Position numbers and translations under genes: made by a program
Notes under the pieces: model-generated
Seen by the model: the letters and a program-made list of their open reading frames with translations, nothing else
Databases searched by the model: none
Told to the model about the DNA's origin: nothing
Origin: Escherichia phage vB_EcoP-720R6
Sequence record: ON470605
Strand: one strand, 5' to 3'
Length of the DNA: 46,068 nt
Shown here: one piece after another, positions 1-46,068 of the stretch
Layout of the letters: the number at the start of each line of letters is the position of its first letter
Position numbering within the stretch: position 1 is the first letter of the stretch

Positions 1-1535
1 ATATCCAGACCTTCGCGCAGTAAGTTGATCCCTACCAATACGTCGAACTCACCCAGACGCAAGTCGCGGATAATCTCCATACGTTCGACGGTATCGATAT
101 CTGAGTGAAGATAACGCACGCGCTCACCGTGTTCTTCGAGATATTCAGTGAGATCTTCCGCCATCCGCTTGGTCAGAGTTGTAACCAGTACGCGTTCGTT
201 AATTGCCGCTCGCTGACGAATCTCCGATAGAAGATCATCCACCTGTGTCGCTACCGGACGCACTTCAATAATCGGGTCGAGTAAGCCTGTTGGACGCACA
301 ACCTGATCCACCACATCGCCACCGGATTTTTCCAGCTCGTAATTACCCGGCGTCGCCGAAACATAGATGGTTTGCGGCGCTAATGCTTCGAACTCTTCAA
401 ATTTCAGCGGGCGGTTATCCAGCGCTGATGGCAAGCGGAAGCCGTACTCCACCAGTGTCTCTTTACGCGCCCGGTCACCGCGATACATGCCGCCAATTTG
501 TGGAATGGTGACGTGAGATTCATCGACCACCAGCAGCCCATCAGCAGGCAGGTAATCAAACAGCGTCGGCGGTGGCTCACCCGGTCCACGACCGGAGAGG
601 AAGCGCGAGTAGTTCTCAATCCCCGAACAGTAGCCTAGCTCGTTCATCATCTCCAGATCAAACTGGGTACGCTGGGTCAGCCGCTGCTCTTCCAGCAGTT
701 TGTTGTTTTCCAATAGCACTTTACGTCTGGCGGCCAGCTCTTCTTTGATCTCCTCCATCGCCTGGACGATGCGCTCGCGTGGCGTGACGTAGTGCGTTTT
801 CGGGTAGATGGTAAAACGTGGAATAGTGGAAACAATCTGCCCGGTCAGCGGGTCAAATAACGACAATCGTTCCACCTCCTCGTCAAACAGCTCCACGCGA
901 AGTGCAATGTCATCCGATTCTGCCGGGAAGATATCAATCACCTCGCCACGAACACGGAAAGTACCACGCTGGAATGCTTGATCATTACGGGCATATTGCA
1001 GCTCCGCCAGTCGGCGCAGGATCGCGCGCTGATCGATAATCATACCGACCGTGAGATGGAGCATCATCTTGAGATATAAATCAGGATCGCCCAGACCATA
1101 AATCGCGGAAACAGACGCCACCACAACCACATCACGTCGCTCCAGCATCGCTTTGGTGGCGGATAAACGCATCTGTTCGATATGTTCGTTTACCGAGGCA
1201 TCTTTCTCAATAAAGGTGTCGGAACTCGGTACATAGGCCTCCGGCTGATAGTAGTCGTAGTAGGAGACGAAATATTCCACCGCGTTTTCTGGGAAGAATT
1301 CTTTCATTTCGCCATACAGCTGGGCCGCCAGCGTTTTGTTGGGCGCAAGTACCATGGTTGGGCGCTGAAGGTCAGCAATGACATTGGCAATGGTGAAGGT
1401 TTTCCCGGAGCCAGTCACGCCAAGTAACGTCTGGTGCGCCAGGCCATCTTCCAGCCCCTCTTCGAGACGTCGAATCGCCTCCGGCTGATCGCCAGAAGGT
1501 TTAAAAGCGGAATTCAGTTTGAACGGTTTACTCAT
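1..1535 (-). CDS. uvrB: Excinuclease ABC subunit B (UvrB), 5' portion; 3' end lies beyond the left window edge
   Basis: Minus-strand ATG at 1533-1535 opens a frame with no stop to position 1; translation [28 protein letters not shown]...GVTGSGKTF (Walker A) matches UvrB. Absent from ORF track because it runs off the edge. Confidence 0.93.
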
Positions 1536-1611
1536 GAGTCGCTACCTGAAGGAGTTGGGCGGGCAGGTATGTAATTTTACTCGTCGTACTTAATTATGCC
1601 AACAAATTATA

Positions 1612-1627
1612 CTGGATAAAAAAACAG
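1612..1627 (-). promoter_or_regulatory. LexA (SOS) box upstream of uvrB
   Basis: Plus-strand CTGGATAAAAAAACAG = CTGTTTTTTTATCCAG on the uvrB strand, a CTGT-N8-ACAG class site about 75 bp upstream of the uvrB ATG. Confidence 0.7.
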
Positions 1628-2113
1628 TTCATCACCATAATATTTCTGTTACAGCGTAAACTCCGCTGTCAATCATGAACAAGATTTACTCTGCGGCGAG
1701 ATAAAACTCCGGCCTTACCGGGTTATCCCCAAAGCAACGGCTTTTTTAACATTTGTCAAGATGATTGATGACAGTTTTATGGCAAGAGATGCCTGTTCAG
1801 TGACTGCCATTGCAATTATCTAACCTGTTAAAAAATAAAAGATATTTCTTTGAGCTGTCTTTAACGCCAATTCGCGTGCAAGCCGCGTATTCTCTCGCTT
1901 GCCTCGTGTTTTCTAACTCTAATACACATGGTTATCCACAGGAATAGTGGATAACTGTCTGCAGCCCCTATCCCCCGCCGCCTGGGCAATTCCCACATTC
2001 ACCGCATGATGCGGAGGTAAAATTTTTTTCGTGATTTTTTTAGAATTTAATTGGTTAAATTGCAGTCAATCGGAGACACGATCTCGCTCGCAATTTAACC
2101 AATTACAGGATGA

Positions 2114-2791
2114 CTACATTAAGGCAAGATTGATGTACTTTCCGGTTGCCGCATTTTCTGGATTTTCTGCAAGCCAGGGAATTTCGCCCAGCAGCGGCGC
2201 GGGAATCATGCGGGTGAGCGTGGTCATATATTCAGCGTGACGTTTTCCCGGAGGCGTGACATCGTTCGCCACCCACCCCGCCAGAGTCAGTCCGGCGTGT
2301 AGTATTGCCTGCGCAGTCAACATCGCGTGATTAATACAGCCGAGTTTCACGCCCACAACCAGTATCACTGGCAGTTGTTCCTGTGTTACCCAATCCGCAA
2401 AAGTGAAAGTGTCAGAAAGCGGCGTAAACCAGCCGCCAGCACCTTCCACTAACACCCAGTCAGCCTGTTGTTCAAGCGCGCGTAATCCGGCGCTCATTAC
2501 CAATGCTTCTATCGGCCTGCCCTCTTGCGCGCTGATGATATGCGGCGAGGTGGGTTCTGCGAAGGTGTAAGGATTTACCGTTGCGTAATCCAGCTGCAGG
2601 CTACTGTTGCGCTGTAACGCCAGCGCGTCACTATTACGTAAGCCTTTCGGGGTCTTTTCGCTGCCAGAGGCCACCGGTTTGTAACCTGCCGTCCGGTAGC
2701 CTGCTGCCTTTGCGGCTTGTAAAAGCGCGCAGCTGGCGACAGTTTTCCCCACTTCGGTATCCGTTCCGGTGACAAAATAACATTTACTCAC
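2114..2791 (-). CDS. bioD: Dethiobiotin synthetase
   Basis: ORF-track frame 2114..2797 begins with TTG; likely true start is GTG at 2789-2791 giving [17 protein letters not shown] (P-loop). Last gene of the bioBFCD operon. Confidence 0.88.
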
Positions 2792-3539
2792 GAGCAATCA
2801 CTCCCAAAAAAAGATGATACGTCAGAGGATATCGCCCCTGTTGTTGCGGCCAGGCCAGTTGCAATCGCTGCAACTGCGAACGCGTTAATATTCGCGGGTC
2901 ACGCCCTTCATGAAGATGCGTGGCACCGATGCCTTTCAGCGAACGCATGGCACTGAGCGCATCATCAAACCACAGCGTGATGGGCTGAATATAATGTTGA
3001 TAATGCACGGCGTTTAGCGACTGTTCGATTTCATCTGGCGGTAAAAAGCGATTAGCATGCGGACGCTCGTCCACCGCCTGCCACGCCTGATGCAGTTCGG
3101 GTAACGATCCCTGCACCAGCGTGGTAAACGCGACCACGCCTCCGGGGCGCACCACCCGATACAGCTCGCGGAGTGCCGTGGATAAATTACCGCACCACTG
3201 CACCGCGAGATTGCTCCATGCAAGATCGAACGTCGCAGTCGCTAACGGCAGGGATTCGATATCTCCCGCCAGATAATGGTCTGCGGCATCCTTCTGGCGT
3301 GCCTGAACAAGCATTGGCGGAGAGAGATCTAACGCAGTCACCTGCGCGTGACGCTCTCGCCAGCGGCGGCTCATCCAGCCTGGTCCACAACCCGCATCCA
3401 GTACGCGGGTGTATTTACGCTGTGGGAGCATTGCCAGTAAGGCGTCAGCACTCTGGCGCTGTAGATCGGCGTGTTGCTCATAGTGTGCGGCTGCCCGTCC
3501 AAATGCCGCAGCAATGGCTTGTTTATTAACCGTTGCCAT
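2784..3539 (-). CDS. bioC: Malonyl-ACP O-methyltransferase
   Basis: Internal ATG at 3537-3539 of ORF 2784..3578 gives [28 protein letters not shown]; SAM-binding motif LDAGCGPG. Confidence 0.88.
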
Positions 3540-4680
3540 GCAGCACCTCCAGCAGACGGTCGATATCCTGCATTTCATGCGCTGCGGTTAGCGTTAAGCG
3601 CAGTCGCGCAGTACCAGCGGGTACGGTTGGCGGGCGAATTGCCGTGACCCAACAGCCTTGCTGGCGCAGTTTTTCTGCCAGTTGTAACGCACGGCTGTTA
3701 TCACCGACGATCAATGGCTGGATGGCGCTCCATGAATCAGCAAGCGTAAACGGCAAATCCTGCACTCCGGCACGAAAACGCGTTATGAGTGCCGCCAGTT
3801 TTTCGCGCCGTGCATCCCCCTCATCACTGCGAATGACCGCCAGCGACGCACGTAATGCCTGCGCCTGAGCGGGCGGCATACTGGTGCTGTAGATAAGATG
3901 GCGAGCGAATTGCAGCAGATAATCCGCCACCGTATTGGAGCAAAGCACCGCTGCCCCGCTGACGCCAAATCCTTTGCCAAACGTCACCACCAGCAATTCT
4001 GGTTTTACCTTTTGCAGCCAGCAGCTGCCACGCCCCTGCTCCCCGATAACGCCCGTGCCGTGGGCGTCATCGACCATCAACCAGCCATCGTGCTGTTGCG
4101 TTACCTGCTGGATTTCCTCCAGTGGCGCACTATCGCCGTCCATGCTGAACACGCCTTCTGTCACTACCAGTTGCTGCCCCGGACAGGGGGAAGCAAGCAG
4201 TCGCGCCAGATGAGTGACATCGTTATGAGCAAAACGGCGAAGCGGCGACGGGCTTAAACTTGCAGCCTCCAGCAATGAGGCATGGCTAAGCCGGTCGGCA
4301 ACAATACGGTCCTCTTTCGCCATCATCGCGGCAATGACTGCCTGATTAGCAGCAAAACCAGAGATAAACAGCAGTGCCCGCGAATAGCCCAGCCACTCGG
4401 CCAGTTCTTCTTCCAGCGCCTGATGCGCCACGCTATAACCGCTGACGTGACCGGAGCCGCCGCTACCGATGCCAAATTGCTCCGCACCCTGCTTCCAGGC
4501 ACGGATAATTTGCGGATGATGGCTTAAACCTAAATAATCGTTACTGGAAAAGTTCAGATACTGGCGATCATCCACCACCAGCCAGCGTCCGGCTCCTTGC
4601 GCCACCGGATAACGGCGACGCAGGGCATCGGCAGCACGCCGCGCATCGAGCGCCGCGTTGATTTTCTCCTGCCAGCTCAT
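3526..4680 (-). CDS. bioF: 8-amino-7-oxononanoate synthase
   Basis: 384 aa, [26 protein letters not shown]..., PLP-dependent class II aminotransferase architecture; overlaps bioB and bioC as in the bio operon. Confidence 0.92.
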
Positions 4681-5717
4681 AGTGCTGCCGCGTTGTAATA
4701 TTCGTCAGTGTCCGGGGTCATCAGCGCCTGCTCCAGACGCTGCTGTTGTTCGTTATCGCCCGCCAGCACGGCAGTTTGCTGCGGATTTAGCCCCAGTTTG
4801 CGGAACAGTTGCAGGTCTTTATCTTCTTCCGGATTCGGCGTGGTCAGCAGTTTGCAACCGTAGAAAATCGAGTTTGCGCCAGCCATAAAGCACATCGCCT
4901 GAGTCTGTTCGTTCATCTGCTCGCGTCCGGCAGAAAGGCGTACGTAAGAGGTCGGCATCATGATCCGCGCAACTGCAATGGTGCGAATAAAATCAAAGGC
5001 ATCGACATCATCGTTATCCGCCAGCGGCGTGCCTTTCACCTTCACCAGCATGTTGATTGGTACGCTTTCCGGCGGCGTTGGCAGGTTTGCCAGTTGCAGC
5101 AATAATCCGGCGCGATCTTTTACTGTTTCGCCTAAGCCCACAATGCCGCCTGAACAGACTTTGATCCCGGCGTCGCGCACTTTTTCCAGCGTATCGAGGC
5201 GTTCCTGATAGGTACGCGTGGTGATGATATTGCCGTAAAACTCCGGCGAGGTGTCGAGGTTGTGGTTGTAGTAATCCAGCCCGGCATTCGCCAGGCGCTG
5301 CGCCTGAGATTCACTCAACGTGCCCAGCGTCATACACGCCTCCAGCCCCATCGCTTTTACCCCCTGCACCATTTGTTCCAGGTACGGCATATCGCGTTCG
5401 TGGGGATTCTTCCACGCCGCGCCCATACAGAAACGCGTCGATCCCGCCGCTTTCGCTTTGCGCGCCGACTCCAGCACCTGTTCAACTTCCATCAACCGCT
5501 CGGCTTCCAGCCCGGTTTTGTAGCGCGAGCTTTGCGGGCAATATTTGCAATCTTCCGGACAAGCTCCGGTCTTAATCGACAGCAAAGTGCTGACCTGCAC
5601 CTGACGAGGATCGAAATGCTGACGATGCACCTGCTGCGCTTCAAACAGCAGATCCAGCAACGGTTTTTCAAATAATTCTGTGACTTGCGACAATGTCCAG
5701 CGTGGGCGGTGAGCCAT
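4677..5717 (-). CDS. bioB: Biotin synthase (radical SAM)
   Basis: 346 aa, [24 protein letters not shown]..., radical-SAM cysteine motif CPEDCKYC. Confidence 0.93.
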
Positions 5718-5759
5718 GGGGCTTCTCCAAAACGTGTTTTTTGTTGTTAATTCGGTGTA

Positions 5760-5800
5760 GACTCGTAAACCTAAATCTTTTCAATTTGGTTTACAAGTCG
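5760..5800. promoter_or_regulatory. bio operator/promoter region (BirA binding site) between divergent bioB and bioA
   Basis: Imperfect palindrome GTAAACCTAAATCTTTTCAATTTGGTTTAC at 5765-5794, between the bioB start (5717, minus) and bioA start (5804, plus). Confidence 0.75.
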
Positions 5801-5803
5801 ATT

Positions 5804-7093
5804 ATGACAACGGACGATCTTGCCTTTGACCAACGCCATATCTGGCACCCATACACATCCATGACCTCCCCGCTGCCGGTTTATCCGGTGGCAAGCGCCG
5901 AAGGTTGCGAGCTAATTTTGTCTGACGGCAGACGCCTGGTTGACGGTATGTCGTCCTGGTGGGCGGCGATCCACGGTTACAATCACCCGCAGCTTAATGC
6001 GGCGATGAAGTCGCAAATTGATGCTATGTCGCATGTGATGTTTGGCGGTATCACCCATGCGCCCGCCATTGAGCTGTGCCGCAAATTGGTGGCAATGACG
6101 CCGCAACCACTGGAGTGCGTTTTTCTCGCGGACTCCGGCTCCGTAGCGGTAGAAGTGGCGATGAAAATGGCGTTGCAGTACTGGCAGGCCAAAGGCGAAG
6201 CGCGCCAGCGTTTTCTAACCTTCCGCAATGGTTATCATGGCGATACCTTTGGCGCGATGTCGGTGTGCGATCCGGACAACTCAATGCACAACCTGTGGAA
6301 AGGCTATCTGCCAGAAAACCTGTTTGCTCCCGCCCCGCAAAGCCGCATGGATGGCGAATGGGATGAGCGCGATATGGTGGGCTTTGCCCGCCTGATGGCG
6401 GCGCATCGTCATGAAATCGCGGCGGTGATCATTGAACCGATTGTCCAGGGCGCAGGCGGGATGCGCATGTACCATCCGGAATGGTTAAAACGAATCCGCA
6501 AAATGTGCGATCGCGAAGGTATCTTGCTGATTGCCGACGAGATCGCCACCGGATTTGGTCGTACCGGCAAACTGTTTGCCTGTGAACATGCAGAAATCGC
6601 GCCGGATATTTTGTGTCTCGGTAAAGCCTTAACCGGCGGCACAATGACCCTTTCCGCCACGCTCACCACGCGCGAGGTTGCGGAAACCATCAGTAACGGC
6701 GAAGCCGGCTGCTTTATGCATGGGCCAACTTTTATGGGCAATCCGCTGGCCTGCGCAGCAGCAAACGCCAGCCTGGCGATTCTCGAATCTGGCGACTGGC
6801 AGCATCAGGTGGCGGCTATTGAAGCGCAGCTACGCGAGCAACTTGCCCCCGCCTGTGACGCCGAAATGGTTGCCGATGTGCGCGTACTGGGGGCAATCGG
6901 CGTGGTCGAAACCTCTCGTCCGGTGAATATGGCAGCGCTGCAAAAATTCTTTGTCGAACAGGGTGTCTGGATCCGGCCTTTTGGCAAACTGATTTACCTG
7001 ATGCCGCCCTATATTATTCTCCCGCAACAGTTGCAGCGTCTGACCGCAGCGGTTAATCGTGCGGTGCAGGATGAAACATTTTTTTGCCAATAA
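5804..7093 (+). CDS. bioA: Adenosylmethionine-8-amino-7-oxononanoate aminotransferase
   Basis: ATG at 5804 inside ORF 5693..7093 gives [20 protein letters not shown]; class III PLP aminotransferase features; 429 aa. Confidence 0.93.
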
Positions 7094-7151
7094 CGGGAAG
7101 TCAGCGTGAGGGTTTCTGGCTACACTTTCTGCAAACAAGAAAGGAGGGCTC

Positions 7152-7628
7152 ATGAAACTCATCAGTAATGATTTACGCGATGGCGATAAGCTGCCGCATC
7201 GTCATGTCTTTAACGGCATGGGTTACGATGGCGATAATATTTCACCGCATCTGGCGTGGGATGATGTTCCTGTGGGAACGAAAAGTTTTGTTGTCACCTG
7301 CTACGACCCGGATGCGCCAACTGGCTCCGGCTGGTGGCACTGGGTAGTTGTTAATTTACCCGCGGATACCCGCGTATTACCGCAAGGGTTTGGATCTGGT
7401 CTGGTAGCAATGCCAGACGGCGTTTTGCAGACGCGTACCGACTTTGGTAAAACCGGATACGATGGCGCAGCGCCGCCGAAAGGCGAAACCCATCGCTACA
7501 TTTTTACCGTTCACGCGCTGGATGTAGAACGTATTGATGTCGATGAAGGTGCCAGCGGCGCGATGGTCGGGTTTAACGTTCATTTTCACTCTCTGGCGAG
7601 TGCCTCGATTACTGCGATGTTTAGTTAA
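7152..7628 (+). CDS. ybhB: PEBP-family protein YbhB
   Basis: 158 aa, MKLISNDLRDGDKLPHRHVFNGMGYDGDNISPHLAWDDVP...; RBS AAGGAGG upstream; sits between bioA and the lambda attachment site as in E. coli. Confidence 0.88.
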   Translation: MKLISNDLRDGDKLPHRHVFNGMGYDGDNISPHLAWDDVPVGTKSFVVTCYDPDAPTGSGWWHWVVVNLPADTRVLPQGFGSGLVAMPDGVLQTRTDFGKTGYDGAAPPKGETHRYIFTVHALDVERIDVDEGASGAMVGFNVHFHSLASASITAMFS

Positions 7629-7636
7629 TCACTCTG

Positions 7637-7659
7637 CCAGATGGCGCAATGCCATCTGG
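7637..7659 (+). terminator. Hairpin downstream of ybhB (possible terminator, no clear U-tract)
   Basis: CCAGATGGC-gcaat-GCCATCTGG perfect 9-bp stem immediately after the ybhB stop. Confidence 0.35.
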
Positions 7660-7718
7660 TATCACTTAAAGGTATTAAAAACAACTTTTTGTCTTTTTAC
7701 CTTCCCGTTTCGCTCAAG

Positions 7719-7733
7719 TTAGTATAAAAAAGC
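7719..7733. other. attR common core (lambda 15-bp core GCTTTTTTATACTAA, seen as reverse complement)
   Basis: TTAGTATAAAAAAGC at 7719-7733; flanked on the ybhB side by the attB B' arm sequence (AACTTGAGCGAAACGGGAAGG as reverse complement). Confidence 0.88.
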
Positions 7734-7880
7734 TGAACGAGAAACAGAAAACACTGTAAATATCAATATGTTACGAAAGATTTAGTCTAAATAATAGACT
7801 GCATAATACTACAAAACACAACATATCCAGTCACTATGAATCAACTACTTAGATAGTATTAGTGACCTGAGGCAGAGCAT
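7734..7880. promoter_or_regulatory. attR P arm (Int arm-type, IHF and Xis site region)
   Basis: Reverse complement reads CAGGTCACTAATACTATCTAAGTAGTTGATTCATAGTGACTGGATATGTTGTG...TTTCTCGTTCA, closely resembling the lambda attP P arm as recalled, with GTCACTAT arm-type repeats. Confidence 0.7.
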
Positions 7881-8177
7881 TAGCGCAAGGTGATTTTTTG
7901 TCCTCTTGCGCTAATTTTTTGTCAACGGACTGGGTTAGTTGAATTTACAACCATGCTCAGTATCTCGATAAGCGCAGAGAAATGATGCAGTGGTGGGCGG
8001 ATTGGCTTGATGAGAAGGTAGAGTGATCCGCCTTAACAACTATCGAAGCGCACAAAGCCTTGTGTGTCTCATAGGCTATGAAACAATCATTTTACATGGT
8101 TACTTCACTACTTCCGCACAATATGATATCGTTCACAATCTAAAAACATTAATAATTTATCCATTACCGCGGTTAAT

Positions 8178-8203
8178 GCCCGTCGCTTCCAACGGGCTTT
8201 TTT
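8178..8203 (+). terminator. Intrinsic terminator in P-arm-proximal region (candidate tI/sib analogue)
   Basis: GCCCGT-cgcttcca-ACGGGC followed by TTTTTT on the plus strand, the strand int transcription would continue on across att in the circular phage. Confidence 0.4.
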
Positions 8204-8352
8204 GTAAATTATATTTTTATTACCTTATATTAATATTGTGTCATCAAAAAGCATTTAAATTTTTATATTTAATTTCGTTGACGTCAATGTTTTTTGCCAA
8301 TGTACTTACTTCTTTATGTGAGCAGTTCATATTTTTGACGCCAACGAAACAT

Positions 8353-11298
8353 TTAGTGCCTCCCTTCTATTAAGTCTAACCTAGCTTTTATTCTTTCTAT
8401 TTCTCTGCGCTGCCATGCTGCCTCGATATAGAATAAGAGATCAGGTCTGACTCCCCATCTAGATCCTGCTGGCGTTATTTCAACGCGCTCAATGATGTCT
8501 TCCATTACCATCACTGGATTATCATCCTCATCAACAATGATGCTCCCGTCATTATCAGTCAGCGGCATTTCCCTTTGGCCAGTAATGACGTCATCATATA
8601 CTGCGGGATAATCGTCATAGCAAAGAAAGGCATAGCGGCATGTTGTGCTTTCTTCTTCCATGAGTCCGTGAGAAATAAGAACATCACGAAGTTGCTGCGC
8701 GATTACACCATGATGTATCCTCGCCCCTTCTTCCCCCTTTATAGCGACAGCGTTCAGCCATTTATAAGCGATATACCTGACGTCACCCCAGGCATCCAGC
8801 AATGCTTCGTCAGGAGAGACCGGCTCTGTCTTTAATGTTCCGTCACTGGTAACCACAGGATTGGAGCCAAGATAAACTGTCGAGAACCTGTTTCCCGGAC
8901 CACCAAGAGCATTTACATTATCAAGATAAGGTTTAACATCTCCGTTCTCAAAAAGATGTTCGAGTGCGTTATATACCGCGCGACGTGGAGTACTGCTTCC
9001 GGAACCATGCAACGTTATCATTGCACCATCTGCTGAAGACGTTGTTTCACCGCCGCTAACGATTAATCTCTGAGCGGTAACATCATCAGACGGTACTTTC
9101 TTCGCAATAATGGCGTAATTACCCTCAAGTTTGACTTCCGCGCGAACTTGTCCTGATGTACCGGCATGGACAGTCAGTGACTGGACGGCAACATCATCTG
9201 TGAAATCAACGGGTACAGGAACCGTCCTCACGCCTGACGTCGACATAAAAGTAGGAAGCGTTCTGTTAGGAGTGGCTCCGTAGACAAAATCCCTTGAAAC
9301 AAATTCTTCCTGTTTAATTTTCACCCTGAAACAATACAAATCAGCCGGGTGACCATCGTGAACATAAGGATATTTTCTGTTGTTATCCCCTATGCTCCAT
9401 GGGTTTAGAAAGTCTTCCCCACCGAAAATGTAGTACAGCCAGTTGTCTTTGATACAAACTGAACCAACACCAACCGCAGAGTTAACTATTCCGCCCTGAT
9501 AAATCTGATCAGTAACATTAACCCACTCTACATTATCCAGACTCCACTCATTGACGTTAACTCTGGTCATAAATGTTCTTGGATAATTTCCTGCATAACG
9601 GTTATCAGGTTCTCCTCCTTCCCACTCACCAAATGCGCGCTCACTGCCAAAAATAATCAGCTCATCGCCAACTTTGGCAAAAGGAAGGTTTGAGTGATGA
9701 ACATTATTTGGGAAGCGAAGAGAATTCCATGATGTACCTAAATCAGAGCTTCTGTGCAATGAACTACCGGGTTGAGTACTTAATGTCCCCCTGGTCGTCA
9801 GATACAGAATGCCATCATAATATTTTACACATGGCTCAGATGCATTCGCCTCATATTCTACAGGTATGCGTCTGCGAACAAAGCTACCAGGAGAACCGAA
9901 AGCATCAGAGAAATAGAGTATCCCAAGCTCGCGTGGATCAATATCACCATTATGGTAGCCAACAGCAAAACTGTTATCGCTAATCGTCGCAAAACTGTGA
10001 ATCTCAGTAACAGGAGTGCTTCCGTCAACAAAAGAAGGAATAGTTCCAAGACTGGTTTTTCTCCATGGTGACGAGTGAAATGATGTACCAAAACTCCAGT
10101 ATCTACCCTCGTTATTCTGATCCACATCCTGGGTATTTTGCGTCGTAACTGTAAAAGTATTTTTATCAATGACAGTAGTCACCGTCATATTCCCGGTAAC
10201 ACCTGTAACACCAGAGTTTGAGAAGTTGACAAAATCACCAGCAAATAATCCGTGATCAGTAATGCGAATATAAGCGACTTGCTGATTTGCTGCTTTCGTT
10301 ATACCACCATAAACGCGAAGGCTGCGACTCATTGGGCGATCCCACAACTCTGCAACCTGCAGTTTATTTCCGCTCACGGTCCGCGTCTCAATTACAGCAA
10401 AAAGGCGATTTCTGACAACCCCCATACTCATGCAGTGATAGTTAACTGTGGGATAGTTTTCATGTAAATCTGTAAGCCATTCCGGCGTTGTCCAGGTCTT
10501 CCCGTCATCTCCTGAGCGAACCCATGCAACATGGAGGTTATTTACACCATGGCGGTCTCCAGCCATAAAAGGCGCATAGATGACATTGTCATATACAAAC
10601 GTTTTATCCTGCGTCCAGGCGTTGTACCACGGTGTATCTGTAATTTTAAATAACTCTCCTTGGATAAAATCTTCAGAAGCATAAAAAAGAGGCTGACCCG
10701 GTATTCTCTCAAATAAAAAACGAGCATTTTTAAATCGACTGACATCTGGAAGAGTTGATACTTTAAAAGTAAGCCCTCGCCCATCTATCTTTTCACCACC
10801 TGTTGCAACAGAAAGTAATTCTGATAGAGCTGATGTATCATCATGAACACCATCACCAATAGCCCCCCAACCTCTTACATCATAACTGTCTCTCCATCTT
10901 GCTATCTGAAGTTTTGGGTATTTATTCGCTCCATCTGGGTCTTCTAATTGCTGTCGTAACTGATCAGGATCATACTTCAGCACATTCGGAAAATAGAACT
11001 GCTGTGTACCATACGCATCATAAACAGCCATAGAATGGCCTTGCACGGTTACGAATTTGGCAATCTGTCCGTTATATACCGGATATCCAGCAGCGTTAAT
11101 GATTATTGGTTGCGAAACAGGAATGTGAGAACCGTCTTCGTTCTCTACATAAACCTGAATCTGGTTTTCAGGATTTACCGGGTCAGTGTCAATTTTACCG
11201 ATATAAATTTTGCCATTGGCTACGGCTTTAAAAGAACGCGCCATAGTGAAGAGTTGCGAAGGCATACTCACTACAACATTGGCTGTAATGTCTGTCAT
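8353..11298 (-). CDS. Tailspike: P22 gp9-like N-terminal head-binding domain, sialidase-like body with two Asp-boxes (probable endo-N-acetylneuraminidase), C-terminal intramolecular chaperone domain
   Basis: 981 aa; N-terminus [43 protein letters not shown] resembles P22 gp9; Asp-boxes SGDDGKTW and SSDLGTSW; C-terminus YAFLCYDDY...[30 protein letters not shown] resembles the self-cleaving chaperone domain of endosialidases. Confidence 0.7.
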
Positions 11299-11366
11299 TT
11301 AATTTGCTCCAGATACAAGGAATCGCCGCAGCATTGCCACAGTGATGCATTATTAATCAAACAAAG

Positions 11367-11381
11367 AGACCACTGTGGTCT
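11367..11381. promoter_or_regulatory. Palindrome AGACCAC-T-GTGGTCT, candidate Mnt operator
   Basis: Perfect 7-bp inverted arms around a central T, in the 146-bp spacer between the mnt start (11445, plus) and the tailspike start (11298, minus). Confidence 0.45.
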
Positions 11382-11444
11382 TATTGAGGATGCAACCAGC
11401 AGATAATAAGATGCCGATCCACTCACAAAAGCGAGGCATCAAGA

Positions 11445-11696
11445 ATGGGAAGAGATGACCCGCAATTTAATCTGCGGCTACCTTACGAATTAAAGGAAAA
11501 ACTAAAACAGCGAGCCAAATCCAATGGCCGCTCTCTTAATTCAGAATTAGTTCAGATAGTGACTGATGCTGTATCAAAGCCATCCAAAATTTCAGGCTAT
11601 CGAGACGATGCGGAACGCATCGCTGATGAGCAGTCCGAACTTGTTAAGAAGATGGTGTTTGATACGCTGAAGGATTTGTACAAAAAACCCACCTGA
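11445..11696 (+). CDS. mnt: Mnt-like ribbon-helix-helix repressor (Arc/MetJ family)
   Basis: 83 aa, MGRDDPQFNLRLPYELKEKLKQRAKSNGRSLNSELVQIVTDAV...SELVKKMVFDTLKDLYKKPT; RHH N-terminus and Mnt-like length/C-terminus; no arc or ant next to it. Confidence 0.8.
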   Translation: MGRDDPQFNLRLPYELKEKLKQRAKSNGRSLNSELVQIVTDAVSKPSKISGYRDDAERIADEQSELVKKMVFDTLKDLYKKPT

Positions 11697-11712
11697 TGGT
11701 GGGTTCCATTTA

Positions 11713-12132
11713 TTAGTCTTGCTTTGTGGACGGTATAAGTGATGCATTTGCCTCTTTTGGCTTCAAGGTATACATCCCACCATTAAATGGATCTACAGCA
11801 AGCCAACCAATTAACCCACCAAACACAAAGTTTCCACCAATATACCAACCATTAGCATTGGCTTTGATTGGCAGGGTAACTGGTTCGTACCCATCCTTCT
11901 CCATAGTGATCTGGTAGCTCTTTTTGCCAAAATAACTACCATCTGACTTGGCAAGAGTTACTCCTTGCGGGGTCTTACCTTGCGCAACAATCACGCCTGA
12001 TTCGTCTTTTACCTTAAAGCTCGCACCGGAAGGATTGCTGTTCACTTGCACAAGCTGTGTTTCGTCACCAACAATAGTTGCGCACCCAGATAACAATATA
12101 GCGCCAGCAACGACGCCGATAATCCTCTTCAT
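11713..12132 (-). CDS. Lipoprotein with PEGA-like domain and C-terminal glycine-rich hydrophobic segment (moron; function unknown)
   Basis: 139 aa; signal peptide plus lipobox MKRIIGVVAGAILLSGC; PEGA-like NSNPSGASFKVKD...GKTPQGVTL; GWYIGGNFVFGGLIGWLAV near C-terminus. Confidence 0.65.
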   Translation of the reverse strand: MKRIIGVVAGAILLSGCATIVGDETQLVQVNSNPSGASFKVKDESGVIVAQGKTPQGVTLAKSDGSYFGKKSYQITMEKDGYEPVTLPIKANANGWYIGGNFVFGGLIGWLAVDPFNGGMYTLKPKEANASLIPSTKQD

Positions 12133-12204
12133 ATTACTTTCCGTTTTGTTAGAATCAGAAAGATCTTAATAATAAAAAGTATTTTCGTGAAGATATTGTC
12201 GATT

Positions 12205-12217
12205 GAGTTAATAACTC
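12205..12217. promoter_or_regulatory. 13-bp palindrome GAGTTA-A-TAACTC in divergent promoter region of the two lipoprotein genes
   Basis: Seen directly at 12205-12217, between the minus-strand start at 12132 and the plus-strand start at 12267. Confidence 0.25.
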
Positions 12218-12266
12218 ATTTACACCCAACAGTGCCATGATGGCAAAGATAAGGAGAGTTAATCAT

Positions 12267-12752
12267 ATGAAAAAATCACTGTTAATTATCCCGCTTCTGC
12301 TGGCAGGGTGTGCAAAGGTTAGCGACTATCAGGCAAGTTGCGAACAACGCTATCCAAAGCTTAGCGATATGGCTAATTGCCTTGATGCTAGCGTGAAGAG
12401 CGACTCACGCATGGCATCAGCACCAACACCTAAGTTATATGTCCTTGCTGCGAAGATGCTCGGGCAAGGTGTCGATGATGGCAAGATAAGTGACGCGCAG
12501 GCAAGACTTGAGCTTCAGAATCTTTATGTTCAATTACAAAGCCAAGAACAAGCCCAACAAATAGCACAAAGCCAAGCATTCCAGCAGGCTTTATTGAATT
12601 ATCAGGCTGTAAACACAATGCAAGCTATCGAGCAAAAAGCGCGCCAGCCTGTTATAACTCAACCTTACCCAACACGCGTTGACACTTACACAAACTGCAA
12701 TTCAGGGTTTGGAAATACAGTCACATGCAACAGTAGCAGTAACATCAGATAA
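12267..12752 (+). CDS. Lipoprotein with Gln-rich coiled-coil-like region (moron; function unknown)
   Basis: ATG at 12267 with RBS AAGGAGAG; MKKSLLIIPLLLAGC lipobox, residue after Cys is Ala; Q-rich LELQNLYVQLQSQEQAQQIAQSQAFQQ; opposite orientation to surrounding late genes. Confidence 0.65.
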   Translation: MKKSLLIIPLLLAGCAKVSDYQASCEQRYPKLSDMANCLDASVKSDSRMASAPTPKLYVLAAKMLGQGVDDGKISDAQARLELQNLYVQLQSQEQAQQIAQSQAFQQALLNYQAVNTMQAIEQKARQPVITQPYPTRVDTYTNCNSGFGNTVTCNSSSNIR

Positions 12753-12842
12753 CAATCAGCAAAGGTATCGCCTATGCAGAGGGATACGATAAACCTCGCG
12801 TTCTACATATTTGGTTTTTGCACGTTCCTGGTGTTTGAAAAG

Positions 12843-14840
12843 CTATTCTGACAACGCATCAGACTTAGCCCCCTGAGTAAGGGCGTTAATGGCCTTTTGC
12901 GCCTGCTGCATGGCTTTCTCAAACGCTGTTGATCCGCGTGGGGTGTTTGCCATTCGGAGCATTGCATTTCTGAATGGCTCGCTCTCATAGGCGCGAGTAA
13001 GAAGTCCGTAGCTTACTGCTGCGCCAGTTGTAGCCGGGTTCATTGCCGTCCCATACCCAATTATGAACGGGATAGTTTGCTGCCCTGTGGGTGTTGTTAC
13101 TGCCGCTTTTGCAGCCTGCTGCGTGGATTGCAGGTAGTTTTTTAATCCTTTCAGATAAGCAGCGTCCTGCCCCTTAAATGTGATGCCAGTCTGGTTTTGC
13201 AGGATGTTAAGCTGCCGAAGGAACTGGTCAGGGGATCCGCCAGATTTCTCCATCGCCTTTCCAATGATGCCATTGCGCATTTGCGTCCTGCCAACACGAC
13301 CAACTGAGTTATACAGAGTCTTAATTTCCGATTTGTTCTTGCTGAATAGCATGTTGTTGACAACTTCCGGCGTCAGGTCGCCTTTCATGAGAACATTCTT
13401 CAGCCTGGTATTCTTTAGTTTCGCCGCTTCGTCAGCGTAGACGGCATTGGCCTGCTGATATTTACGGAGAGTATCGTTGCCAAGATTCTGACCAATGGCA
13501 CCATTGATATCGTCGGTCATTGCCTTGTAAACGCGCTGAATGGCAGCATCGGAACGGTTTGGTAACACTGGTCGCTCACCTTTCACGTCCATTCTGAACT
13601 GGCTGCGCAGGTCGCTTAATTGCTTCAAATCCAGATTTACCGGACCATCAGGACCAGCATTGCGAACAAGTTCATCACGATATGATTGAAGTTTTGAAAT
13701 AGTCTCGTTATCAGCAACCTTACCAAGCTTCTGCAGGTTAGATATCTCAGTATCAATCTGCTGAATTGCTCGCGCAGGCTGGATATTGACTCCCGCCATT
13801 GCATTCTGAACCTGCTCAAGACGGTTCCCTGCAGCACGACGAATTCCTGATGTTTTCGCTTTAAGGCTGTCAATAACAACAGCTGGATCATACTCACCGA
13901 ATTTATCAGCAAATCTCTGCACCAACTGGCTTCTCGCTTCCTGTTGCGTTGCTCTCATTCCGCTTGTGCCAGCCAGGGGGATATTTTCCGCTGTCGTCTG
14001 CGCCATTTTCCCGACGCGGGAAGTAGGCTGTAACAGGTCTGTGGTGTGCAGAGGAACTCCTTCACGCTCTGCAAATCTGATAGCCTGCTGCGCTTCTGGC
14101 GCAATAGCACCACTAACGCCACGATAAGCAGCACCTAATCCACGTCCAGCAGCGTTAATAGCGCCGCCTGCCAGAACGCCAACACCTAAATCGGTGGCGA
14201 GGGCTTCCGCATCATCTTTCGCACTATTTGCAGCAAGTGACCCGACTGCGTTTTCAGCGAGAAGGCGAGTTGCACCCTGAGCGATTCTACCAGCGAGTGT
14301 TGGTGCCTGTGTTGCCGCTCTCTCAATGCCAGCAGGAGTGAGGTAAGGCAATGCCTCAGCAAATACCCTGCCCTCTGTAGTTTGTGGAGTCAGCGCGCCT
14401 TGCTGAAGGCCAAAGTCCTGCTCTAATCCCTGCGTTGTTACTCGTGGCGCTGGGTGATATGTCCCATCGCCAATTCCGAGTTTACCGCCAGCCCAAGCCG
14501 CCGCGCTTGTTACAGCATCGGCAACTGATGCAGGTATGTTTGCCACGTTCACGCCAGCCTGCACCAGTCCGCGACCAGTTTCTTTCACGGCTTCACCAAG
14601 ATCAGACATAAATCCACTTTGCTGTGGTTGTTGCTGTGCTACTGGTTGCTGTGTATCCACTGGCTGCACAGATGGCAATGGATAGGCAGCATAGAAAGCT
14701 TGCTTAGCCTGCTCTGCATTTTCTCCGGCTTGCGGGGCCACGACTTCATTGAAGTATTGCTCCTGAGCCTGCGCTTTTTGTTCTGGTGCTAACGCCTGAT
14801 ACTGTGGAGAGGCGATAACATCTTTCCATGCTTTAGCCAT
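12843..14840 (-). CDS. Ejection/injection protein, P22 gp16-like by position
   Basis: 665 aa, last and largest of the gene block after the needle gene; Gly/Ala/Gln-rich; assignment by synteny with P22 order 26-14-7-20-16. Confidence 0.6.
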   Translation of the reverse strand: MAKAWKDVIASPQYQALAPEQKAQAQEQYFNEVVAPQAGENAEQAKQAFYAAYPLPSVQPVDTQQPVAQQQPQQSGFMSDLGEAVKETGRGLVQAGVNVANIPASVADAVTSAAAWAGGKLGIGDGTYHPAPRVTTQGLEQDFGLQQGALTPQTTEGRVFAEALPYLTPAGIERAATQAPTLAGRIAQGATRLLAENAVGSLAANSAKDDAEALATDLGVGVLAGGAINAAGRGLGAAYRGVSGAIAPEAQQAIRFAEREGVPLHTTDLLQPTSRVGKMAQTTAENIPLAGTSGMRATQQEARSQLVQRFADKFGEYDPAVVIDSLKAKTSGIRRAAGNRLEQVQNAMAGVNIQPARAIQQIDTEISNLQKLGKVADNETISKLQSYRDELVRNAGPDGPVNLDLKQLSDLRSQFRMDVKGERPVLPNRSDAAIQRVYKAMTDDINGAIGQNLGNDTLRKYQQANAVYADEAAKLKNTRLKNVLMKGDLTPEVVNNMLFSKNKSEIKTLYNSVGRVGRTQMRNGIIGKAMEKSGGSPDQFLRQLNILQNQTGITFKGQDAAYLKGLKNYLQSTQQAAKAAVTTPTGQQTIPFIIGYGTAMNPATTGAAVSYGLLTRAYESEPFRNAMLRMANTPRGSTAFEKAMQQAQKAINALTQGAKSDALSE

Positions 14841-16141
14841 TAATCACCCCATAGTGAAGAAAAATTACTGCCAGTAGTAGGTTGTTGCGCTGGCGTATTC
14901 TGTACTGGCTCCTGATAATCAAACTGTTTTTTAACAGTGCTCAACTTGCTTTCAAGCTGATTTCTAATCTTTCCGATAGAGTCACGAAAAGCCTTTTCAC
15001 TCATTTTGGGGCTTAGGGCACCAACCGCATCGGATAATTTTTTACCCTCAGCATCTGAAAGAGCGCCCATACCCTTCAGGGACTGCACCATAGGAAGGAA
15101 TGTTTGAGCTTTAAAGGTGTCGAGCCTTGCTTCAAAGTTAGCCGCATCAGAGCCAGGGACTGTCGGAAACGCTGAGCGAATTCCTACTGCTTTTGAAAGG
15201 CCGGGGCTTTGCTCTATCTCGTTGAGAGAATCAAGCGCGGTGCTGAACGTATCAACTGCACCCTGAGCGGCGGCCTGCCTGTCAGCGCGGGCTATGTCAG
15301 CCTTTTGCCGAACATCTGCCTGTTTCTGTTTTAGCTCTTCAAGCTTTAACTGATTGCTTTCTCTGGCTATCTGTCTGTCCAGAGCCTTTTCTTGTAATTC
15401 TGCTCTTTGTATTTCGCGGGAAAGAGCAGCATTCTGTGCGCTGATGTTCTGTCCACGTATCTGGATGTCCTGACCACGTGCTGTTAGTGCTTCTCCAGCC
15501 TGATTGCTGCGGATTGTCTCTGCCAGCCTGCCTCGGTCAATTTCACGACCAGCCATCTTGTCCTGAACATTGAAGTAATCAATCGGACCAAGAGCAGCCA
15601 TTCCAAGGTGATCAACAAACTCACCAAATCCTGAAGGGTTCTGCTGATACATCTGAGCAACGCTGTTAGGGTCAACACCGACGCGAGTCAGTTCCTTGGC
15701 GTTGTTTTGCAGCCATGATTGCATTGCTTCTGGAGACGATGACGCAAGGCGTGCGCCAGCCGCTAAGGTGCCGATAGAATTACGCTGGTCTTCGTCTGCC
15801 CACTTCATACCAGACTGAATCTTCTCTAATTGACCAGGGTATTTGGTCATCAGATCTCGAACCTGCTGTCGATCACCGGACTGGATGGCTGCCGCATATT
15901 CTTTTTGGAATGCAGCATCCGCTTCCTGTTGCTTTGCGGCTTGATATGTTTGAGCGACACTACCCAGTCCCTGCAACGCCTGAAGGCCGATGTTATTGCG
16001 ACCTGAACGCTCCATTTCGTTGTTCTGGCGAATATAGGCCAACGCCTCACTTACATCACTTGCCTTTGGCGCATTTGAGTTTTGCCCACCGATACCAGCA
16101 AGAAAACCGCCTGAGTTGATTCCTTGTTGCCAAGTAGCCAT
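14840..16141 (-). CDS. Ejection protein, P22 gp20-like by position
   Basis: 433 aa, coiled-coil rich; synteny. Confidence 0.55.
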   Translation of the reverse strand: MATWQQGINSGGFLAGIGGQNSNAPKASDVSEALAYIRQNNEMERSGRNNIGLQALQGLGSVAQTYQAAKQQEADAAFQKEYAAAIQSGDRQQVRDLMTKYPGQLEKIQSGMKWADEDQRNSIGTLAAGARLASSSPEAMQSWLQNNAKELTRVGVDPNSVAQMYQQNPSGFGEFVDHLGMAALGPIDYFNVQDKMAGREIDRGRLAETIRSNQAGEALTARGQDIQIRGQNISAQNAALSREIQRAELQEKALDRQIARESNQLKLEELKQKQADVRQKADIARADRQAAAQGAVDTFSTALDSLNEIEQSPGLSKAVGIRSAFPTVPGSDAANFEARLDTFKAQTFLPMVQSLKGMGALSDAEGKKLSDAVGALSPKMSEKAFRDSIGKIRNQLESKLSTVKKQFDYQEPVQNTPAQQPTTGSNFSSLWGD

Positions 16142-16150
16142 ATTCCCACC

Positions 16151-16831
16151 TTAAAACAATGATCCAAGACCACCGATAATGCCGCCACCAATAGCGCCAA
16201 CAGCCGTACCTATTCCTGGCACCACAGAGCCAATCATCGCCCCTGATGCCGCACCGCTCATGGCACCGCCCAAAGCTGATTGCAATCCTGATGGTCGGTT
16301 AGCATTCGCCGCAGATGCTGCCGCCTGCTGTTGATACAATTGGCTGACGTTGTTAGCGTAGTTCTGCCCAGCGTTTGCCTGACCTGTAAGAGCACCAAGG
16401 CCGATATTTGCCAGATTGTTGTAGTTGTTCATCTGACCTGACAGCCAGTTTTGACCGAGTGTAGGTGCGATTGCTGCTAACTGGTTTCCTGTTGCTGTAG
16501 AGCCTAATCCACCCGTTGCCTCTGCTGCTGCCAGACTCTGGTAACGCGCCTGACCAGCAAGGTCTTTGTACTGCTGGGAGTTGTAATACTGGTTAAGCGC
16601 CTGACCTTGCCCCTGAAGAGAGGAAAGATTTTGCAACTGTGATACGTACTGCTGAGCGAGTGGCGTGAACGGTGCAAGGTTCTGCATGTTCGTCTGCCAC
16701 ATTTCACGTTGCAGTTCGATGCCCTTTTCAGTTGCGCGTGCCTGGGCTTTAGATCCGGAGTCGCTGCCGCCTTTCATATACCCATTCATGGGAAGCAATT
16801 TATTCTTGAAGCTTTCGCTAAGTACTAACAT
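16151..16831 (-). CDS. Ejection protein, P22 gp7-like by position
   Basis: 226 aa with Gly-rich C-terminus GAMSGAASGAMIGSVVPGIGTAVGAIGGGIIGGLGSLF; synteny. Confidence 0.55.
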   Translation of the reverse strand: MLVLSESFKNKLLPMNGYMKGGSDSGSKAQARATEKGIELQREMWQTNMQNLAPFTPLAQQYVSQLQNLSSLQGQGQALNQYYNSQQYKDLAGQARYQSLAAAEATGGLGSTATGNQLAAIAPTLGQNWLSGQMNNYNNLANIGLGALTGQANAGQNYANNVSQLYQQQAAASAANANRPSGLQSALGGAMSGAASGAMIGSVVPGIGTAVGAIGGGIIGGLGSLF

Positions 16832-17288
16832 TTAATAGCTCCTCATATTTCGAACGAGGTAATTGATAGAGGGTGATTCCAACCGGTTTTCCGTTACTCA
16901 TGTAAGAATCATCAAGGTGACCAACACGGGTAGCGCCAAGCAAACGGATAATTGCCCGTCCGTATTTCGTTGTGTCAGGAACCATAGTGATGCTGTTAAG
17001 GAATGGTGAGTTTTCGAGAAGCCATTTGCAGAATAATCGATGCCCTTGCAGTGCATATTCACCACGGAATCCGGGGTCGTACACCGCATGGCATTCAACA
17101 ACGCTATGCCAGAAGTTACGCACTTCATGAACTCCAGCCAGCACTAATCCTTCGTAGATGCCGAGGTATACCGCATCAGGCTTGATGTAGTATTTATCTC
17201 CACTGTCTACGATATTTCCCGTGTTTGCCGGGTTGTTAAGGAATTCTGCAAGCTTCACCGGGTTATCGATGAGCTTTATTTCCATCAC
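16818..17288 (-). CDS. Head-assembly/DNA-stabilisation protein, P22 gp14-like by position
   Basis: 156 aa immediately downstream of the needle gene; synteny only. Confidence 0.5.
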
Positions 17289-18238
17289 TGCTCCGCAATG
17301 ATTTTGATGGTTGTGGCAGTAAACGCCGCACCATTTGACTGAATGGTTAACGTACTGCCATTTGTGGCAAGAAAGCCGTCTTTATCCACGCTGAAGAACG
17401 TAGCTAACAGGATGTTGTCGGTTGTTGTCGCCGCATTACGACTGCTCACAAGTGTGTCAGGAACAGAGCCGGAAAAGGTTAGCTGCATTGACCTGTTGGC
17501 GGTTCCGCTGGGCCACGTCCCGACAATCGACAGCTTGAAGAACAAGGTTTTGTTCTCGTTGAACACAACCATCTTGTTGTTAACGGTGTCGAAGAATGGT
17601 GCCAACGTGCCGGATGACGGCGTGAGCGTTTTCAGCAGGCTAACAAGGTTGGTCGGCGCTGTCGGGATGGTTACCGATAGTCCTGAGTAAACAACCTCTG
17701 ATTTCTTGCGCGTGGTGGCATACTCAAGCGCAGATATTCTTGTTGAGTGATCACCAACTGTGCTTTGTAGCGTCGAAATACTTCCCTCTGCCGCTGTGAG
17801 CCTGGTATCAAGTGCGCCGATATCGGTTGTATTCTGAGTTATTCGCGCATCATGGTTTGCTAACTCAGATTCATTGGCAGCAATTCGCGTCTCGTGATCA
17901 GCCAGCTCTGTTTCGGCAGCCGTAATCCTTGTTTCATGATCTGCAAGAGTGCTTTCCGCTGCTGCAATTCTATGTTCATGATTGATGAGAGTTGCTTCAG
18001 CAGCTTCAATTCTGGATTCATGGTCTGCAAGGGTGACATCCTGCTCATCATTCTTCACCTGTGCATCATAAGCCCCCTTCCCTGCTTCGTTGGCCTTGTT
18101 CGCCACGTTACCAACATCAGCACCCTGTGCGATAACGTACAACAGATACGACTGCGAGAAGATATTGCGTGGAAGGACTGATGTGTCGAGTCGTGTAGCC
18201 TGAATGATTACCGGCTCATTGAGATTCGAATCAGCCAT
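17285..18238 (-). CDS. Tail needle (P22 gp26-like) with extended C-terminal knob domain
   Basis: 317 aa; N-terminus [39 protein letters not shown]...[13 protein letters not shown] resembles P22 gp26; five tandem 14-aa repeats ([14 protein letters not shown]); about 130 extra C-terminal residues. Confidence 0.8.
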
Positions 18239-19656
18239 TACTCAATCCTTATCTGGCAGCCAGACAGAGTGACAGGTGACTTCGTGATAACGCGCAATTT
18301 GAAGCCGACATTTTTCCTTATTCGCCCGACACGCTTCCACAAAACGCGTTTGTCGTAAACGAACGGTTCATTCTGCTCAATCATCTGCTCACGTCCGTAA
18401 TTGATGCCGTCAGTGGTTGCCGATAGGAACAGGCGGTCAGCGTACTGCGCAACGCCAGTTGAAGATTCAACTTCAAGGTCGAAAACTCTGGCGTTATCCG
18501 CTTTGAACAACGGAGTAAACAGCAGGTGTTCCTGTTGCTTGTCGTACTGGCTGCTGATGTCGAATTGCAATTTCCCGGTCACGGACTCCAGCTTATCGCC
18601 GCACGTTATCTGATTGCCTTCGTAAATGAAGTCGATAGCGCGGTACACATCGTCATACAGGCCTGTTTTCAACACACACCATTGCGGACCATTGGCGCTT
18701 GAGGATGCGTCGTACGCGAGTACGTGGCGCGGAAGATGGATAATCAGCAGTTCATGCGCATCAAATCGCAGAGACTCCATCACGCCATCAGCCAGTTCAT
18801 CAGCAGTGTAGGAGCGGAGGATTTTCTCAATGCTCGCGCTGGCGATTGGTGACACCTGCCCGGAGCCGATGATGTATACAGACGGCGCACCCGTTGCCGG
18901 ATTGCTGATGAACGCATAGGAATCAGCAAACGGCGTTTTGCAGTAAGTTCCGGCAATGCCTTTCTGCACCATCAGTGATGGCTGTGCGACATACAAAGCA
19001 GCACCAACTGTGGTTGCGCCAGTCAGGGAGAAATACTCAATCGTCGATGAACCAAAGCAGACGATGAAGTCTCGCCATGTTCCGATGCCGATGATACCGT
19101 CCGGCTGCGATTCTGCGCGATATTGTGCGCTGTAGCGGTCAGGATGCGATTCGTCTTCAAGGTCAGTGATAAACCATGAATCAGTGCCGTCTTTTGACCA
19201 CGCATAACGGCCACGTAAGCGAGTAATGTCACGAACCGAACCTAACTCATACTGCGTGAATCCGCTGTCTGTAGGCCAGTTTGAGACGGTTTTAACCGTG
19301 CCGTCATAGCGATACTCGACCAGTTGACCATTAACGCCAACCGCCTGTGATGTACGACCATGAGCCATTGATACGCGACCACTTCCGGCAACATTACCGA
19401 CTTCACTTTCTCCTTTGTAGAGCTTGCCACCACACACGCGATAAACAGCATTCTGCGCCATGTTGTACTCGACGCCGCGCGATACGCCGTTCACATCAGA
19501 ACGTTTGGCAATGCCCGGGAATGAGCGAAGATATCCGCTGCTGTTCAGGATTTCTTTGGGTGTAGCCAGCATATTCACTGGCAGATAGTCGATGTAGTCG
19601 GCGTTTCGGAAGTCTTTGCCGACACCTTTCATGATCGGAAGTTGCTGAATCGGCAT
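18238..19656 (-). CDS. Tail hub protein (P22 gp10-like)
   Basis: 472 aa, the same length as P22 gp10; position between gp4 and the needle gene. Confidence 0.8.
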
Positions 19657-19665
19657 TTATTCACC

Positions 19666-20127
19666 TCACGTACTCGGATCATCTTTCTCGATGTAAAATC
19701 GATTCCACGTAAACGCGCTTTTGTTACCACTACCGCGAGGCATGTCATTTCGTCGCTCAAGTGGTGGTATTTTGGTTAAAGCGATACAGATTGTCTGATA
19801 TGCACTGTCAGCAGCGGTCAGGAGAGCATCCGACGGCTGAATGACGTTATCCATGCACACCTGCACAGCGAGCTTCAAAGCGACGCCATCATTTGCCCAT
19901 GCAGGGATACCTGAATCATCGTCAGGTAACGGCATGATGCCGTTTTCTGTATCAGCAAACTGATATCCAAGCTCGATACCTTTCGCCTGCCATGCTGCCA
20001 TCATGTCTTCGAGGTCATTAATGGCATCTTCAATTGCCTGAGGGTCAGCATCTGTCAACGTGGCATTGGAATACAGCCCGGCTTTTCGTAAAGCCTTTAG
20101 AACGAGATCACCCTTCGTTTTCGCCAT
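19666..20127 (-). CDS. Head-to-tail adaptor (P22 gp4-like)
   Basis: 153 aa, MAKTKGDLVLKALRKAGLYSNATLTDADPQAIEDAINDLEDMMAAW resembles P22 gp4 N-terminus. Confidence 0.8.
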   Translation of the reverse strand: MAKTKGDLVLKALRKAGLYSNATLTDADPQAIEDAINDLEDMMAAWQAKGIELGYQFADTENGIMPLPDDDSGIPAWANDGVALKLAVQVCMDNVIQPSDALLTAADSAYQTICIALTKIPPLERRNDMPRGSGNKSAFTWNRFYIEKDDPST

Positions 20128-20296
20128 CTTCTTCCGCCTTAGCCACTTTTTGCTTCGTTGCGGTTTCTTCAGGAGTTTTTACCCAGCCTTTTTTCAGGTG
20201 AGATTTAACTTCTTCGTCATCAACAATGATGTAATCGACAGCAAACTGACCACAGGTGATCATGTTCCCCGGCTTATAGAGCATTGTTCGTGCCAT
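20108..20296 (-). CDS. Small hypothetical protein between coat and gp4
   Basis: Internal ATG at 20296 of ORF 20108..20335 with RBS GGGAGA 5 nt upstream; 62 aa MARTMLYKPGNMITCGQFAV... Confidence 0.4.
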   Translation of the reverse strand: MARTMLYKPGNMITCGQFAVDYIIVDDEEVKSHLKKGWVKTPEETATKQKVAKAEEDGENEG

Positions 20297-20337
20297 TGTC
20301 TTCTCCCAATAAAAATGGGGCCGAAGCCCCACCAAAA

Positions 20338-21591
20338 TTACTGCCCGGCAATAACGATGCCCGTATATTCAGGAACAAGTACAGAGCAACCGTACAGAGT
20401 GGTGAAACGCGCAGTGGTTACGCCTTTGATGTGGTCGAAGGCGTAAGACATGATCAACGTAGCGCCCTGCTCGGTGGTTGCTGTCATTACCTGTGGACCC
20501 TGACCAGTCGGGAATGCCAGTTTGCCGTACATCAGTTCAACAGAACCATCAGCCCAGAACAGGTTAGCCGGTGCGGCATTTTTGTTGAGAATGGTGATTG
20601 CTGCACCATTTGCCGCGTTAGCATCAACGTTTGCATATGGACGGCTGGCGGCATCCTCGTTGTCAGGCGGCAGAATTTTCGGGGAGATAGTTACTGTCGT
20701 TCCGCTAACTGCAAGAACGCGGAATACCTGCGGCTGCCCGGTGGTGTCTTTGGTGATCTGGTGTACAGAATTCACGCCAGCAATGGTGAACGCATCGCCA
20801 ACCTGCAAACCAGATGCAGATACCGTAATGGTTCCCTGTCGGTTATCCACTGGCATATCGTTGGCATCTTTCGCTTCAACCTTGTGCGCAGGTTCAGCCG
20901 CCAGCGTCAGGGAAGTTGCTGTACCCTTCGGAACACGACCAGAAATATCGGTCTTGTAGCTATCGAAGGACGCAACCGGAGGGATCTGCGCTTTTTCGTA
21001 TGCTGTCAGGGTTGCGCCCTGAGCATAGGCACGGTGACCAAGCTCGCCAGCAAGGTCTTTGTAGTTGAAGGGGTTCCAGAAAGAGCGGCGGTTGATACCC
21101 TGTGGTACACCAATCGCCGTCATGGTGGCATCAATACCTGCCGCACAGTTCCACAAATCACGGCCCTGTGAACCAGTGGTTGAGTCAGCCATTGTGATCA
21201 CGTTAGTAGCACGCTGCGTGACCATGGAAATCAGGTCAGAGTCAATCTGTGCAGCAAGGCGCATACCTGCGGCGCGACCAGCTTCAGTTTTATGTTCCGG
21301 GTCACGCATTTCACGCGCATCCAGAGTGTACAGAATGTTTTTCGGCTCCTTGAACACTGAAGGAACAAGGCGCTGAACCAGTGCTGTTGGCGTTTTGCTG
21401 CTGAGATCGAGGCCTTCCTCAATGTTCATGTGGTAATGCTGCGGACGATACAGAACATCACCTGCTCGCTGCATTGCTGTATCACCGGGACGGAATTTTT
21501 TAGCGTTACGGGAAACTACGCAGGCGGCCTCAAAGCCTTCAACGTAGTTTTCGAACATGATTTCAAGGTCTTTTGCTAATTGGTTAGCCAT
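20338..21591 (-). CDS. Major coat protein (P22 gp5-like)
   Basis: 417 aa downstream of the scaffold gene; C-terminal NLFWADGSVELMYGKLAF motif resembles P22 coat NVFWADD. Confidence 0.8.
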   Translation of the reverse strand: MANQLAKDLEIMFENYVEGFEAACVVSRNAKKFRPGDTAMQRAGDVLYRPQHYHMNIEEGLDLSSKTPTALVQRLVPSVFKEPKNILYTLDAREMRDPEHKTEAGRAAGMRLAAQIDSDLISMVTQRATNVITMADSTTGSQGRDLWNCAAGIDATMTAIGVPQGINRRSFWNPFNYKDLAGELGHRAYAQGATLTAYEKAQIPPVASFDSYKTDISGRVPKGTATSLTLAAEPAHKVEAKDANDMPVDNRQGTITVSASGLQVGDAFTIAGVNSVHQITKDTTGQPQVFRVLAVSGTTVTISPKILPPDNEDAASRPYANVDANAANGAAITILNKNAAPANLFWADGSVELMYGKLAFPTGQGPQVMTATTEQGATLIMSYAFDHIKGVTTARFTTLYGCSVLVPEYTGIVIAGQ

Positions 21592-21609
21592 GCTTAATGC
21601 TCCGATAGG

Positions 21610-22503
21610 TTATTTTTTTGCCTTTTTAGCGGCGAAATACGGCGTCCAGTCACCAGTTTCCAGCGCCTTGGCTTTCAGTTTGTCGAGGTTATTGATTACT
21701 GCGCCGTTGCTCCCCTTAACTGTCGGGGTTGTGGCTGCCGTGGTTTTTGCTTTTGGCATGATTCTGGCCTTAGATTCGATACGTTCCAGCAGACGACCGA
21801 TTGCTACGGGGTTGGTAGCTTCTGCCAGTTGCTTGCGCAGTTCAGCGTTGCGACCGAGCGCCAGAACAACGATTTCCGGCTTCTCTGACTCAAACAGGAT
21901 CGCGTTTTGTGTCTCGATGGGAATTTCCTCGAGTACGGCCTGCTCAGCTTCCTGATAGCCAGGAACTTTGAGAGCCTTAACACGTTGCTGATATTTGGAT
22001 AATCGCTCTTGATAAGCAGCCTGAAGCTCCTGCTCCTTCTGCTTGCGAGCCATCTCCTGTTGCTGGTACTTGCCGTTATCCTCTGCCCACTTAGCCATGC
22101 GTTGCTGATAGATTTCTTCATCGAAACCGATGTCCTCATCATCCAGTTTTGGCATTCGCGGTGGTTGAGTGATTACCGGCTGCTGCTCGACGGGTTTCTG
22201 AGACTGACGCATCAGCTCTTTCAGCTCGCGGTCTTTCTCTTTAATCGTCTTGCGCAGGTGTTTTACCAGTCCATGCTCTGCGCCATCTTCGCTGGTTGGC
22301 GAATCCAGCTTTTCGTCACCAAAGTAGAATTCCTGTTCTGATTCGTCGTCATCAGTTTCAGTAGCTTCCTCTGCATCATTGCCGGAGGACTCACTGCCAT
22401 CTTCTGTTTCGACTTCTTCAGCCAGTTCGACATCATCAGGAATCTGCTCTGATGTATCGGTTTCGATTTCAACTTCTGGTGTGTTTTCTGCCATCTGGTC
22501 CAT
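21610..22503 (-). CDS. Scaffolding protein
   Basis: 297 aa, acidic N-terminus, coiled-coil core, basic C-terminal tail ...FAAKKAKK; position between portal and coat. Confidence 0.7.
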   Translation of the reverse strand: MDQMAENTPEVEIETDTSEQIPDDVELAEEVETEDGSESSGNDAEEATETDDDESEQEFYFGDEKLDSPTSEDGAEHGLVKHLRKTIKEKDRELKELMRQSQKPVEQQPVITQPPRMPKLDDEDIGFDEEIYQQRMAKWAEDNGKYQQQEMARKQKEQELQAAYQERLSKYQQRVKALKVPGYQEAEQAVLEEIPIETQNAILFESEKPEIVVLALGRNAELRKQLAEATNPVAIGRLLERIESKARIMPKAKTTAATTPTVKGSNGAVINNLDKLKAKALETGDWTPYFAAKKAKK

Positions 22504-22593
22504 TTGTTACCCCTGTTTACTCGATGTTAAGCCCATCGGAAGGCAATAGGGTGCCAGGCCTCATAAAGACAGCCATTGCACGTTATGGGTTAA

Positions 22594-24792
22594 TTACTGC
22601 TGTGGTTGTTGCTGAGTTGATTTTTGCAGGATGCTGCTGATGTCCATGCGCTGCGCATGACCCTGTGCCTGACTTTTCAGGACAAGCTCTGCATCAGCAC
22701 GGGCATTGTCTCCTTGCTGTTGCTGGAACTGTCCGAGCAGTTTCAGAGCCTCGCGGATATCAGATTTCTGCTGGCTATCGGCAGATGCGAGGATTTTTAC
22801 AACGTTTGCCGCTGCAACCTGAGCATCAGTCTGTGCCTGGAATGCTTTAACCTGAATGGCTGCCTGTTCGTTCTGCGCTTTCTGCAATTCAGCCTGACCT
22901 GCAAGAAGCTGACCTTGCGCTGCAACCATAGCCGGATCTGGCTGACTGGCCTGTTGTTGTTTCGCCTGCTCAACCATCTGCTGTTCTTCTGGTGTTCTCG
23001 GCTTGATAACTCCAGACAGAAGCAACTGATTGCGGTTGTATTCTTTAAGGTCGTCCATCCCTTCGCCGTCCATATTGTCGAGAATCATCGACGATACAAG
23101 GTCGTGCTTCGGCGTTCCTGGTGGGATAAGTGCCAGCATGGAAAGTAACGACTTAACCGTTGCGTCACGGCGAGTAGCGAACGACTGACCGACATCGACA
23201 GTCACTTCATAGTTACCCTGCGAAAGGTCGTTAAGCGCGATAACCTGCCCTGTCTGACGGTCAACCACTTCACCAGTCATCAGCGCCACGTCATCGCTGC
23301 CGTCCTCATTAACGATACGCATCGGCGTATCACTGCCATAGACCTCACGCGCCATAGAAAGCCACACAACGCCAGCGCGACGCATGGATTTAGCCATGTT
23401 GTCCATGTAGATATAGGACTGCGTATCCATCCGGTTAAAGATACTATCAACGGTATCGGTAGCGACGTTGCTCGGCATATTCTCAAGCTGCGACGCACCT
23501 GTAATTTGCTGAATAGCCGTTCCGGTGTACTGCAATAGCCCGGCAAGAGCAGGAGGCATTTGTGTCGGAGGTGTATAACTGCTGACCTGAGCCTGCGCAG
23601 TAATATCTCCGTTTTTGTTTTTCAGACTGACCATCGGCAGGAACGCCGGGCGCTTTTTGTTGCGCTCCGCCCAATGAGTGGCGAGAGGACCAGGAATCAT
23701 GTCAACATCAACTACAGGAATGCCATCACCGCCAGCCTGAGTAGCGTTATCTGCAATCATGGAAACCATCAGGTTCTCAAGACGCTGTGCATCCATCGCT
23801 TTTGCAGCGTGGCCTTCGATTCGCTCCTGATTATCAACAAATGAGCGACGCCCATATACCGGGATGAGAGGAATATGTTCGCCCGGAATACGCTTCGGTT
23901 CTTCCAGCCATTCAGCGCCAGACAGAAGGCCGCAATAAACGCGGCGCTTCTTCACCGTTCGCTCGCCAATCAGTTCGAATGCACCATCGGTCAGCTCGTC
24001 GACAATATCTTTGATTTGCTCTTCATCATAGATTGCCGTTTCTCCGCTAACAGGGTTGCGCCACGCCGTGAGCTTCACCTTCTCTATGCGAACTTCGTAG
24101 TAACGTCCAACATAGATGGCGTCAGGCGTTGACCAGTCATACTGAGTACCAGTGTCATCCCGAGAAAGGCTTGCCGCAATGGAATCAGGGTATTCAGCCT
24201 CGAACGCTTTAGGCGTCATGGAGAACATTTCCATAGCCCACATAGCATCAGAGCGGTCATATTGTTTGCTGTCCTGATCGAAGAAGACGCATGTCGCTGG
24301 GTCGTAAACCGGGAGAAGGCTGATGCGGCGCTGCTCGTTACTCGGATCCATTTCATCTTCGTAATCGGCACACATGCGGAAACAACCGAATCCGCCCGTT
24401 ACGGCATCATCAAATGCGTTATCACACGCTTCGCCACCGGATGTTTCCTGATAGTCAGCGCGGAATTTGCCGTTCATCTTTTCGGCTAACGCTTCCGATG
24501 CCTTGTCGTCCTTCGGCCTGAATTTAACGCTGATGCGATTCTGTCGATACTCTCCAATGATGCGATCACATTCGCGGGCAATCTTATTCAGTTCAAAACG
24601 CGGATAATGCTCAAACCTGCCTTCATCAAATGAGTAACCAGCGTTTGTGCTGCCTTCCCACTGTGCGCCGGACACCCTGACGAAACGTTGAGCCTCAATA
24701 ATCTGCTCACGCATATCCTGCGTTGCTGACCAGGCATTATCAAAGTTGCACAGCACCTTGCGATGCCAGTCAGTCATCTTTTTTTCTGCCAT
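22594..24792 (-). CDS. Portal protein (P22 gp1-like)
   Basis: 732 aa; motifs AGEHIPLIPVYG, GVIKPRTPEEQQ and a Gln-rich C-terminal barrel-like tail resemble the P22 portal. Confidence 0.88.
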   Translation of the reverse strand: MAEKKMTDWHRKVLCNFDNAWSATQDMREQIIEAQRFVRVSGAQWEGSTNAGYSFDEGRFEHYPRFELNKIARECDRIIGEYRQNRISVKFRPKDDKASEALAEKMNGKFRADYQETSGGEACDNAFDDAVTGGFGCFRMCADYEDEMDPSNEQRRISLLPVYDPATCVFFDQDSKQYDRSDAMWAMEMFSMTPKAFEAEYPDSIAASLSRDDTGTQYDWSTPDAIYVGRYYEVRIEKVKLTAWRNPVSGETAIYDEEQIKDIVDELTDGAFELIGERTVKKRRVYCGLLSGAEWLEEPKRIPGEHIPLIPVYGRRSFVDNQERIEGHAAKAMDAQRLENLMVSMIADNATQAGGDGIPVVDVDMIPGPLATHWAERNKKRPAFLPMVSLKNKNGDITAQAQVSSYTPPTQMPPALAGLLQYTGTAIQQITGASQLENMPSNVATDTVDSIFNRMDTQSYIYMDNMAKSMRRAGVVWLSMAREVYGSDTPMRIVNEDGSDDVALMTGEVVDRQTGQVIALNDLSQGNYEVTVDVGQSFATRRDATVKSLLSMLALIPPGTPKHDLVSSMILDNMDGEGMDDLKEYNRNQLLLSGVIKPRTPEEQQMVEQAKQQQASQPDPAMVAAQGQLLAGQAELQKAQNEQAAIQVKAFQAQTDAQVAAANVVKILASADSQQKSDIREALKLLGQFQQQQGDNARADAELVLKSQAQGHAQRMDISSILQKSTQQQPQQ

Positions 24793-24793
24793 A

Positions 24794-26209
24794 TCAACCT
24801 ACACCACAAGGAATTGAGTAACTGGAATAGTCGGGTTGCGCAGCCGACTCCGGGCAATGCATACACATCATCAGCGCATCAGCCAGGTTAGGAGATGGAA
24901 TACCGAGCTTCTGCTTCATTTCGACCTTAGTCATTAGCTCCAGCTTCCCGTTGTTATTGAATTTGCGCTGAATCTGCGTCAGTTCTGCAAACAGCTTCTC
25001 CAGCATCTTCTCGCCTATCGCTTCTTTGTCGAAACTCAGCATGTCGTCGGGGTCTGCATACTCACCGTGAACAACCGCCCGATATGTCAGATACAGCCTG
25101 TCAGCCAGCGCGTAATAGAATTGCGCTCGCTTATTGCGGAATACATCGCCAATAGTGCGAACGTTGTCGCCCTGCACGACTTCATCAGCCCATGCTCCGG
25201 CCTGATACGGCGCATCTTCATCGAATGGCGATTCGCTGCCCTTGAACATCGTGGCGGTGATTTTCTTGCCGGAGAACGCTTCCGTTGTCTGTCTGCGTAG
25301 CCCGGCACCAACACCATCACCATCCCACAGGTAGTGGTCAGCGCCGTCTTCAATCGCCAGCGAAGTAGCCCAGTCAGCACCATCGTTGATGTCCATCAGC
25401 AGACCTTCGGCAATGCGCTTAACTACCGAACCGTGGCGCGATGCGTAACCTTTAGCATCTGGCCCTGTATCTGACGGGTCATGCGCAGAAACAACAGCGC
25501 CTTTCGCTTTCCATCCGAGTTTCTTGTGCGCATCAGTTGCAGCTTCAAGCCATTCACGTTTGATGATTGCCATATCACTTGCGCTTACTGGCTCACCAAG
25601 CCAGATGTGACGATACAGTGTCGGATTTCTGCGTTTACACTCTTCCATCTCCAGACGGAGGACTTCAGGAAAGTGCGGGTTGTCGGTGTAGTTCACCGTC
25701 AGCAGGCAAATGTCATCGGGAGGATTTACGACGAATCGCTGATAGGTATCGTCGAGGATGTTTTTCGGGTTGAAGCTCACCCATATTTCGGAAAATGGCT
25801 TGCGGATGGTTGGAATCAGGATATCCCATGATTCCTTCGTTACCGCTTCCGCTTCTTCCACCCAGCAGATATCAATGCCTTCGAGCGATTTAATCTTCGT
25901 CGGGTTGTTTTTGATGCCGTAGAACATGAATTCAGCGTTCGTTCCGAGATGACGAATCATTGAACGCTGAATTTCAAACTCAGCCGTATACCCTTCACGC
26001 TCTATGGTGTCTTCAAGCAGCCGGATTACCGAATCGCTGATACTGTTTTGCAGTTCACGAGCGCAGAGAATACGCACTGGCTGCCGACGCGCCGCTTCAA
26101 CAAGCAGTCTCGCAATTGCCCATGATTTACCGCTACCTCGACCGCCTTTGGCGACTTTGTAGCGATGCGCCTCAATGAACGGTTCAAAGATAGGATTAAT
26201 CGAGGTCAT
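24794..26209 (-). CDS. Terminase large subunit
   Basis: 471 aa; Walker A KGGRGSGKS near the N-terminus; follows TerS and precedes portal. Confidence 0.88.
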   Translation of the reverse strand: MTSINPIFEPFIEAHRYKVAKGGRGSGKSWAIARLLVEAARRQPVRILCARELQNSISDSVIRLLEDTIEREGYTAEFEIQRSMIRHLGTNAEFMFYGIKNNPTKIKSLEGIDICWVEEAEAVTKESWDILIPTIRKPFSEIWVSFNPKNILDDTYQRFVVNPPDDICLLTVNYTDNPHFPEVLRLEMEECKRRNPTLYRHIWLGEPVSASDMAIIKREWLEAATDAHKKLGWKAKGAVVSAHDPSDTGPDAKGYASRHGSVVKRIAEGLLMDINDGADWATSLAIEDGADHYLWDGDGVGAGLRRQTTEAFSGKKITATMFKGSESPFDEDAPYQAGAWADEVVQGDNVRTIGDVFRNKRAQFYYALADRLYLTYRAVVHGEYADPDDMLSFDKEAIGEKMLEKLFAELTQIQRKFNNNGKLELMTKVEMKQKLGIPSPNLADALMMCMHCPESAAQPDYSSYSIPCGVG

Positions 26210-26646
26210 TTTCCGAATAGAGTGCTCATCGGTGATGTTTCAATCTGGATTGCGCCGCCGTCTTTGCCTGTTAGCTCGTGATCAACCTTGTCGCGCCATT
26301 TATCCTTCTGTCGGTTCTTAAGCCAGAAGATGGCGGCGGTTGTATCAGGCGGGTAATACTTCTCAAGCGGAGTTTCGACAATTCTGTTTTCAATAACACG
26401 AATATCGATGTCTGGAGCCACGAAGCCCATAGCGCGTTGATAAAGACGATCACTAACTTCTGCATCAGCGACGGCCTTACCCTTTTTTATAGACTCCGAA
26501 AACTTAGGATAATCAAGCTTCCACTTGTTAATAGTTGACTCACTGACTTCGAAGAAATCAGCAAGCTCTGCATCGGTGTAGCCCAGCAAGCACAGTTTGC
26601 GTGCCTGTTCGGCGTACGCCTCTTGATACTTTGTTGGGCGCGCCAT
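26206..26646 (-). CDS. Terminase small subunit (HTH DNA-binding)
   Basis: 146 aa; N-terminal HTH segment GYTDAELADFFEVSESTINKWK; overlaps the TerL start. Confidence 0.7.
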   Translation of the reverse strand: MARPTKYQEAYAEQARKLCLLGYTDAELADFFEVSESTINKWKLDYPKFSESIKKGKAVADAEVSDRLYQRAMGFVAPDIDIRVIENRIVETPLEKYYPPDTTAAIFWLKNRQKDKWRDKVDHELTGKDGGAIQIETSPMSTLFGK

Positions 26647-26648
26647 GT

Positions 26649-26891
26649 TTATGCTCCGGTGGTGAACAGGTCTAACGCTTCCTTCGATTTACGTACCGCT
26701 TCGATAGTGCGGGTCGTGATATCTGAATTAGCGCCGCCTGACTGGAAGTGAATTTTGAATAGCTCAAGCTTCAGCTCGTCAGTGCCGATGAATTGAAATG
26801 CTTCTTCTGCGGCTGCGTTCTGGTTCATGACCAGCTTGTAAATCTCTAACTGGAATTTCTGTTCTTCAGTCATGGGAATAATCTCTGCCAT
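26649..26891 (-). CDS. Small hypothetical protein upstream of terminase
   Basis: 80 aa MAEIIPMTEEQKFQLEIYKLVMNQ...; tightly packed just before TerS. Confidence 0.5.
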   Translation of the reverse strand: MAEIIPMTEEQKFQLEIYKLVMNQNAAAEEAFQFIGTDELKLELFKIHFQSGGANSDITTRTIEAVRKSKEALDLFTTGA

Positions 26892-27118
26892 TGTTGGCTC
26901 CGTTTATCCGTTAAAAGGGATATCAGTTAAGTTATCCCGTGTAGGGTATAAGCCATTGTCGAGACCACTCATTGAATGGTCTCTGCAATAACCGATGTCT
27001 TTCCATCAGTCCGCCACCACAAAGAATCTTTTTTGCCATAAGGCTGGAGGTTCATCTTTCAGTGGCTGCCAGTGTTATTTCCCCACTTACTGGCTTGGGT
27101 TGCTTCGTGGTACTGCTG

Positions 27119-27661
27119 TTAATTAGTGAGTCCGGGGATTACGGTTTGCCCGTGCTGTTCAAGGCGTTCAATTCTCGCCAGCAGCTGAGGCTTCTTAATT
27201 TTTCCCCAGCGATTAAGCAGGCGGCCTGACATGCTGGCAACATCCTTCTCTTTCATGTACTCCAGCATTACGGCATTTCTCTCTTCTTCAAATTGACGAT
27301 GACCAACCTGAAGCATGGCGTACATCCAGTTGAATGCGTTGATGTAAGCAATTTTGATACGCATTGCTTCTTTTTTGGTGTAGGACATAACCAAAAGCAT
27401 CAACCCATCCTTGCGGAGACGGTAGAATTTTTGCGGCTTACCATTCTGTAACTCATTGTTTTTATAGCAAAGCTCAAAGTTGAGCTTTGTATCAAACTCA
27501 GGAGGGCAAGCTTCTATGGTTCGCTCAATGTCACGGACTACGTTCTTCGGCAGCTTTCCAAATGCTTTTGCCACCATAAAAGAATCTGTAACCGGATCGT
27601 TGTTTGCTACAAAAATTAGGTCTCTGAAATCTATATCGTTAACAACGGTTGGGTAGTTCAT
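27119..27661 (-). CDS. Rha-family phage regulatory protein
   Basis: 180 aa; N-terminal Rha-like motif NDPVTDSFMVAKAFGKLPKNVVRDIER. Confidence 0.65.
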   Translation of the reverse strand: MNYPTVVNDIDFRDLIFVANNDPVTDSFMVAKAFGKLPKNVVRDIERTIEACPPEFDTKLNFELCYKNNELQNGKPQKFYRLRKDGLMLLVMSYTKKEAMRIKIAYINAFNWMYAMLQVGHRQFEEERNAVMLEYMKEKDVASMSGRLLNRWGKIKKPQLLARIERLEQHGQTVIPGLTN

Positions 27662-27809
27662 TGCGTCTTTACCTTTTAGAAAGATGAGCCTGTTCGCACA
27701 GAAAAGCCGTCCCCGAGATGGTCGCCACCATATACGGCAATTCTCAGGCTCAGCTTTCTGAAAGACTCGGGATTGTTACGCGCTGCGATGCGCGGTTTAC
27801 TGCAGATGT

Positions 27810-27833
27810 AAAAAAGCCCCGCAAATGCGAGGC
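27810..27833 (-). terminator. Intrinsic terminator-like hairpin between Rz and the Rha-like gene
   Basis: Minus strand reads CCTCGC-attt-GCGGGG followed by CTTTTTT. Confidence 0.4.
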
Positions 27834-28007
27834 TAAATCCTGGTATTTGTAATGACTGGCTCTTATCTCAACGCAGCCCCTTACCGCGCGCCAGATGCTC
27901 AATATCAAGCATCAGCAATGAGATGTTTAATCTGGATTCACTCCAGAAGTGATCACCACCCTGTCTACAGAGCCAGATGTGAAGGATGATGAGTAAAATT
28001 ATCGCTA

Positions 28008-28445
28008 TCATCGAAGGCATTGCGTCCTGATGTATTCCTGCAGGTAGTTAACCTGCGCGGTTATCCTGTCTATTCCGCTTCGGAGACGGTAATAATTGAG
28101 TTCAGCATCTGCTGTAAGTCTTGGGCTTTCTCCATCGCCCATGCTGCTGGCTCCGGTCGTTGACTTTGCACAGGTGGCGGAGACTTGCAGGCGCTTACGA
28201 CCAGCAGAAACATCAGCACGGAGACTTTCGATAGTCGCGTTAGCATCAGCAAGCTCCTTTGTATATCTGGCGTCGAGTTCTGCTACATCACGTTGACGCT
28301 TCTGCATGTCAGCGATGATGGATGTGGCTTTATCGCGCTGCTCTTTGTAGGCGATGGCGTTATCACGGTAATGATTAACCGCCCATGACAGGCAGACGAT
28401 GATGCAGATAACCAGAGCGGAGATAATCGCGGTTACTCTGCTCAT
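28008..28445 (-). CDS. Rz: Spanin, inner membrane subunit (Rz)
   Basis: 145 aa; N-terminal TM segment [30 protein letters not shown] lambda-like, remainder divergent coiled-coil. Confidence 0.85.
28070..28252 (-). CDS. Rz1: Spanin, outer membrane lipoprotein subunit (Rz1), embedded in Rz in another frame
   Basis: 60 aa, lipobox LVVSAC, Pro-rich [16 protein letters not shown]; wholly inside Rz. Confidence 0.7.
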
Positions 28446-28918
28446 ACCTCAATCTCTCTGACCGTTCCGCCAGCTTCTTTGAATTTTGCAATCAGGCTGT
28501 CAGCCTTATGCTCGAACTGACCATAACCAGCGCCCGGCAGTGAAGCCCAGATATTGCTGCAACGGTCGATTGCCTGACGAATGTCACCGCGATCAATCAT
28601 CGGTAAAGCGCCACGTTCTTTAATCTGCTGCAGCGCAACAGCGTCCTGGCTTTTCGGAGAGAAGTCTTTCAGGCCAAGCTGCTTGCGATAAGCATCCCAC
28701 CAACGGGAAAGAAGCTGGTAACGTCCGGCGGCTGTTGATTTTAGTTTTGGGTTTAGTGTGACAAGTTTGCGAGGGTGATCGGAGTAATCAGTGAATAGCT
28801 CTCCGCCCACAATGACGTCATAACCATAATTTCTGGTTTTCTGACGTCCGTTATCAGTTCCCTCTGACCACGCCAGCATATCGAGGAACGCCTTACGTTG
28901 ATTATTGATTTCCACCAT
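28442..28918 (-). CDS. R: Endolysin (lambda R-type lytic transglycosylase)
   Basis: 158 aa [30 protein letters not shown]... near-identical to lambda R as recalled. Confidence 0.93.
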
Positions 28919-29225
28919 CTTCTACTCCGGCTTTTTTAGCAGCGAAGCGTTTGATAAGCGAACCAATCGAGTCAGTACCGATGTAGCCGATGAACACGCT
29001 CGTTATATAAGCGAGATTGCTACTTAGTCCGGCGAAGTCGAGAAGGTCACGAATGAACCAGGCGATAATGGCGCACATCGTTGCGTCGATTACTGTTTTT
29101 GTAAACGCACCGCCATTATATCTGCCGCGAAGGTACGCCATCGCAAACGCAAGGATTGCCCCGATGCCTTGTTCCTTTGCCGCGAGAATGGCGGCTAACA
29201 GGTCATGTTTTTCTGGCATCTTCAT
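28902..29225 (-). CDS. S: Holin (lambda S-type, dual-start MKM)
   Basis: 107 aa [43 protein letters not shown]... near-identical to lambda S as recalled. Confidence 0.93.
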
Positions 29226-29466
29226 GTCTTACCCCCAATAAGGGGATTTGCTCTATTTAATTAGGAATAAGGTCGATTACTGATAGAACAAATCCAGGCT
29301 ACTGTGTTTAGTAATCAGATTTGTTCGTGACCGATATGCACGGGCAAAACGGCAGGAGGTTGTTAGCGCAACCTCATGCCACCCGCTTTCACGAGGTCAT
29401 GTGTAGAAGGCCGCAGCGTAACTATCACTGATGAATTCAGGATAGCCAGTGGCTACGGCTCAGTTA

Positions 29467-29542
29467 TGGTGCTGGTTAACGGACTTGAACCGCTACCCAT
29501 TCGCTTACAAGGCGACTGCTCTACCATTGGAGCTAAACCAGC
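29467..29542 (-). tRNA. tRNA-Thr (anticodon UGU), CCA encoded
   Basis: Manual cloverleaf: acceptor GCTGGTT/AACCAGC, D-arm GCTC-CAATGGTA-GAGC, anticodon loop CTTGTAA, T-arm with TTCAAGT loop, discriminator A then CCA. Confidence 0.7.
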
Positions 29543-29547
29543 ATATT

Positions 29548-29622
29548 TGGCGGGACAGCGTGGACTCGAACCACGATAAGAAGGTTAACAGCCTTCCGTA
29601 ATGACCTTTATACGACTGACCC
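29548..29622 (-). tRNA. tRNA-Asn (anticodon GUU), CCA encoded; one acceptor-stem mismatch
   Basis: Manual cloverleaf: anticodon stem GAAGG/CCTTC with loop CTGTTAA, T-arm CGTGG-TTCGAGT-CCACG, acceptor GGGTCAG/CTGTCCC with U4-U69 mismatch, 3-bp D-stem; 5 nt from tRNA-Thr. Confidence 0.6.
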
Positions 29623-29685
29623 AAATAAAAAAAGCCACCGTTGCAACTTAAGAGTCACTAACGGCAGCTTACCCTCTAATTATGG

Positions 29686-30204
29686 CTAAATGGCTAATTG
29701 CATTTCAAGGCTTTTAACAGCAACATGCTTAACTTTCTCAACACGTTTACGCATTTTGAAAGCATTTTGCATTGGTTGGTACAAAACAAATAACGACGCT
29801 TTCAGGATGTCGTCAATTTCGTTTCTACAGGTTGCCAGTGAAGGCTTTCTCCATCCCTCGCCACCACGTCCACACATCTTGCGTGGCTTTGCAGTCGCGT
29901 GATAGTAGGATGCAATTGCTCGCTTAGATGAACCATGAGCGTAGTAGCTGAGGAGGATTCCAAAGGCTTTCTTGTCAATGCACATGACGGAATCGACGAC
30001 CTGAGAAATCAACATTCCATCATCATCATTACACATTGGCCTTGTCATAACTCTTCCCGGCTCTACGCTCTCCATGAACTTCGCTATTACGCTGCTCATG
30101 CGCTTTTCCAGACGACCTGAATAAACCCATGCGCCCCACAGTTCAAGCCAGCCATTCAGCCACTCGTGCTGCTCTTTGGTGAGGTTTAGTTCTCTTATGC
30201 TCAT
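29686..30204 (-). CDS. Late-gene antiterminator Q (non-lambda family)
   Basis: 172 aa; motifs WLELWGAWVY and RPMCNDDDGMLISQVVD typical of the phage-82/QuuD-type Q family; directly upstream of the late region. Confidence 0.75.
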   Translation of the reverse strand: MSIRELNLTKEQHEWLNGWLELWGAWVYSGRLEKRMSSVIAKFMESVEPGRVMTRPMCNDDDGMLISQVVDSVMCIDKKAFGILLSYYAHGSSKRAIASYYHATAKPRKMCGRGGEGWRKPSLATCRNEIDDILKASLFVLYQPMQNAFKMRKRVEKVKHVAVKSLEMQLAI

Positions 30205-30389
30205 CGTCTTCCCCTCTTGCCTTGTTTGACCATCAGGACGCCGTTAACTATTACGTGACGCTCACCTTTGCTGTCTCGGTTGTACTTGAGCACTGTTCCT
30301 CTTGCGCAGGAAAGCATCCTCGCCACTTCGGTCTGATTGCCTCGTGTCTGGATAAGAAGCTCTGGTATCGTTTGAATTGTGGCGTTCAT
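30201..30389 (-). CDS. ninH: NinH-like protein
   Basis: 62 aa MNATIQTIPELLIQTRGNQTEVARMLSCARGTVLKY... resembles lambda NinH. Confidence 0.7.
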   Translation of the reverse strand: MNATIQTIPELLIQTRGNQTEVARMLSCARGTVLKYNRDSKGERHVIVNGVLMVKQGKRGRR

Positions 30390-30748
30390 ACGTTCTCCAG
30401 TTCGGTGATTTTTATTCCAAGCCGTCCGCCTGGTACTTTCACACCACGAATTACGCGAATGTCATCGAATTGCTCGTCGTCTTCCGCAAATCCGGCGTGG
30501 ATAAGGGAGTCGAGTAAACCTTTCATGATGTTATCGAGGTCGCGGCGGCGGGAGTCTGGAACGTCTGCGATTACTTTGATGCGGAGTCGTGATTTGGTGA
30601 AAATGTCTAACTTAAGTTGGCGGATGATTTGCTGAACGTCTTTTCGGTATTTCTGGCCTTTATCGCTGATGTAGTATTGGCTTCCTCGTCTTCGCCAGTA
30701 GGTATTCACCGACGGCGGGTATGGAAGCACAAACTGATATTCGTTCAT
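30386..30748 (-). CDS. rusA: Holliday junction resolvase RusA
   Basis: 120 aa MNEYQFVLPYPPSVNTYWRRRG...RRRDLDN...GGRLGIKITELENV; RusA signature. Confidence 0.88.
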   Translation of the reverse strand: MNEYQFVLPYPPSVNTYWRRRGSQYYISDKGQKYRKDVQQIIRQLKLDIFTKSRLRIKVIADVPDSRRRDLDNIMKGLLDSLIHAGFAEDDEQFDDIRVIRGVKVPGGRLGIKITELENV

Positions 30749-31035
30749 GGCTTAATCTTTCCCTCCTTCAGCAGTATCGCCTGCGTCCTGATCACGCCTT
30801 CGAGGTGGTAAAGTCTGGCGTCTTTGTTGTCGAGATTATGGGTGCGTCGGTCGATTTCATCGTGACACGCGCTACAAGCCCATGCGCCGATCAGGTCGTC
30901 AGGCTTCATTCCCGTTCCGCAAATTCCAGCCATCCGGTAATGTGCCAGAACTGTAGTTTCAGGATTACCATTGCATACGCCGTAAATACGTACCTGGCAT
31001 TCTCTGCCGCGCGCTTCTTTGCGTAGGTTAGCCAT
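30745..31035 (-). CDS. Nin-region protein, YbcO/DUF1364-like (Cys-rich)
   Basis: 96 aa MANLRKEARGRECQVRIYGVCNGNPETTVLAHY...CSACHDEIDRR; sits immediately upstream of rusA. Confidence 0.6.
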   Translation of the reverse strand: MANLRKEARGRECQVRIYGVCNGNPETTVLAHYRMAGICGTGMKPDDLIGAWACSACHDEIDRRTHNLDNKDARLYHLEGVIRTQAILLKEGKIKP

Positions 31036-31240
31036 TTACCTTCCCTCGCAATTGAAGAATTGACTGAAGGTCTTTTTTAATAAATATGCGAGTGCGAATT
31101 GAGCAGTAGTTTTCCTTCATTCTGGCGTAGTAATAGTCCTTTCTTTGCTTAAGCTTGTTGGCATCCGCTGTCATCCAGTCTTTTACAGCAAACTTAATTA
31201 ACCAGCGGTGGCAGAGATACCATTTCAGGTAATCACTCAT
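31028..31240 (-). CDS. Hypothetical nin-region protein
   Basis: 70 aa; ATG overlaps the stop of the upstream NinF-like gene (ATGAGTGA). Confidence 0.4.
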   Translation of the reverse strand: MSDYLKWYLCHRWLIKFAVKDWMTADANKLKQRKDYYYARMKENYCSIRTRIFIKKDLQSILQLRGKVNG

Positions 31241-31409
31241 CGTCTTCTTCCTCGTACATTGAGCTATTCGGATCGCTCATCAGTTCTGCGCAGCAATCGG
31301 AGCACACGTGAACTTCCAGCACATGCAGCTTCTGACCGCAGTTAGCGCACGTTAAAGCTCGCTCGACGCTTTCTTTCTGGTATTGAATGGATTGGGATGG
31401 GCTAAGCAT
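31233..31409 (-). CDS. NinF-like small Cys-rich protein
   Basis: 58 aa, below the ORF-track cutoff; hand translation [58 protein letters not shown]; ATG overlaps upstream stop (TAATG). Confidence 0.55.
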   Translation of the reverse strand: MLSPSQSIQYQKESVERALTCANCGQKLHVLEVHVCSDCCAELMSDPNSSMYEEEDDE

Positions 31410-31774
31410 TATTGGATTCTCTGCATCATGAGAAAGACAATCATGGCGGCGCGGAGGGGATTTTCATGTATAGCTCGCTTAGATTTACAGTAGGCCACAC
31501 CGCGTGCACCCCACTCGTCTTCATCGAGATTGATAATGCTAATCCTGTATTTTTCAATAATCGGCCATGCGTCTGCTGGGTTTGCGCATGGGTTAAAGGA
31601 TCCGCGCTCAACTTCTACTTCAACTGCGTCTCCGTTTACAATGTCTCCCTCAAATGAGACAAACACCATATCGCCATTCTCACCTTCTTTGTAATCCGGT
31701 GATCCGTTATGAATGGCTTCGAATACCGCCACGTTAATTTCAAAATCACTTAACTGTGAATAATCCATTGTCAT
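31409..31774 (-). CDS. Hypothetical nin-region protein
   Basis: Start ATG at 31774 overlapping the upstream stop (ATGA) gives [24 protein letters not shown]...; ORF-track frame 31409..31810. Confidence 0.55.
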
Positions 31775-31947
31775 TTCCTCGCACGATGTCTTAGCCACCG
31801 GATATCCCACAGGTGAGCCGTGTAGTTGAAGGTTTTTACGTCAGATTCTTTTGGGATTGGCTTGGGTTTATTTCTGGAGCGTTTCGTTGGAAGGTATTTG
31901 CAGTTTTCGCAGATGATGTCGGTGAAACTTCGTCGCTGTCGTCTCAT
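31771..31947 (-). CDS. NinE-like small protein
   Basis: 58 aa, below ORF-track cutoff; hand translation [58 protein letters not shown]; start overlaps the ninB stop. Confidence 0.5.
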
Positions 31948-32354
31948 TCGTACCTCCTGTCGGTAAATCTGACACCCTGACCAATAGCCCAGGCTGTTGT
32001 GTACTCGATCAGACTTGCCATACGCTTCACGCTCATCTGCGCGCTGCTTTCGCGAATGTTGACGAATTCGCCTTCAAGGCCGCGCAAAACATCAGCTTCC
32101 TGTTTTGTTGCCACTGCATGACCGCTAATCAACAAAACCTTCCACTGTTCCGGTTTTAACCATTTGCCGCACCATTGAACCTGACGAGCGATATCCGCCA
32201 GCATCGCGTGAAATTTTGCGTTCTGGTCAAGATTGCGCTTGTAGTCAGTAATGCGGATGGTGACTGGCTTGTCTTTATCGAGAGGAGTTTCGAGGATGGC
32301 GTTGATTGCGGCTTGCTGTTGTTGCTTACTTCGGAGGAAGATTGTTTGCTTCAT
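31944..32354 (-). CDS. ninB: NinB (Orf-family recombination mediator)
   Basis: 136 aa; ...[32 protein letters not shown]... resembles lambda NinB. Confidence 0.8.
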
Positions 32355-32356
32355 CG

Positions 32357-32671
32357 TTACTCCTTCACTTTGACTCCAGCAGAGCGGATGTTTTCCTCAT
32401 AAGCATCCATTGCATCACCGAAGCCATTGGAATAATCAACGGTAAACCCTTTGGCTAATGCTTCTCTGCTGTCGATAAACTTTGGCGCGGTTATTTCAAT
32501 ATCTGCTCGCGATGCCTGCCATAAAGTCCACCACTCATTTAAGGAGTGACGAATATCCATACTTGAAAATGCGAAGTACCTATCACCATTTCTTGCCTCG
32601 GTTATCATCTCGAATGGTAATCTCAATTTTTTGGCAACGTATTCCTCAAACTTCTTTCTTGATTCGTCCAT
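32357..32671 (-). CDS. Hypothetical phage protein
   Basis: 104 aa MDESRKKFEEYVAKKLRLPFEMITEARNGDRYF...; tight packing with neighbours. Confidence 0.55.
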   Translation of the reverse strand: MDESRKKFEEYVAKKLRLPFEMITEARNGDRYFAFSSMDIRHSLNEWWTLWQASRADIEITAPKFIDSREALAKGFTVDYSNGFGDAMDAYEENIRSAGVKVKE

Positions 32672-32688
32672 CGGTACTTACCCTCAGT

Positions 32689-32895
32689 TCAACTCACAAA
32701 ACGCCACGCCATTTTTGCTACAGCGACAGGCATAACACCGATAATCACCCAGACAAATGCAGCGCCAAACAACGTATACCATGGGTCTTTACCGTCATTC
32801 ACAAGACGAATGTAGCTATGCAGAACAATAAAAAACGTCAGAAGAATCCATACAACGCCAACGCATTTGAGTGCGACGAGCATAAACTCAGCCAC
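32689..32895 (-). CDS. Small membrane protein (two predicted TM helices)
   Basis: 68 aa with two hydrophobic stretches LVALKCVGVVWILLTFFIVL and AAFVWVIIGVMPVAVA. Confidence 0.45.
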   Translation of the reverse strand: MAEFMLVALKCVGVVWILLTFFIVLHSYIRLVNDGKDPWYTLFGAAFVWVIIGVMPVAVAKMAWRFVS

Positions 32896-32972
32896 GATTT
32901 ACTCCCCCCCCAAATAAAAAGGCCTGCGATTACCAGCAGGCCTGTTATTAGCTCAGTGATGTAGATGGTCAT

Positions 32973-34872
32973 TTAATACTCTGTCACGTTTTCCTGTCGC
33001 CACGCCTCGTCATATTCCGATTTCGGCATATTGGCGATGTAGCTATATGGCGATCCTGATTCAAGTTGCAGGAACTGGTGCGATTGCTCGTCAAGGAACA
33101 ACGGGACACCACCTTCCCAACCTTCACCGTTACGTTGTTTTTCAAGCATCAAAACAGATGCCGGAGATGCCAGTAGCTGTTCGTCCTTCTCTGACATCTT
33201 TTCACCACTCTGAACTCTCTGTAACGCTCTCTCGCGAGCCTTGTTACGCCAGATGATGAAAAGGTTGTCTGTCAGGTCTGTTATCGCTCCAGAGCCTTTT
33301 ACGTCCATTTTCCCGGTTGGTTTTTCTTCGCTGTCTCCTTTTCGCGAGTGAGTAACGAGAATGACGTGGGAGTTTGTTTTGTTTTTGANNNNNNNNNNNN
33401 NNNNNNNNGTCGCAAATCGAGTCAACAAACGCCTTCTGCCCGTTATAGTCATCGTCGCCTATGCCACATTTCATCAGGCTGTCGATGATGAATAACTGGA
33501 TGCCGTATCGGCGGCGAGCGTAGTCGAATATTTCGATCAGCCTGTCGGCTTTCGCCGTTCCGGTCAGGCCAAACACCCAAAGTCTTTCGTCATAAAATTT
33601 AAATGCAGAGTCAATTTCCAGCACTGGCGGCATCTTGCAGCACGTTGCCTGACGGGTAAGTCGCTTAAGGAGAATGCCTGGCTTCAGCTCAAGTGACGCG
33701 ATGCACGTCTTCACACCCTGACGCATTGCCTCAAGTGCCATATGCCCGACAACCTCCGTTTTTCCGTGACCGTTCACACCATTGACCAGCGTCAACTCGG
33801 CCTCACGGAACTGGAATTTATCTGCGAGAGATTCCCACGGTGGATTAAACAGATACTGCTGCTTGCCGTAGAAAGCGTTGATAGTGTCCTGGTAAAACTC
33901 TCGCGCGCTGTAGAGTTCTTCAGGATCGAAGTAGGATGCCGTGCCGATGTACTGCCAGATTTCATCCTCGGTAACACCGTTCATCAGGCATTCGTTGATG
34001 TCTTTGTACGGCAGAGTAACAAGACGGCAACGATGTTCACCGAGTCGGCTTGCGATTTCCCTTGCGGCTTCACGACCAACATCATCAACGTCCATCGAGA
34101 TGAATATTTCCTCAAACCTGTCGAGGTTGTGATACTCAAACTCAATCCACTGTTGCTTAGCGCCTTTCCCGCCACCAAACGGCACGGATAACGCCGAGAT
34201 GCCGTATTGCGCATAGCTCATACAATCAATTTCGCCTTCGCAAAGTACAACCGCCCTCACGCCAGCGTCCAGAGCCTGCCATCCGAACAGACAAGGTTCG
34301 CAATCACCTTCTGCCATAATGACTTTCTTCCCGTCCGGGCGCTCAGTGCTGATTCGCTTGACCTGCAACAACTCACCATCGCGTTTGTACGGAAGCACCA
34401 GTGCATCAAGTTCTCGTTCTCCATTCCACACCTTGCCGCTGACAACCTCGTAGCGCTTTACGATTTCTGGCGATATGCCACGCGATTGCAGGTACTCAAG
34501 ATGGGATTCTGTTCTGGTAACGTAGCGGGCGATTTTCTTGCGATCAGGTCTGGAGAATTTCTTCTCACGTTTGGCATCGAAATGGTGATCGTCATCCTTG
34601 ATACCGAGAAATGCTTTCGCTTCCTGCATAGCCTGATGCAGGTTAATTCCACGACATGCCATCCACAAATCAAGCATGTCACCGCCGTCTCCCTCAGCGA
34701 AATCAGCCCATTTTTTCTTGCCGCTAAGGTTGACCTTAAGGCTGTTTCCCTTGTCACCGTTGACGTTACCGGCAACCCACTCATGCCCCTCTTTCTTGCC
34801 GTTTGGCAACAGGTGCGGAGCCACCCTGTCAACCTGCGCCCAAAGCAGGTCGCTAAGTTCACTTGGCCTCAT
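32973..34872 (-). CDS. Replicative primase/helicase (toprim domain fused to DnaB-like helicase), interrupted by an assembly gap
   Basis: ORFs 33244..34872 and 32973..33452 both read into the N run; toprim VVLCEGEIDCMSYAQYG; helicase motifs VNGVNGHGKT, LFIIDSL, HVILVTHSRKGDSEE; the frame offset across the gap shows the N count is not the true length. Confidence 0.78.
33389..33408. other. Run of 20 ambiguous bases (assembly gap or masked bases)
   Basis: nnnnnnnnnnnnnnnnnnnn seen directly; the only ambiguous bases in the window. Confidence 0.99.
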
Positions 34873-34979
34873 GATTCCCTCAGATTGAGATTTTTAAACC
34901 AGAAATCGACAAACGAAATACTTAACCAGCCGTGGTTATAACCAGCGACCAGTAACGATTTGATTTTTGATTTCATGGT

Positions 34980-35840
34980 TCACCTGTCGAAAAACACGTA
35001 GCCAGTTTTCGATACGGTGATTGCGGATGATGGTTTGGATTGTGGTTGAATGGTTTCTGGCTTTTCGTCGTTCCAGCGCTGACCGTTCAGGTAGCTCGAT
35101 GGTAACAACCTGTCGAATCCGAACTGCTTACCATTCCTGCATGCGATGTCTTCTGCCAGCATCGTGGCAAACTCGCTTGCCGTACCCCTGGTAGTTTTAC
35201 GCCATTCCCTGAACTGTGTTCTGAATGCCGAAGCTGCGTTTTTCTTCCCGGCCTTCCGCATGCCTGCACACCAGAATATTTCCTCGAATGCCTTGTCGGT
35301 TTCTTCGTGACGGTCAGATGATTTTTCACACTCCGTCCGAACACTTTCGGACATAGTGTTTTTATTATTTCTTTTTTCTTTTGTAATAGTTTCTTTTGTG
35401 TGTCCCTGTTTTGGTGACAGCGCTGTCACCGTTTTGGTGACACTTTTTGTCACCAATGCAGTGACATTATCACCAGAGTAGTGACACCCTTCGATTTGCC
35501 ATTCCTCGATGTTCTTGTTAGGCCCGATTTGCTGGCCTTCGCGAAGGATAACCTTCATCGCGATAAGCTCATTCTTGGCCTTGTTTACCTTCTGTCTTGG
35601 CAGCCTGGTAATTTGAGCTAACTGACTATCAGAGATGCGATCCATCTTTTTACCGTAGCCGTATGTTTTACGGCATATGGCGTGGGCAACCTTGCTCTGA
35701 TTTTTCGTTAAATCTGCGCCGATAAGCTCTTCATACAGGGCATTTGCAAGACGGGTATAACCATCTTCAACTTCTGCCACACGACGCTCCACAGGCCGTT
35801 GTGAAGGCCTTAAATGTGTTACGGTTGCAAGATTACTCAT
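34980..35840 (-). CDS. Replication initiator, lambda O-like N-terminal domain
   Basis: 286 aa; ...[56 protein letters not shown]... aligns with the lambda O N-terminus as recalled; C-terminus differs. Confidence 0.82.
35355..35495. repeat. Origin of replication inside the O-like gene: GTGACA-type inverted iterons plus AT-rich tract
   Basis: GGTGACAGCGCTGTCACC (18-bp perfect palindrome), GGTGACACTTTTTGTCACC, GTGACATTATCACC, GTGACACC at 35411-35490; AT-rich tract at 35360-35400. Confidence 0.6.
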
Positions 35841-35979
35841 GACCTTTCTCCTTCTGCATCAGCTTCACTTTTTCCAACTCAGCCCGGAATCGACCAGGCT
35901 GCTTGAAGCTGGACAGGAAGCGATCACGTAGTATGTGTTTGTGAATTTTGTCCTGGTAAGGACTGAGTTGTTTTGTCAT
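35833..35979 (-). CDS. Small basic protein (48 aa) between cII and the O-like gene
   Basis: Hand translation [48 protein letters not shown]; RBS AGGAG 5-6 nt upstream of ATG; stop overlaps the start of the O-like gene. Confidence 0.35.
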
Positions 35980-35989
35980 AATTACTCCT

Positions 35990-36066
35990 GTTGATAGATC
36001 CAGTAATGACCTCAGAACTCCATCTGGATTTGATCAGAACGCTCGGTTGCCGCCGGGCGTTTTTTA
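35990..36066 (+). ncRNA. oop: oop-like antisense RNA (overlaps cII 3' end)
   Basis: GTTGATAGATCCAGTAATGACCTCAGAACTCCATCTGGATTTGATCAGAACGCTCGGTTGCCGCCGGGCGTTTTTT matches lambda oop as recalled, ending in an intrinsic terminator. Confidence 0.7.
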
Positions 36067-36305
36067 TTGGTGAGAATCGAAGCAACTTGTCGTGCCAATC
36101 GAGCCATGTCGTCGTCAACGACGCCCCATTCAAGAACAGCAAGCAGCATTGAGAACTTTGGAATCCAGTCCCTCTTCCACCTGCTGATCTGCGACTTATC
36201 AACTCCCACAGCTTCCGCTGTCTTCTCAGTTCCAAGCATTGCGATTTTGTTAAGCAACGCACTCTCGATTCGTAGAGCCTCGTTGCGTTTGTTTGCACGA
36301 ACCAT
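36012..36305 (-). CDS. cII: Transcriptional activator CII
   Basis: Internal ATG at 36305 of ORF 36012..36365 gives [74 protein letters not shown]..., essentially lambda CII. Confidence 0.93.
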
Positions 36306-36384
36306 ATGTAAGTATTTCCTTAGATAACAATTGATTGAATGTATGCAAATAAATGCATACACCATAGGTGTGGTTTAATTTGAT

Positions 36385-36416
36385 GCCCTTTTTCAGGGCT
36401 GGGATGTGTAAGAGCG
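36385..36416 (-). promoter_or_regulatory. nutR (boxA plus boxB)
   Basis: Plus-strand GCCCTTTTTCAGGGC (boxB GCCCTGAAAAAGGGC on minus) and TAAGAGCG (boxA CGCTCTTA on minus), immediately after the cro stop. Confidence 0.75.
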
Positions 36417-36424
36417 GGAATGTC

Positions 36425-36640
36425 TTAAGCGGCTTTGTGTTCCGGCGGGAACACGTCATCAAGACTGACTTTTGCGCCCAACTTGTTTAGGCACTCAACA
36501 AGAGCACGGCATGTTTTAAGGTCTGGGAAGCGACGACCAGATTCCCAATGTCCGATAGCTCCCTGTGTGCATCCAACTGCCTTAGCAAGTGTTGTTTGAG
36601 AGATATTCAGTGACTCTCGATATTTTCGTAGGTTGCTCAT
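36425..36640 (-). CDS. cro: Cro-like repressor (HTH, non-lambda specificity)
   Basis: Internal ATG at 36640 of ORF 36425..36811 with RBS GGAGGG; MSNLRKYRESLNISQTTLAKAVGCTQGAIGHWESGRRFPDLK...; recognition helix similar to cI. Confidence 0.78.
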   Translation of the reverse strand: MSNLRKYRESLNISQTTLAKAVGCTQGAIGHWESGRRFPDLKTCRALVECLNKLGAKVSLDDVFPPEHKAA

Positions 36641-36751
36641 ATGCCCTCCATAGTAACCATGAAACAATAATACGATATGTACTTTTAGAATGCAAACAAA
36701 AAATACATCTTGTGCATGGATGGTTTTAGTACAGAGCGTAATAATAAGGGT
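36641..36751. promoter_or_regulatory. OR/pR/pRM region; candidate pR -35 TTGCAT (36690-36695) and -10 TATTAT (36667-36672) on minus strand; operator-like TACGATATGTACT at 36671-36683
   Basis: Divergent cI/cro spacer; the GTAC-containing motif recurs in the pL region (AGTACAAATCGTACT). Confidence 0.5.
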
Positions 36752-37411
36752 ATGAAAATGAAATGGTATGAACTGGCTAGATCCAGAATGAAAGAGCTCG
36801 GCATAACTCAAGAGAAGTTAGCTGAAGAGCTTGGTATGACGCAGGGTGGAATTGGTCACTGGTTGCGCGGATCTCGTCATCCATCTCTTGACGAGATTGG
36901 TGTGGTGTTTAAATACCTTGGTATTGATAACGTCTCATTCAACCACGACGGTACATTTTCACCTGTTGGCGAATACTCATCTGCCCCCGTTAAAAAACAA
37001 TATGAGTACCCTGTTTTTTCTCATGTTCAGGCCGGGATGTTCTCGCCTGAGCTTAGAACCTTTACCAAAGGTGATGCGGAGAGATGGGTCAGCACAACCA
37101 AAAAAGCCAGTGATTGTGCGTTCTGGCTTGAAGTTGAAGGTAATTCCATGACCGCGCCAACAGGATCCAAGCCAAGCTTTCCTGACGGGATGTTAATTCT
37201 CGTTGACCCTGAGCAGGCTGTTGAGCCAGGTGATTTCTGCATAGCCAGACTTGGTGGTGACGAGTTTACCTTCAAGAAACTGATCAGGGATAGCGGTCAG
37301 GTGTTCCTACAGCCACTAAACCCGCAATATCCAATGATTCCATGCAATGATAGCTGTTCCGTAGTAGGGAAAGTTATCGCCAGCCAGTGGCCTGAAGAGA
37401 CATTTAGTTAA
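36752..37411 (+). CDS. cI: CI-type repressor (N-terminal HTH, C-terminal LexA-like S24 autopeptidase domain), non-lambda immunity
   Basis: ATG 36752 or 36758 inside ORF 36710..37411; [15 protein letters not shown]; C-terminal domain with GNSM (Ser nucleophile) and FKKLIRD (Lys). Confidence 0.82.
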
Positions 37412-37442
37412 CAGCCTCACAACTCTAAAACACACAACAATA

Positions 37443-37470
37443 ACCCGACCTTAGCGTCGGGTTTTCTTTT
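37443..37470 (+). terminator. Intrinsic terminator downstream of cI
   Basis: ACCCGAC-cttagc-GTCGGGT followed by TTTTCTTTTT, about 30 bp after the cI stop. Confidence 0.6.
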
Positions 37471-37536
37471 TCCAAAATATAAACCCATTAAATACAAAGC
37501 GTTATAAAAAACTAATTATATTTAGAACATTTTGTA

Positions 37537-37565
37537 TTGACTCGATAAAGTACAAATCGTACTAT
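37537..37565 (+). promoter_or_regulatory. Candidate pL (-35 TTGACT, 17-bp spacer, -10 TACTAT) with overlapping OL palindrome AGTACAAATCGTACT (37549-37563)
   Basis: Sigma70-like hexamers with canonical spacing upstream of nutL and N; palindrome with AGTAC arms overlaps the spacer and -10. Confidence 0.55.
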
Positions 37566-37604
37566 TTAGCCATCAGCAGGACGCACTGACCACCATGAAG
37601 GTGA

Positions 37605-37635
37605 GGCTCTTAAAAATTAAGCCCTGAAGAAGGGC
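37605..37635 (+). promoter_or_regulatory. nutL (boxA-like GGCTCTTA plus boxB GCCCTGAAGAAGGGC)
   Basis: boxB hairpin at 37621-37635 preceded by a boxA-like element, upstream of N. Confidence 0.8.
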
Positions 37636-37903
37636 AGCATTCAAAGCAGAAGGCTTTGGGGTGTGGTGAAGCCAGCTAGTCACTGGCAAGTGCTTACCTA
37701 CTGTTGAGCGGTGAAGCGCTCCCAACGCTAGCAATAGCGTGGACGAGATGGGGAGCCGCGGGCGATAAGGCCGCCATAACGCGCACGTTGTCGCATGGAA
37801 AAATCGCTGGGGTGCCGGTTATACCCCTCCGAATGAGACTCAACAAGCTGGAGCTAGACTACCAGCCACCACACCACCAAAGCTAACTGACAGGAGAATC
37901 CAG

Positions 37904-38801
<898 letters not shown>

Positions 38802-38834
38802 TTAAAAGACAGGCATACTAATAAACACTGCACT

Positions 38835-38862
38835 GTGTATTCATTCCAACGAGTGAATACAC
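38835..38862. promoter_or_regulatory. 28-bp near-perfect palindrome (11/12-bp arms, 4-nt centre)
   Basis: GTGTATTCATTC-caac-GAGTGAATACAC; no adjacent U-tract on either strand. Confidence 0.35.
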
Positions 38863-39014
38863 GGAGCAATGTCGCTCGTAACTAAACAGGAGCCGACTTG
38901 TTCTGATTATTGGAAATCTTCTTTGCCCTCCAATGTGAGGGCCTTTTTATATGCATACCAATAACGCTTCACTCGAGGCGTTTTCGTTATGCAATCAAAC
39001 AGAAGGAGCATCCT

Positions 39015-39185
39015 ATGCAACAGTTCGCTATTGCAGGGGCGGCATCGGTTCGCCCTTTCAACCCGATTTTATCGGTACAGCATTCACGAAAAAATATTTT
39101 AACCGGAGCAGACTTTAAACAACCAAGAATGAAAAGTTTGCTAGAAAAGCTTTGGGATATTTTGAAACAACAAGGCCGCCCATGA
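39015..39185 (+). CDS. cIII: CIII-like protein (FtsH inhibitor family)
   Basis: Internal ATG at 39015 with RBS AGGAG 6 nt upstream; MQQFAIAGAASVRPF...KSLLEKLWDILKQQGRP resembles lambda CIII (MQYAIAG...ESLLERI...DILNQPG). Confidence 0.7.
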   Translation: MQQFAIAGAASVRPFNPILSVQHSRKNILTGADFKQPRMKSLLEKLWDILKQQGRP

Positions 39186-39340
39186 GTTTTACAGATAACT
39201 GGTCAGACGAAGAATTCATTCGTCAGATGAAAGATTTAATCGGCAACGAAGGAGATATTCATGTCACTTGCAACCACAGTGAAGGAGAGCAAATTACAGA
39301 GACGCATGTACACGCAGAAAGCTCTCTGGTATCGCCATAA
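39182..39340 (+). CDS. Small hypothetical protein
   Basis: ATG overlaps the cIII stop (ATGA); 52 aa MSFTDNWSDEEFIRQMKDLIGNEGD... Confidence 0.4.
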   Translation: MSFTDNWSDEEFIRQMKDLIGNEGDIHVTCNHSEGEQITETHVHAESSLVSP

Positions 39341-39441
39341 TGGCGACCGCGAAGGAATGCGGGTATGCCTTAATTTGTCCAGAGTCGAAGTATTAAATCA
39401 GCGTTATTTCCTTGGGCCATGTCCATTCTGAGATCAAACAT

Positions 39442-40047
39442 ATGAGCAAAGAATTTTATGCAAGGCTGGCAGCCATTCAGGAGAATCTGAACGCGCCAAA
39501 GAATCAGTACAACTCATTCGGTAAATATAAATACAGAAGCTGCGAAGACATTCTTGAAGGCGTTAAGCCGTTACTGAATGGCCTGTTTTTATCAATCAGC
39601 GATGAAGTTGTGTTGATTGGTGATCGGTATTATGTGAAAGCCACGGCAACTATTACCGATGGCGAAAACAGTCATACGGCAACCGCTCTTGCACGAGAGG
39701 AAGAAAGCAAGAAAGGAATGGATTCTGCACAAGTTACGGGAGCTACAAGCTCTTATGCACGCAAGTATTGCCTCAATGGTTTGTTCGGCATTGATGATGC
39801 GAAAGATGCAGATACCGACGAGCATAAACATCAGCAGAACGCAGCAGCAAAGCAATCAAAACCATCACCTACACCTGAACAGGTTCTAAAAGCATTCACT
39901 GACGCAGCAATGCAGAAAAACACCGTAGAAGAGCTTAAACAGGCGTTCGCCAAAGCGTGGAAGATGCTCGAAGGTACACCGGAGCAGCACAAAGCGCAGG
40001 ACGTTTACAACATCAGACGAGACGAATTAGAAGGGGCAACTGCTTAA
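39442..40047 (+). CDS. erf: ERF-family single-strand annealing protein
   Basis: Internal ATG at 39442; MSKEFYARLAAIQENLNAPKNQYNSFGKYKYRSCEDILEGVKPLL typical ERF N-terminus. Confidence 0.78.
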   Translation: MSKEFYARLAAIQENLNAPKNQYNSFGKYKYRSCEDILEGVKPLLNGLFLSISDEVVLIGDRYYVKATATITDGENSHTATALAREEESKKGMDSAQVTGATSSYARKYCLNGLFGIDDAKDADTDEHKHQQNAAAKQSKPSPTPEQVLKAFTDAAMQKNTVEELKQAFAKAWKMLEGTPEQHKAQDVYNIRRDELEGATA

Positions 40048-40430
40048 TGGCACACTCGATTACTGTAAGACTAAACAAGCCAGCAAGAGAGTTTCAGGCC
40101 GGGGAAAATATCGGATTCAATATCCGTGCTGGCGTTCAGTATTACGATCGCCAGACAAAAAAGAAAGAATGGACAAACTACAGCGCCGTTGTATTTGCCA
40201 AGCCGGGAGCGCAAGCGGATTACTACCGTAGTATTCTTGTTGAAGGTGGCATTGTAGAAATTACCGGAGAAAACATCAGGGTTGATGTTTATCAGGGGCA
40301 AAATGGTCAATCAATCACTCTTGAATTACTGAATGCAAAGATTGGATTTGCAACATCAGGAAACTGCCAACAGCAACAAAGTAGCAATCATCAAAATCAT
40401 CCTGAATACGATGATTCAATTCCCTTCTAA
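40047..40430 (+). CDS. Phage single-stranded DNA-binding protein with SSB-type acidic C-terminal tail
   Basis: ATG overlaps the erf stop (TAATG); 127 aa ending EYDDSIPF, resembling the SSB C-terminal DDDIPF tip. Confidence 0.65.
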   Translation: MAHSITVRLNKPAREFQAGENIGFNIRAGVQYYDRQTKKKEWTNYSAVVFAKPGAQADYYRSILVEGGIVEITGENIRVDVYQGQNGQSITLELLNAKIGFATSGNCQQQQSSNHQNHPEYDDSIPF

Positions 40431-40453
40431 ATTAGCAATATAAGGATTCCATT

Positions 40454-40750
40454 ATGCCAGCGCCTATGTATGGTGCGGATGACCCGCGCCGCTGTTCCGG
40501 CAAATCAGTATCGGAGGTGCTGGATAAATTCAGAAAAAACTACGACCTGATAATGTCGCTACCGCAGGAAACGAAAGAGGAAAAGGAATTTCGTCATTGT
40601 ATATGGCTTGCAGAGAAAGAAGAACGCGAGCGAATTTACCAGACATCAATCCGACCATTCCGCAAAGCCACATATACCCACTTCCCTGAATATATCGACC
40701 CGCGCCTGCGTAATTACCGCTCACGCTATGGCGCTATCAGTAATGACTGA
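40454..40750 (+). CDS. Hypothetical early-left protein
   Basis: 98 aa MPAPMYGADDPRRCSGKSVSEVLDKFRKNYDLIMSLPQETKEEK... Confidence 0.55.
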   Translation: MPAPMYGADDPRRCSGKSVSEVLDKFRKNYDLIMSLPQETKEEKEFRHCIWLAEKEERERIYQTSIRPFRKATYTHFPEYIDPRLRNYRSRYGAISND

Positions 40751-40760
40751 GGAATTAACA

Positions 40761-41051
40761 ATGAAAACAATGAAGCTAAACATCGACCTCGGAAAATACG
40801 TTATTACCGGAACCAAACACGACCTGATTCTTAGCGAAAGAGGAATTATCAAAGAAGGCGAGAATGCAGGGAAAGAAACGCTCAGTCGTATCGGTTATTA
40901 CAGCAAGTTTGAGCATCTGGTTAAAGAGTTATGCAACCGTGAAATCCTGTTATCTCAGGCGCAGACGCTACAGGATATTCAGCAGCATATCGAGACTTTA
41001 GGTGTGTCACTTAGCATGGCTATTGACCAGTTCGTTGAGAGTAAATCATGA
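40761..41051 (+). CDS. Hypothetical early-left protein
   Basis: ATG at 40761 preceded by GAGG; [28 protein letters not shown]...; the longer ORF-track frame from 40608 overlaps the upstream gene. Confidence 0.5.
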
Positions 41052-41208
41052 GAGGACTTGCATACAATCCCGGCATTCTTCCGGCAGAAATGATTATTCG
41101 CCAACGCGTAAAGCCAATGCCATCGAGAGAGGAATTGCTTAAGAGAAATTCTTTTCCGTCAGTAAATCAAAACAAATATCTGAATGCGATGTTGCAGAGT
41201 GGGAAAAA

Positions 41209-41769
41209 ATGAAACAAATGACACTAATTGAGATGGATGGATTTCTGAAAGGTAAATGCATCCCAAGTGATTTAAAGGTTAACGAAACAAACGCTGAATA
41301 TCTTGTGCGTAAATTTGCTGAAGCGGAGGCCAAGATTTCGGCTCTGTCCGAAGACCAACAGAGAGCGATTGAGTCAATTAAGCAGGCTGATTCGGCTGTT
41401 AAGTTGGCACACGAGAAGTTTTCAGCGCTGGCGGCGGAGAATGCGGGGCTGAAGTCTGGCGCTATGGACGAAATCAAGGTTATCAACCGTGGAGGGCAGG
41501 CATATTGCGTAAAAGATGGAGTGCAAGTTAATCCCATGTATGCAAGAGGGTGGAATGACTATCGCGCAAAGTCTCTGCAATCAGACACCCCAGCCACCGA
41601 CGCTTTCCTGGCTGAAATACGTGCGGAGGCGTTTAATGACCTTTGCTCGGCGTTCGTTAAACACGCGAATCTCGCGGGAATGGATGATGGTGAGCTAGTG
41701 AGGCTTAAATATGCGACGGACGCCCTGCTGCATTGTGCGGAACAGCTTCGCAAAGGAGGCAACCAGTGA
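41209..41769 (+). CDS. Hypothetical early-left protein
   Basis: 186 aa [49 protein letters not shown]... Confidence 0.55.
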
Positions 41770-42632
41770 GCGAAATTAATTACCAGGCACTGCGTGAAAA
41801 AGCAGAAAAAGCAACGTGTTGTGTATGGTCGCTCGAATATGGAGAGAGCCGATTTGATGGTGATGATGCTCTAATTCATCGCGAGGCTGCTGGATATATT
41901 CCCATTTGCAGAATTGAAGGAGCGCATCCAGAAAGCGGTTTCGATGAAGATTTCCAAATGGAACAGCAGGCCAATGCTGAATTCATCGCCGCAGCCAATC
42001 CCGCTACCGTCTTGGCGCTGCTGGATGAGCTGGAAAGAAACCAGCAATACATCAAACGCCGTGACCAGGAGAACGAGGATATTGCGCTAACGGTAGGGAA
42101 GCTGCGTGTTGAGCTTGAGGAGACAAAATCAAAACTCAACGAGCAGCGCGAGTATTACGAAGGTGTCATCTCGGATGGAAGTAAGCGCATAGCAGAGTTG
42201 CAGACAAAATCTGCACCAGATTCGTTTGGCATCATCGGTGAAAATATTCGAACACAGGATAATCGAATAACGTCAGATCCTATGTTTTGTGTGTATCAAA
42301 AGCGCGAAATCGTTGTTGATGCTGATTATGACTATGACCGGATTGTCTGGGTTGATGAAGATGGCAATGAAGCCAATAAACTCCAAAGTCGTCGTCTCGA
42401 ACTACTTCATGAAAACTTTCGGGAGCCACCAGAAAAATGGCGGCGCGTTGCTGTGAAAGATATTGATGAATTCGTTACCTGCTGTTTCACCGAACAGGGT
42501 TGTAAAGATTACCTAGCAGTCAATGGTCACAATCTTCGATTGCCATTTATATATGTAAAAAGCGGTTTCAGGAACGCTGAATATATCGGCATAAGAAACT
42601 GGCTTGCTGGCATTCGCATCAAAGGAGAGTGA
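41766..42632 (+). CDS. Ea22-like protein (coiled-coil)
   Basis: GTG at 41766 overlapping the upstream stop gives [27 protein letters not shown]...; central coiled-coil; the ORF-track ATG at 41733 is an alternative start. Confidence 0.6.
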   Translation: MSEINYQALREKAEKATCCVWSLEYGESRFDGDDALIHREAAGYIPICRIEGAHPESGFDEDFQMEQQANAEFIAAANPATVLALLDELERNQQYIKRRDQENEDIALTVGKLRVELEETKSKLNEQREYYEGVISDGSKRIAELQTKSAPDSFGIIGENIRTQDNRITSDPMFCVYQKREIVVDADYDYDRIVWVDEDGNEANKLQSRRLELLHENFREPPEKWRRVAVKDIDEFVTCCFTEQGCKDYLAVNGHNLRLPFIYVKSGFRNAEYIGIRNWLAGIRIKGE

Positions 42633-42633
42633 T

Positions 42634-42921
42634 ATGGCAACTTTGCAGGAATTAATCGACCTGACGCCAGAACAGGAAAAAGCGTGGAATCGCCTTGTGA
42701 AGGCTGTAAAGGATTTCAGGGCAGCCGGAGGAAAGTTTTATAGCGTCCTGGACACGCTGAGCGCATACAACGGCGAGCACGTTGCCAGCATTGATAACGA
42801 TAAGGGCTACCACACTGCAAGCGTCTATATGCCTAGCATTGATGCGCCAGGGCTAACCAGTTGGGCTGATGATTGGCACGGCATCACGCTGAAAGATGGC
42901 GTTGAAGTGGATGAGGACTAA
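42634..42921 (+). CDS. Hypothetical early-left protein
   Basis: ATG at 42634 with RBS AAAGGAGAG; MATLQELIDLTPEQEKAWNRLVKAVKDFRAAGG... Confidence 0.55.
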   Translation: MATLQELIDLTPEQEKAWNRLVKAVKDFRAAGGKFYSVLDTLSAYNGEHVASIDNDKGYHTASVYMPSIDAPGLTSWADDWHGITLKDGVEVDED

Positions 42922-42924
42922 CAC

Positions 42925-43797
42925 ATGACTACTTTTACCGACAAAGAACTGATTAAAGAAATCAAAGAGCGAATCGGCAGCCTGGACGTGCGAGACGATA
43001 TTGAGCGCCGTGCTTATGAAATCGCACTGGCATCGCTGGAAGCAGAGCCTGTTCTGTATCAGTCCTGCACTCGCCCCACCTGGAATAGCGGTGTTCCGTG
43101 GACGGAATGGAAAGAACGTAGTCGTGAGTGCTACGAAGACGATTTGCGTTTTACAGACACGCCTGACCATGCCGGTTGGATATACAAATGTCGAAAACTA
43201 TACACCACTCCGCCAGCGCCGATAGCGTTAGAGGCCATTGAAAACGCAATTGAATACATTCGTAGTATCGCTTTTCACATCGATGAAGACGATTACCACG
43301 GCAAACATATTGCGTATTTCATGCGACAAGCATTGGCCTGGCTGGAAGGGTATTCATGCAGCGACGACAGACTGGGTAAAGCCGAGAATCAAACAGTACA
43401 CGGCAACCAGGCTGCCGAATCCAATCGCGGTAATGAGTGGACCGGCAATCCTGATATTGATAACGCCATCATCATGCTCGATCGCATAGATACGCTGGAA
43501 AGTTGCGATGATGACCGTATTGAGGCTGTTAAGGCTGTTTTGCGTAGACTGGCTGGCAACTATCCGGTAATTCCGGATAGTTGGATAAGCTGTAGTGAGC
43601 GAATGCCGAACGATAAACAGTATGTTTGGTGTTGGGGTAAGTCTTACGGCTGGACTGAGTGCGATACCTTCGAAGGGTATTACGATTGGTCGAGAAACAA
43701 ATGGTGGGCAGTTACTGACGATGGGGAAGAACCGGCATCGAAAGTAACACACTGGATGCTGCTACCGGAGCCGCCGCTGGAGGTTAACCGTGGCTAA
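42925..43797 (+). CDS. Hypothetical protein with DUF551-like C-terminal motif
   Basis: 290 aa; C-terminal ...KVTHWMLLPEPPLEVNRG resembles the DUF551 signature common in lambdoid early-left regions. Confidence 0.55.
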   Translation: MTTFTDKELIKEIKERIGSLDVRDDIERRAYEIALASLEAEPVLYQSCTRPTWNSGVPWTEWKERSRECYEDDLRFTDTPDHAGWIYKCRKLYTTPPAPIALEAIENAIEYIRSIAFHIDEDDYHGKHIAYFMRQALAWLEGYSCSDDRLGKAENQTVHGNQAAESNRGNEWTGNPDIDNAIIMLDRIDTLESCDDDRIEAVKAVLRRLAGNYPVIPDSWISCSERMPNDKQYVWCWGKSYGWTECDTFEGYYDWSRNKWWAVTDDGEEPASKVTHWMLLPEPPLEVNRG

Positions 43798-44074
43798 CCT
43801 GCAACTTGCCGTTAAAGGTGAATACTTCGATTCCATGATTCGCGGGGAGAAAACGGAAGAGTATCGCTTGTGTAATGACTACTGGAAAAAGCGCCTCGTT
43901 AACCGTAAGCATGACCGCCTGATTATCACAAAGGGATATCCGAAGCGCGACGATTCCAGCCGCAGAATTGACGTCCCGTATGACGGATATGAAATCAAGA
44001 CAATCACACATCCGCACTTCGGCGATAAACCGGTAAAGGTTTACGCGATAAAGGTAAATATCGGCAATGAATAA
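43790..44074 (+). CDS. Small protein, ASCH/PUA-like (tentative)
   Basis: GTG start with RBS GGAGG 6 nt upstream; 94 aa MANLQLAVKGEYFDSMIRGEKTEEYRL... Confidence 0.5.
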   Translation: MANLQLAVKGEYFDSMIRGEKTEEYRLCNDYWKKRLVNRKHDRLIITKGYPKRDDSSRRIDVPYDGYEIKTITHPHFGDKPVKVYAIKVNIGNE

Positions 44075-44146
44075 CAATCCTCGCACTCGCGAGGATTTCT
44101 TTTATCTGAACTCGCTACGGCGAGTTTTGTTTTATGGAGATGATAA

Positions 44147-44314
44147 ATGCACTTCCGAGTCACAGGAGAATGGAATGGAGAGCCATTCAACAGAGTTATC
44201 GAAGCAGAGAACATCAACGACTGCTATGACCACTGGATGCTATGGGCGCAGATAGCACATGCAGACGTAACCAATATTCGAATTGAAGAACTGAAAGAAC
44301 ACCAAGCCGCCTGA
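44147..44314 (+). CDS. Small hypothetical protein (55 aa) ending at an intrinsic terminator
   Basis: ATG at 44147 with GGAG upstream; MHFRVTGEWNGEPFNRVIEAENINDCYDHWMLWAQIAHADVTNIRIEELKEHQAA; two other frames are also open here. Confidence 0.35.
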   Translation: MHFRVTGEWNGEPFNRVIEAENINDCYDHWMLWAQIAHADVTNIRIEELKEHQAA

Positions 44315-44327
44315 TGGCGGTTTTTTT
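44306..44327 (+). terminator. Intrinsic terminator
   Basis: GCCGCC-tgat-GGCGG followed by TTTTTTT. Confidence 0.5.
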
Positions 44328-44341
44328 ATTGGAGACAAGAA

Positions 44342-44686
44342 ATGTCAGATTTGGCTATGAAGGTTTTGAAATGGCAATCGACTGGCGATGTTGGCATCAG
44401 TAGCGCAACTCTTGCCTCAATCGCATGTGGACTGAAAAAGAATATCTATGGTCATCACTTCGGCGCTCCCCATGACGCAGCCGATTTCAGACGATGCGTT
44501 GCACTTGTTGAGCAGATTCCAGAAATCAGAGATTCATTCAACAAGGTTGCAAAGCGCGTTCCAGCATTCAAAGGAATCCTCAACGAATGGGATTCCCTCG
44601 TTGCTCTGTTGAAGTCTGAAATGAAGATACACGGAAACAAAGCACCAGAGACTTACAGAAGAATCAGCGAGCTACGCAAGGACTAA
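44342..44686 (+). CDS. Hypothetical protein adjacent to xis
   Basis: 114 aa MSDLAMKVLKWQSTGDVGISSATLASIACGLKKNIYGHHFGAPHDAADFRRC... Confidence 0.55.
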   Translation: MSDLAMKVLKWQSTGDVGISSATLASIACGLKKNIYGHHFGAPHDAADFRRCVALVEQIPEIRDSFNKVAKRVPAFKGILNEWDSLVALLKSEMKIHGNKAPETYRRISELRKD

Positions 44687-44801
44687 CCATGGAATCACAC
44701 AGCCTCAAACCCAATGAGGCCTGTTCATTTCTCAAGATATCCAGACCTACCATTGCCGCATCAATGCGGCTTTTCTTGCGTGTAATTGCGGAGACTTTGC
44801 G

Positions 44802-45020
44802 ATGTACTTGACACTTCAGGAGTGGAACGCACGCCAGCGACGCCCAAGAAGCCTTGAAACAGTTCGTCGATGGGTACGCGAGTGCAGGATATTCCCTCCT
44901 CCGGTTAAGGATGGAAGAGAGTATCTGTTCCACGAATCAGCGGTAAAGGTTGACTTAAATCGACCAGTAACAGGTAGCCTTTTGAAGAGGATCAGAAATG
45001 GGAAGAAGGCGAAGTCATGA
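44802..45020 (+). CDS. xis: Excisionase Xis
   Basis: 72 aa MYLTLQEWNARQRRPRSLETVRRWVRECRIFPPPVKDGREYLFHESAVKVDLNRPVTGSLLKRIRNGKKAKS, lambda Xis as recalled; overlaps the int start. Confidence 0.95.
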   Translation: MYLTLQEWNARQRRPRSLETVRRWVRECRIFPPPVKDGREYLFHESAVKVDLNRPVTGSLLKRIRNGKKAKS

Positions 45021-46068
45021 GCGCCGGGATTTACCCCCTAACCTTTATATAAGAAACAATGGATATTACTGCTACAGGGACCCAAGGACGGGTAAAGAGT
45101 TTGGATTAGGCCGAGACAGGAGGATAGCAATCACTGAAGCAATACAGGCCAACATTGAGTTATTTTCAGGACACAAACACAAGCCTCTGACAGCGAGAAT
45201 CAACAGTGATAATTCTGTTACGTTACATTCATGGCTTGATCGCTACGAAAAAATCCTCGCCAGCAGAGGAATCAAGCAGAAGACTCTCATAAATTACATG
45301 AGCAAAATTAAAGCAATAAGGAGGGGTCTGCCTGATGCTCCACTTGAAGACATCACCACAAAAGAAATTGCGGCAATGCTCAATGGATACATAGACGAGG
45401 GCAAGGCGGCGTCAGCCAAGTTAATCAGATCAACACTGAGTGATGCATTCCGAGAGGCAATAGCTGAAGGCCATATAACAACAAACCCGGTCGCTGCCAC
45501 TCGCGCAGCAAAATCAGAGGTAAGGAGATCAAGACTTACGGCTGACGAATACCTGAAAATTTATCAAGCAGCAGAATCATCACCATGTTGGCTCAGACTT
45601 GCAATGGAACTGGCTGTTGTTACCGGGCAGCGAGTTGGTGATTTATGCGAAATGAAGTGGTCTGATATCGTAGATGGATATCTTTATGTCGAGCAAAGCA
45701 AAACAGGTGTAAAAATTGCCATCCCTACAACATTGCATGTTGATACTCTCGGGATATCAATGAAGGAAACACTTGATAAATGCAAAGAGATTCTTGGTGG
45801 AGAAACCATAATTGCATCTACTCGTCGTGAACCGCTTTCATCCGGCACAGTATCAAGGTATTTTATGCGCGCACGAAAAGCATCAGGTCTTTCCTTCGAA
45901 GGGGATCCGCCTACCTTTCACGAGTTGCGCAGTTTGTCTGCAAGACTCTATGAGAAGCAGATAAGCGATAAGTTTGCTCAACATCTTCTCGGGCATAAGT
46001 CGGACACCATGGCATCACAATATCGTGATGACAGAGGCAGGGAGTGGGACAAAATTGAAATCAAATAA
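44998..46068 (+). CDS. int: Tyrosine integrase Int (lambda-type)
   Basis: 356 aa MGRRRSHERRDLPPNLYIRNNGYYCYRDPRTGKEFGLGRDRRIA...HELRSLSARLY...GHKSDTMASQYRDDRGREWDKIEIK, lambda Int as recalled; stop is the last codon of the window. Confidence 0.97.
   Translation: MGRRRSHERRDLPPNLYIRNNGYYCYRDPRTGKEFGLGRDRRIAITEAIQANIELFSGHKHKPLTARINSDNSVTLHSWLDRYEKILASRGIKQKTLINYMSKIKAIRRGLPDAPLEDITTKEIAAMLNGYIDEGKAASAKLIRSTLSDAFREAIAEGHITTNPVAATRAAKSEVRRSRLTADEYLKIYQAAESSPCWLRLAMELAVVTGQRVGDLCEMKWSDIVDGYLYVEQSKTGVKIAIPTTLHVDTLGISMKETLDKCKEILGGETIIASTRREPLSSGTVSRYFMRARKASGLSFEGDPPTFHELRSLSARLYEKQISDKFAQHLLGHKSDTMASQYRDDRGREWDKIEIK

Follow-up and report, generated by a model that had tools for sequence, protein, structure and literature searches.

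The window analysed here, i.e., the whole stretch of 46,068 nucleotides from Escherichia phage vB_EcoP-720R6 (ON470605), holds at 7719-46068 a single end-to-end prophage of about 38.4 kb, located between ybhB/bioA and ybhC (Table 1). The prophage is an ordinary, neatly preserved mosaic, a CUS-3-like phage of the P22 family with a lambda integration cassette at the lambda chromosomal site. The left flank in the window consists of bioDCFB, bioA, and ybhB. The lambda overlap core GCTTTTTTATACTAA has one exact copy in the whole window (0 expected by chance), and in genomes with an empty site the similarity to the window stops at 7733. At its right edge, the window stops with the int stop codon. 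A copy with 99.95% identity (NZ_CP182365, L004) has a second GCTTTTTTATACTAA core 74-88 bp past this edge, exact at L004 46123-46137 and outside the window, and then ybhC. The insertion point is attB-lambda, with the left side taken from the window and ybhC from this sibling. The initial annotation, which had described a mosaic prophage at attB-lambda and asked for an attL with the same 15-bp core beyond int, was borne out on both points.

Table 1 Features of the prophage (positions in the window)
Feature	Position	Strand	Remarks
attR core, lambda 15-bp overlap region GCTTTTTTATACTAA	7719..7733	(-)	Left prophage end
Lambda-type P arm of attP	7734..7924	(-)	P1/P2 arm-type Int sites; sib/tI hairpin (7879-7920)
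int-gene 3'-end stub, IntS/CUS-3 type	7943..8026	(+)	84 nt; shared block to ~8065
Empty neuO site	8238..8239	.	CUS-3 1562-2411 (850 bp: neuO + heptanucleotide repeats) missing
Tailspike, 981 aa	8353..11298	(-)	P22-type head-binding domain, endosialidase, C-terminal chaperone
Mnt-like Arc-family repressor	11445..11696	(+)	Pfam Arc + Repressor_Mnt; 76% identical to P22 Mnt
Two divergent predicted lipoprotein genes	11713..12752		139 aa (-) 11713-12132; 161 aa (+) 12267-12752
Ejection proteins gp16, gp20, gp7, then gp14, tail needle gp26	12843..18238	(-)	Needle with Sf6-type knob
CUS-3-type head/packaging block	18238..27661	(-)	gp10, gp4, 62-aa ORF, coat, scaffold, portal, TerL, TerS, 80-aa gene, Rha
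Lysis cassette	27868..29225	(-)	S (dual start), lambda-type R, Rz with embedded Rz1 (~28070-28246), 50-aa ORF
tRNA-Thr(TGT) + tRNA-Asn(GTT), late-operon leader	29467..29622	(-)	ARAGORN; Rfam 61.5 and 55.3 bits
Q antiterminator, 172 aa	29679..30204	(-)	Q 29686-30204; candidate late promoter 29679-29708 over its 3' end
nin region	30201..32895	(-)	NinH, RusA, DUF1364, NinF, NinX, NinE, NinB, small ORFs; names from PGAP annotation of sibling
Primase-helicase, 626 aa in sibling	32973..34872	(-)	Toprim_2 + AAA_25/DnaB_C; mEp043-like
O-like replication initiator with internal candidate origin, + DUF2740 ORF	34980..35979	(-)	PF04492
Lambda-type nutR-tR1-cII-oop segment	35972..36418	(-)	98.4% identical to lambda 38247-38693, 7 mismatches; cII 36012-36305; nutR boxA + boxB 36385-36416; oop equivalent ~35990-36066 (+)
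Immunity region	36425..37570		cro 36425-36640 (-), OR, cI 36716-37411 (+), OL
Lambda-type pL leader, nutL, N	37571..38227	(+)	nutL boxB 37621-37635; N 37904-38227
Early-left accessory region	38220..44686		164-aa antisense ORF, cIII-like 39015-39185, Erf 39442-40047, 127-aa SSB-like, Abc2, Ea22-like, DUF551, ASCH, small ORFs
xis + int	44771..46068	(+)	xis 44802-45020, int 44998-46068; 97.9% identical to lambda 27812-29109

The proteins of the integration cassette are close to those of lambda (Int 98.9%, Xis 98.6% identity). The P' arm, which lies with the attL core just beyond the window, is 100% lambda in L004. The P arm is 87% identical to lambda 27534-27742 and keeps the arm sites GGTCACTAAT and CATAGTGACTG, and likewise the hairpin TTAGCGCAAG...CTTGCGCTAA. 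As this arm is just 87% lambda-like, the function of its Xis, IHF, and Fis sites is assumed only. Excision and integration would be expected to proceed as in lambda. Next to the P arm lies the end of another integrase gene. Positions 7943-8238 are 99.7% identical to CUS-3 1266-1561, and the CUS-3 int gene ends at 1349. PGAP annotated this int stub as a partial pseudogene. It is also found beside a lambda-type P arm in the unrelated att-lambda prophages of O157:H7 EC4115 and ECE170, at about 90% identity. On the other side of the cassette, the gene upstream of xis encodes a 55-aa protein 98% identical to that of lambda and 100% identical to that of CUS-3.

CUS-3 is a P22-like phage of the K1 strain EV36 (PMC10883804), and the tailspike of the prophage is 98.8% identical to its SiaK1 protein. 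Pfam matches were PF09008, PF12218, PF12217 (E 8e-233), PF12195, PF12219, and PF13884; the head-binding domain PF09008 covers residues 1-113 (E 1.5e-66). The virion would be expected to adsorb to the K1 polysialic-acid capsule and to degrade it. [quoted passage not shown] A search for AAGACTC repeats found none. Lacking this cargo gene, the prophage should not O-acetylate the capsule of its host. The cassette may never have been gained or may have been lost. The most informative features had escaped the initial annotation: a K1 endosialidase as tailspike, the missing neuO, and the int stub.

Further to the right, no ant or arc gene accompanies the Mnt-like gene. Both predicted lipoproteins have a signal peptide and a lipobox (LLSGC, LLAGC). 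They belong to PHROGs 6823 and 6067, which have no assigned function, and neither had a Pfam or PADLOC match. This gene pair occupies the position of sieA/immI in P22.

The virion genes follow the order of P22: TerS, TerL, portal, scaffold, coat, gp4, gp10, gp26, gp14, gp7, gp20, gp16, and, further on, the tailspike. The proteins from TerS to gp10 are 95-100% identical to those of CUS-3 (TerS 99.3%, TerL 99.8%, portal 99.6%, scaffold 99.3%, coat 95.0%). In contrast, identity to the CUS-3 counterparts drops to 22-71% for needle, gp14, and ejection proteins, and the DNA of this block is closest to phages Gally (97.4%) and Sf6 (96.1%). The needle matches PF16532, and the gp16-like protein belongs to PHROG 770. 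Within the virion gene clusters of P22-like phages, genes 16 and 20 belong to the regions with the greatest variability and mosaicism (PMC10883804). DNA would be packaged by a headful mechanism.

The lysis genes lie within one uninterrupted CUS-3-like block of 11.5 kb (18009-29463, 96.4% identity). S and R are also 99.1% and 98.1% identical to the lambda proteins. Rz is 59% identical to lambda Rz but 95-97% identical to those of P22 and CUS-3, and in the embedded Rz1 a proline-rich stretch comes after the lipobox (VSAC). Because this unbroken block includes S, R, and the Rz joint, they came with it and not as a separate contribution of lambda.

Beyond this block, the two tRNA genes stand in place of CUS-3 25523-25821, between bsq3 and bsq4, two boundary sequences annotated in the CUS-3 record. 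The same tRNA pair occurs in phiv205-1. The neighboring Q gene belongs to PF06530, and its product is 97% identical to CUS-3 Q. The site TTGAAA-18-CATAAT overlapping its end resembles a late promoter and is a candidate only. In the window, 20 consecutive N (33389-33408) break the primase-helicase gene, whereas L004 has a single A there and an intact reading frame. The O-like gene contains a candidate origin, made up of iterons (35401-35488) and an AT-rich stretch (35360-35400). The 19-nt iteron unit TGTCACCGTTTTGGTGACA has 3 copies, compared to 0.02 expected.

The early region combines lambda-type control elements with a foreign repressor specificity. The cII protein is 97.9% identical to that of lambda. 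Cro matches HTH_3, and cI matches HTH_3 and Peptidase_S24. Positions 36419-37010 are 94% identical to VT2-Sakai and Nil2 and 99.3-99.7% identical to the P22-like phages 683R2, Dewey, and Louie. OR and OL have in common a 20-nt inverted operator-like element (36666-36685 and 37547-37566). An SOS response would be expected to trigger cI cleavage and hence prophage induction. On the other side of cI, the leader is 98.9% and the N gene 96% identical to lambda DNA (N protein 97.2%). The sole difference in the leader is a C to G change at 37605, the first base of the nutL boxA. In the early-left region, family matches included PHROG 550 (cIII), PHROG 44 (SSB), and PF13935, and the block around erf (39182-40764) is 96.4% identical to CUS-3.

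Of 5426 complete E. coli genomes, 5 carry identical copies of the prophage (99.9-100%). The five genomes are independent and come from different laboratories, and in each of them the 46-kb arrangement of the window aligns as one piece. For one of the hosts, ST131 was reported, and a second one figures in a discussion of ST131 isolates. The capsule type was approached by appending 600 nt of the K1 neuS gene to the junction query: all five siblings gained one extra matching place, with the alignment not displayed and the one-place baseline of the junction query alone listed for Ecol_AZ159 only. These place counts indicate a presumptive K1 genotype of the five sibling hosts. A wider group of 18 genomes, including IAI39 and CE10 (both O7:K1), carries this tailspike at att-lambda. 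They share the junction of ybhB, attR, lambda-type P arm, int stub, and endosialidase tailspike at 98.5-99.5% identity over the junction compared. At the site that is empty here, 8 of the 18 have an "acyltransferase" gene (neuO), and it is missing in the other 10.

Taken together, we consider that 7719-46068 and some 88 bp beyond the edge make up a complete prophage of a temperate podovirus, P22-like (Lederbergvirus), with CUS-3-type head genes and integrated at the lambda site; we give this reading a probability of roughly 0.85. The regulatory set is full, with cI and cro of VT2-Sakai-type specificity, a lambda-like autocleavage domain in cI, matching operator-like elements in OR and OL, N, nutL, nutR, cII, oop, cIII, and a Q of the PF06530 type. 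Each listed gene is an uninterrupted reading frame in the window, the sole break being the run of N, which is intact in the sibling. Alternatively, the prophage could be cryptic, i.e., inherited vertically in one clone with a complete-looking gene set but dead or decaying. The small number of identical copies and the reported link of hosts to ST131 would fit such a history. IS insertions, found in two of the five copies, would fit long vertical residence and possible decay, and the changed nutL boxA and a DUF551 gene marked as fragments by PGAP point the same way. Nevertheless, we regard decay as unlikely. All reading frames for head, tail, lysis, regulation, replication, and integration have their full length, and for most of them homologues in one or another sequenced phage share 95-100% identity. 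Those of the ejection proteins, assessed by length and DNA identity only, are full length too. The att cores match exactly at both ends, and the 1 SNP over 38 kb between the window and the five copies gives no sign of pseudogenisation.

The parentage of the prophage had initially been described as three-way: lambda for integration, N, cII, and lysis; another lambdoid phage for immunity, Q, recombination, and replication; and P22 for the virion. Much of the gene-by-gene typing behind it stands. Int, Xis, N, cII, S, and R have 97-99% protein identity to lambda, and nutL, nutR, and oop lie in lambda-like DNA. Lambda-like segments (93-99%) are indeed found at the genes named by this model. The primase-helicase is of a non-lambda type by its Toprim_2 and AAA_25/DnaB_C domains. 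The three proposed joints were also recovered: lambda identity begins at 36418, 7 nt past the cro stop; it ends at 28197, within Rz/Rz1; and CUS-3 identity stops at 29463 and returns at 29628, flanking both tRNA genes at the boundary of Q and the late leader. Other points were only partly right. Neither cro nor Q had a match in lambda or P22, but the last 405 nt of cI (from 37001) are 93.8% lambda, so that the DNA-binding half alone is foreign. The 127-aa partner of Erf falls in the SSB family PHROG 44 without matching any Pfam SSB model. The virion module follows P22 in gene order, including Rha and the 80-aa gene, but is CUS-3 and not P22 in sequence type. Protein homology of the structural block to a P22-like phage, without which the initial annotation would have been refuted, is present, with 95-100% identity of the head and packaging proteins to those of CUS-3.

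As a literal history, the three-parent model is already contradicted, and we consider it very unlikely. The P22 gene order and the identity to P22 of gp10 (93%) and the 80-aa protein (99%) speak for it. However, at 90% nucleotide identity or more, P22 covers only 3.6% of the prophage DNA, compared to 51% for CUS-3 and 12.6% for lambda. TerS, TerL, and scaffold had no P22 match (tblastn against gp3, gp2, and gp8, E<1e-3), and coat and portal are only 29% and 35% identical to those of P22. Moreover, S, R, and the Rz joint are colinear with CUS-3 over 11.5 kb, and the "other lambdoid" share splits into mEp043-like, VT2-Sakai-like, and CUS-3-like parts plus pieces matching no reference. Judged by its sequence, the backbone is CUS-3-like; 69% of the late half matches CUS-3, at 97%. 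At least five further sources can be distinguished: Sf6/Gally-like ejection and needle genes, mEp043-like replication genes, immunity of the VT2-Sakai type, the phiv205-1-like tRNA pair, and the approximately 30% of the prophage that matches none of the five locally compared references. The three-way description is too simple for so many module sources. An assembly or scaffolding artefact joining different prophages, to which the 20-N gap might point, is extremely improbable, as the N run stands for one base inside an otherwise colinear gene and the arrangement recurs in all five complete sibling genomes.

For the complete P22-like prophage that we prefer, a course of events can be proposed. 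A CUS-3-like K1 phage with IntS at argW would have swapped its integration cassette for a lambda-type one, probably via homologous recombination in two shared stretches. The first putative crossover point is the int-3' stub of about 125 nt beside sib, which many att-lambda prophages carry, and the second is the gene for the conserved 55-aa protein that precedes xis. CUS-3 identity breaks at CUS-3 5518, 25522, and 25822, which lie inside or at the edge of the annotated bsq1, bsq3, and bsq4; several other joints coincide with boundary sequences of the CUS-3 record. Tentatively, we extend this to the possibility that an intact, inducible, neuO-less K1 podophage circulates in a K1 clone, which would be ST131 going by the one sibling with a published type, that the int stub and the 55-aa gene serve as portable arms, and that neuO is a separate 850-bp moron. 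If true, such arms would allow P22-like and lambda-like phages to trade whole integration cassettes and would explain the retargeting of K1 phages between argW and att-lambda. If neuO is gained or lost separately, neuO status would be uncoupled from the presence of CUS-3-like prophages in K1 epidemiology.

In surveys, neuO has been used as a proxy for phage CUS-3 (e.g., PMC13001214). An endosialidase-bearing CUS-3-like prophage lacks neuO here and in 10 of the 18 att-lambda copies, so that a K1 strain without neuO may nonetheless be a lysogen of this phage type. For work on K1-directed phages and endosialidases, it could be relevant that a temperate phage specific for K1 occurs in an ST131 background. 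The locus also gives a base-by-base view of the proposed cassette exchange between phage types, with an old int stub on one side of sib-attP-int-xis and a shared small gene on the other. The current understanding of lambdoid mosaicism is unchanged.

Compared to known phages, the prophage shares with lambda (NC_001416) the integration cassette including sib, the attachment site, N and nutL, the nutR-cII-oop segment, the cI C-terminal domain, S and R, and the 55-aa ORF upstream of xis. It lacks the lambda head and tail genes, rexAB, and exo/bet/gam, and differs in immunity, Q, and replication. An assignment to Lambdavirus was rejected, given the missing match to lambda 1-27500, a cro gene without a match, and cI N-terminal DNA that is not lambda-like. 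With P22 (NC_002371), it shares the virion and lysis gene order, the tailspike head-binding domain, gp10, the 80-aa protein, Rz (95%), and recombination genes of the Erf/Abc2 type. In contrast to P22, it lacks sieA, gtrABC, ant, and arc, and its endolysin, int, and immunity differ. The P22 assembly type proper was rejected on TerS, TerL, scaffold, coat, and portal. For single modules, the best matches, at 94-99.7% nucleotide identity, are Sf6 and Gally (ejection, needle), mEp043 (replication), and VT2-Sakai, Nil2, and vB_EcoP-683R2 (immunity), none of which spans more than about half of either prophage half.

The same gene order and the nearly identical tailspike are found in CUS-3 (CP000711), a K1-specific temperate phage of E. 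coli RS218. Proteins 95-100% identical to those of CUS-3 are TerS through gp10, Rha, S, R, Rz, Q, NinH, RusA, Erf, the 127-aa protein, and Abc2. CUS-3 has IntS at argW, whereas the prophage lies at the bio-ybhC site with int, xis, and attP of lambda, and 84 nt of the old int gene are left. CUS-3 also has neuO with AAGACTC repeats, both absent here. The alleles of needle, gp14, gp7, gp20, and gp16 differ, as do the immunity, N, O, and helicase genes; the prophage lacks ant and has two tRNA genes in the late leader. Identity with CUS-3 as a phage or species was rejected, given a 51% match at 90% nucleotide identity or more and the absence of neuO and of IntS/argW. Gene order, procapsid and packaging proteins, and the P22-type N-terminus of the tailspike all fit membership in the P22-like phages (Lederbergvirus) with the CUS-3 assembly type.

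The element is a many-way mosaic with the backbone and host specificity of CUS-3 and the integration cassette of lambda. CUS-3 has been described as a P22-like phage of the K1 strain EV36 (PMC10883804). It carries an endosialidase tailspike and neuO, and integrates by IntS at argW. The initial annotation had proposed a three-way mosaic of lambda, other lambdoid and P22 parts; the observation is confirmed, and the three-way parentage is only partly supported.

The limits of the prophage are well defined. The 15-bp lambda core GCTTTTTTATACTAA occurs once in the window (7719-7733, minus strand), with no occurrence expected by chance, and in genomes with an empty site the match to the window stops at 7733. 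The G+C content is 53.9% in 1-7628 compared with 47.7% from 7719 on. The last base of the window belongs to the stop codon of the 356-aa integrase ORF. An attL had been predicted 50-150 bp past this edge, and a search there was successful: in NZ_CP182365, which holds a 99.95% identical copy, a second exact core lies 74-88 bp past the int stop, followed by ybhC. Since exact cores are present at both ends, the prophage measures about 38.4 kb and is bounded by lambda-type attR and attL. Strain ECE170 carries a gene for an InsQ/TnpB RNA-guided endonuclease between bioA and ybhB (814-1944 of locus L008), directly adjoining its occupied att-lambda.

The same 46 kb is present in five of 5426 complete E. 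coli genomes, referred to here as siblings. Compared with the NZ_CP182365 copy, the window has one SNP (26491) and a run of 20 N (33389-33408) in place of a single A. This run lies inside the primase-helicase gene and yields apparent ORFs of 542 and 159 aa. A real frameshift was ruled out, as the 20 N stand for one A and the sibling ORF is intact (626 aa); from this comparison of sequences, the break is an assembly or masking gap and not a mutation. Apart from this gap, all ORFs of the described set of genes and sites are uninterrupted. IS insertions occur in two of the five sibling copies; those of M21816, Br_54_kylling and TUM11352 have none. The Ecol_AZ159 copy (NZ_CP019008) has ISEc52 in its early region, and the late half of the NZ_OZ038590 copy is interrupted by about 1.25 kb of inserted sequence; both prophages are otherwise identical. 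The element is annotated in RefSeq genomes, yet not described as a phage.

Segments related to lambda were delimited by local blastn of the window against lambda (see table). At the protein level, identity to lambda reaches 98.9% for Int, 98.6% for Xis, 97.2% for N, 97.9% for cII, 99.1% for S and 98.1% for R. Exact matches were obtained for both boxB hairpins (nutR and nutL) and for the boxA of nutR. Over its 95 nt, the pL leader departs from lambda only by a C to G change at 37605, the first base of the nutL boxA, which reads GGCTCTTA instead of CGCTCTTA; the nutR boxA is unaltered. The P arm has kept the arm-type Int motifs and the sib/tI hairpin, and the P' arm in the sibling is 100% lambda. 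In total, 12.6% of the prophage is at least 90% identical to lambda.

Coordinates of features in the window (identities are at the nucleotide level)
Feature	Position	Strand	Description
Chromosomal flank	1-7628		uvrB end, bioDCFB, bioA, ybhB of E. coli
P arm and sib/tI	7715-7924		87% identity to lambda
Tailspike	8353-11298	-	981 aa; P22 head-binding domain, four endosialidase domains, C-terminal chaperone domain
Predicted lipoprotein	11713-12132	-	139 aa, LLSGC signal peptide
Predicted lipoprotein	12267-12752	+	161 aa, LLAGC signal peptide
Needle and ejection proteins	12843-18238		gp26, gp14, gp7, gp20, gp16; not CUS-3-like
CUS-3 block	18009-29463		gp10, coat, scaffold, portal, TerL, TerS, 80-aa gene, Rha, Rz/Rz1, R, S, leader upstream of S
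S, R, first 83 codons of Rz	28197-29465		92.8% identity to lambda
tRNA genes (Thr, Asn)			between Q and S
nutR, tR1, cII, oop	35972-36418		98.4% identity to lambda
cI C-terminal half	37001-37405		93.8% identity to lambda
pL leader and nutL	37571-37665		98.9% identity to lambda
N	37857-38227		96% identity to lambda
Antisense ORF	38220-38714	-	164 aa; antisense to pL operon, overlaps N end
DUF551 ORF	42925-43797	+	290 aa, intact, DUF551 domain C-terminal
xis and int	44771-46068		97.9% identity to lambda

The backbone points to CUS-3. This phage is the best record for the late half (69% covered at 97%), and its colinear block is 96.4% identical, with proteins at 95-100% identity. The comparison with P22 gives a different picture. 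TerS, TerL and scaffold had no match in P22 by tblastn, and identity to P22 is 29% for the coat, 35% for the portal and 41% for gp4. Only gp10 (93%), the 80-aa protein (99%) and Rz (95%) of the block proteins are close to P22. At 90% nucleotide identity or more, CUS-3 covers 51% of the prophage and P22 3.6%. The virion module had been said to follow P22; this is right for the gene order but not for the sequence type, which is that of CUS-3. As S, R and the Rz joint lie inside the CUS-3-like block, they do not represent an independent contribution of lambda to the prophage. When the prophage was tiled with five reference phages, about 30% of its length had no counterpart at 90% identity or more, and no phage record covering 80% of either prophage half was found.

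The tailspike, whose endosialidase identity had gone unnoticed in the initial annotation, contains a beta-propeller endosialidase domain (E 8e-233) and is 98.8% identical to SiaK1 of CUS-3. Of 5426 complete genomes, 194 contain this tailspike sequence, with an identity never below 95% and nearly always of 99% or more.

The sequence beside the attachment site retains traces of an exchange. Starting 18 bases past the P-arm end (7924), the window is 99.7% identical to CUS-3 1266-1561, i.e., the final 84 nt of the CUS-3 int and downstream sequence. It then resumes at CUS-3 2412, so that 850 bp with neuO and the AAGACTC repeats are absent, with a junction ambiguity of at most 3 bp. No AAGACTC repeats were found in the whole window. 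The int stub was considered as a signature of this phage alone, which was ruled out by stubs of about 90% identity in other att-lambda prophages. There, a shared block of about 125 nt (7943-8065 in the window; ~2840-2960 in L007, the O157:H7 EC4115 locus; ~2844-2960 in L008) with the IntS-type int 3' end and downstream sequence adjoins a lambda-type sib/P arm. Its carriers are unrelated prophages and include one of O157:H7 EC4115 with nleD and nleH1-1 and another P22-like prophage. The stub beside the sib/P arm is an old, widely shared junction. On the other side, upstream of xis, lies a 55-aa ORF with 98% identity to its lambda counterpart and 100% to that of CUS-3, where the gene adjoins attR. 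From this anatomy, we infer that a CUS-3-like phage and an att-lambda phage may have recombined in the int stub and the 55-aa gene, which would have exchanged the complete cassette, with sib, attP, int and xis, in one piece.

An endosialidase tailspike beside ybhB and attR-lambda was found in 18 complete genomes. In ten of them, the five identical copies and five others, no gene lies between stub and tailspike; the remaining eight, including the published O7:K1 strains IAI39 and CE10, have an 'acyltransferase' (neuO) at this position. Public genomes thus already contain CUS-3-like prophages at att-lambda, of which the window holds the neuO-less form. As for the hosts, 600 nt of UTI89 neuS were appended to an 801-nt junction query, and matching places were counted. 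Two places were obtained in all five siblings, and strain 998 kept one; the junction alone gave one place in Ecol_AZ159, the only sibling for which this baseline is known. These counts of matching places, as opposed to a displayed alignment, are suggestive of neuS in the siblings. A first query of junction, whole tailspike and neuS was discarded as confounded, because the head-binding domain could match other P22-like prophages. An assignment of the siblings to ST1193, a mostly neuO-negative K1 clone, found no support in the ST1193 paper. M21816 was reported as ST131 (PMC10896549), and Ecol_AZ159 was discussed among ST131 isolates (PMC5517641).

Other modules have other relatives. The needle and ejection genes match phage Gally (97.4%) and Sf6 (96.1%) best, and gp26 has an Sf6-type knob (PF16532). 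In its 5' part, the needle gene has a degenerate tandem repeat of 42 nt (17912-18035, three copies, 68% matches), which probably reflects the heptad-like coiled-coil periodicity of gp26. Both the O-like initiator and the Toprim/DnaB primase-helicase are mEp043-like. The O-like gene has in its central part (35360-35488) an AT-rich stretch followed by a palindromic 19-nt unit, TGTCACCGTTTTGGTGACA, in three to four copies with a spacing of 23-24 nt. This layout is that of a lambda-style origin, but the iterons differ from those of lambda. The region of cro, the operators and the DNA-binding half of cI (36419-37010) is 94% identical to VT2-Sakai and Nil2, and 99.3-99.7% to the P22-like phages 683R2, Dewey and Louie; OR and OL have a common 20-nt inverted element. 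A cIII-family ORF is present. The 127-aa protein after Erf matches PHROG 44 (SSB) but no Pfam SSB model, so its label is supported at the PHROG level only. Q, of the PF06530 type, is 97% identical to that of CUS-3, and a promoter-like site overlapping its end is a candidate late promoter. The tRNA pair is shared with phiv205-1. It takes the place of the 299 bp of CUS-3 that lie exactly between two boundary sequences annotated in its record, bsq3 and bsq4; no other known non-coding RNA was found with Rfam at gathering thresholds.

Several accessory genes were also identified. The interval between gp16 and the tailspike holds an Mnt-like repressor gene, unaccompanied by ant or arc, and a divergent pair of predicted lipoprotein genes. 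The latter, between gp16 and mnt, occupy the position of sieA and immI in P22. Both match PHROG families of unknown function and had no match in Pfam or PADLOC; both are candidate genes for a surface or exclusion function expressed by the prophage. The antisense ORF holds the position of sieB in lambda and P22. Its product combines a coiled-coil-like N-terminus with a CxxC...CxxC motif at the C-terminus, and matched PHROG 1244 (unknown function) and nothing in Pfam or PADLOC. A PADLOC defence-system search of ten candidate unannotated ORFs found nothing. In the sibling, the sequence identical to the DUF551 ORF is annotated by PGAP as a pair of partial DUF551 pseudogenes, suggesting that two genes of the DUF551 type were fused or that an insertion occurred between them.

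By analogy with lambda and P22-like phages, cI would repress pL and pR until SOS induction leads to its cleavage. Early and late transcription would be driven first by N at nutL and nutR and subsequently by Q. Int and Xis would excise the prophage at the 15-bp cores, with sib restricting int expression afterwards. The O-like protein and the primase-helicase would fire the internal origin, the genome would be packaged by headful, and S, R and Rz/Rz1 would lyse the cell. The tailspike would depolymerise polysialic acid to reach the cell surface, and the needle and ejection proteins would deliver the DNA. Because neuO is absent, the lysogen should not O-acetylate its capsule. Acetylation by neuO has been described as protecting against K1 phage (PMC13001214).

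Two features are worth keeping: neuO is uncoupled from the CUS-3-type prophage, and the probable exchange of integration cassettes has left a well-preserved footprint. Mosaicism of this kind is expected among lambdoid and P22-like phages.

Follow-up and report, generated by a model that had tools for sequence, protein, structure and literature searches.

The window analysed here, a 46,068-nt stretch recorded as Escherichia phage vB_EcoP-720R6 (ON470605), begins with a segment of E. coli chromosome (bioBFCD, bioA and ybhB) and continues into a P22-like prophage. At this end the prophage carries one uninterrupted 981-aa ORF on the minus strand (8353..11298), for which RefSeq gives only the name 'phage tailspike protein'. 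Which surface polymer does this tailspike attack, and which host does it imply? We consider it almost certain that the gene specifies the tailspike of a temperate P22-like phage, related to CUS-3, with specificity towards the E. coli K1 capsule. Its reading as an endosialidase would be useful for annotation.

Domain architecture of the tailspike

The gene, an orthologue of CUS-3 siaK1, encodes a precursor of 109.3 kDa, in which all six Pfam domains expected of an endosialidase tailspike were detected, in their proper order. The P22 gp9-type head-binding (particle-binding) domain occupies aa 1–113 (10960..11298, minus strand, like all parts of the gene) and covers the full Head_binding profile (PF09008, 1.5e-66; PDB 1LKT/7SG7). 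It is followed by a linker (aa 114–145, 10864..10959), where likeness to endoNF of phage K1F and to other endosialidases starts, by the endosialidase catalytic part (aa 146–817, 8848..10863; PF12218, PF12217, PF12195 and PF12219; endoNF structures 1V0E/3GVL) and by a C-terminal intramolecular chaperone domain of 18.7 kDa (aa 818–981 and stop, 8353..8847; PF13884, 3GW6). The catalytic part consists of an N-terminal extension (End_N_terminal, aa 146–212, 8.9e-37), a six-bladed beta-propeller with both Asp-boxes (End_beta_propel, PF12217, aa 213–662, 7.9e-233, full profile 1–367), a beta-barrel inserted in the propeller (End_beta_barrel, PF12195, aa 324–406, 1.2e-46) and a stalk (End_tail_spike, PF12219, aa 663–817, 7.5e-78). 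Directly after the stalk comes the Peptidase_S74 match of the chaperone (PF13884, aa 818–878, 1.6e-10).

Sequence searches against the PDB gave the same picture. The endoNF structures 1V0E/3GVL were matched with E=0 over aa 145–817, the endoNF chaperone domain 3GW6 with 1.1e-94 over aa 698–978, and head-binding domains of the P22, Sf6 and HK620 type (1LKT, 7SG7, 2VKY) with 1e-45 to 1e-65 over aa 1–118 (individually, 8.9e-45 for 1LKT and 8.8e-65 for 7SG7). The Pfam and PDB scores are beyond chance. The two Asp-boxes, SGDDGKTW (aa 262–269) and SSDLGTSW (aa 517–524), align with SGDDGQTW (362) and SRDIGQTW (610) of endoNF. These results bear out the original prediction that the first ~110 residues resemble the P22 head-binding domain (86 of the 113 residues of the domain are identical to gp9), that the body carries the two Asp-boxes of a sialidase beta-propeller and that the C-terminus resembles the chaperone domain released from endosialidases.

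EndoNF is gp17 of phage K1F (PDB 1V0E, 3GVL and 3JU4; chaperone domain 3GW6). It shares 65% of residues with the catalytic part of the window protein (440/672) and 52% with the chaperone domain, and has both Asp-boxes in equivalent positions and the same cleavage serine. In contrast, its N-terminal particle-binding part is of the T7-tail-fibre type, unrelated to the P22 gp9 type found here, and the window protein differs from it by a 7-residue insertion, FVDGSTP, at about aa 423–429. The phi92 endosialidase (PDB 4HIZ, 9.3e-273) and those of K1-5, K1E and K1A (52–62% identity) belong to the same catalytic fold family. K1E and K1-5 attach theirs by a separate adapter protein, whereas the window protein has an N-terminal head-binding domain for this (PMC5380687).

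Junction between the two modules

We then located the point where the two kinds of likeness meet. The 76% identity to P22 gp9 over aa 1–113 includes the KYDPDQ linker and stops after aa 113, at this motif. Conversely, tblastn matches to endosialidase phages (K1F-like, phi92-like and others) all start at query aa 114, and 18 of the 32 linker residues (aa 114–145) are identical to endoNF. Since the P22 likeness ends at 113 and the endosialidase likeness starts at 114, the protein is a chimera from two sources joined at aa 113/114. P22 gp9 itself (endorhamnosidase; 1LKT) is encoded downstream of the mnt/arc immunity region, as is the window gene. Beyond its aa 113, gp9 is a right-handed beta-helix endorhamnosidase acting on O-antigen, without releasable chaperone domain, and has no detectable likeness to the window protein.

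Two observations concern the history of these modules. The 39.6-kb phage vB_EcoP_ZX5 (MW722083.1) and two Phi05 phage records show 99.5% DNA identity to the endosialidase body, over window 8385–10777 (gene nt 522–2914) and not over the head-binding part. This match suggests that the catalytic module passed very recently from one phage backbone to another. Separately, the gene differs from CUS-3 siaK1 at 33 nucleotides, and 18 of these changes cluster in its first 300 nt (window 11000–11298), within the head-binding domain, which is consistent with a separate recombination history of the head-binding module.

Conservation of catalytic and cleavage residues

The importance of individual endoNF residues is known from a deep mutational scan, in which H350, R549, E581, R596 and R647 were catalytic or essential (PMC12632334); the active-site triad is also given in PMC2955717. 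In a MAFFT alignment, all five are kept in the window protein, as H250, R456, E488, R503 and R554, and the supporting residues Q330, D331, H527, S528, K585 and N699 of endoNF are conserved as well. The position of endoNF K410 is occupied by Gly; K410 was dispensable in vivo in the same scan (PMC12632334).

The cleavage site of the chaperone domain is likewise conserved. In the alignment, S818 (in NPVVT followed by SDGTLK) corresponds to endoNF S911 and K823 to endoNF K916. The latter has a catalytic role in cleavage of the C-terminal domain. In K1F gp17, the released C-terminal domain (gp17-CTD) begins at Ser911, after NPIVT, according to the GenBank mat_peptide annotation. The cleavage point proposed for the window protein rests on this annotation, since a literature search for Ser911/Lys916 returned no match. 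Release at S818 would split the 109.3-kDa precursor into a mature subunit of 90.6 kDa and a fragment of 18.7 kDa. The computed precursor mass agrees with the 109 kDa listed for the CUS-3 tailspike (PMC5380687).

Correspondence to the CUS-3 tailspike

The closest named relative of the gene is siaK1 of phage CUS-3 (CP000711.1; ABQ88383.1 / CAJ29292.1), whose product also has 981 aa and the same three-module architecture. The two genes are 98.9% identical in DNA over 100% of the length, and the two proteins 98.8%, with 12 of 981 residues different; over the catalytic part, identity reaches 99.3%. Among the substitutions are D454G and V480A, both within the propeller, and G767R and T807I, which lie in the stalk. 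A pN/pS of 0.23 between the two genes indicates purifying selection on the tailspike gene. The gene is also widespread: among 5426 complete E. coli genomes, at least 181 have it at full length (coverage ≥80%), five of them at 100% identity.

CUS-3 siaK1 is annotated in GenBank as 'endosialidase tailspike protein', the record giving direct assay as evidence for its endo-alpha-sialidase activity (PMID 16689790), and the chimeric build of the protein was published together with this activity in 2006 (Stummeyer et al., PMID 16689790). It is described as a P22/Sf6/HK620-type N-terminus joined to a K1F-type endosialidase catalytic domain (PMC5380687), and the same review uses it as a textbook case of how tailspikes exchange modules (PMC5380687). 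Judged by these identities, the window gene is the published CUS-3-type endosialidase tailspike, already known and not new. The best homologues are endosialidases (siaK1, then endoNF) and not beta-helix O-antigen tailspikes, and all five catalytic residues reported for endoNF are in place. The original reading of 8353–11298 is thereby supported, and its sole correction concerns novelty, this exact chimera having been described as the CUS-3 tailspike. The window gene adds nothing to endosialidase biology. That biology has been established structurally and biochemically since 2005–2010.

Endosialidase activity of the window protein, as well as its processing and trimer formation, can be predicted from the 98.8% identity to CUS-3 siaK1 and the 65% identity to endoNF. 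In the model that we propose, the tailspike would be made as a 109-kDa precursor, in which the C-terminal domain (aa 818–981) would drive folding and trimerisation of the stalk, by homology with endoNF. An autocatalytic cut at Ser818 would then leave the 90.6-kDa mature subunit. The N-terminal domain (aa 1–113) would dock the trimer onto a P22-type tail hub, homologues of gp4 and gp10 being encoded nearby, and the propeller would cleave alpha-2,8 polysialic acid, so that the virion could traverse the K1 capsule.

Mosaic structure of the surrounding prophage

We compared the prophage around the gene with CUS-3. The lambda att core GCTTTTTTATACTAA is present as an exact copy at 7719–7733, right after ybhB, the second core lying outside the window. 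At the other end, a complete 356-aa lambda-type integrase (Arm-DNA-bind_1 + Phage_integrase, 44998–46068) finishes exactly on the final nucleotide of the window. The prophage is thus integrated at the lambda attachment site. CUS-3 inserts at argW.

A P22-like virion gene block is shared with CUS-3: the 11.5-kb structural block at 18009–29463 is 96.4% identical and encodes gp4 (P22_Tail-4, 19666–20127), gp10 (Phage_stabilise, 18238–19656), an Sf6-type needle knob, coat, scaffold, portal and terminase. In the sister genome AZ159, the copy of the prophage has annotated coat, portal and scaffold genes of the P22 family.

The tailspike end is arranged differently. In the CUS-3 record, the tailspike adjoins the phage's own integrase and the O-acetyltransferase gene neuO, while the window prophage has the lambda att site and a lambda-type integrase. 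Window 7943–8238 matches CUS-3 1266–1561, a segment made up of the final 84 bp of the CUS-3 integrase and the spacer downstream of it, and window 8239 onward matches CUS-3 2412 onward. Because 8238/8239 joins CUS-3 1561 to 2412, the 850-bp neuO cassette (CUS-3 1562–2411) has no counterpart in the window and is absent at a clean junction; likewise, no AAGACTC phase-variation (heptanucleotide) repeats were found in the window. The integrase stump itself (7943–8026, plus strand, 84 bp) shares 99.7% identity with the CUS-3 integrase gene's 3′ end, is annotated by RefSeq in AZ159 as an N-terminally truncated pseudogene and is followed by a terminator-like hairpin at 8178–8197. Its presence suggests that a CUS-3-type phage was the donor of the tailspike end.

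As neuO and the CUS-3 integrase are missing and the integrase and att site are of the lambda type, the prophage is a mosaic relative of CUS-3 and not CUS-3 itself, and its departures from CUS-3 are ordinary mosaicism for P22-like phages. More specifically, it probably represents a distinct mosaic lineage, in which a CUS-3 tailspike block, with the leftover 3′ integrase stump and without neuO, moved into a P22-like phage with lambda integrase and att. The junction ybhB-att-tailspike is common to 17 complete genomes; the acyltransferase is kept in some of them (IAI39, CE10 O7:K1 and ExPEC XM) and missing in about ten, as in the window. If such a lineage exists, its lysogens would be without O-acetylation-based protection against other K1 phages.

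Across the complete E. coli genomes, full-length tailspike, neuO and neuS were counted in 181, about 160 and 329, respectively, figures compared as totals. As the totals for tailspike and neuO differ, neuO is an imperfect proxy for endosialidase prophages. If endosialidase prophages without neuO are common, K1-specific temperate phages are undercounted by surveys that take neuO to stand for CUS-3. The one mildly informative point is the circulation of the endosialidase tailspike in P22-like prophages with no neuO and with another integration site than CUS-3.

The rearranged prophage end beside the tailspike, with its 84-bp integrase stump and no neuO, could also be read as a sign of decay. The tailspike would then be an intact-looking relic of a defective prophage, carried passively or serving the host, for instance in capsule turnover, and the ISEc52 inserted in the prophage of AZ159 (NZ_CP019008.1; an extra copy, in the early region) fits such a history. 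Against this stand the full-length ORF with its conserved catalytic residues and the pN/pS of 0.23, the complete lambda-type integrase in the window together with the one lambda att core at the boundary, and the AZ159 copy, whose annotation has no gene marked as a pseudogene from ninF through to the tailspike. We therefore regard a relic as unlikely and retain the tailspike of a K1-specific temperate phage as the preferred reading.

Capsule type of the host lineage and substrate preference

The tailspike was originally predicted to imply K1-encapsulated E. coli, with a kps/neu capsule cluster in the host. There are no capsule genes in the window, and the K1 status of the host was for this reason inferred from its lineage and close relatives and not from the source genome. 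Matches of ≥99.9% to the window come from five genomes (AZ159, M21816, TUM11352, Br_54_kylling and OZ038590); none of these is exactly identical to it, nor is any identical over the right half. Three of the five, AZ159, OZ038590 and TUM11352, carry the prophage at the same site as in the window and have an intact kpsMT-neuD-neuB-neuA-neuC-neuE-neuS-kpsSCUDEF locus beside yghD. Their neuS gene (alpha-2,8-polysialyltransferase) shares ≥99.5% identity with its counterpart in strains named K1 (APEC E19019 O2:K1:H4, IMT5155 and PMV-1). A K1 host is thus supported, as predicted, for the lineage. By its homology, the tailspike gene would mark the prophage as a K1-capsule-specific temperate phage and the host lineage as K1. 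This capsule type is linked to neonatal meningitis and urosepsis.

In M21816 (NZ_CP133923.1, 3972215–3973442), neuS is 2 bp shorter and its annotation is split into two ORFs, so that this genome may have lost the capsule.

Could the enzyme prefer a related polymer to plain K1 polysialic acid, for example K92, in which alpha-2,8 and alpha-2,9 linkages alternate, or polysialic acid carrying O-acetyl groups? Some of the 12 substitutions relative to CUS-3 siaK1 lie in the propeller and stalk, and a second class of polysialyltransferase gene, 80–90% identical, exists in 14 E. coli genomes. Yet the prophage-bearing genomes have neuS of the K1 class, and the catalytic part is nearly the same as that of CUS-3 siaK1 (99.3%). 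Moreover, the prophage is without neuO, so that its lysogens cannot O-acetylate the capsule by the CUS-3 route. A different preferred substrate is accordingly very improbable. Finally, a P22-like, non-sialidase beta-helix tailspike is ruled out for the body, as the likeness to P22 gp9 ends at aa 113 and the body matches endosialidase families only.

Immunity region and tRNA genes

Upstream of the tailspike, the immunity region (11445–12752) differs from that of CUS-3: it has an Arc/Mnt-type repressor (11445–11696), and the ant gene found upstream of the CUS-3 tailspike is absent. Beside the repressor lie two divergent small ORFs with lipoprotein-type signals, LSGC (11713–12132, minus strand) and LAGC (12237–12752, plus strand). 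Pfam gave no match for either; they may act in lysogenic conversion or in exclusion. In a promoter/terminator scan, promoter-like sites across 7630–11720 were at chance level (11 seen, 9.7 expected).

Two tRNA genes, tRNA-Thr(TGT) and tRNA-Asn(GTT), are located at 29467–29622 (minus strand), between the Q antiterminator and the lysis genes, and the alignment of the window to CUS-3 has a gap (29464–29627) exactly over this tRNA stretch.

What the first reader, a model, noticed from the sequence alone, without database searches (positions are those of the whole stretch)
11299..12842. Moron locus at the P22 sieA position: two divergent lipoprotein genes with a palindrome between them
Between the last ejection-protein gene and the tailspike, where P22-like phages carry sieA/immI or other accessory cargo, this element has a plus-strand lipoprotein gene (12267-12752, Q-rich) and a minus-strand lipoprotein gene (11713-12132, PEGA-like domain plus glycine-zipper-like hydrophobic segment). 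They share a 134-bp divergent control region holding a 13-bp palindrome. Both have clear signal peptides and lipoboxes and resemble no structural gene. Small phage lipoproteins in such hot spots often block superinfection at the envelope, so this is a candidate uncharacterised exclusion or envelope-modification module.
Basis: partly seen in the sequence, partly recalled or inferred. Interest (0 to 1): 0.62.

Follow-up and report, generated by a model that had tools for sequence, protein, structure and literature searches.

The report
Two independent prophage lipoprotein cargo genes
Between the DNA-injection genes and the tailspike of a P22-like prophage of E. coli lie two real, prophage-expressed outer-membrane lipoprotein genes of unknown function; they are separately exchangeable cargo genes rather than one system, and one always sits where related phages carry the superinfection-exclusion gene sieA.

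Summary
The sequence is as described. There are two canonical lipoprotein genes, lipoA (11713-12132, minus) and lipoB (12267-12752, plus). They are 134 bp apart, and the spacer holds a palindrome that is really 15 bp long.

The locus is the known hypervariable "ant moron" of P22-like phages. It is 99% identical in phage Gally of E. coli LF82. Published RNA-seq for Gally shows both lipoprotein genes transcribed from the prophage while the neighbouring injection gene stays silent.

- **Selection:** both genes are under strong purifying selection (dN/dS 0.03-0.05).
- **Independent cassettes:** lipoB occurs in 186 and lipoA in 126 of 5,426 E. coli genomes, and the two occur together in about 25. 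The palindrome exists only at this particular junction.
- **lipoB:** it has no relative in Pfam, PDB or the viral structure library. In eight genera it occupies exactly the position and orientation of sieA, and sieA is absent there.
- **lipoA:** it is a PEGA/transthyretin-like β-sandwich. It also occurs in lambdoid tail-gene moron slots and in chromosomal settings with no phage genes nearby.

Exclusion of incoming phage is plausible for lipoB but untested.

The parts
8353..11298 (-). Tailspike gene (flank): P22 head-binding domain, then K1 endosialidase, then an S74 intramolecular chaperone. It is the last gene of the prophage.
   Evidence: Pfam Head_binding 1.5e-66, End_beta_propel 7.9e-233, End_tail_spike 7.5e-78, Peptidase_S74 1.6e-10. 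PGAP annotates 'phage tailspike protein' in the identical Ecol_AZ159 locus.
11367..11381 (.). Perfect 7-1-7 palindrome AGACCACtGTGGTCT between mnt and the tailspike start. It is a probable Mnt operator in what remains of the P22 Pant/Pmnt region.
   Evidence: Inverted repeat I2. The terminator scan also picks up the hairpin. Its position matches the arcO/Pmnt-Pant region annotated in epsilon34. The operator assignment is inference.
11445..11696 (+). mnt, an Arc/Mnt-family ribbon-helix-helix repressor of 83 aa. The window carries no arc or ant gene.
   Evidence: Pfam Arc 2.8e-22 and Repressor_Mnt 2.2e-18. It is 76% identical to P22 Mnt. It is annotated as Mnt in Gally and epsilon34.
11686..11705 (.). 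Hairpin AACCCACCtgatGGTGGGTT between the convergent mnt and lipoA genes, read as a bidirectional intrinsic terminator.
   Evidence: Terminator scan. The homologous site is annotated as a Rho-independent terminator in epsilon34.
11713..12132 (-). lipoA, a 139-aa lipoprotein. Signal peptide 1-16, lipid-attachment Cys17, PEGA/transthyretin-like β-sandwich (residues 25-93 and 121-131), and a conserved hydrophobic Gly/aromatic-rich insert (94-120).
12133..12266 (.). 134-bp AT-rich divergent spacer (30.6% GC), a composite of three pieces. 12133-12176 travels with lipoA, 12243-12266 travels with lipoB, and 12177-12242 is specific to this junction.
   Evidence: Composition. Cassette boundaries by blastn against epsilon34, O111:H8, VSe13 and ST131 loci. 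The junction piece is present in only 25 of 5,426 E. coli genomes. Promoter-like hexamers on the plus strand at 12128-12155 and 12146-12173. A minus-strand candidate, TTCACG-17-TAAGAT at 12191-12163, was read by eye (inference).
12204..12218 (.).
   Evidence: Chance is about 0.05 per spacer of this kind. It is unique in the window and absent from all other lipoA or lipoB loci. It lies in the junction-specific segment.
12267..12752 (+). lipoB, a 161-aa lipoprotein. Signal peptide 1-14, lipid-attachment Cys15, helical domain (about 18-100) with conserved Cys25 and Cys38, a Q-rich helix (14 Gln in residues 84-125), and a C-terminal loop between Cys144 and Cys154.
   Evidence: ORF. phrog_6067, unknown function, 7.8e-110. 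No Pfam, NCBIfam, PADLOC or PDB sequence match. AlphaFold2 residues 20-100 pLDDT 81-88, remainder low. No fold match in PDB or BFVD. Conserved cysteines. dN/dS 0.037-0.047. Identical in protein sequence to GALLYPH_13.
12753..12842 (.). 90-bp spacer between the convergent lipoB and gp16 genes.
   Evidence: Coordinates. The same spacer occurs in VSe13. In other hosts it is only 9-18 bp. The scan found no terminator here.
12843..14840 (-). gp16-type ejection (DNA transfer) protein gene (flank). It is the last gene of the virion-assembly block.
   Evidence: ORF. Annotated as an injection protein, similar to P22 gp16, in Gally. Followed by a gp20-type gene at 14840-16141.

Best explanation
The interval is the accessory 'ant moron' of a P22-like (Lederbergvirus, CUS-3/Gally-type) prophage. 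It is built from three cassettes that move independently: mnt with its operator, lipoA, and lipoB.

**Shown**
- Both lipoprotein genes are genuine and strongly constrained.
- In the near-identical Gally prophage both are transcribed in the lysogen from their own promoters while the adjacent late gene is silent.

**Inferred from sequence rules**
- After Lgt/LspA/Lnt processing, both proteins are lipid-anchored. [quoted passage not shown]

**Inferred mechanism for lipoB**
- lipoB is a phage-specific substitute for SieA. It is confined to P22-like prophages and always sits in the sieA slot.
- Its disulfide-stabilised helical domain and C-terminal Cys loop most likely bind one of two things: the periplasmic face of an outer-membrane component that incoming P22-like virions need, or the ejection-protein conduit (gp7/gp20/gp16) itself. 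Either way, DNA delivery by superinfecting relatives is blocked at the outer-membrane or periplasmic stage rather than at the inner membrane.

**Inferred mechanism for lipoA**
- lipoA is a host-derived β-sandwich lipoprotein with a conserved hydrophobic glycine-rich hairpin that probably dips into the membrane or mediates oligomerisation.
- Several phage types have captured it, and it sits beside their DNA-delivery genes. It most likely alters an envelope property, either blocking DNA entry or stabilising the outer membrane, in a way that is not specific to a phage type.

**Relationship between the two**
- They do not form a two-component system, and the palindrome is not a conserved operator.
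For: **Anatomy and lipoprotein features:**

**Locus identity:** Gally is 99.2% identical over the whole interval. The 'ant moron' concept comes from PMC2629481.

**Prophage expression** (PMC9928086, S1 Table), values in log2(fpkm+5):
- lipoB homologue: about 6.1 in LB, 8.0-8.2 in the B1/B6 samples (taken to be DMEM culture), 10.3 in macrophages at 1 h.
- lipoA homologue: about 5.5, then 10.0-10.4, then 11.0.
- Convergent injection gene: 3.6-4.2 throughout.

**Constraint:** dN/dS 0.03-0.05.

**Independence of the cassettes:**
- Boundaries at 12176 and 12243.
- epsilon34 has lipoA without lipoB. VSe13, O104:H4, ST131, Serratia and Morganella have lipoB without lipoA.
- Prevalence is 186, 126 and about 25 of 5,426 genomes.

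**lipoB in the sieA slot:**
- P22 sieA and HS1 type-B sieA are convergent with gene 16 and 22 bp from it, on the mnt strand.
- lipoB lies between the tailspike and the gp16/gp20 ejection-protein genes in every locus with enough flank, across Escherichia, Salmonella, Serratia, Morganella, Providencia, Tatumella and an Enterobacteriaceae MAG. The Proteus phage Brookers also carries it.
- No type A or B SieA is encoded in the window or in any of about 110 lipoA or lipoB loci.
- In O104:H4, mnt-orf-lipoB mirrors P22 mnt-ORF59a-sieA.

**lipoA promiscuity:**
- It occupies the V-G-T-lipoA-H and I-lipoA-J slots in lambdoid prophages.
- These are the slots that hold the HK97 morons gp15 and gp22/23. 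gp15 is a published superinfection-exclusion protein (reference list of PMC10883804).

**Precedent:** prophage lipoproteins encoded inside structural clusters exclude OmpA- or LamB-dependent phages (PMC11893012).
Against: - No functional assay exists for either protein. Position in a known exclusion slot is only circumstantial.
- There is no sequence or fold similarity to SieA, Cor, Llp or any PADLOC model. The Cor PHROG hits cover only the signal peptides.
- lipoB does not co-vary with the gp16 type. lipoB is 98% identical where gp16 is 34% identical. That gives no sign of a specific arms race with gp16.
- The lipoA family has members in settings with no phage genes nearby: Enterobacter next to ydcSTUV-patD, and a 168-aa form next to pepN. 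The lipoB N-domain superfamily also has a distant member in such a setting. This points to a cellular envelope role.
- The strong rise in culture medium and macrophages fits a host-interaction role as well as it fits exclusion.
- Outer-membrane localisation rests on the +2 rule alone. No SignalP/LipoP run and no experiment supports it.
Confidence: 0.45

Rival explanations
1. **Host-fitness conversion, not anti-phage.** One or both lipoproteins change envelope properties for the benefit of the lysogen in the animal host. Examples would be outer-membrane stabilisation, or resistance to serum, antimicrobial peptides or bile, in the manner of λ Bor/Iss or TraT.
For: - Both genes are low in LB stationary phase. 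They rise about 4- to 45-fold in the B1/B6 culture samples and inside macrophages, reaching log2 values of 10-11 in LF82.
- The lipoA family includes members with no phage genes nearby, in Enterobacter and in a pepN-linked form.
- The β-sandwich plus hydrophobic glycine-rich hairpin of lipoA looks like an envelope structural element.
- The prophage type is common in clinical E. coli.
Against: - Deleting the whole Gally prophage did not change LF82 survival in THP-1 macrophages at 6 or 24 h.
- lipoB is restricted to P22-like prophages and to the sieA slot in eight genera. A general fitness factor would not be expected to show that pattern.
- No similarity to Bor, Iss or TraT families appeared in the Pfam or NCBIfam scans.
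Confidence: 0.3
2. **The first reader's reading.** A single two-gene exclusion or envelope-modification module, co-regulated through a palindromic operator in the shared 134-bp divergent control region.
For: - The genes are adjacent and divergent, with an AT-rich spacer and a perfect 15-bp palindrome.
- Both transcripts rise under the same conditions in Gally.
Against: - Each gene occurs mostly without the other: 186 and 126 genomes against about 25 with both. P(lipoB given lipoA) is about 0.20. lipoB is present in about 0.21 of genomes matching any part of the locus.
- Cassette boundaries fall inside the spacer, and the palindrome lies in the junction-only 66 bp.
- The palindrome is absent upstream of lipoA or lipoB elsewhere and has no second copy in the window.
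- Its chance occurrence is about 5%.
- mnt, the tailspike gene and the gene beyond it rise under the same conditions too, so the co-induction is not specific to the pair.
Confidence: 0.06
3. **Lytic-cycle helper.** The lipoproteins act late in infection, for instance by masking receptors on lysing cells and debris so that progeny are not wasted (the second role of T5 Llp), or by assisting envelope disruption. They would not act in the lysogen.
For: - lipoA is co-directional with the late operon and lies between gp16 and the tailspike. Late transcripts heading for the tailspike must cross it.
- In lambdoid prophages lipoA is co-directional with the tail genes.
- A weak Rz-like spanin PHROG hit for lipoB covers residues 5-36 only, at E 0.049.
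Against: - lipoB is transcribed against the late operon.
- Both genes are expressed in the lysogen while late genes are silent or repressed.
- The spanin hit covers only the signal peptide. The prophage has its own lysis cassette elsewhere.
Confidence: 0.1

Closest known systems
P22 SieA superinfection-exclusion protein (types A, B and C)
   Same: lipoB has the same genomic slot and orientation: convergent with gene 16, on the mnt strand, between genes 16 and 9. Both are confined to P22-like prophages. The sizes are similar (161 aa against 164-212 aa). Both are expressed from the prophage. The two are mutually exclusive at the slot.
   Different: SieA is a polytopic inner-membrane protein with the motif FxRYPxEAxxFNK. 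lipoB is a lipobox lipoprotein with no transmembrane segment after the signal peptide and shows no sequence similarity. If it excludes phage, it must act from the outer-membrane or periplasmic side.
Cor (φ80, N15, HK022) and T5 Llp outer-membrane lipoproteins that inactivate FhuA
   Same: They are small phage-encoded lipoproteins. They are encoded next to genes for the host-recognition or DNA-delivery apparatus and expressed from the prophage or early. They act from the periplasmic face of the outer membrane. This description rests on established knowledge and the references.
   Different: There is no homology. The Cor PHROG matches only residues 1-20 and 1-29, which are the signal peptides. 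lipoA and lipoB are two to three times larger. P22-like phages do not use FhuA, and no target is known.
HK97 gp15 moron (superinfection exclusion at DNA entry)
   Same: In lambdoid prophages lipoA occupies the identical slot, between the G/T tail chaperone genes and the tape-measure gene. In others it occupies the I-J slot where HK97 carries the morons gp22/23.
   Different: gp15 is a 62-aa protein, described as an inner-membrane protein from my own knowledge. It is not a lipoprotein. No homology was tested or is expected.
mEpimmI prophage lipoproteins Lpp021 and Lpp010
   Same: They are lipobox proteins encoded inside the structural gene cluster of temperate coliphages. Experiments show that they exclude phages using OmpA or LamB (PMC11893012).
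   Different: They belong to a different phage group. tblastn of lipoA and lipoB against 50,697 phage records found only 3 and 4 records, none of them mEp phages.
λ Bor / Iss serum-resistance lipoproteins
   Same: They are prophage-encoded outer-membrane lipoproteins expressed in the lysogen. Bor of the LF82 prophage Perceval is induced in DMEM, as these genes appear to be.
   Different: No sequence match appeared in Pfam or NCBIfam. The fold prediction is different.
PEGA / transthyretin-like β-sandwich domains (Pfam PF08308; S-layer SlaB, carboxypeptidase regulatory domain, CnaB)
   Different: The Pfam PEGA score is below the gathering threshold, and only 9 of 57 relatives reach E 0.01 or better. 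The conserved 27-residue hydrophobic insert and the lipid anchor are not part of the PEGA definition. The fold carries no functional information.

Membership tests
Bacterial lipoprotein (Lgt/LspA/Lnt pathway), sorted to the outer membrane | N-terminal signal peptide with a basic n-region, a hydrophobic h-region and a lipobox [LVI][ASTVI][GAS]C | tested here: met
   lipoA MKRIIGVVAGAILLSG-C17. lipoB MKKSLLIIPLLLAG-C15. The Cys is invariant in lipoA homologues and nearly invariant (at least 90%) in lipoB homologues. The highest hydropathy windows are at the N-termini. This is a pattern-level test only, with no SignalP or LipoP run.
Bacterial lipoprotein (Lgt/LspA/Lnt pathway), sorted to the outer membrane | No Lol-avoidance residue (Asp) at +2, and actual lipidation and outer-membrane localisation | tested here: inconclusive
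   Position +2 is Ala in both proteins, which predicts outer-membrane sorting in E. coli. Acylation and localisation cannot be tested with these tools.
PEGA domain (Pfam PF08308) | HMM score at or above the gathering threshold of 20.8 bits | tested here: not met
   lipoA scores 17.6 bits at E 0.0037. Nine of 57 relatives match at E 0.01 or better, the best at 0.0013.
PEGA domain (Pfam PF08308) | Transthyretin-like or carboxypeptidase-regulatory-like β-sandwich fold | tested here: met
SieA superinfection exclusion (P22 types A-C) | [quoted passage not shown] | tested here: met
   This holds for lipoB. lipoA lies in the same moron but is oriented with the late operon, next to mnt.
SieA superinfection exclusion (P22 types A-C) | Sequence homology, including the FxRYPxEAxxFNK motif, and several transmembrane helices (inner-membrane protein) | tested here: not met
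   tblastn with P22 SieA and HS1 type-B SieA gives no hit in the window at E 1e-3 or better. Neither protein has a hydrophobic segment of transmembrane strength after the signal peptide. The motif is as described. Type C was not tested.
SieA superinfection exclusion (P22 types A-C) | Blocks DNA injection by P22-like phages, with escape mutations in gp16 and gp20 | not testable with these tools
   This needs plating and DNA-ejection assays.
Cor / Llp receptor-blocking lipoproteins | Homology to the Cor family (phrog_1119) beyond the signal peptide | tested here: not met
   The phrog_1119 matches cover residues 1-20 of lipoA (E 0.0034) and 1-29 of lipoB (E 0.092) only.
Cor / Llp receptor-blocking lipoproteins | Inactivation of a defined outer-membrane receptor such as FhuA | not testable with these tools
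   No target is known. The secondary receptors of CUS-3 or Gally-type phages are not established in anything read here.
Moron (independently expressed accessory gene inside a phage operon) | Present or absent among otherwise syntenic relatives, and no role in morphogenesis | tested here: met
   The slot content varies. Among 75 IMG/VR loci it holds lipoB, a 122-aa ORF, an hkcB-like gene or nothing. P22, epsilon34, VSe13 and HS1 all differ.
Moron (independently expressed accessory gene inside a phage operon) | Transcribed in the lysogen independently of the surrounding operon | tested here: met
   Published RNA-seq of the 99% identical Gally prophage shows both genes 3-4.5 times the prophage background in LB and up to log2 10-11 in other conditions. 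The adjacent injection gene stays at background. The authors' 5-fold cut-off in LB excluded them. This was not measured in the strain the window comes from.
Known anti-phage defence systems (PADLOC-DB v2) | Match to any defence-protein model | tested here: not met
   No family matched at E 1 or better for lipoA, lipoB or Mnt.

The most novel reading that the evidence does not exclude
lipoB defines a previously unrecognised family of outer-membrane-anchored superinfection-exclusion proteins with no Pfam family and no detectable fold relative. It replaces the inner-membrane SieA in P22-like prophages of at least eight enterobacterial genera. In E. coli it is about nine times commoner than the HS1-type sieA allele. 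It would block the ejection-protein trans-envelope conduit from the periplasmic side of the outer membrane. lipoA would be a second, host-derived lipoprotein that blocks DNA entry by both podoviruses and siphoviruses.
Probability: 0.3. Interest if true: 0.6.

Novelty: new variant of a known kind. Interest (0 to 1): 0.42.

Why it matters
P22-like prophages are common in E. coli, Salmonella and Shigella. How their three ejection proteins build a channel across the envelope is still being worked out, and SieA is the only exclusion factor known to target that step.

If lipoB excludes phage, it would be a second, unrelated factor. It sits in the same slot but is anchored in the outer membrane. It would give a genetic handle on the outer-membrane and periplasmic stage of DNA delivery, through escape mutants in gp7, gp20, gp16 or the needle. 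It would also bear on phage therapy against K1 and other clinical E. coli, because 3.4% of complete genomes carry it.

The work also corrects a published statement that Gally carries no morons. Its two lipoprotein genes are among its most strongly expressed genes in culture medium and in macrophages.

If neither protein affects phage, the locus is ordinary prophage cargo of unknown envelope function.

Full report
**1. What is in the sequence**

Window 11299-12842 lies between a tailspike gene and a gp16-type ejection-protein gene. The tailspike gene (8353-11298, minus strand) encodes a P22 head-binding domain followed by K1 endosialidase domains. The ejection-protein gene is at 12843-14840 on the minus strand.

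The interval holds three genes, not two.

- **mnt (11445-11696, plus strand).** It encodes an 83-aa Arc/Mnt-family repressor (Pfam Arc 2.8e-22, Repressor_Mnt 2.2e-18). It is 76% identical to P22 Mnt. No arc or ant gene is present.
- **Operator-like palindrome.** A perfect 7-1-7 palindrome, AGACCACtGTGGTCT (11367-11381), lies between mnt and the tailspike start. It is probably the Mnt operator.
- **Terminator.** A hairpin at 11686-11705 separates mnt from the convergent gene lipoA. The homologous site is annotated as a terminator in epsilon34.
- **lipoA (11713-12132, minus strand, 139 aa) and lipoB (12267-12752, plus strand, 161 aa).** Both have canonical lipoprotein signal peptides, ending LSG-C17 and LAG-C15, with Ala at +2. 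The Cys is invariant in the lipoA homologues and nearly invariant in the lipoB homologues.
- **Spacer.** The two genes are divergent and separated by a 134-bp spacer of 30.6% GC.
The 13-bp palindrome is present at 12205-12217. It is really a 15-bp 7-1-7 repeat at 12204-12218.

**2. Are the genes real?**

Yes. dN/dS against homologues 89-98% identical in DNA is 0.037-0.047 for lipoB and 0.031-0.045 for lipoA. Both are tighter than mnt, at about 0.12. lipoA has 669 homologue clusters and lipoB has 94. Each falls in a PHROG of unknown function, at full length.

**3. What the locus is**

The whole interval is 99.2% identical to Escherichia phage Gally, a Lederbergvirus and a prophage of the adherent-invasive E. 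coli strain LF82. It is 100% identical to a prophage of E. coli Ecol_AZ159 inserted next to ybhB.

[quoted passage not shown] They called it the one hypervariable accessory slot of the P22-like morphogenetic cluster (PMC2629481). [quoted passage not shown]

**4. Expression**

The Gally paper concluded that Gally has no morons, using a cut-off of 5 times background in stationary LB. Its S1 Table shows otherwise. Values are log2(fpkm+5).

| Gene | LB stationary | B1/B6 samples | Macrophage, 1 h | Macrophage, 6 h |
|---|---|---|---|---|
| GALLYPH_13 (lipoB, 100% aa identity) | 6.3 / 6.0 | 7.9-8.2 | 10.3 | 8.5-8.7 |
| GALLYPH_14 (lipoA, 99% aa identity) | 6.2 / 4.8 | 9.8-10.5 | 11.0 | 9.4-9.5 |
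| GALLYPH_12 (convergent injection gene) | 3.6-4.2 in all conditions | | | |

I take the B1/B6 samples to be culture in DMEM, from the table caption.

- In LB the two genes were 4.5 and 3.3 times background, just under the authors' cut-off.
- Both genes are therefore transcribed from the prophage on their own, which is the defining behaviour of a moron.
- mnt, the tailspike gene and the gene beyond it rise in the same conditions.
- Deleting Gally did not change survival in macrophages.

**5. Not a module**

- **Cassette boundaries.** blastn against other loci gives sharp boundaries. The mnt+lipoA block (11445-12176) is shared with epsilon34 and an O111:H8 prophage. The lipoB block (from 12243 into gp16) is shared with VSe13 and an ST131 prophage. 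Positions 12177-12242 occur only where these two blocks meet.
- **Junction frequency.** That 66-bp piece, which carries the palindrome, is present in 25 of 5,426 complete E. coli genomes.
- **Gene frequencies.** lipoB is in 186 genomes and lipoA in 126. The fraction of lipoA genomes that also carry lipoB is about 0.20. That is about the overall frequency of lipoB among genomes matching any part of the locus, 186 of 865.
- **Slot content.** In 75 IMG/VR P22-like loci with lipoA, the position next to gp16 holds lipoB, a 122-aa ORF, an hkcB-like gene or nothing.
- **Palindrome.** It has no other copy in the window or in any other lipoA or lipoB locus. A palindrome of this size turns up in about 5% of shuffled spacers. 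Nothing supports it as a conserved operator.

**6. lipoB**

- **No recognisable relatives.** It has no match in Pfam, NCBIfam, PADLOC or PDB sequences.
- **Predicted structure.** AlphaFold2 predicts a helical domain over residues 18-100 (pLDDT 81-88 over residues 20-100). A long Q-rich helix follows, then a low-confidence C-terminus. Foldseek finds nothing in PDB or BFVD.
- **Conserved cysteines.** Cys25 and Cys38 are invariant in 46 homologues. A further pair at Cys144/Cys154 is conserved (Cys154 invariant). This fits a disulfide-bonded periplasmic protein.
- **Wider family.** A full HMM scan finds 249 representative relatives of the N-terminal domain. They are mostly lipoproteins of 125-135 aa that end in a similar T-x-C...G...C-x-[ST]-[YR] loop. 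No Pfam family covers them. The one distant member whose context could be read had no phage genes nearby.
- **Position.** The lipoB clade proper (48-100% identity) is another matter. In every locus with enough flank it lies between the tailspike and the gp16/gp20 ejection-protein genes, on the opposite strand. The hosts are Escherichia, Salmonella, Serratia, Morganella, Providencia, two Tatumella species and an Enterobacteriaceae MAG. The gene calls show it convergent with the gene next to it. It is also present in the Proteus phage Brookers.
- **Match to sieA.** This is exactly the place and orientation of sieA in P22 and of the validated type-B sieA of prophage HS1. In O104:H4 the order mnt-orf-lipoB mirrors P22 mnt-ORF59a-sieA.
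- **Mutual exclusion.** No type A or B SieA is encoded in the window or in any of about 110 fetched loci.
- **Prevalence.** The HS1-type sieA allele is in 21 of 5,426 E. coli genomes, against 186 for lipoB.
- **No co-variation with gp16.** lipoB is 98% identical where gp16 is 34% identical.

**7. lipoA**

- **Predicted structure.** AlphaFold2 gives a confident β-sandwich (residues 25-93 and 121-131, pLDDT about 96). It is interrupted by a conserved Gly/aromatic-rich hydrophobic insert (residues 94-120, pLDDT below 50, mean hydropathy 1.3).
- **In P22-like prophages.** It always sits convergent with mnt and points the same way as the late operon.
- **In lambdoid prophages.** At 69-81% identity it is found in lambdoid siphovirus prophages of E. 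coli (for example strain ED1a) and Proteus. There it lies between the G/T tail chaperone genes and the tape-measure gene, or between I and J. These are the two slots where HK97 carries its morons gp15 and gp22/23. gp15 is a published exclusion protein (reference).
- **Without phage neighbours.** It also occurs in Enterobacter after ydcSTUV-patD, and as a 168-aa form beside pepN.
- **Conclusion.** lipoA is a host-family envelope lipoprotein that temperate phages of two morphotypes have captured repeatedly.

**8. Most likely mechanism**

*Shown:* there are two independent lipoprotein morons, both constrained and both expressed from the prophage.

*Inferred from position, host range and precedent:* lipoB is a functional replacement for SieA that acts from the outer-membrane or periplasmic side on DNA delivery by P22-like phages. 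Precedents are Cor and Llp, and the mEpimmI lipoproteins that exclude OmpA- or LamB-dependent phages. I put this at roughly 0.35.

lipoA more likely changes a general envelope property. That could be a block to DNA entry by several phage types, or outer-membrane stabilisation.

The main rival for both is a host-fitness role of the Bor/Iss kind. The strong induction outside LB and lipoA's relatives in non-phage settings favour it. The unchanged macrophage survival of ΔGally and lipoB's strict confinement to the sieA slot count against it.

**9. Novelty and verdict**

The slot and its variability are known, and both genes already sit in databases as hypothetical proteins. I found three things described nowhere in the literature searched:

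1. lipoB is a conserved, P22-like-specific occupant of the sieA position across eight genera, with no recognisable relatives.
2. lipoA recurs in the HK97-type moron slots of lambdoid phages.
3. Existing RNA-seq shows both genes are expressed morons.

The 'module with a palindromic control region' does not. Function remains to be tested, so interest is moderate.

Noticed in passing
window 11299-11696: An Mnt repressor gene is present without arc or ant. A perfect palindrome, AGACCACtGTGGTCT (11367-11381), lies directly upstream of the tailspike gene. The P22 immI circuit is reduced here to Mnt plus an operator that may now gate read-through or Pant-type transcription into the tailspike. In Gally, mnt rises 40-fold in macrophages and the tailspike gene is among five genes induced 6- to 40-fold (PMC9928086).
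   Followed up: partly
window 8353-11298: The tailspike is a chimera: a P22 head-binding domain, then K1-specific endosialidase domains, then an S74 chaperone (CUS-3 type). Gally shares residues 1-115 at 96.5% identity but has a shorter tailspike gene (2,400 bp against 2,946 bp). The receptor module has therefore probably been swapped on an otherwise near-identical locus.
   Followed up: partly
window 1-~8300: The first ~7.6 kb is host chromosome: the 3' part of uvrB, bioDCFB, bioA and ybhB, by 100% identity with Ecol_AZ159. The prophage end lies between ybhB and the tailspike gene. The attachment site was not mapped.
   Followed up: no
window 29467-29622: Two phage-borne tRNA genes, tRNA-Thr(tgt) and tRNA-Asn(gtt), lie on the minus strand between the Q antiterminator and the holin gene.
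   Followed up: no
NZ_OZ038590.1 3216136-3218931 (hit H31): One E. coli genome carries this same locus at 100% identity but split by an ISEc52 (IS3-family) insertion. It may be a natural knockout worth examining.
   Followed up: no
IMG/VR loci such as L036, L092 (upstream of lipoA); L026 4101-4466: A recurrent alternative occupant of the slot between gp16 and lipoA is a 121/122-aa ORF beginning MFLFISFGATAEC..., in the sieA orientation. It is present in about 19 of 75 loci and, together with lipoB, in an ST131 prophage. It is another uncharacterised candidate envelope or exclusion gene.
   Followed up: no
L006 10261-11424 and relatives (E. coli ED1a-type lambdoid prophage): The lambdoid prophages that carry lipoA between T and H also carry a porin gene (Porin_1/Porin_4) inserted between M and L. 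This is a second envelope moron inside the same tail-gene cluster.
   Followed up: no
window 12233-12245: A second short palindrome, TGCCATgATGGCA, lies just upstream of the lipoB ribosome-binding site and spans the cassette boundary at 12243. Only its right half is shared with other lipoB loci.
   Followed up: partly
PMC9928086 S1 Table compared with its main text: [quoted passage not shown] GALLYPH_13 and GALLYPH_14 are 4.5 and 3.3 times background there and far higher in the other conditions.
   Followed up: yes

Follow-up and report, generated by a model that had tools for sequence, protein, structure and literature searches.

The mnt region at positions 11367-11696 of the 46,068-nucleotide stretch analysed here (the window; Escherichia phage vB_EcoP-720R6, ON470605) is best read as a reduced secondary immunity (immI) region, in which mnt, its operator and the promoter Pmnt are left and arc, ant and a working Pant promoter are gone; we place the probability of this reading slightly above one half, at roughly 0.55. 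Judged from its sequence, the mnt-operator-Pmnt cassette is real and functional-looking. The earlier note had implied that the arrangement is rare, which did not survive comparison: the arc- and ant-less mnt arrangement, even this exact allele, is already described and common. A distant-mode search across 50,697 phage records showed mnt annotated as the immediate neighbour of the tailspike gene in Gally, ST160, SE1, SPN9CC, L, ST64T, ST104 and others, and the whole mnt-plus-spacer segment was present in 112 of 5,426 complete E. coli genomes (about 2%), LF82 included. In about 400 more E. coli genomes the match was confined to the initial 34-53 bases of the query (mostly about 47); these matches are tailspike leader without mnt. 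The mnt-only layout is also discussed in the epsilon34 and phage L genome papers (PMC2629481, PMC8022706), the former of which names the slot the "ant moron" and describes ST64T, ST104 and Para1 as having only mnt and one unknown gene.

The immI slot and its mnt gene

The window was colinear with the chromosome of E. coli Ecol_AZ159 and contained a complete P22-like (Lederbergvirus) prophage inserted between ybhB and ybhC, the lambda attB of E. coli. An ISEc52 copy beside the N antiterminator gene of Ecol_AZ159 was absent from the window (about position 38297), and a run of 20 N occupied 33389-33408, in the early region of the prophage. The late operon is on the minus strand, with the homologues of P22 gene 20 (14840-16141) and gene 16 (12843-14840), and the tailspike gene last (8353-11298; 981 aa, in which endosialidase domains come after a P22 head-binding domain). 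The interval from the gene 16 homologue to the tailspike gene held a 171-aa gene on the plus strand (12237-12752; RefSeq start 12267), a 139-aa gene on the minus strand (11713-12132) and, on the plus strand, the 83-aa reading frame of mnt (11445-11696), which is the location of immI in P22, inside the late operon. Both larger genes were predicted to encode lipoproteins (lipoboxes LAGC and LSGC, respectively) and belong to the same ant moron as mnt; they fell into PHROGs of unknown function, with a weak match to the PEGA domain. The G+C content of the mnt/moron region was 0.42-0.44, against 0.50-0.56 in the neighbouring late genes. A hairpin terminator effective on both strands was predicted between mnt and the 139-aa gene (11686-11705); its minus-strand version is strong, with a 9-bp G+C stem followed by U6, and sets mnt and the tailspike gene apart from transcription of the late operon and the moron (the 139-aa gene). 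An Rfam scan of 11000-12400 gave nothing near threshold.

The product of mnt (MGRDDPQFNLRLPYELKEKLKQRAKSNGRSLNSELVQIVTDAVSKPSKISGYRDDAERIADEQSELVKKMVFDTLKDLYKKPT) had been taken in the earlier note for a ribbon-helix-helix (RHH) protein with Mnt-like sequence, and the domain and structure searches agreed. Pfam placed PF03869 (Arc, E 2.8e-22) and, at residues 53-80, PF11423 (Repressor_Mnt, E 2.2e-18) on the protein; the N-terminal RHH domain was matched by the solved Mnt structure 1MNT (E 2.8e-34 over residues 3-77), and the C-terminal helix by the 1QEY tetramerisation helix (E 3.1e-12, 28 of 31 residues identical). In the alignment with P22 Mnt and the P22 mnt operator that had been proposed as a check, the proteins were 76% identical and the operator fell at the homologous position. 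The beta-strand operator contacts of P22 Mnt are reportedly Arg2, His6, Asn8 and Arg10 (Knight and Sauer). Against P22 Mnt, the window protein retained R2, N8 and R10 and had Gln for His at residue 6, and the operator changed in step. P22 Arc shares the RHH fold, and its residues 8-13 are identical to the Mnt strand PQFNLR; unlike Arc, the window protein carries the N-terminal RDD specific to Mnt and, at its C-terminus, the tetramerisation helix, and the window operator is of the Mnt type, without Arc TAGA boxes. In a comparison with P22 mnt, codons 51-83 gave dN 0.04 and dS 0.36, and codons 1-50 gave dN 0.28 with dS saturated, a contrast that suggests either recombination within mnt or differing constraints on the two domains. 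The label "partition protein ATPase", attached to Mnt in PHROGs (phrog_795) and in many RefSeq phage records, is a propagated misannotation for an 83-aa RHH repressor.

The absence of arc and ant, also claimed in the earlier note, held up. A tblastn search of the 46-kb window with P22 Arc found only mnt itself, the same search with P22 Ant found nothing below E = 6, and the RefSeq annotation of the colinear E. coli chromosome lists no antirepressor. The P22 immI region (mnt, arc, ant, sar; Pmnt/Pant, Omnt, Oarc) occupies the same slot, from the gene 16 homologue to the tailspike gene, and has in common with the window an mnt gene transcribed against the late operon, the Mnt fold with its tetramerisation helix, a palindromic operator immediately upstream of the Pmnt -35 at equal spacing, and the tailspike leader with its hairpin. 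In contrast to P22, the window has no arc or ant and neither the Arc operator nor the ant terminator; its hexamers at Pant are eroded, its Mnt carries Gln in place of His at residue 6, and the operator half-sites differ at +/-5 and +/-7. Origin by immI deletion, with loss of arc and ant, is supported. A full immI region with a Gln6 Mnt was found on one metagenomic contig (L095), with the operator GAGACCACCGTGGTCT, arc and ant; the orphans would thus descend from an immI region of a distinct (Gln6) specificity class and not from that of P22 itself.

The closest described counterparts are the mnt-only morons of L, ST64T, ST104 and Para1 (Villafane et al. 2008, PMC2629481; Zaworski et al. 2020, PMC8022706), in which mnt lies beside the tailspike gene, and the prophage Gally of E. 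coli LF82 (OV696608; Misson et al. 2023, PMC9928086). Like the window, the L type has a Gln6 Mnt, the operator AAGACCAC-N-GTGGTCTT and the Pmnt layout, without arc and ant. Its spacer of 135 bp lacks 11 bp on the left side of the operator, its companion moron gene is orf62 instead of the two lipoprotein genes, and its tailspike is an endorhamnosidase and not an endosialidase. The Mnt of L and ST64T was 70% identical to that of the window, and other Salmonella orphans (the ST160 class) were 92-93% identical. Gally Mnt was 100% identical; a 601-bp region was 98.2% identical, with the same 146-bp spacer, operator and two lipoprotein genes, and the differences lay in the C-terminal part of the tailspike (a 2.4-kb gene versus the endosialidase) and in the integration site. 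Gally is the only member of the group with transcriptome data and an mnt knockout.

The slot also carries other contents. GPEC172, a sister endosialidase prophage, holds a different RHH gene with arc and ant in the same slot, and therefore the content of the slot is interchangeable. The CUS-3-like loci L069-L072 (IMG/VR) have a His6 Mnt behind a second, unrelated RHH gene and an ant of 56% identity, without arc; this other RHH gene is the one that GPEC172 (L215) carries with arc and ant. No P22-type operator was found within 3 kb at these loci, and their ant control must differ from that of P22.

Operator, Pmnt and the recognition pair

The predicted homologue of the Mnt operator is the perfect palindrome AGACCAC-T-GTGGTCT at 11367-11381 (AGACCACTGTGGTCT), with the conserved core GACCAC-N-GTGGTC at 11368-11380. 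It lies, as the earlier note had described, within the 146-bp intergenic spacer (11299-11444) between mnt and the divergent endosialidase tailspike gene, 63 bp from the mnt ATG and 68 bp from the tailspike ATG. A perfect 7-1-7 palindrome alone is not rare and not beyond chance, as the window contained seven free of N against 2.6 expected from shuffles. This palindrome is meaningful because it is homologous to the P22 mnt operator in position and sequence, as had been proposed, and because it is conserved in 35 distinct spacers. In P22, the operator AGGTCCAC-C-GTGGACCT lies directly upstream of the Pmnt -35 and, on the other strand, at the Pant start; the window palindrome had the same position relative to Pmnt as the P22 form AGGTCCAC-N-GTGGACCT. 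A symmetric palindrome beside the gene's own promoter, at the P22-homologous position, is the predicted Mnt binding site. Among the 35 distinct spacers (68 related loci), the GACCAC/GTGGTC half-sites were intact in 29, and the remaining six (L012, L025, L034, L042, L054 and L063) carried a single half-site point mutation. All four bases occurred at the operator centre, a free variation that would be as expected of an uncontacted base, and the spacer sequence to the left of the operator was highly variable. No second operator copy was found in the 46-kb window, even with two mismatches, where a single match did not exceed the shuffle level; therefore the prophage offers no other obvious cis target for Mnt. 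We also considered the palindrome as a conserved minus-strand terminator and rejected it, since it forms a stem of no more than 6 bp (-9.3 kcal/mol, z -1.6), and Salmonella-type spacers have no T-rich tail.

The Pmnt homologue (11384-11412, plus strand) consists of a -35 hexamer TTGAGG (11384-11389) and a -10 hexamer TAAGAT (11407-11412) separated by 17 bp, with a predicted start near 11419 and the Shine-Dalgarno sequence GAGG at 11433-11436. Its positional homologue is P22 Pmnt (TTGAGA-17-TATCAT), and the distance from palindrome to promoter is the same in both. With 8 of 12 consensus positions, Pmnt was the best plus-strand candidate in the spacer by hexamer scan, below the 9/12 threshold of the generic scan.

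The substitution at residue 6 and the operator sequence varied together. Among 80 IMG/VR loci with Mnt relatives, 65 had Gln6 (N-terminus MGRDDPQFNLR) and 15 had His6 (MARDDPHFNFRM). Both arc and ant were absent from all 65 Gln6 loci; ant was present at all 15 His6 loci, together with arc at 11. The mnt-only moron layout, with mnt adjacent and divergent to the tailspike gene and no arc or ant, characterized 65/65 Gln6 loci and was also that of the window, which combines a Gln6 Mnt, the GACCAC-N-GTGGTC operator and the Pmnt layout. The half-site is GACCAC here versus GTCCAC in P22, a change at +/-5 from the centre, which we take to be position 16 of the Mnt operator. An A/T at +/-5 accompanied Gln6 in 92 locus hits and a T/A accompanied His6 in 14, with no mixed cases. 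These results suggested that the window Mnt belongs to a specificity class other than that of P22, with Gln6 paired with GACCAC half-sites. Secondary mentions tie residue 6 to operator positions 16 and 17: this residue reportedly governs preference chiefly at two neighbouring positions of the operator (PMC1184061), and the Stormo laboratory varied positions 16 and 17 (PMC1131891).

Two further contigs carried the pair in another setting. At L121 (7687-7750) and L124 (8167-8250), three tandem GACCAC-N-GTGG repeats precede a 146-aa RHH gene, and the third repeat overlaps its GTG start; the protein has the Mnt-like strand REDPQFKLRMP and an unrelated C-terminal domain, and would be an independent user of the Gln6/GACCAC recognition pair. 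The scan of species-representative genomes gave nine loci, three of them true Mnt relatives, which were used as outgroups. Phlomobacter Mnt has Gln6 and a different operator, ATATCAC-C-GTGATAT, with A at -5 as well; Pluralibacter and Pectobacterium Mnt have His6 and retain GTCCAC. The operator-pattern scan of viral contigs is no census: 30 of 120 were relevant among the matches listed, and the rest were mostly chance.

Transcription toward the tailspike gene

The earlier note had proposed that Mnt controls a spacer promoter directed at the tailspike gene, and the sequence of the spacer did not support this. A strong Pant overlapped by the Mnt operator, as in immI, was not found in the window. 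The Pant homologue (11389-11417, minus strand; -35 TCGGCA at 11417-11412, 17 bp, -10 TGCATC at 11394-11389) is eroded, matching consensus at 6 of 12 positions and lacking the key A2 and T6 of the -10, versus 11 of 12 for P22 Pant (TTGACA-17-TATATT), between whose hexamers the Arc operator lies. Unlike Pmnt, which was kept among the orphan loci, the Pant-homologous -10 was not conserved and read TGCATC, TATATC, TGTATC, TACATC or TTCATC. A generic sigma-70 scan of the spacer at a threshold of 9/12 found no site on either strand, and our own hexamer scan found nothing convincing toward the tailspike gene. The best tailspike-directed candidate was the -10-like hexamer AATAAT at 11354-11349, which scored 8/12; its -35, with 3/6 matches, would lie inside the operator at a spacing of 19 bp. 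The candidate was present in E. coli-type spacers and missing from Salmonella-type ones.

A hairpin is conserved in the tailspike mRNA leader. It lies at 11326-11342 on the minus strand (CUGUGGC-AAU-GCUGCGG; 7 bp, 3-nt loop), 28-44 nt upstream of the tailspike ATG, and its P22 counterpart is at about 1594-1610 of locus L002. Over 16 distinct leaders, P22 included, 96% of cells were paired, and eight extra pair types were seen, with compensatory and G-U changes that fit the tailspike sense strand alone. The hairpin is shared by P22 and orphan loci as far as the distant ones, and might stabilise the mRNA or mark a site of processing.

Transcript levels have been reported for the Gally lysogen (PMC9928086). 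Late genes were at background in all conditions. The 139-aa homologue was strongly transcribed and the 171-aa homologue was transcribed; in LB, the lipoprotein homologues stood at about 4.5-fold and 3.3-fold, just under the paper's 5-fold moron cutoff, and mnt RNA was at background. Inside macrophages, RNA of both lipoprotein genes increased together with that of mnt (40-fold), the tailspike gene (21-fold) and the downstream gene, and the lipoprotein homologues were by far the top-transcribed genes of the late/moron region (PMC9928086). Tailspike RNA was about 20-fold below that of the same-strand 139-aa homologue, as would be expected of read-through. Deletion of mnt left macrophage survival like that of the wild type (PMC9928086). 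The Gally pattern fits leakage through the terminator better than an Mnt-repressed promoter, and an unconventional tailspike-sense start in the spacer is conceivable. H-NS-type silencing of the AT-rich island as the cause of the macrophage co-induction is suggestive only.

The most likely working picture has Mnt at the palindrome upstream of its own start and the tailspike gene expressed from upstream transcription. The Mnt tetramer would bind the palindrome, whose centre would lie about 45 bp upstream of the Pmnt start, exactly at the former Pant start point; binding would tune mnt expression and occlude residual leftward initiation. During lytic growth, the tailspike gene would be transcribed mainly by antiterminated late-operon polymerases coming from upstream, and in the lysogen by leakage from the moron gene through the 11686-11705 terminator.

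Direct Mnt control of a tailspike promoter is poorly supported. As an alternative to the working picture, it would have Mnt repress a spacer promoter into the tailspike gene, keeping the endosialidase off in the lysogen and allowing an early-infection burst before Mnt accumulates. The operator does sit at the P22 Pant start point with nothing now between it and the tailspike leader, Gally transcribes its tailspike gene in the lysogen while late genes are silent, and the epsilon34 paper raises, as speculation, an effect of Mnt and Arc on transcription that enters the tailspike gene. In the orphan loci, mnt always adjoins the tailspike start, down to 60% protein identity, but ancestral gene order alone would give this adjacency. 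The AATAAT hexamer, with its -35 inside the operator, would offer a promoter in E. coli-type spacers; however, its score, its spacing and its absence from Salmonella-type spacers count against it, as do the eroded Pant and the empty generic scan. Moreover, tailspike RNA rose in Gally along with mnt, the opposite of simple repression. We regard direct control as unlikely.

Maintenance of the orphan repressor

Between E. coli-type and Salmonella-type orphan genes, mnt had a dN/dS of 0.08-0.11 at a dS of 0.41-0.48 (about 0.44). The exact Mnt protein of the window was encoded by nine distinct nucleotide sequences, and the layout of mnt beside the tailspike gene persisted to 60-72% protein identity (L163, L179). 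Two loci (L063 and L068) had a nonsense codon in mnt, and a minority of copies, with a nonsense mnt or a mutated half-site, are decaying. Overall, with dN/dS about 0.1 and conserved operator half-sites, the mnt-operator module is maintained by selection and not decaying. Of the suggestion that the operator is a relic of an immI deletion, the deletion origin thus stood, in view of the layout and of L095 with its arc and ant, and the decaying relic did not, in view of the same dN/dS and half-sites.

At some loci, the tailspike gene next to the module has been exchanged. At Gln6 loci, the tailspike start was 135-148 bp away, and in a subset about 425 bp (L022, L033, L050-L054, L059, L063, L068), with about 280 extra bp past the leader. 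At the latter, the mnt-operator-leader block ended in the old tailspike's first codons (ATGACAGATATT), followed by an AT-rich insert and then a different tailspike starting MPNI or MPDI, a junction that would mark a tailspike swap exactly at the start codon.

Since selection retains the module, some target must remain for Mnt. Autoregulation alone would not be selected for, and a target is therefore missing from the best explanation. It is conceivable, though unlikely, that Mnt and its operator form a natural co-evolved switch (His6 to Gln6, with T:A to A:T at +/-5) retained because it still acts, either in trans immunity or in gating tailspike (endosialidase) transcription in the prophage state.

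In trans immunity, the orphan Mnt would repress the antirepressor promoter of superinfecting relatives of the same operator class and so block antirepressor-mediated induction, a role that would explain purifying selection in a prophage with no obvious cis target. That P22 Mnt acts in trans on Pant is established genetics, summarised in PMC11016777, and a fitting opponent exists in L095, where a Gln6 Mnt and the same operator accompany arc and ant. However, L095 was the only such ant-bearing locus among the matches listed, no close relative of it was found among cultured phages in the 50,697-record collection, and the background level of mnt RNA in LB-grown Gally lysogens fits this role poorly. 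Such immunity is quite unlikely to be the reason for retention. That mnt and the palindrome are functionless leftovers of the immI deletion, not yet lost, is very unlikely, since this option, left open in the phage L paper and favoured by the lack of a survival phenotype of the Gally mnt deletion in macrophages and by the loci with nonsense codons or mutated half-sites, does not sit with the low dN/dS over a dS of about 0.44, with nine synonymous-only variants of one protein, with half-sites conserved while the uncontacted centre base varies freely, or with an arrangement that persists down to 60% protein identity.

The practical weight of the reduced immI region is small, as the region is one of the recorded forms of the P22 ant moron, carried by many Salmonella phages and by about 2% of complete E. 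coli genomes. It poses the puzzle of a repressor whose only known target gene was deleted and which is nevertheless under purifying selection, and its Gln6/GACCAC pair would lend itself well, as an example from nature, to work on the long-studied recognition code of Mnt. Either the reason for retention or the recognition-code case would be a modest addition to the biology of the P22 family.

Follow-up and report, generated by a model that had tools for sequence, protein, structure and literature searches.

Predicted VT2-Sakai-type immunity region set among lambda-like elements in a P22-like prophage of Escherichia coli

The 46,068-nt stretch of DNA analyzed here in full (the window) very probably carries, in what appears to be an intact P22-like prophage at the lambda att site, an immunity region comprising a lambda-style CI/Cro bistable switch of the VT2-Sakai type (cI2c/cro4) with operators of the phage L family. 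The region is a mosaic, as the initial annotation had recognized, with a non-lambda immunity specificity lying within lambda-like N, nutL, nutR, cII and oop. Judged by its CI and Cro matches, it is not an uncharacterized immunity type but the already known type of VT2-Sakai, Stx2 II and Nil2. Operator binding, promoter usage and immunity behavior are all inferred from homology and layout.

The window aligns collinearly (99.95%) with the E. coli Ecol_AZ159 chromosome, running through uvrB, the bio operon and ybhB and then into a P22-like prophage with genes for tailspike, ejection proteins, P22 capsid, portal, terminase, lysis, Q, nin, a toprim primase/helicase and a replication protein. At the prophage end, positions 7719-7733 contain the lambda att core, GCTTTTTTATACTAA. 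A 1.6-kb immunity stretch is 100% identical in several E. coli isolates. An engineered lambda imm hybrid was considered and rejected, since the DNA is found in wild E. coli chromosomes within a P22-like prophage. The closely related prophage of Ecol_AZ159 harbors an IS insertion beside N.

At the center of the region are two divergent genes, cro on the minus strand and cI on the plus strand, with 117 bp in between:

36425-36640, minus strand: cro, 71 aa, all-helical HTH_3 type with recognition helix TQGAIGHW (ORF list and Pfam)
36758-37411, plus strand: cI repressor, 217 aa from the ATG at 36758 (ORF list, Pfam and alignment with lambda cI)
to about 37000, plus strand: cI N-terminal HTH domain, VT2-Sakai type
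37001-37405, plus strand: cI C-terminal S24 domain, lambda's, 93.8% nucleotide identity

Cro matched Pfam HTH_3 (E 1.5e-12), and cI matched both HTH_3 (E 8e-11) and Peptidase_S24 (E 9e-29); the choice of cI start codon is uncertain, with candidates at 36716, 36752 and 36758. The recognition helices, TQGGIGHW in cI and TQGAIGHW in Cro, are alike yet unlike that of lambda cI (QGGIGHW here versus QSGVGALF), just as the initial annotation had stated. Since the HTH domains of cI and Cro share 35% identity, the two proteins are homologous, as in phage 434, whose repressor and Cro are homologous HTH proteins with a common recognition helix. BLASTP of Cro against lambda Cro gave no alignment at E <= 100, and the N-terminal 80 residues of cI are weakly similar to lambda cI. 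The C-terminal domain of cI is lambda-like, with 135 of 137 residues identical to lambda cI in pairwise alignment (about 98% at the amino acid level); the description of cI and cro as non-lambda thus stands for Cro and for the N-terminal domain of cI, and fails for the C-terminal domain, leaving cI half non-lambda. Alignment with lambda cI places the cleavage site at Ala92-Gly93 and the catalytic dyad at Ser130 and Lys173, with VQAGMF, GNSMT and FKKL all kept. A PDB sequence search revealed no structure of this specificity; the best match to Cro was 28tn, annotated as "lambda repressor-like protein" (E 2.6e-16), followed by the N-domains of P22 c2 and lambda (E ~1e-3).

Six near-palindromic putative operators of 17 bp each were located by reference to sites annotated as putative operators in related GenBank records. 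Together with the predicted promoters and terminator, they are arranged as follows:

36667-36696, minus strand: candidate pR (TTTGCA, 18-nt spacer, TATTAT; consensus scan), overlapping OR1
36668-36684: putative OR1, TAATACGATATGTACTT, overlapping the pR -10 and spacer and containing the GTACA(A/T)ATCGTA core
36701-36717: putative OR2, AAATACATCTTGTGCAT, abutting the predicted pRM -35; homologue of the VT2-Sakai operator at AP000422 12149-12165
36727-36743: putative OR3, TAGTACAGAGCGTAATA, overlapping the predicted pRM -10 and spacer; homologue of the VT2-Sakai operator at AP000422 12123-12139
37442-37463, plus strand: predicted intrinsic terminator ending the cI transcript (hairpin and T run; terminator scan)
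37490-37506: putative OL3, AAATACAAAGCGTTATA, kept relative to the Stx1 phage while the flanking spacers have diverged
37523-37539: putative OL2, TAGAACATTTTGTATTG, overlapping the pL -35
37537-37565, plus strand: candidate pL (TTGACT, 17-nt spacer, TACTAT; consensus scan), overlapping OL2 and OL1
37548-37564: putative OL1, AAGTACAAATCGTACTA, overlapping the pL spacer and -10 and containing the GTACA(A/T)ATCGTA core

The six sites share the half-site WARTACR, in which A5 and C6 are invariant over the 12 half-sites. In 46 kb there are exactly two copies of GTACAWATCGTA, one at 36671-36682 on the minus strand and one at 37550-37561 on the plus strand, against none expected by chance (100 shuffles), and they form the centers of OR1 and OL1. 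The GTACA(A/T)ATCGTA core previously noted in the pL and pR regions is therefore confirmed, and its interpretation as a putative operator motif is supported, with the full set amounting to six sites instead of two. When about 46,000 window positions were scored with a weight matrix derived solely from Salmonella phage L and an Erwinia prophage, and free of window sequence, the six sites took the first six places, with OR1 in first or second place. Alignment with the Stx1 phage of strain Morioka V526 revealed a phylogenetic footprint, in which conserved half-sites contrast with divergence in the central 3 bp and between the operators. Center-to-center spacings are 33 bp for OR1-OR2, 26 bp for OR2-OR3, 25 bp for OL1-OL2 and 33 bp for OL2-OL3, and OR1 lies 880 bp from OL1. 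Taken with the genes, these predicted sites provide features by which a lambdoid CI/Cro switch is recognized, namely a repressor with HTH and S24 domains, its cleavage site and dyad, a divergent Cro, and tripartite OR and OL.

Both the motif and its spacing recur in the OL and OR regions of related phages, as would be expected of true operators and in line with the earlier proposal:

Salmonella phage L: Cro 70%, helix TQGAIGHY; OR spacings 26 and 34 bp; OL spacings 25 and 30 bp
Enterobacteriaceae prophage: Cro 80%; OR spacings 26 and 34 bp; OL spacing 26 bp, with only two OL sites found
Erwinia prophage: Cro 77%; OR spacings 26 and 33 bp; OL spacings 25 and 30 bp

Across E. coli, phage L and the Erwinia prophage, the spacing is thus kept at 26 bp for OR3-OR2, 33-34 bp for OR2-OR1, 25 bp for OL1-OL2 and 30-33 bp for OL2-OL3, whereas lambda operators are spaced 20-24 bp apart throughout. 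From these conserved spacings it follows that the lambda-like close pair is OR2-OR3, not OR1-OR2.

The candidate pR occupies the position of the putative pR annotated in VT2-Sakai and in the Stx1 phage. In the VT2-Sakai record, the putative pRM has its -35 element abutting OR2 and its -10 element within OR3; transferred to the window, this would place the pRM start near 36751-36754. The center of OR2 would then lie at approximately -42 from the pRM start, which is lambda's activation geometry. On the other side of cI, positions 37434-37469 are 88.9% identical over 36 bp to lambda 35799-35834, the terminator downstream of rexB, and lambda 35835-37232 is without counterpart in the window. As the cI stop is separated from OL3, the first OL site, by only 78 bp, there is no room for rexAB, and the reading of cI as followed directly by a terminator and pL in the absence of rexA/rexB holds.

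The extent of the lambda-like DNA was determined by comparison with lambda (NC_001416), which yielded the following segments:

35972-36418: start of O, oop, cII, tR1 and nutR, ending 6 nt beyond the lambda cro stop; 98.4% lambda identity
36419-37000: cro, OR and cI N-domain; no lambda similarity
about 37470-37570: OL/pL; no lambda similarity
37571-37665: pL transcript start through nutL; 98.9% lambda identity
37857-38227: N; 96.0% lambda identity (nucleotide)

The elements assigned within and between these segments are:

36012-36305, minus strand: cII, lambda-like (Pfam Phage_CII, E 5e-48)
36036-36063, strand opposite cII: oop terminator (terminator-like site in the scan)
36385-36416, minus strand: nutR, with boxA CGCTCTTA at 36409-36416 and boxB GCCCTGAAAAAGGGC at 36385-36399, both identical to lambda
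37605-37635, plus strand: nutL, with boxA GGCTCTTAA and boxB GCCCTGAAGAAGGGC (direct comparison with lambda)
37666-37856, plus strand: N-leader variant, 191 nt, not lambda-like
37904-38227, plus strand: N antiterminator, lambda-like, 107 aa (Pfam N36, E 1.5e-26)

Lambda homology resumes at 37571, where the pL transcript of lambda begins, and nutL differs from lambda by one change in boxA (GGCTCTTAA versus lambda CGCTCTTAA), its boxB being lambda's. The cI, cro, cII and N genes are all full length in the window. By this comparison the foreign DNA falls into two specificity patches with lambda-like DNA between them, and a third, unrelated patch occupies the N leader. The initial annotation had suggested that the cassette was swapped as one unit, and this is contradicted by the lambda-like cI C-domain and terminator that separate the two patches. 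Its description of the flanks as lambda-like is accurate for nutL, N, nutR, cII and oop, and does not extend to the 191-bp stretch of the N leader, which is a different allele. This variant stands in place of about 80 nt of lambda sequence, is flanked on either side by one half of a conserved long stem, and has a fold z-score of -3.75; it matches neither lambda nor phage Louie and is 100% identical in Sf6, HK544, mEp043 and others. Rfam returned nothing for region 37400-38000 at E <= 1, and two tRNAs only for the whole window at the gathering threshold, so the variant corresponds to no described RNA family. The phages mEp213 and CurroJimenez, which share this N-leader allele, were considered as members of the same immunity type and rejected, given a Cro identity of 53%, another recognition helix and another operator motif.

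Comparison of cI and cro, which the initial annotation had read as non-lambda, with known immunity types identified the VT2-Sakai type as the match. CI is identical to VT2-Sakai CI at 209 of 216 residues (97%), with residues 1-43 including the HTH identical, and Cro shows 98.6% identity to VT2-Sakai Cro. The same six 17-bp sites are annotated, together with pL, pR and pRM, as putative in VT2-Sakai (AP000422) and in the Stx1 and Stx2 II phages (AP005153/4), and the window operators differ from the annotated VT2-Sakai and Stx1 ones mostly in the central 3 bp. Nil2, the Stx1 phage, Stx2 II, 2851, the PA series and 2B8 share the cro-cI core at 93% identity, while a 1.4-kb region reaches 99.4-99.6% identity in phages Louie, Dewey and vB_EcoP-683R2, and 98% in phi458. 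The cro-OR-cI N-domain module, at an identity of at least 90%, is present in 773 of 5426 complete E. coli genomes, or about one in seven, and the 90% cluster of CI holds 1686 member sequences. Louie, Dewey and vB_EcoP-683R2 were all isolated as phages, the first two, which are P22-like, on E. coli K-12 (PMC12243541). Smith et al. 2012 described the cI2c/cro4 type, including a C-terminus identical to lambda's (PMC3430580), and lambda CI has been grouped with a Stx-phage CI clade by Fagerlund et al. 2022 (PMC8951638). For binding of lambda CI to the six VT2-Sakai operators, Sedhom and Solomon 2023 obtained in vitro values of 3.7-6.4 uM, compared with 0.2-0.35 uM for lambda CI on its own OR1 and OL1 (PMC10742460). 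In the searchable literature, we found no direct binding, footprinting or immunity studies of the VT2-Sakai-type or phage L repressor, no direct measurements of operator affinity, cooperativity or induction threshold for the former, and for Nil2 only sequence listings; the lambda CI experiments on VT2-Sakai operators were the sole related work to emerge.

On the basis of this layout, a mechanism close to that of lambda can be proposed. CI dimers would bind the six 17-bp near-palindromic operators through the WARTACR half-site, with occupancy of OR1 and of OL1/OL2 expected to block pR and pL, respectively. CI at OR2, abutting the pRM -35, would probably activate pRM, and OR3, by overlapping pRM, would allow the promoter to be turned off at high CI. 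Cro, with its homologous HTH and near-identical recognition helix, is predicted to bind the same sites and to repress pRM in lytic growth. The lambda-type C-domain of CI would provide dimerization, pairwise cooperativity and OL-OR looping over about 880 bp; lambda-like cooperativity between OR1 and OR2 is an assumption, because their 33-bp spacing exceeds the 24 bp of lambda. RecA-stimulated self-cleavage of CI at Ala92-Gly93 by Ser130/Lys173 would render the switch SOS-inducible, and outside the two specificity patches N, nutL, nutR, tR1, cII and oop may be expected to work as in lambda. A lysogen should consequently be immune to VT2-Sakai-type phages (e.g., Louie, Dewey, Stx2 II, 2851) and sensitive to lambda, 434 and 21. 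Strict heteroimmunity to lambda is likely, and the weak binding of lambda CI to VT2-Sakai operators argues for heteroimmunity (PMC10742460).

The same measurements are pertinent to an alternative in which the cassette has lambda or partly overlapping immunity by virtue of the shared CI C-domain and the ability of lambda CI to bind the operators. Lambda CI does shift all six VT2-Sakai operators in EMSA (PMC10742460), and the C-terminal domain of the window CI is about 98% identical to lambda's; however, that binding is in the micromolar range and 10 to 25 times weaker than on lambda OR1/OL1 (PMC10742460), the recognition helix is QGGIGHW as opposed to QSGVGALF, and Cro is unrelated to lambda Cro. 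Moreover, no match to the lambda operator consensus TATCACCGCCAGTGGTA within 3 mismatches occurs in the window and, conversely, a motif scan of the lambda locus picks up no lambda operator, making lambda or partly overlapping immunity most improbable. Alternatively, the GTAC repeat might have arisen by chance or serve some unrelated purpose in AT-rich intergenic DNA, for example as a restriction or methylation site, in keeping with the result for the loose 13-mer RTACRNNNYGTAY, which, with one mismatch allowed, has 9 matches versus 10.6 expected and is not enriched window-wide. This count is uninformative, the informative measures being the clustering of the matches and a proper weight matrix: five of the nine fall within the two divergent-promoter regions, which make up about 215 bp of 46 kb, and the independent matrix puts the six sites on top. 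The exact 12-mer is present twice where none is expected, and position, number and spacing are kept across genera while the surrounding DNA diverges, so that we give this explanation almost no credence.

Decay of the switch to a non-functional remnant in a cryptic prophage is likewise very unlikely. The VT2-Sa cI allele has been reported as defective owing to a premature stop (PMC3430580), and the Ecol_AZ159 relative carries the IS insertion beside N mentioned above. In the window, however, cI, cro, cII and N are full length, and the six predicted operators, the two promoters and the terminator are likewise undamaged; the cassette matches those of free phages at 99.4-99.6% identity, and the prophage contains a full P22-like set of structural, lysis and replication genes. 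A VT2-Sakai-type CI/Cro switch in an apparently intact prophage remains the preferred reading.

The 33-34 bp spacing of OR1-OR2, combined with a lambda-identical cooperativity domain, is unexplained by lambda's model. We consider it rather unlikely, though conceivable, that the switch is wired unlike lambda's despite sharing its cooperativity domain, and that CI2-group repressors form mixed dimers or tetramers in polylysogens. If true, the altered wiring could change the cooperative filling of sites and the induction threshold of VT2-Sakai-type Stx2 prophages. Given that the CI C-domain is about 98% identical to lambda's, the repressors of heteroimmune CI2-group prophages could mix, and such mixed oligomers, if they form, would couple the stability of heteroimmune prophages in polylysogens. 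The cassette itself is a textbook modular exchange in lambdoid phages, of a type that is catalogued and common. Its value is modest and lies in providing a natural "minimal" VT2-Sakai immunity region, with no cargo between cI and OL and with a lambda-like N/cII context. Because of this lack of cargo, the lambda-like context and the presence of a near-same cassette in the K-12-infecting phages Louie and Dewey, it would be a convenient non-toxigenic model for operator affinity, cooperativity and the induction threshold of a major Stx2 prophage's repressor.

Among known systems, the closest are the members of the cI2c/cro4 group, i.e., VT2-Sakai (Sp5, E. coli O157:H7 Sakai), Stx2 II, the Morioka V526 Stx1 phage, Nil2, 2851 and 1717, which share with the window identical HTH regions, six operators at homologous positions with the same spacing, and the lambda-like cI C-domain. 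In the Stx phages, additional ORFs spanning 1.5-2 kb separate cI from OL, whereas in the window the terminator and OL come straight after cI, and the Stx phages have HK97/HK022-like N and cII with different nut sites, whereas the window flanks are lambda's; the OL region is 77% identical overall, the differences lying outside the half-sites. Phage L, whose immC is the classical heteroimmune relative of P22, has the same half-site, the same number of operators, a P22-like backbone and a similarly short OL-OR distance of about 870 bp without a rex-like insert, and differs in its Salmonella host, in proteins that are about 70% identical, and in an N and cII-equivalent that are P22-like and not lambda-like. 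With lambda the region has in common the divergent cI/cro arrangement, tripartite OL and OR of 17-bp operators, an OR2 adjoining the pRM -35, the post-cI-operon terminator, the cI C-terminal domain, nutL, N, nutR, cII and oop. In contrast, the cI N-domain, the operator sequence and the N-leader allele differ, rexAB is absent here, Cro is of the HTH_3 fold class unrelated to lambda Cro, OR1-OR2 spans 33 bp as opposed to 24 bp in lambda, and OL and OR are 0.9 kb apart as opposed to 2.4 kb. Of the four hallmarks of lambda immunity, namely the cI N-domain and helix, Cro, the operator consensus and rexAB, none is found in the window by these comparisons. As in imm434 and imm21 hybrids and in the modular theory of lambdoid phage evolution, the specificity segment reaches from the pL transcript start to the end of cro, and it is this segment that is traded between genomes homologous elsewhere. 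The region described here, unlike those laboratory hybrids, is a natural mosaic in a P22-like prophage, and its specificity is neither that of 434 nor that of 21.

Outside the VT2-Sakai-type cI/cro switch itself, the window carries features located as follows.

7719-7733: the lambda att core in exact form, GCTTTTTTATACTAA, directly following ybhB and lying at the prophage edge
29467-29622, minus strand: phage-borne tRNA-Thr (tgt) and tRNA-Asn (gtt) genes, between the Q antiterminator and holin
33389-33408: 20 consecutive N, masked or unresolved, within the replication-module gene for the toprim primase/helicase
37666-37856: a 191-nt N-leader allele, separating nutL from the ribosome-binding site of N
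38220-38723, minus strand: a 167-aa ORF directly downstream of N, on the strand opposite to the pL operon

With the att core at its edge, the P22-like podovirus prophage thus sits in the lambda attachment site, beside the bio operon. The toprim primase/helicase ORF is split by the N run in the mechanical ORF list.

Inspection of the region between 36701 and 36758 revealed that database records disagree on the start of cI. PGAP and the record of an Stx1 phage place it at the ATG at 36716, giving a 231-aa ORF whose start codon falls within the putative operator OR2, while the Nil2 and VT2-Sakai records begin cI at 36758 (217 aa), with an AAGGG Shine-Dalgarno sequence. A near-leaderless transcript from the predicted cI promoter pRM, in the manner of lambda, would be compatible with a third possible start, the ATG at 36752.

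On the pL side, the 95-bp leader is identical to that of lambda except in the boxA of nutL (37605-37613), which reads GGCTCTTAA in the window and CGCTCTTAA in lambda. The N-leader allele that lies beyond nutL is unrelated to the 80 nt occupying the same slot in lambda, and is flanked by a conserved long stem with the halves GGCTTTGGGGTGTGGTG and CACCACACCACCAAAGC. The allele is present at 100% identity in Sf6, HK544, HK446, HK633, mEp043, mEp213, Sf101 and CurroJimenez; it is annotated as a "hypothetical protein" in CurroJimenez and, in the short record EF120455 of HK544, is covered by a feature labelled generically as "immunity region"; it carries no annotation in Sf6, HK446, HK633, mEp043, mEp213 or Sf101. 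Its predicted fold is stronger than those of shuffled sequences (z -3.75), and it has no match in Rfam.

The 167-aa ORF downstream of N lies where lambda has sieB. Its protein falls in PHROG 1244, a family of unknown function (E 5e-53), and gave no significant match in a Pfam search. In E. coli strain Ecol_AZ159, whose chromosome carries a close relative of this prophage, an ISEc52 element has inserted into this gene, interrupting it.

The slot between cI and OL is empty in the window, whereas in lambda it is filled by rexAB and in the Stx phages by 1.5-2 kb of ORFs. In a related Enterobacteriaceae prophage (L008, 736-1641), this slot contains a 301-aa ORF, of unknown function and in the same orientation as cI. 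The spacing of the putative operators is kept across genera, at 26 + 33-34 bp in OR and 25 + 30-33 bp in OL, in the window (36668-36743 and 37490-37564) and at the relatives' loci compared with it (L012, L008 and L009). This departs from the 20-24 bp between lambda operators, although the cooperativity domain of the window CI is that of lambda.
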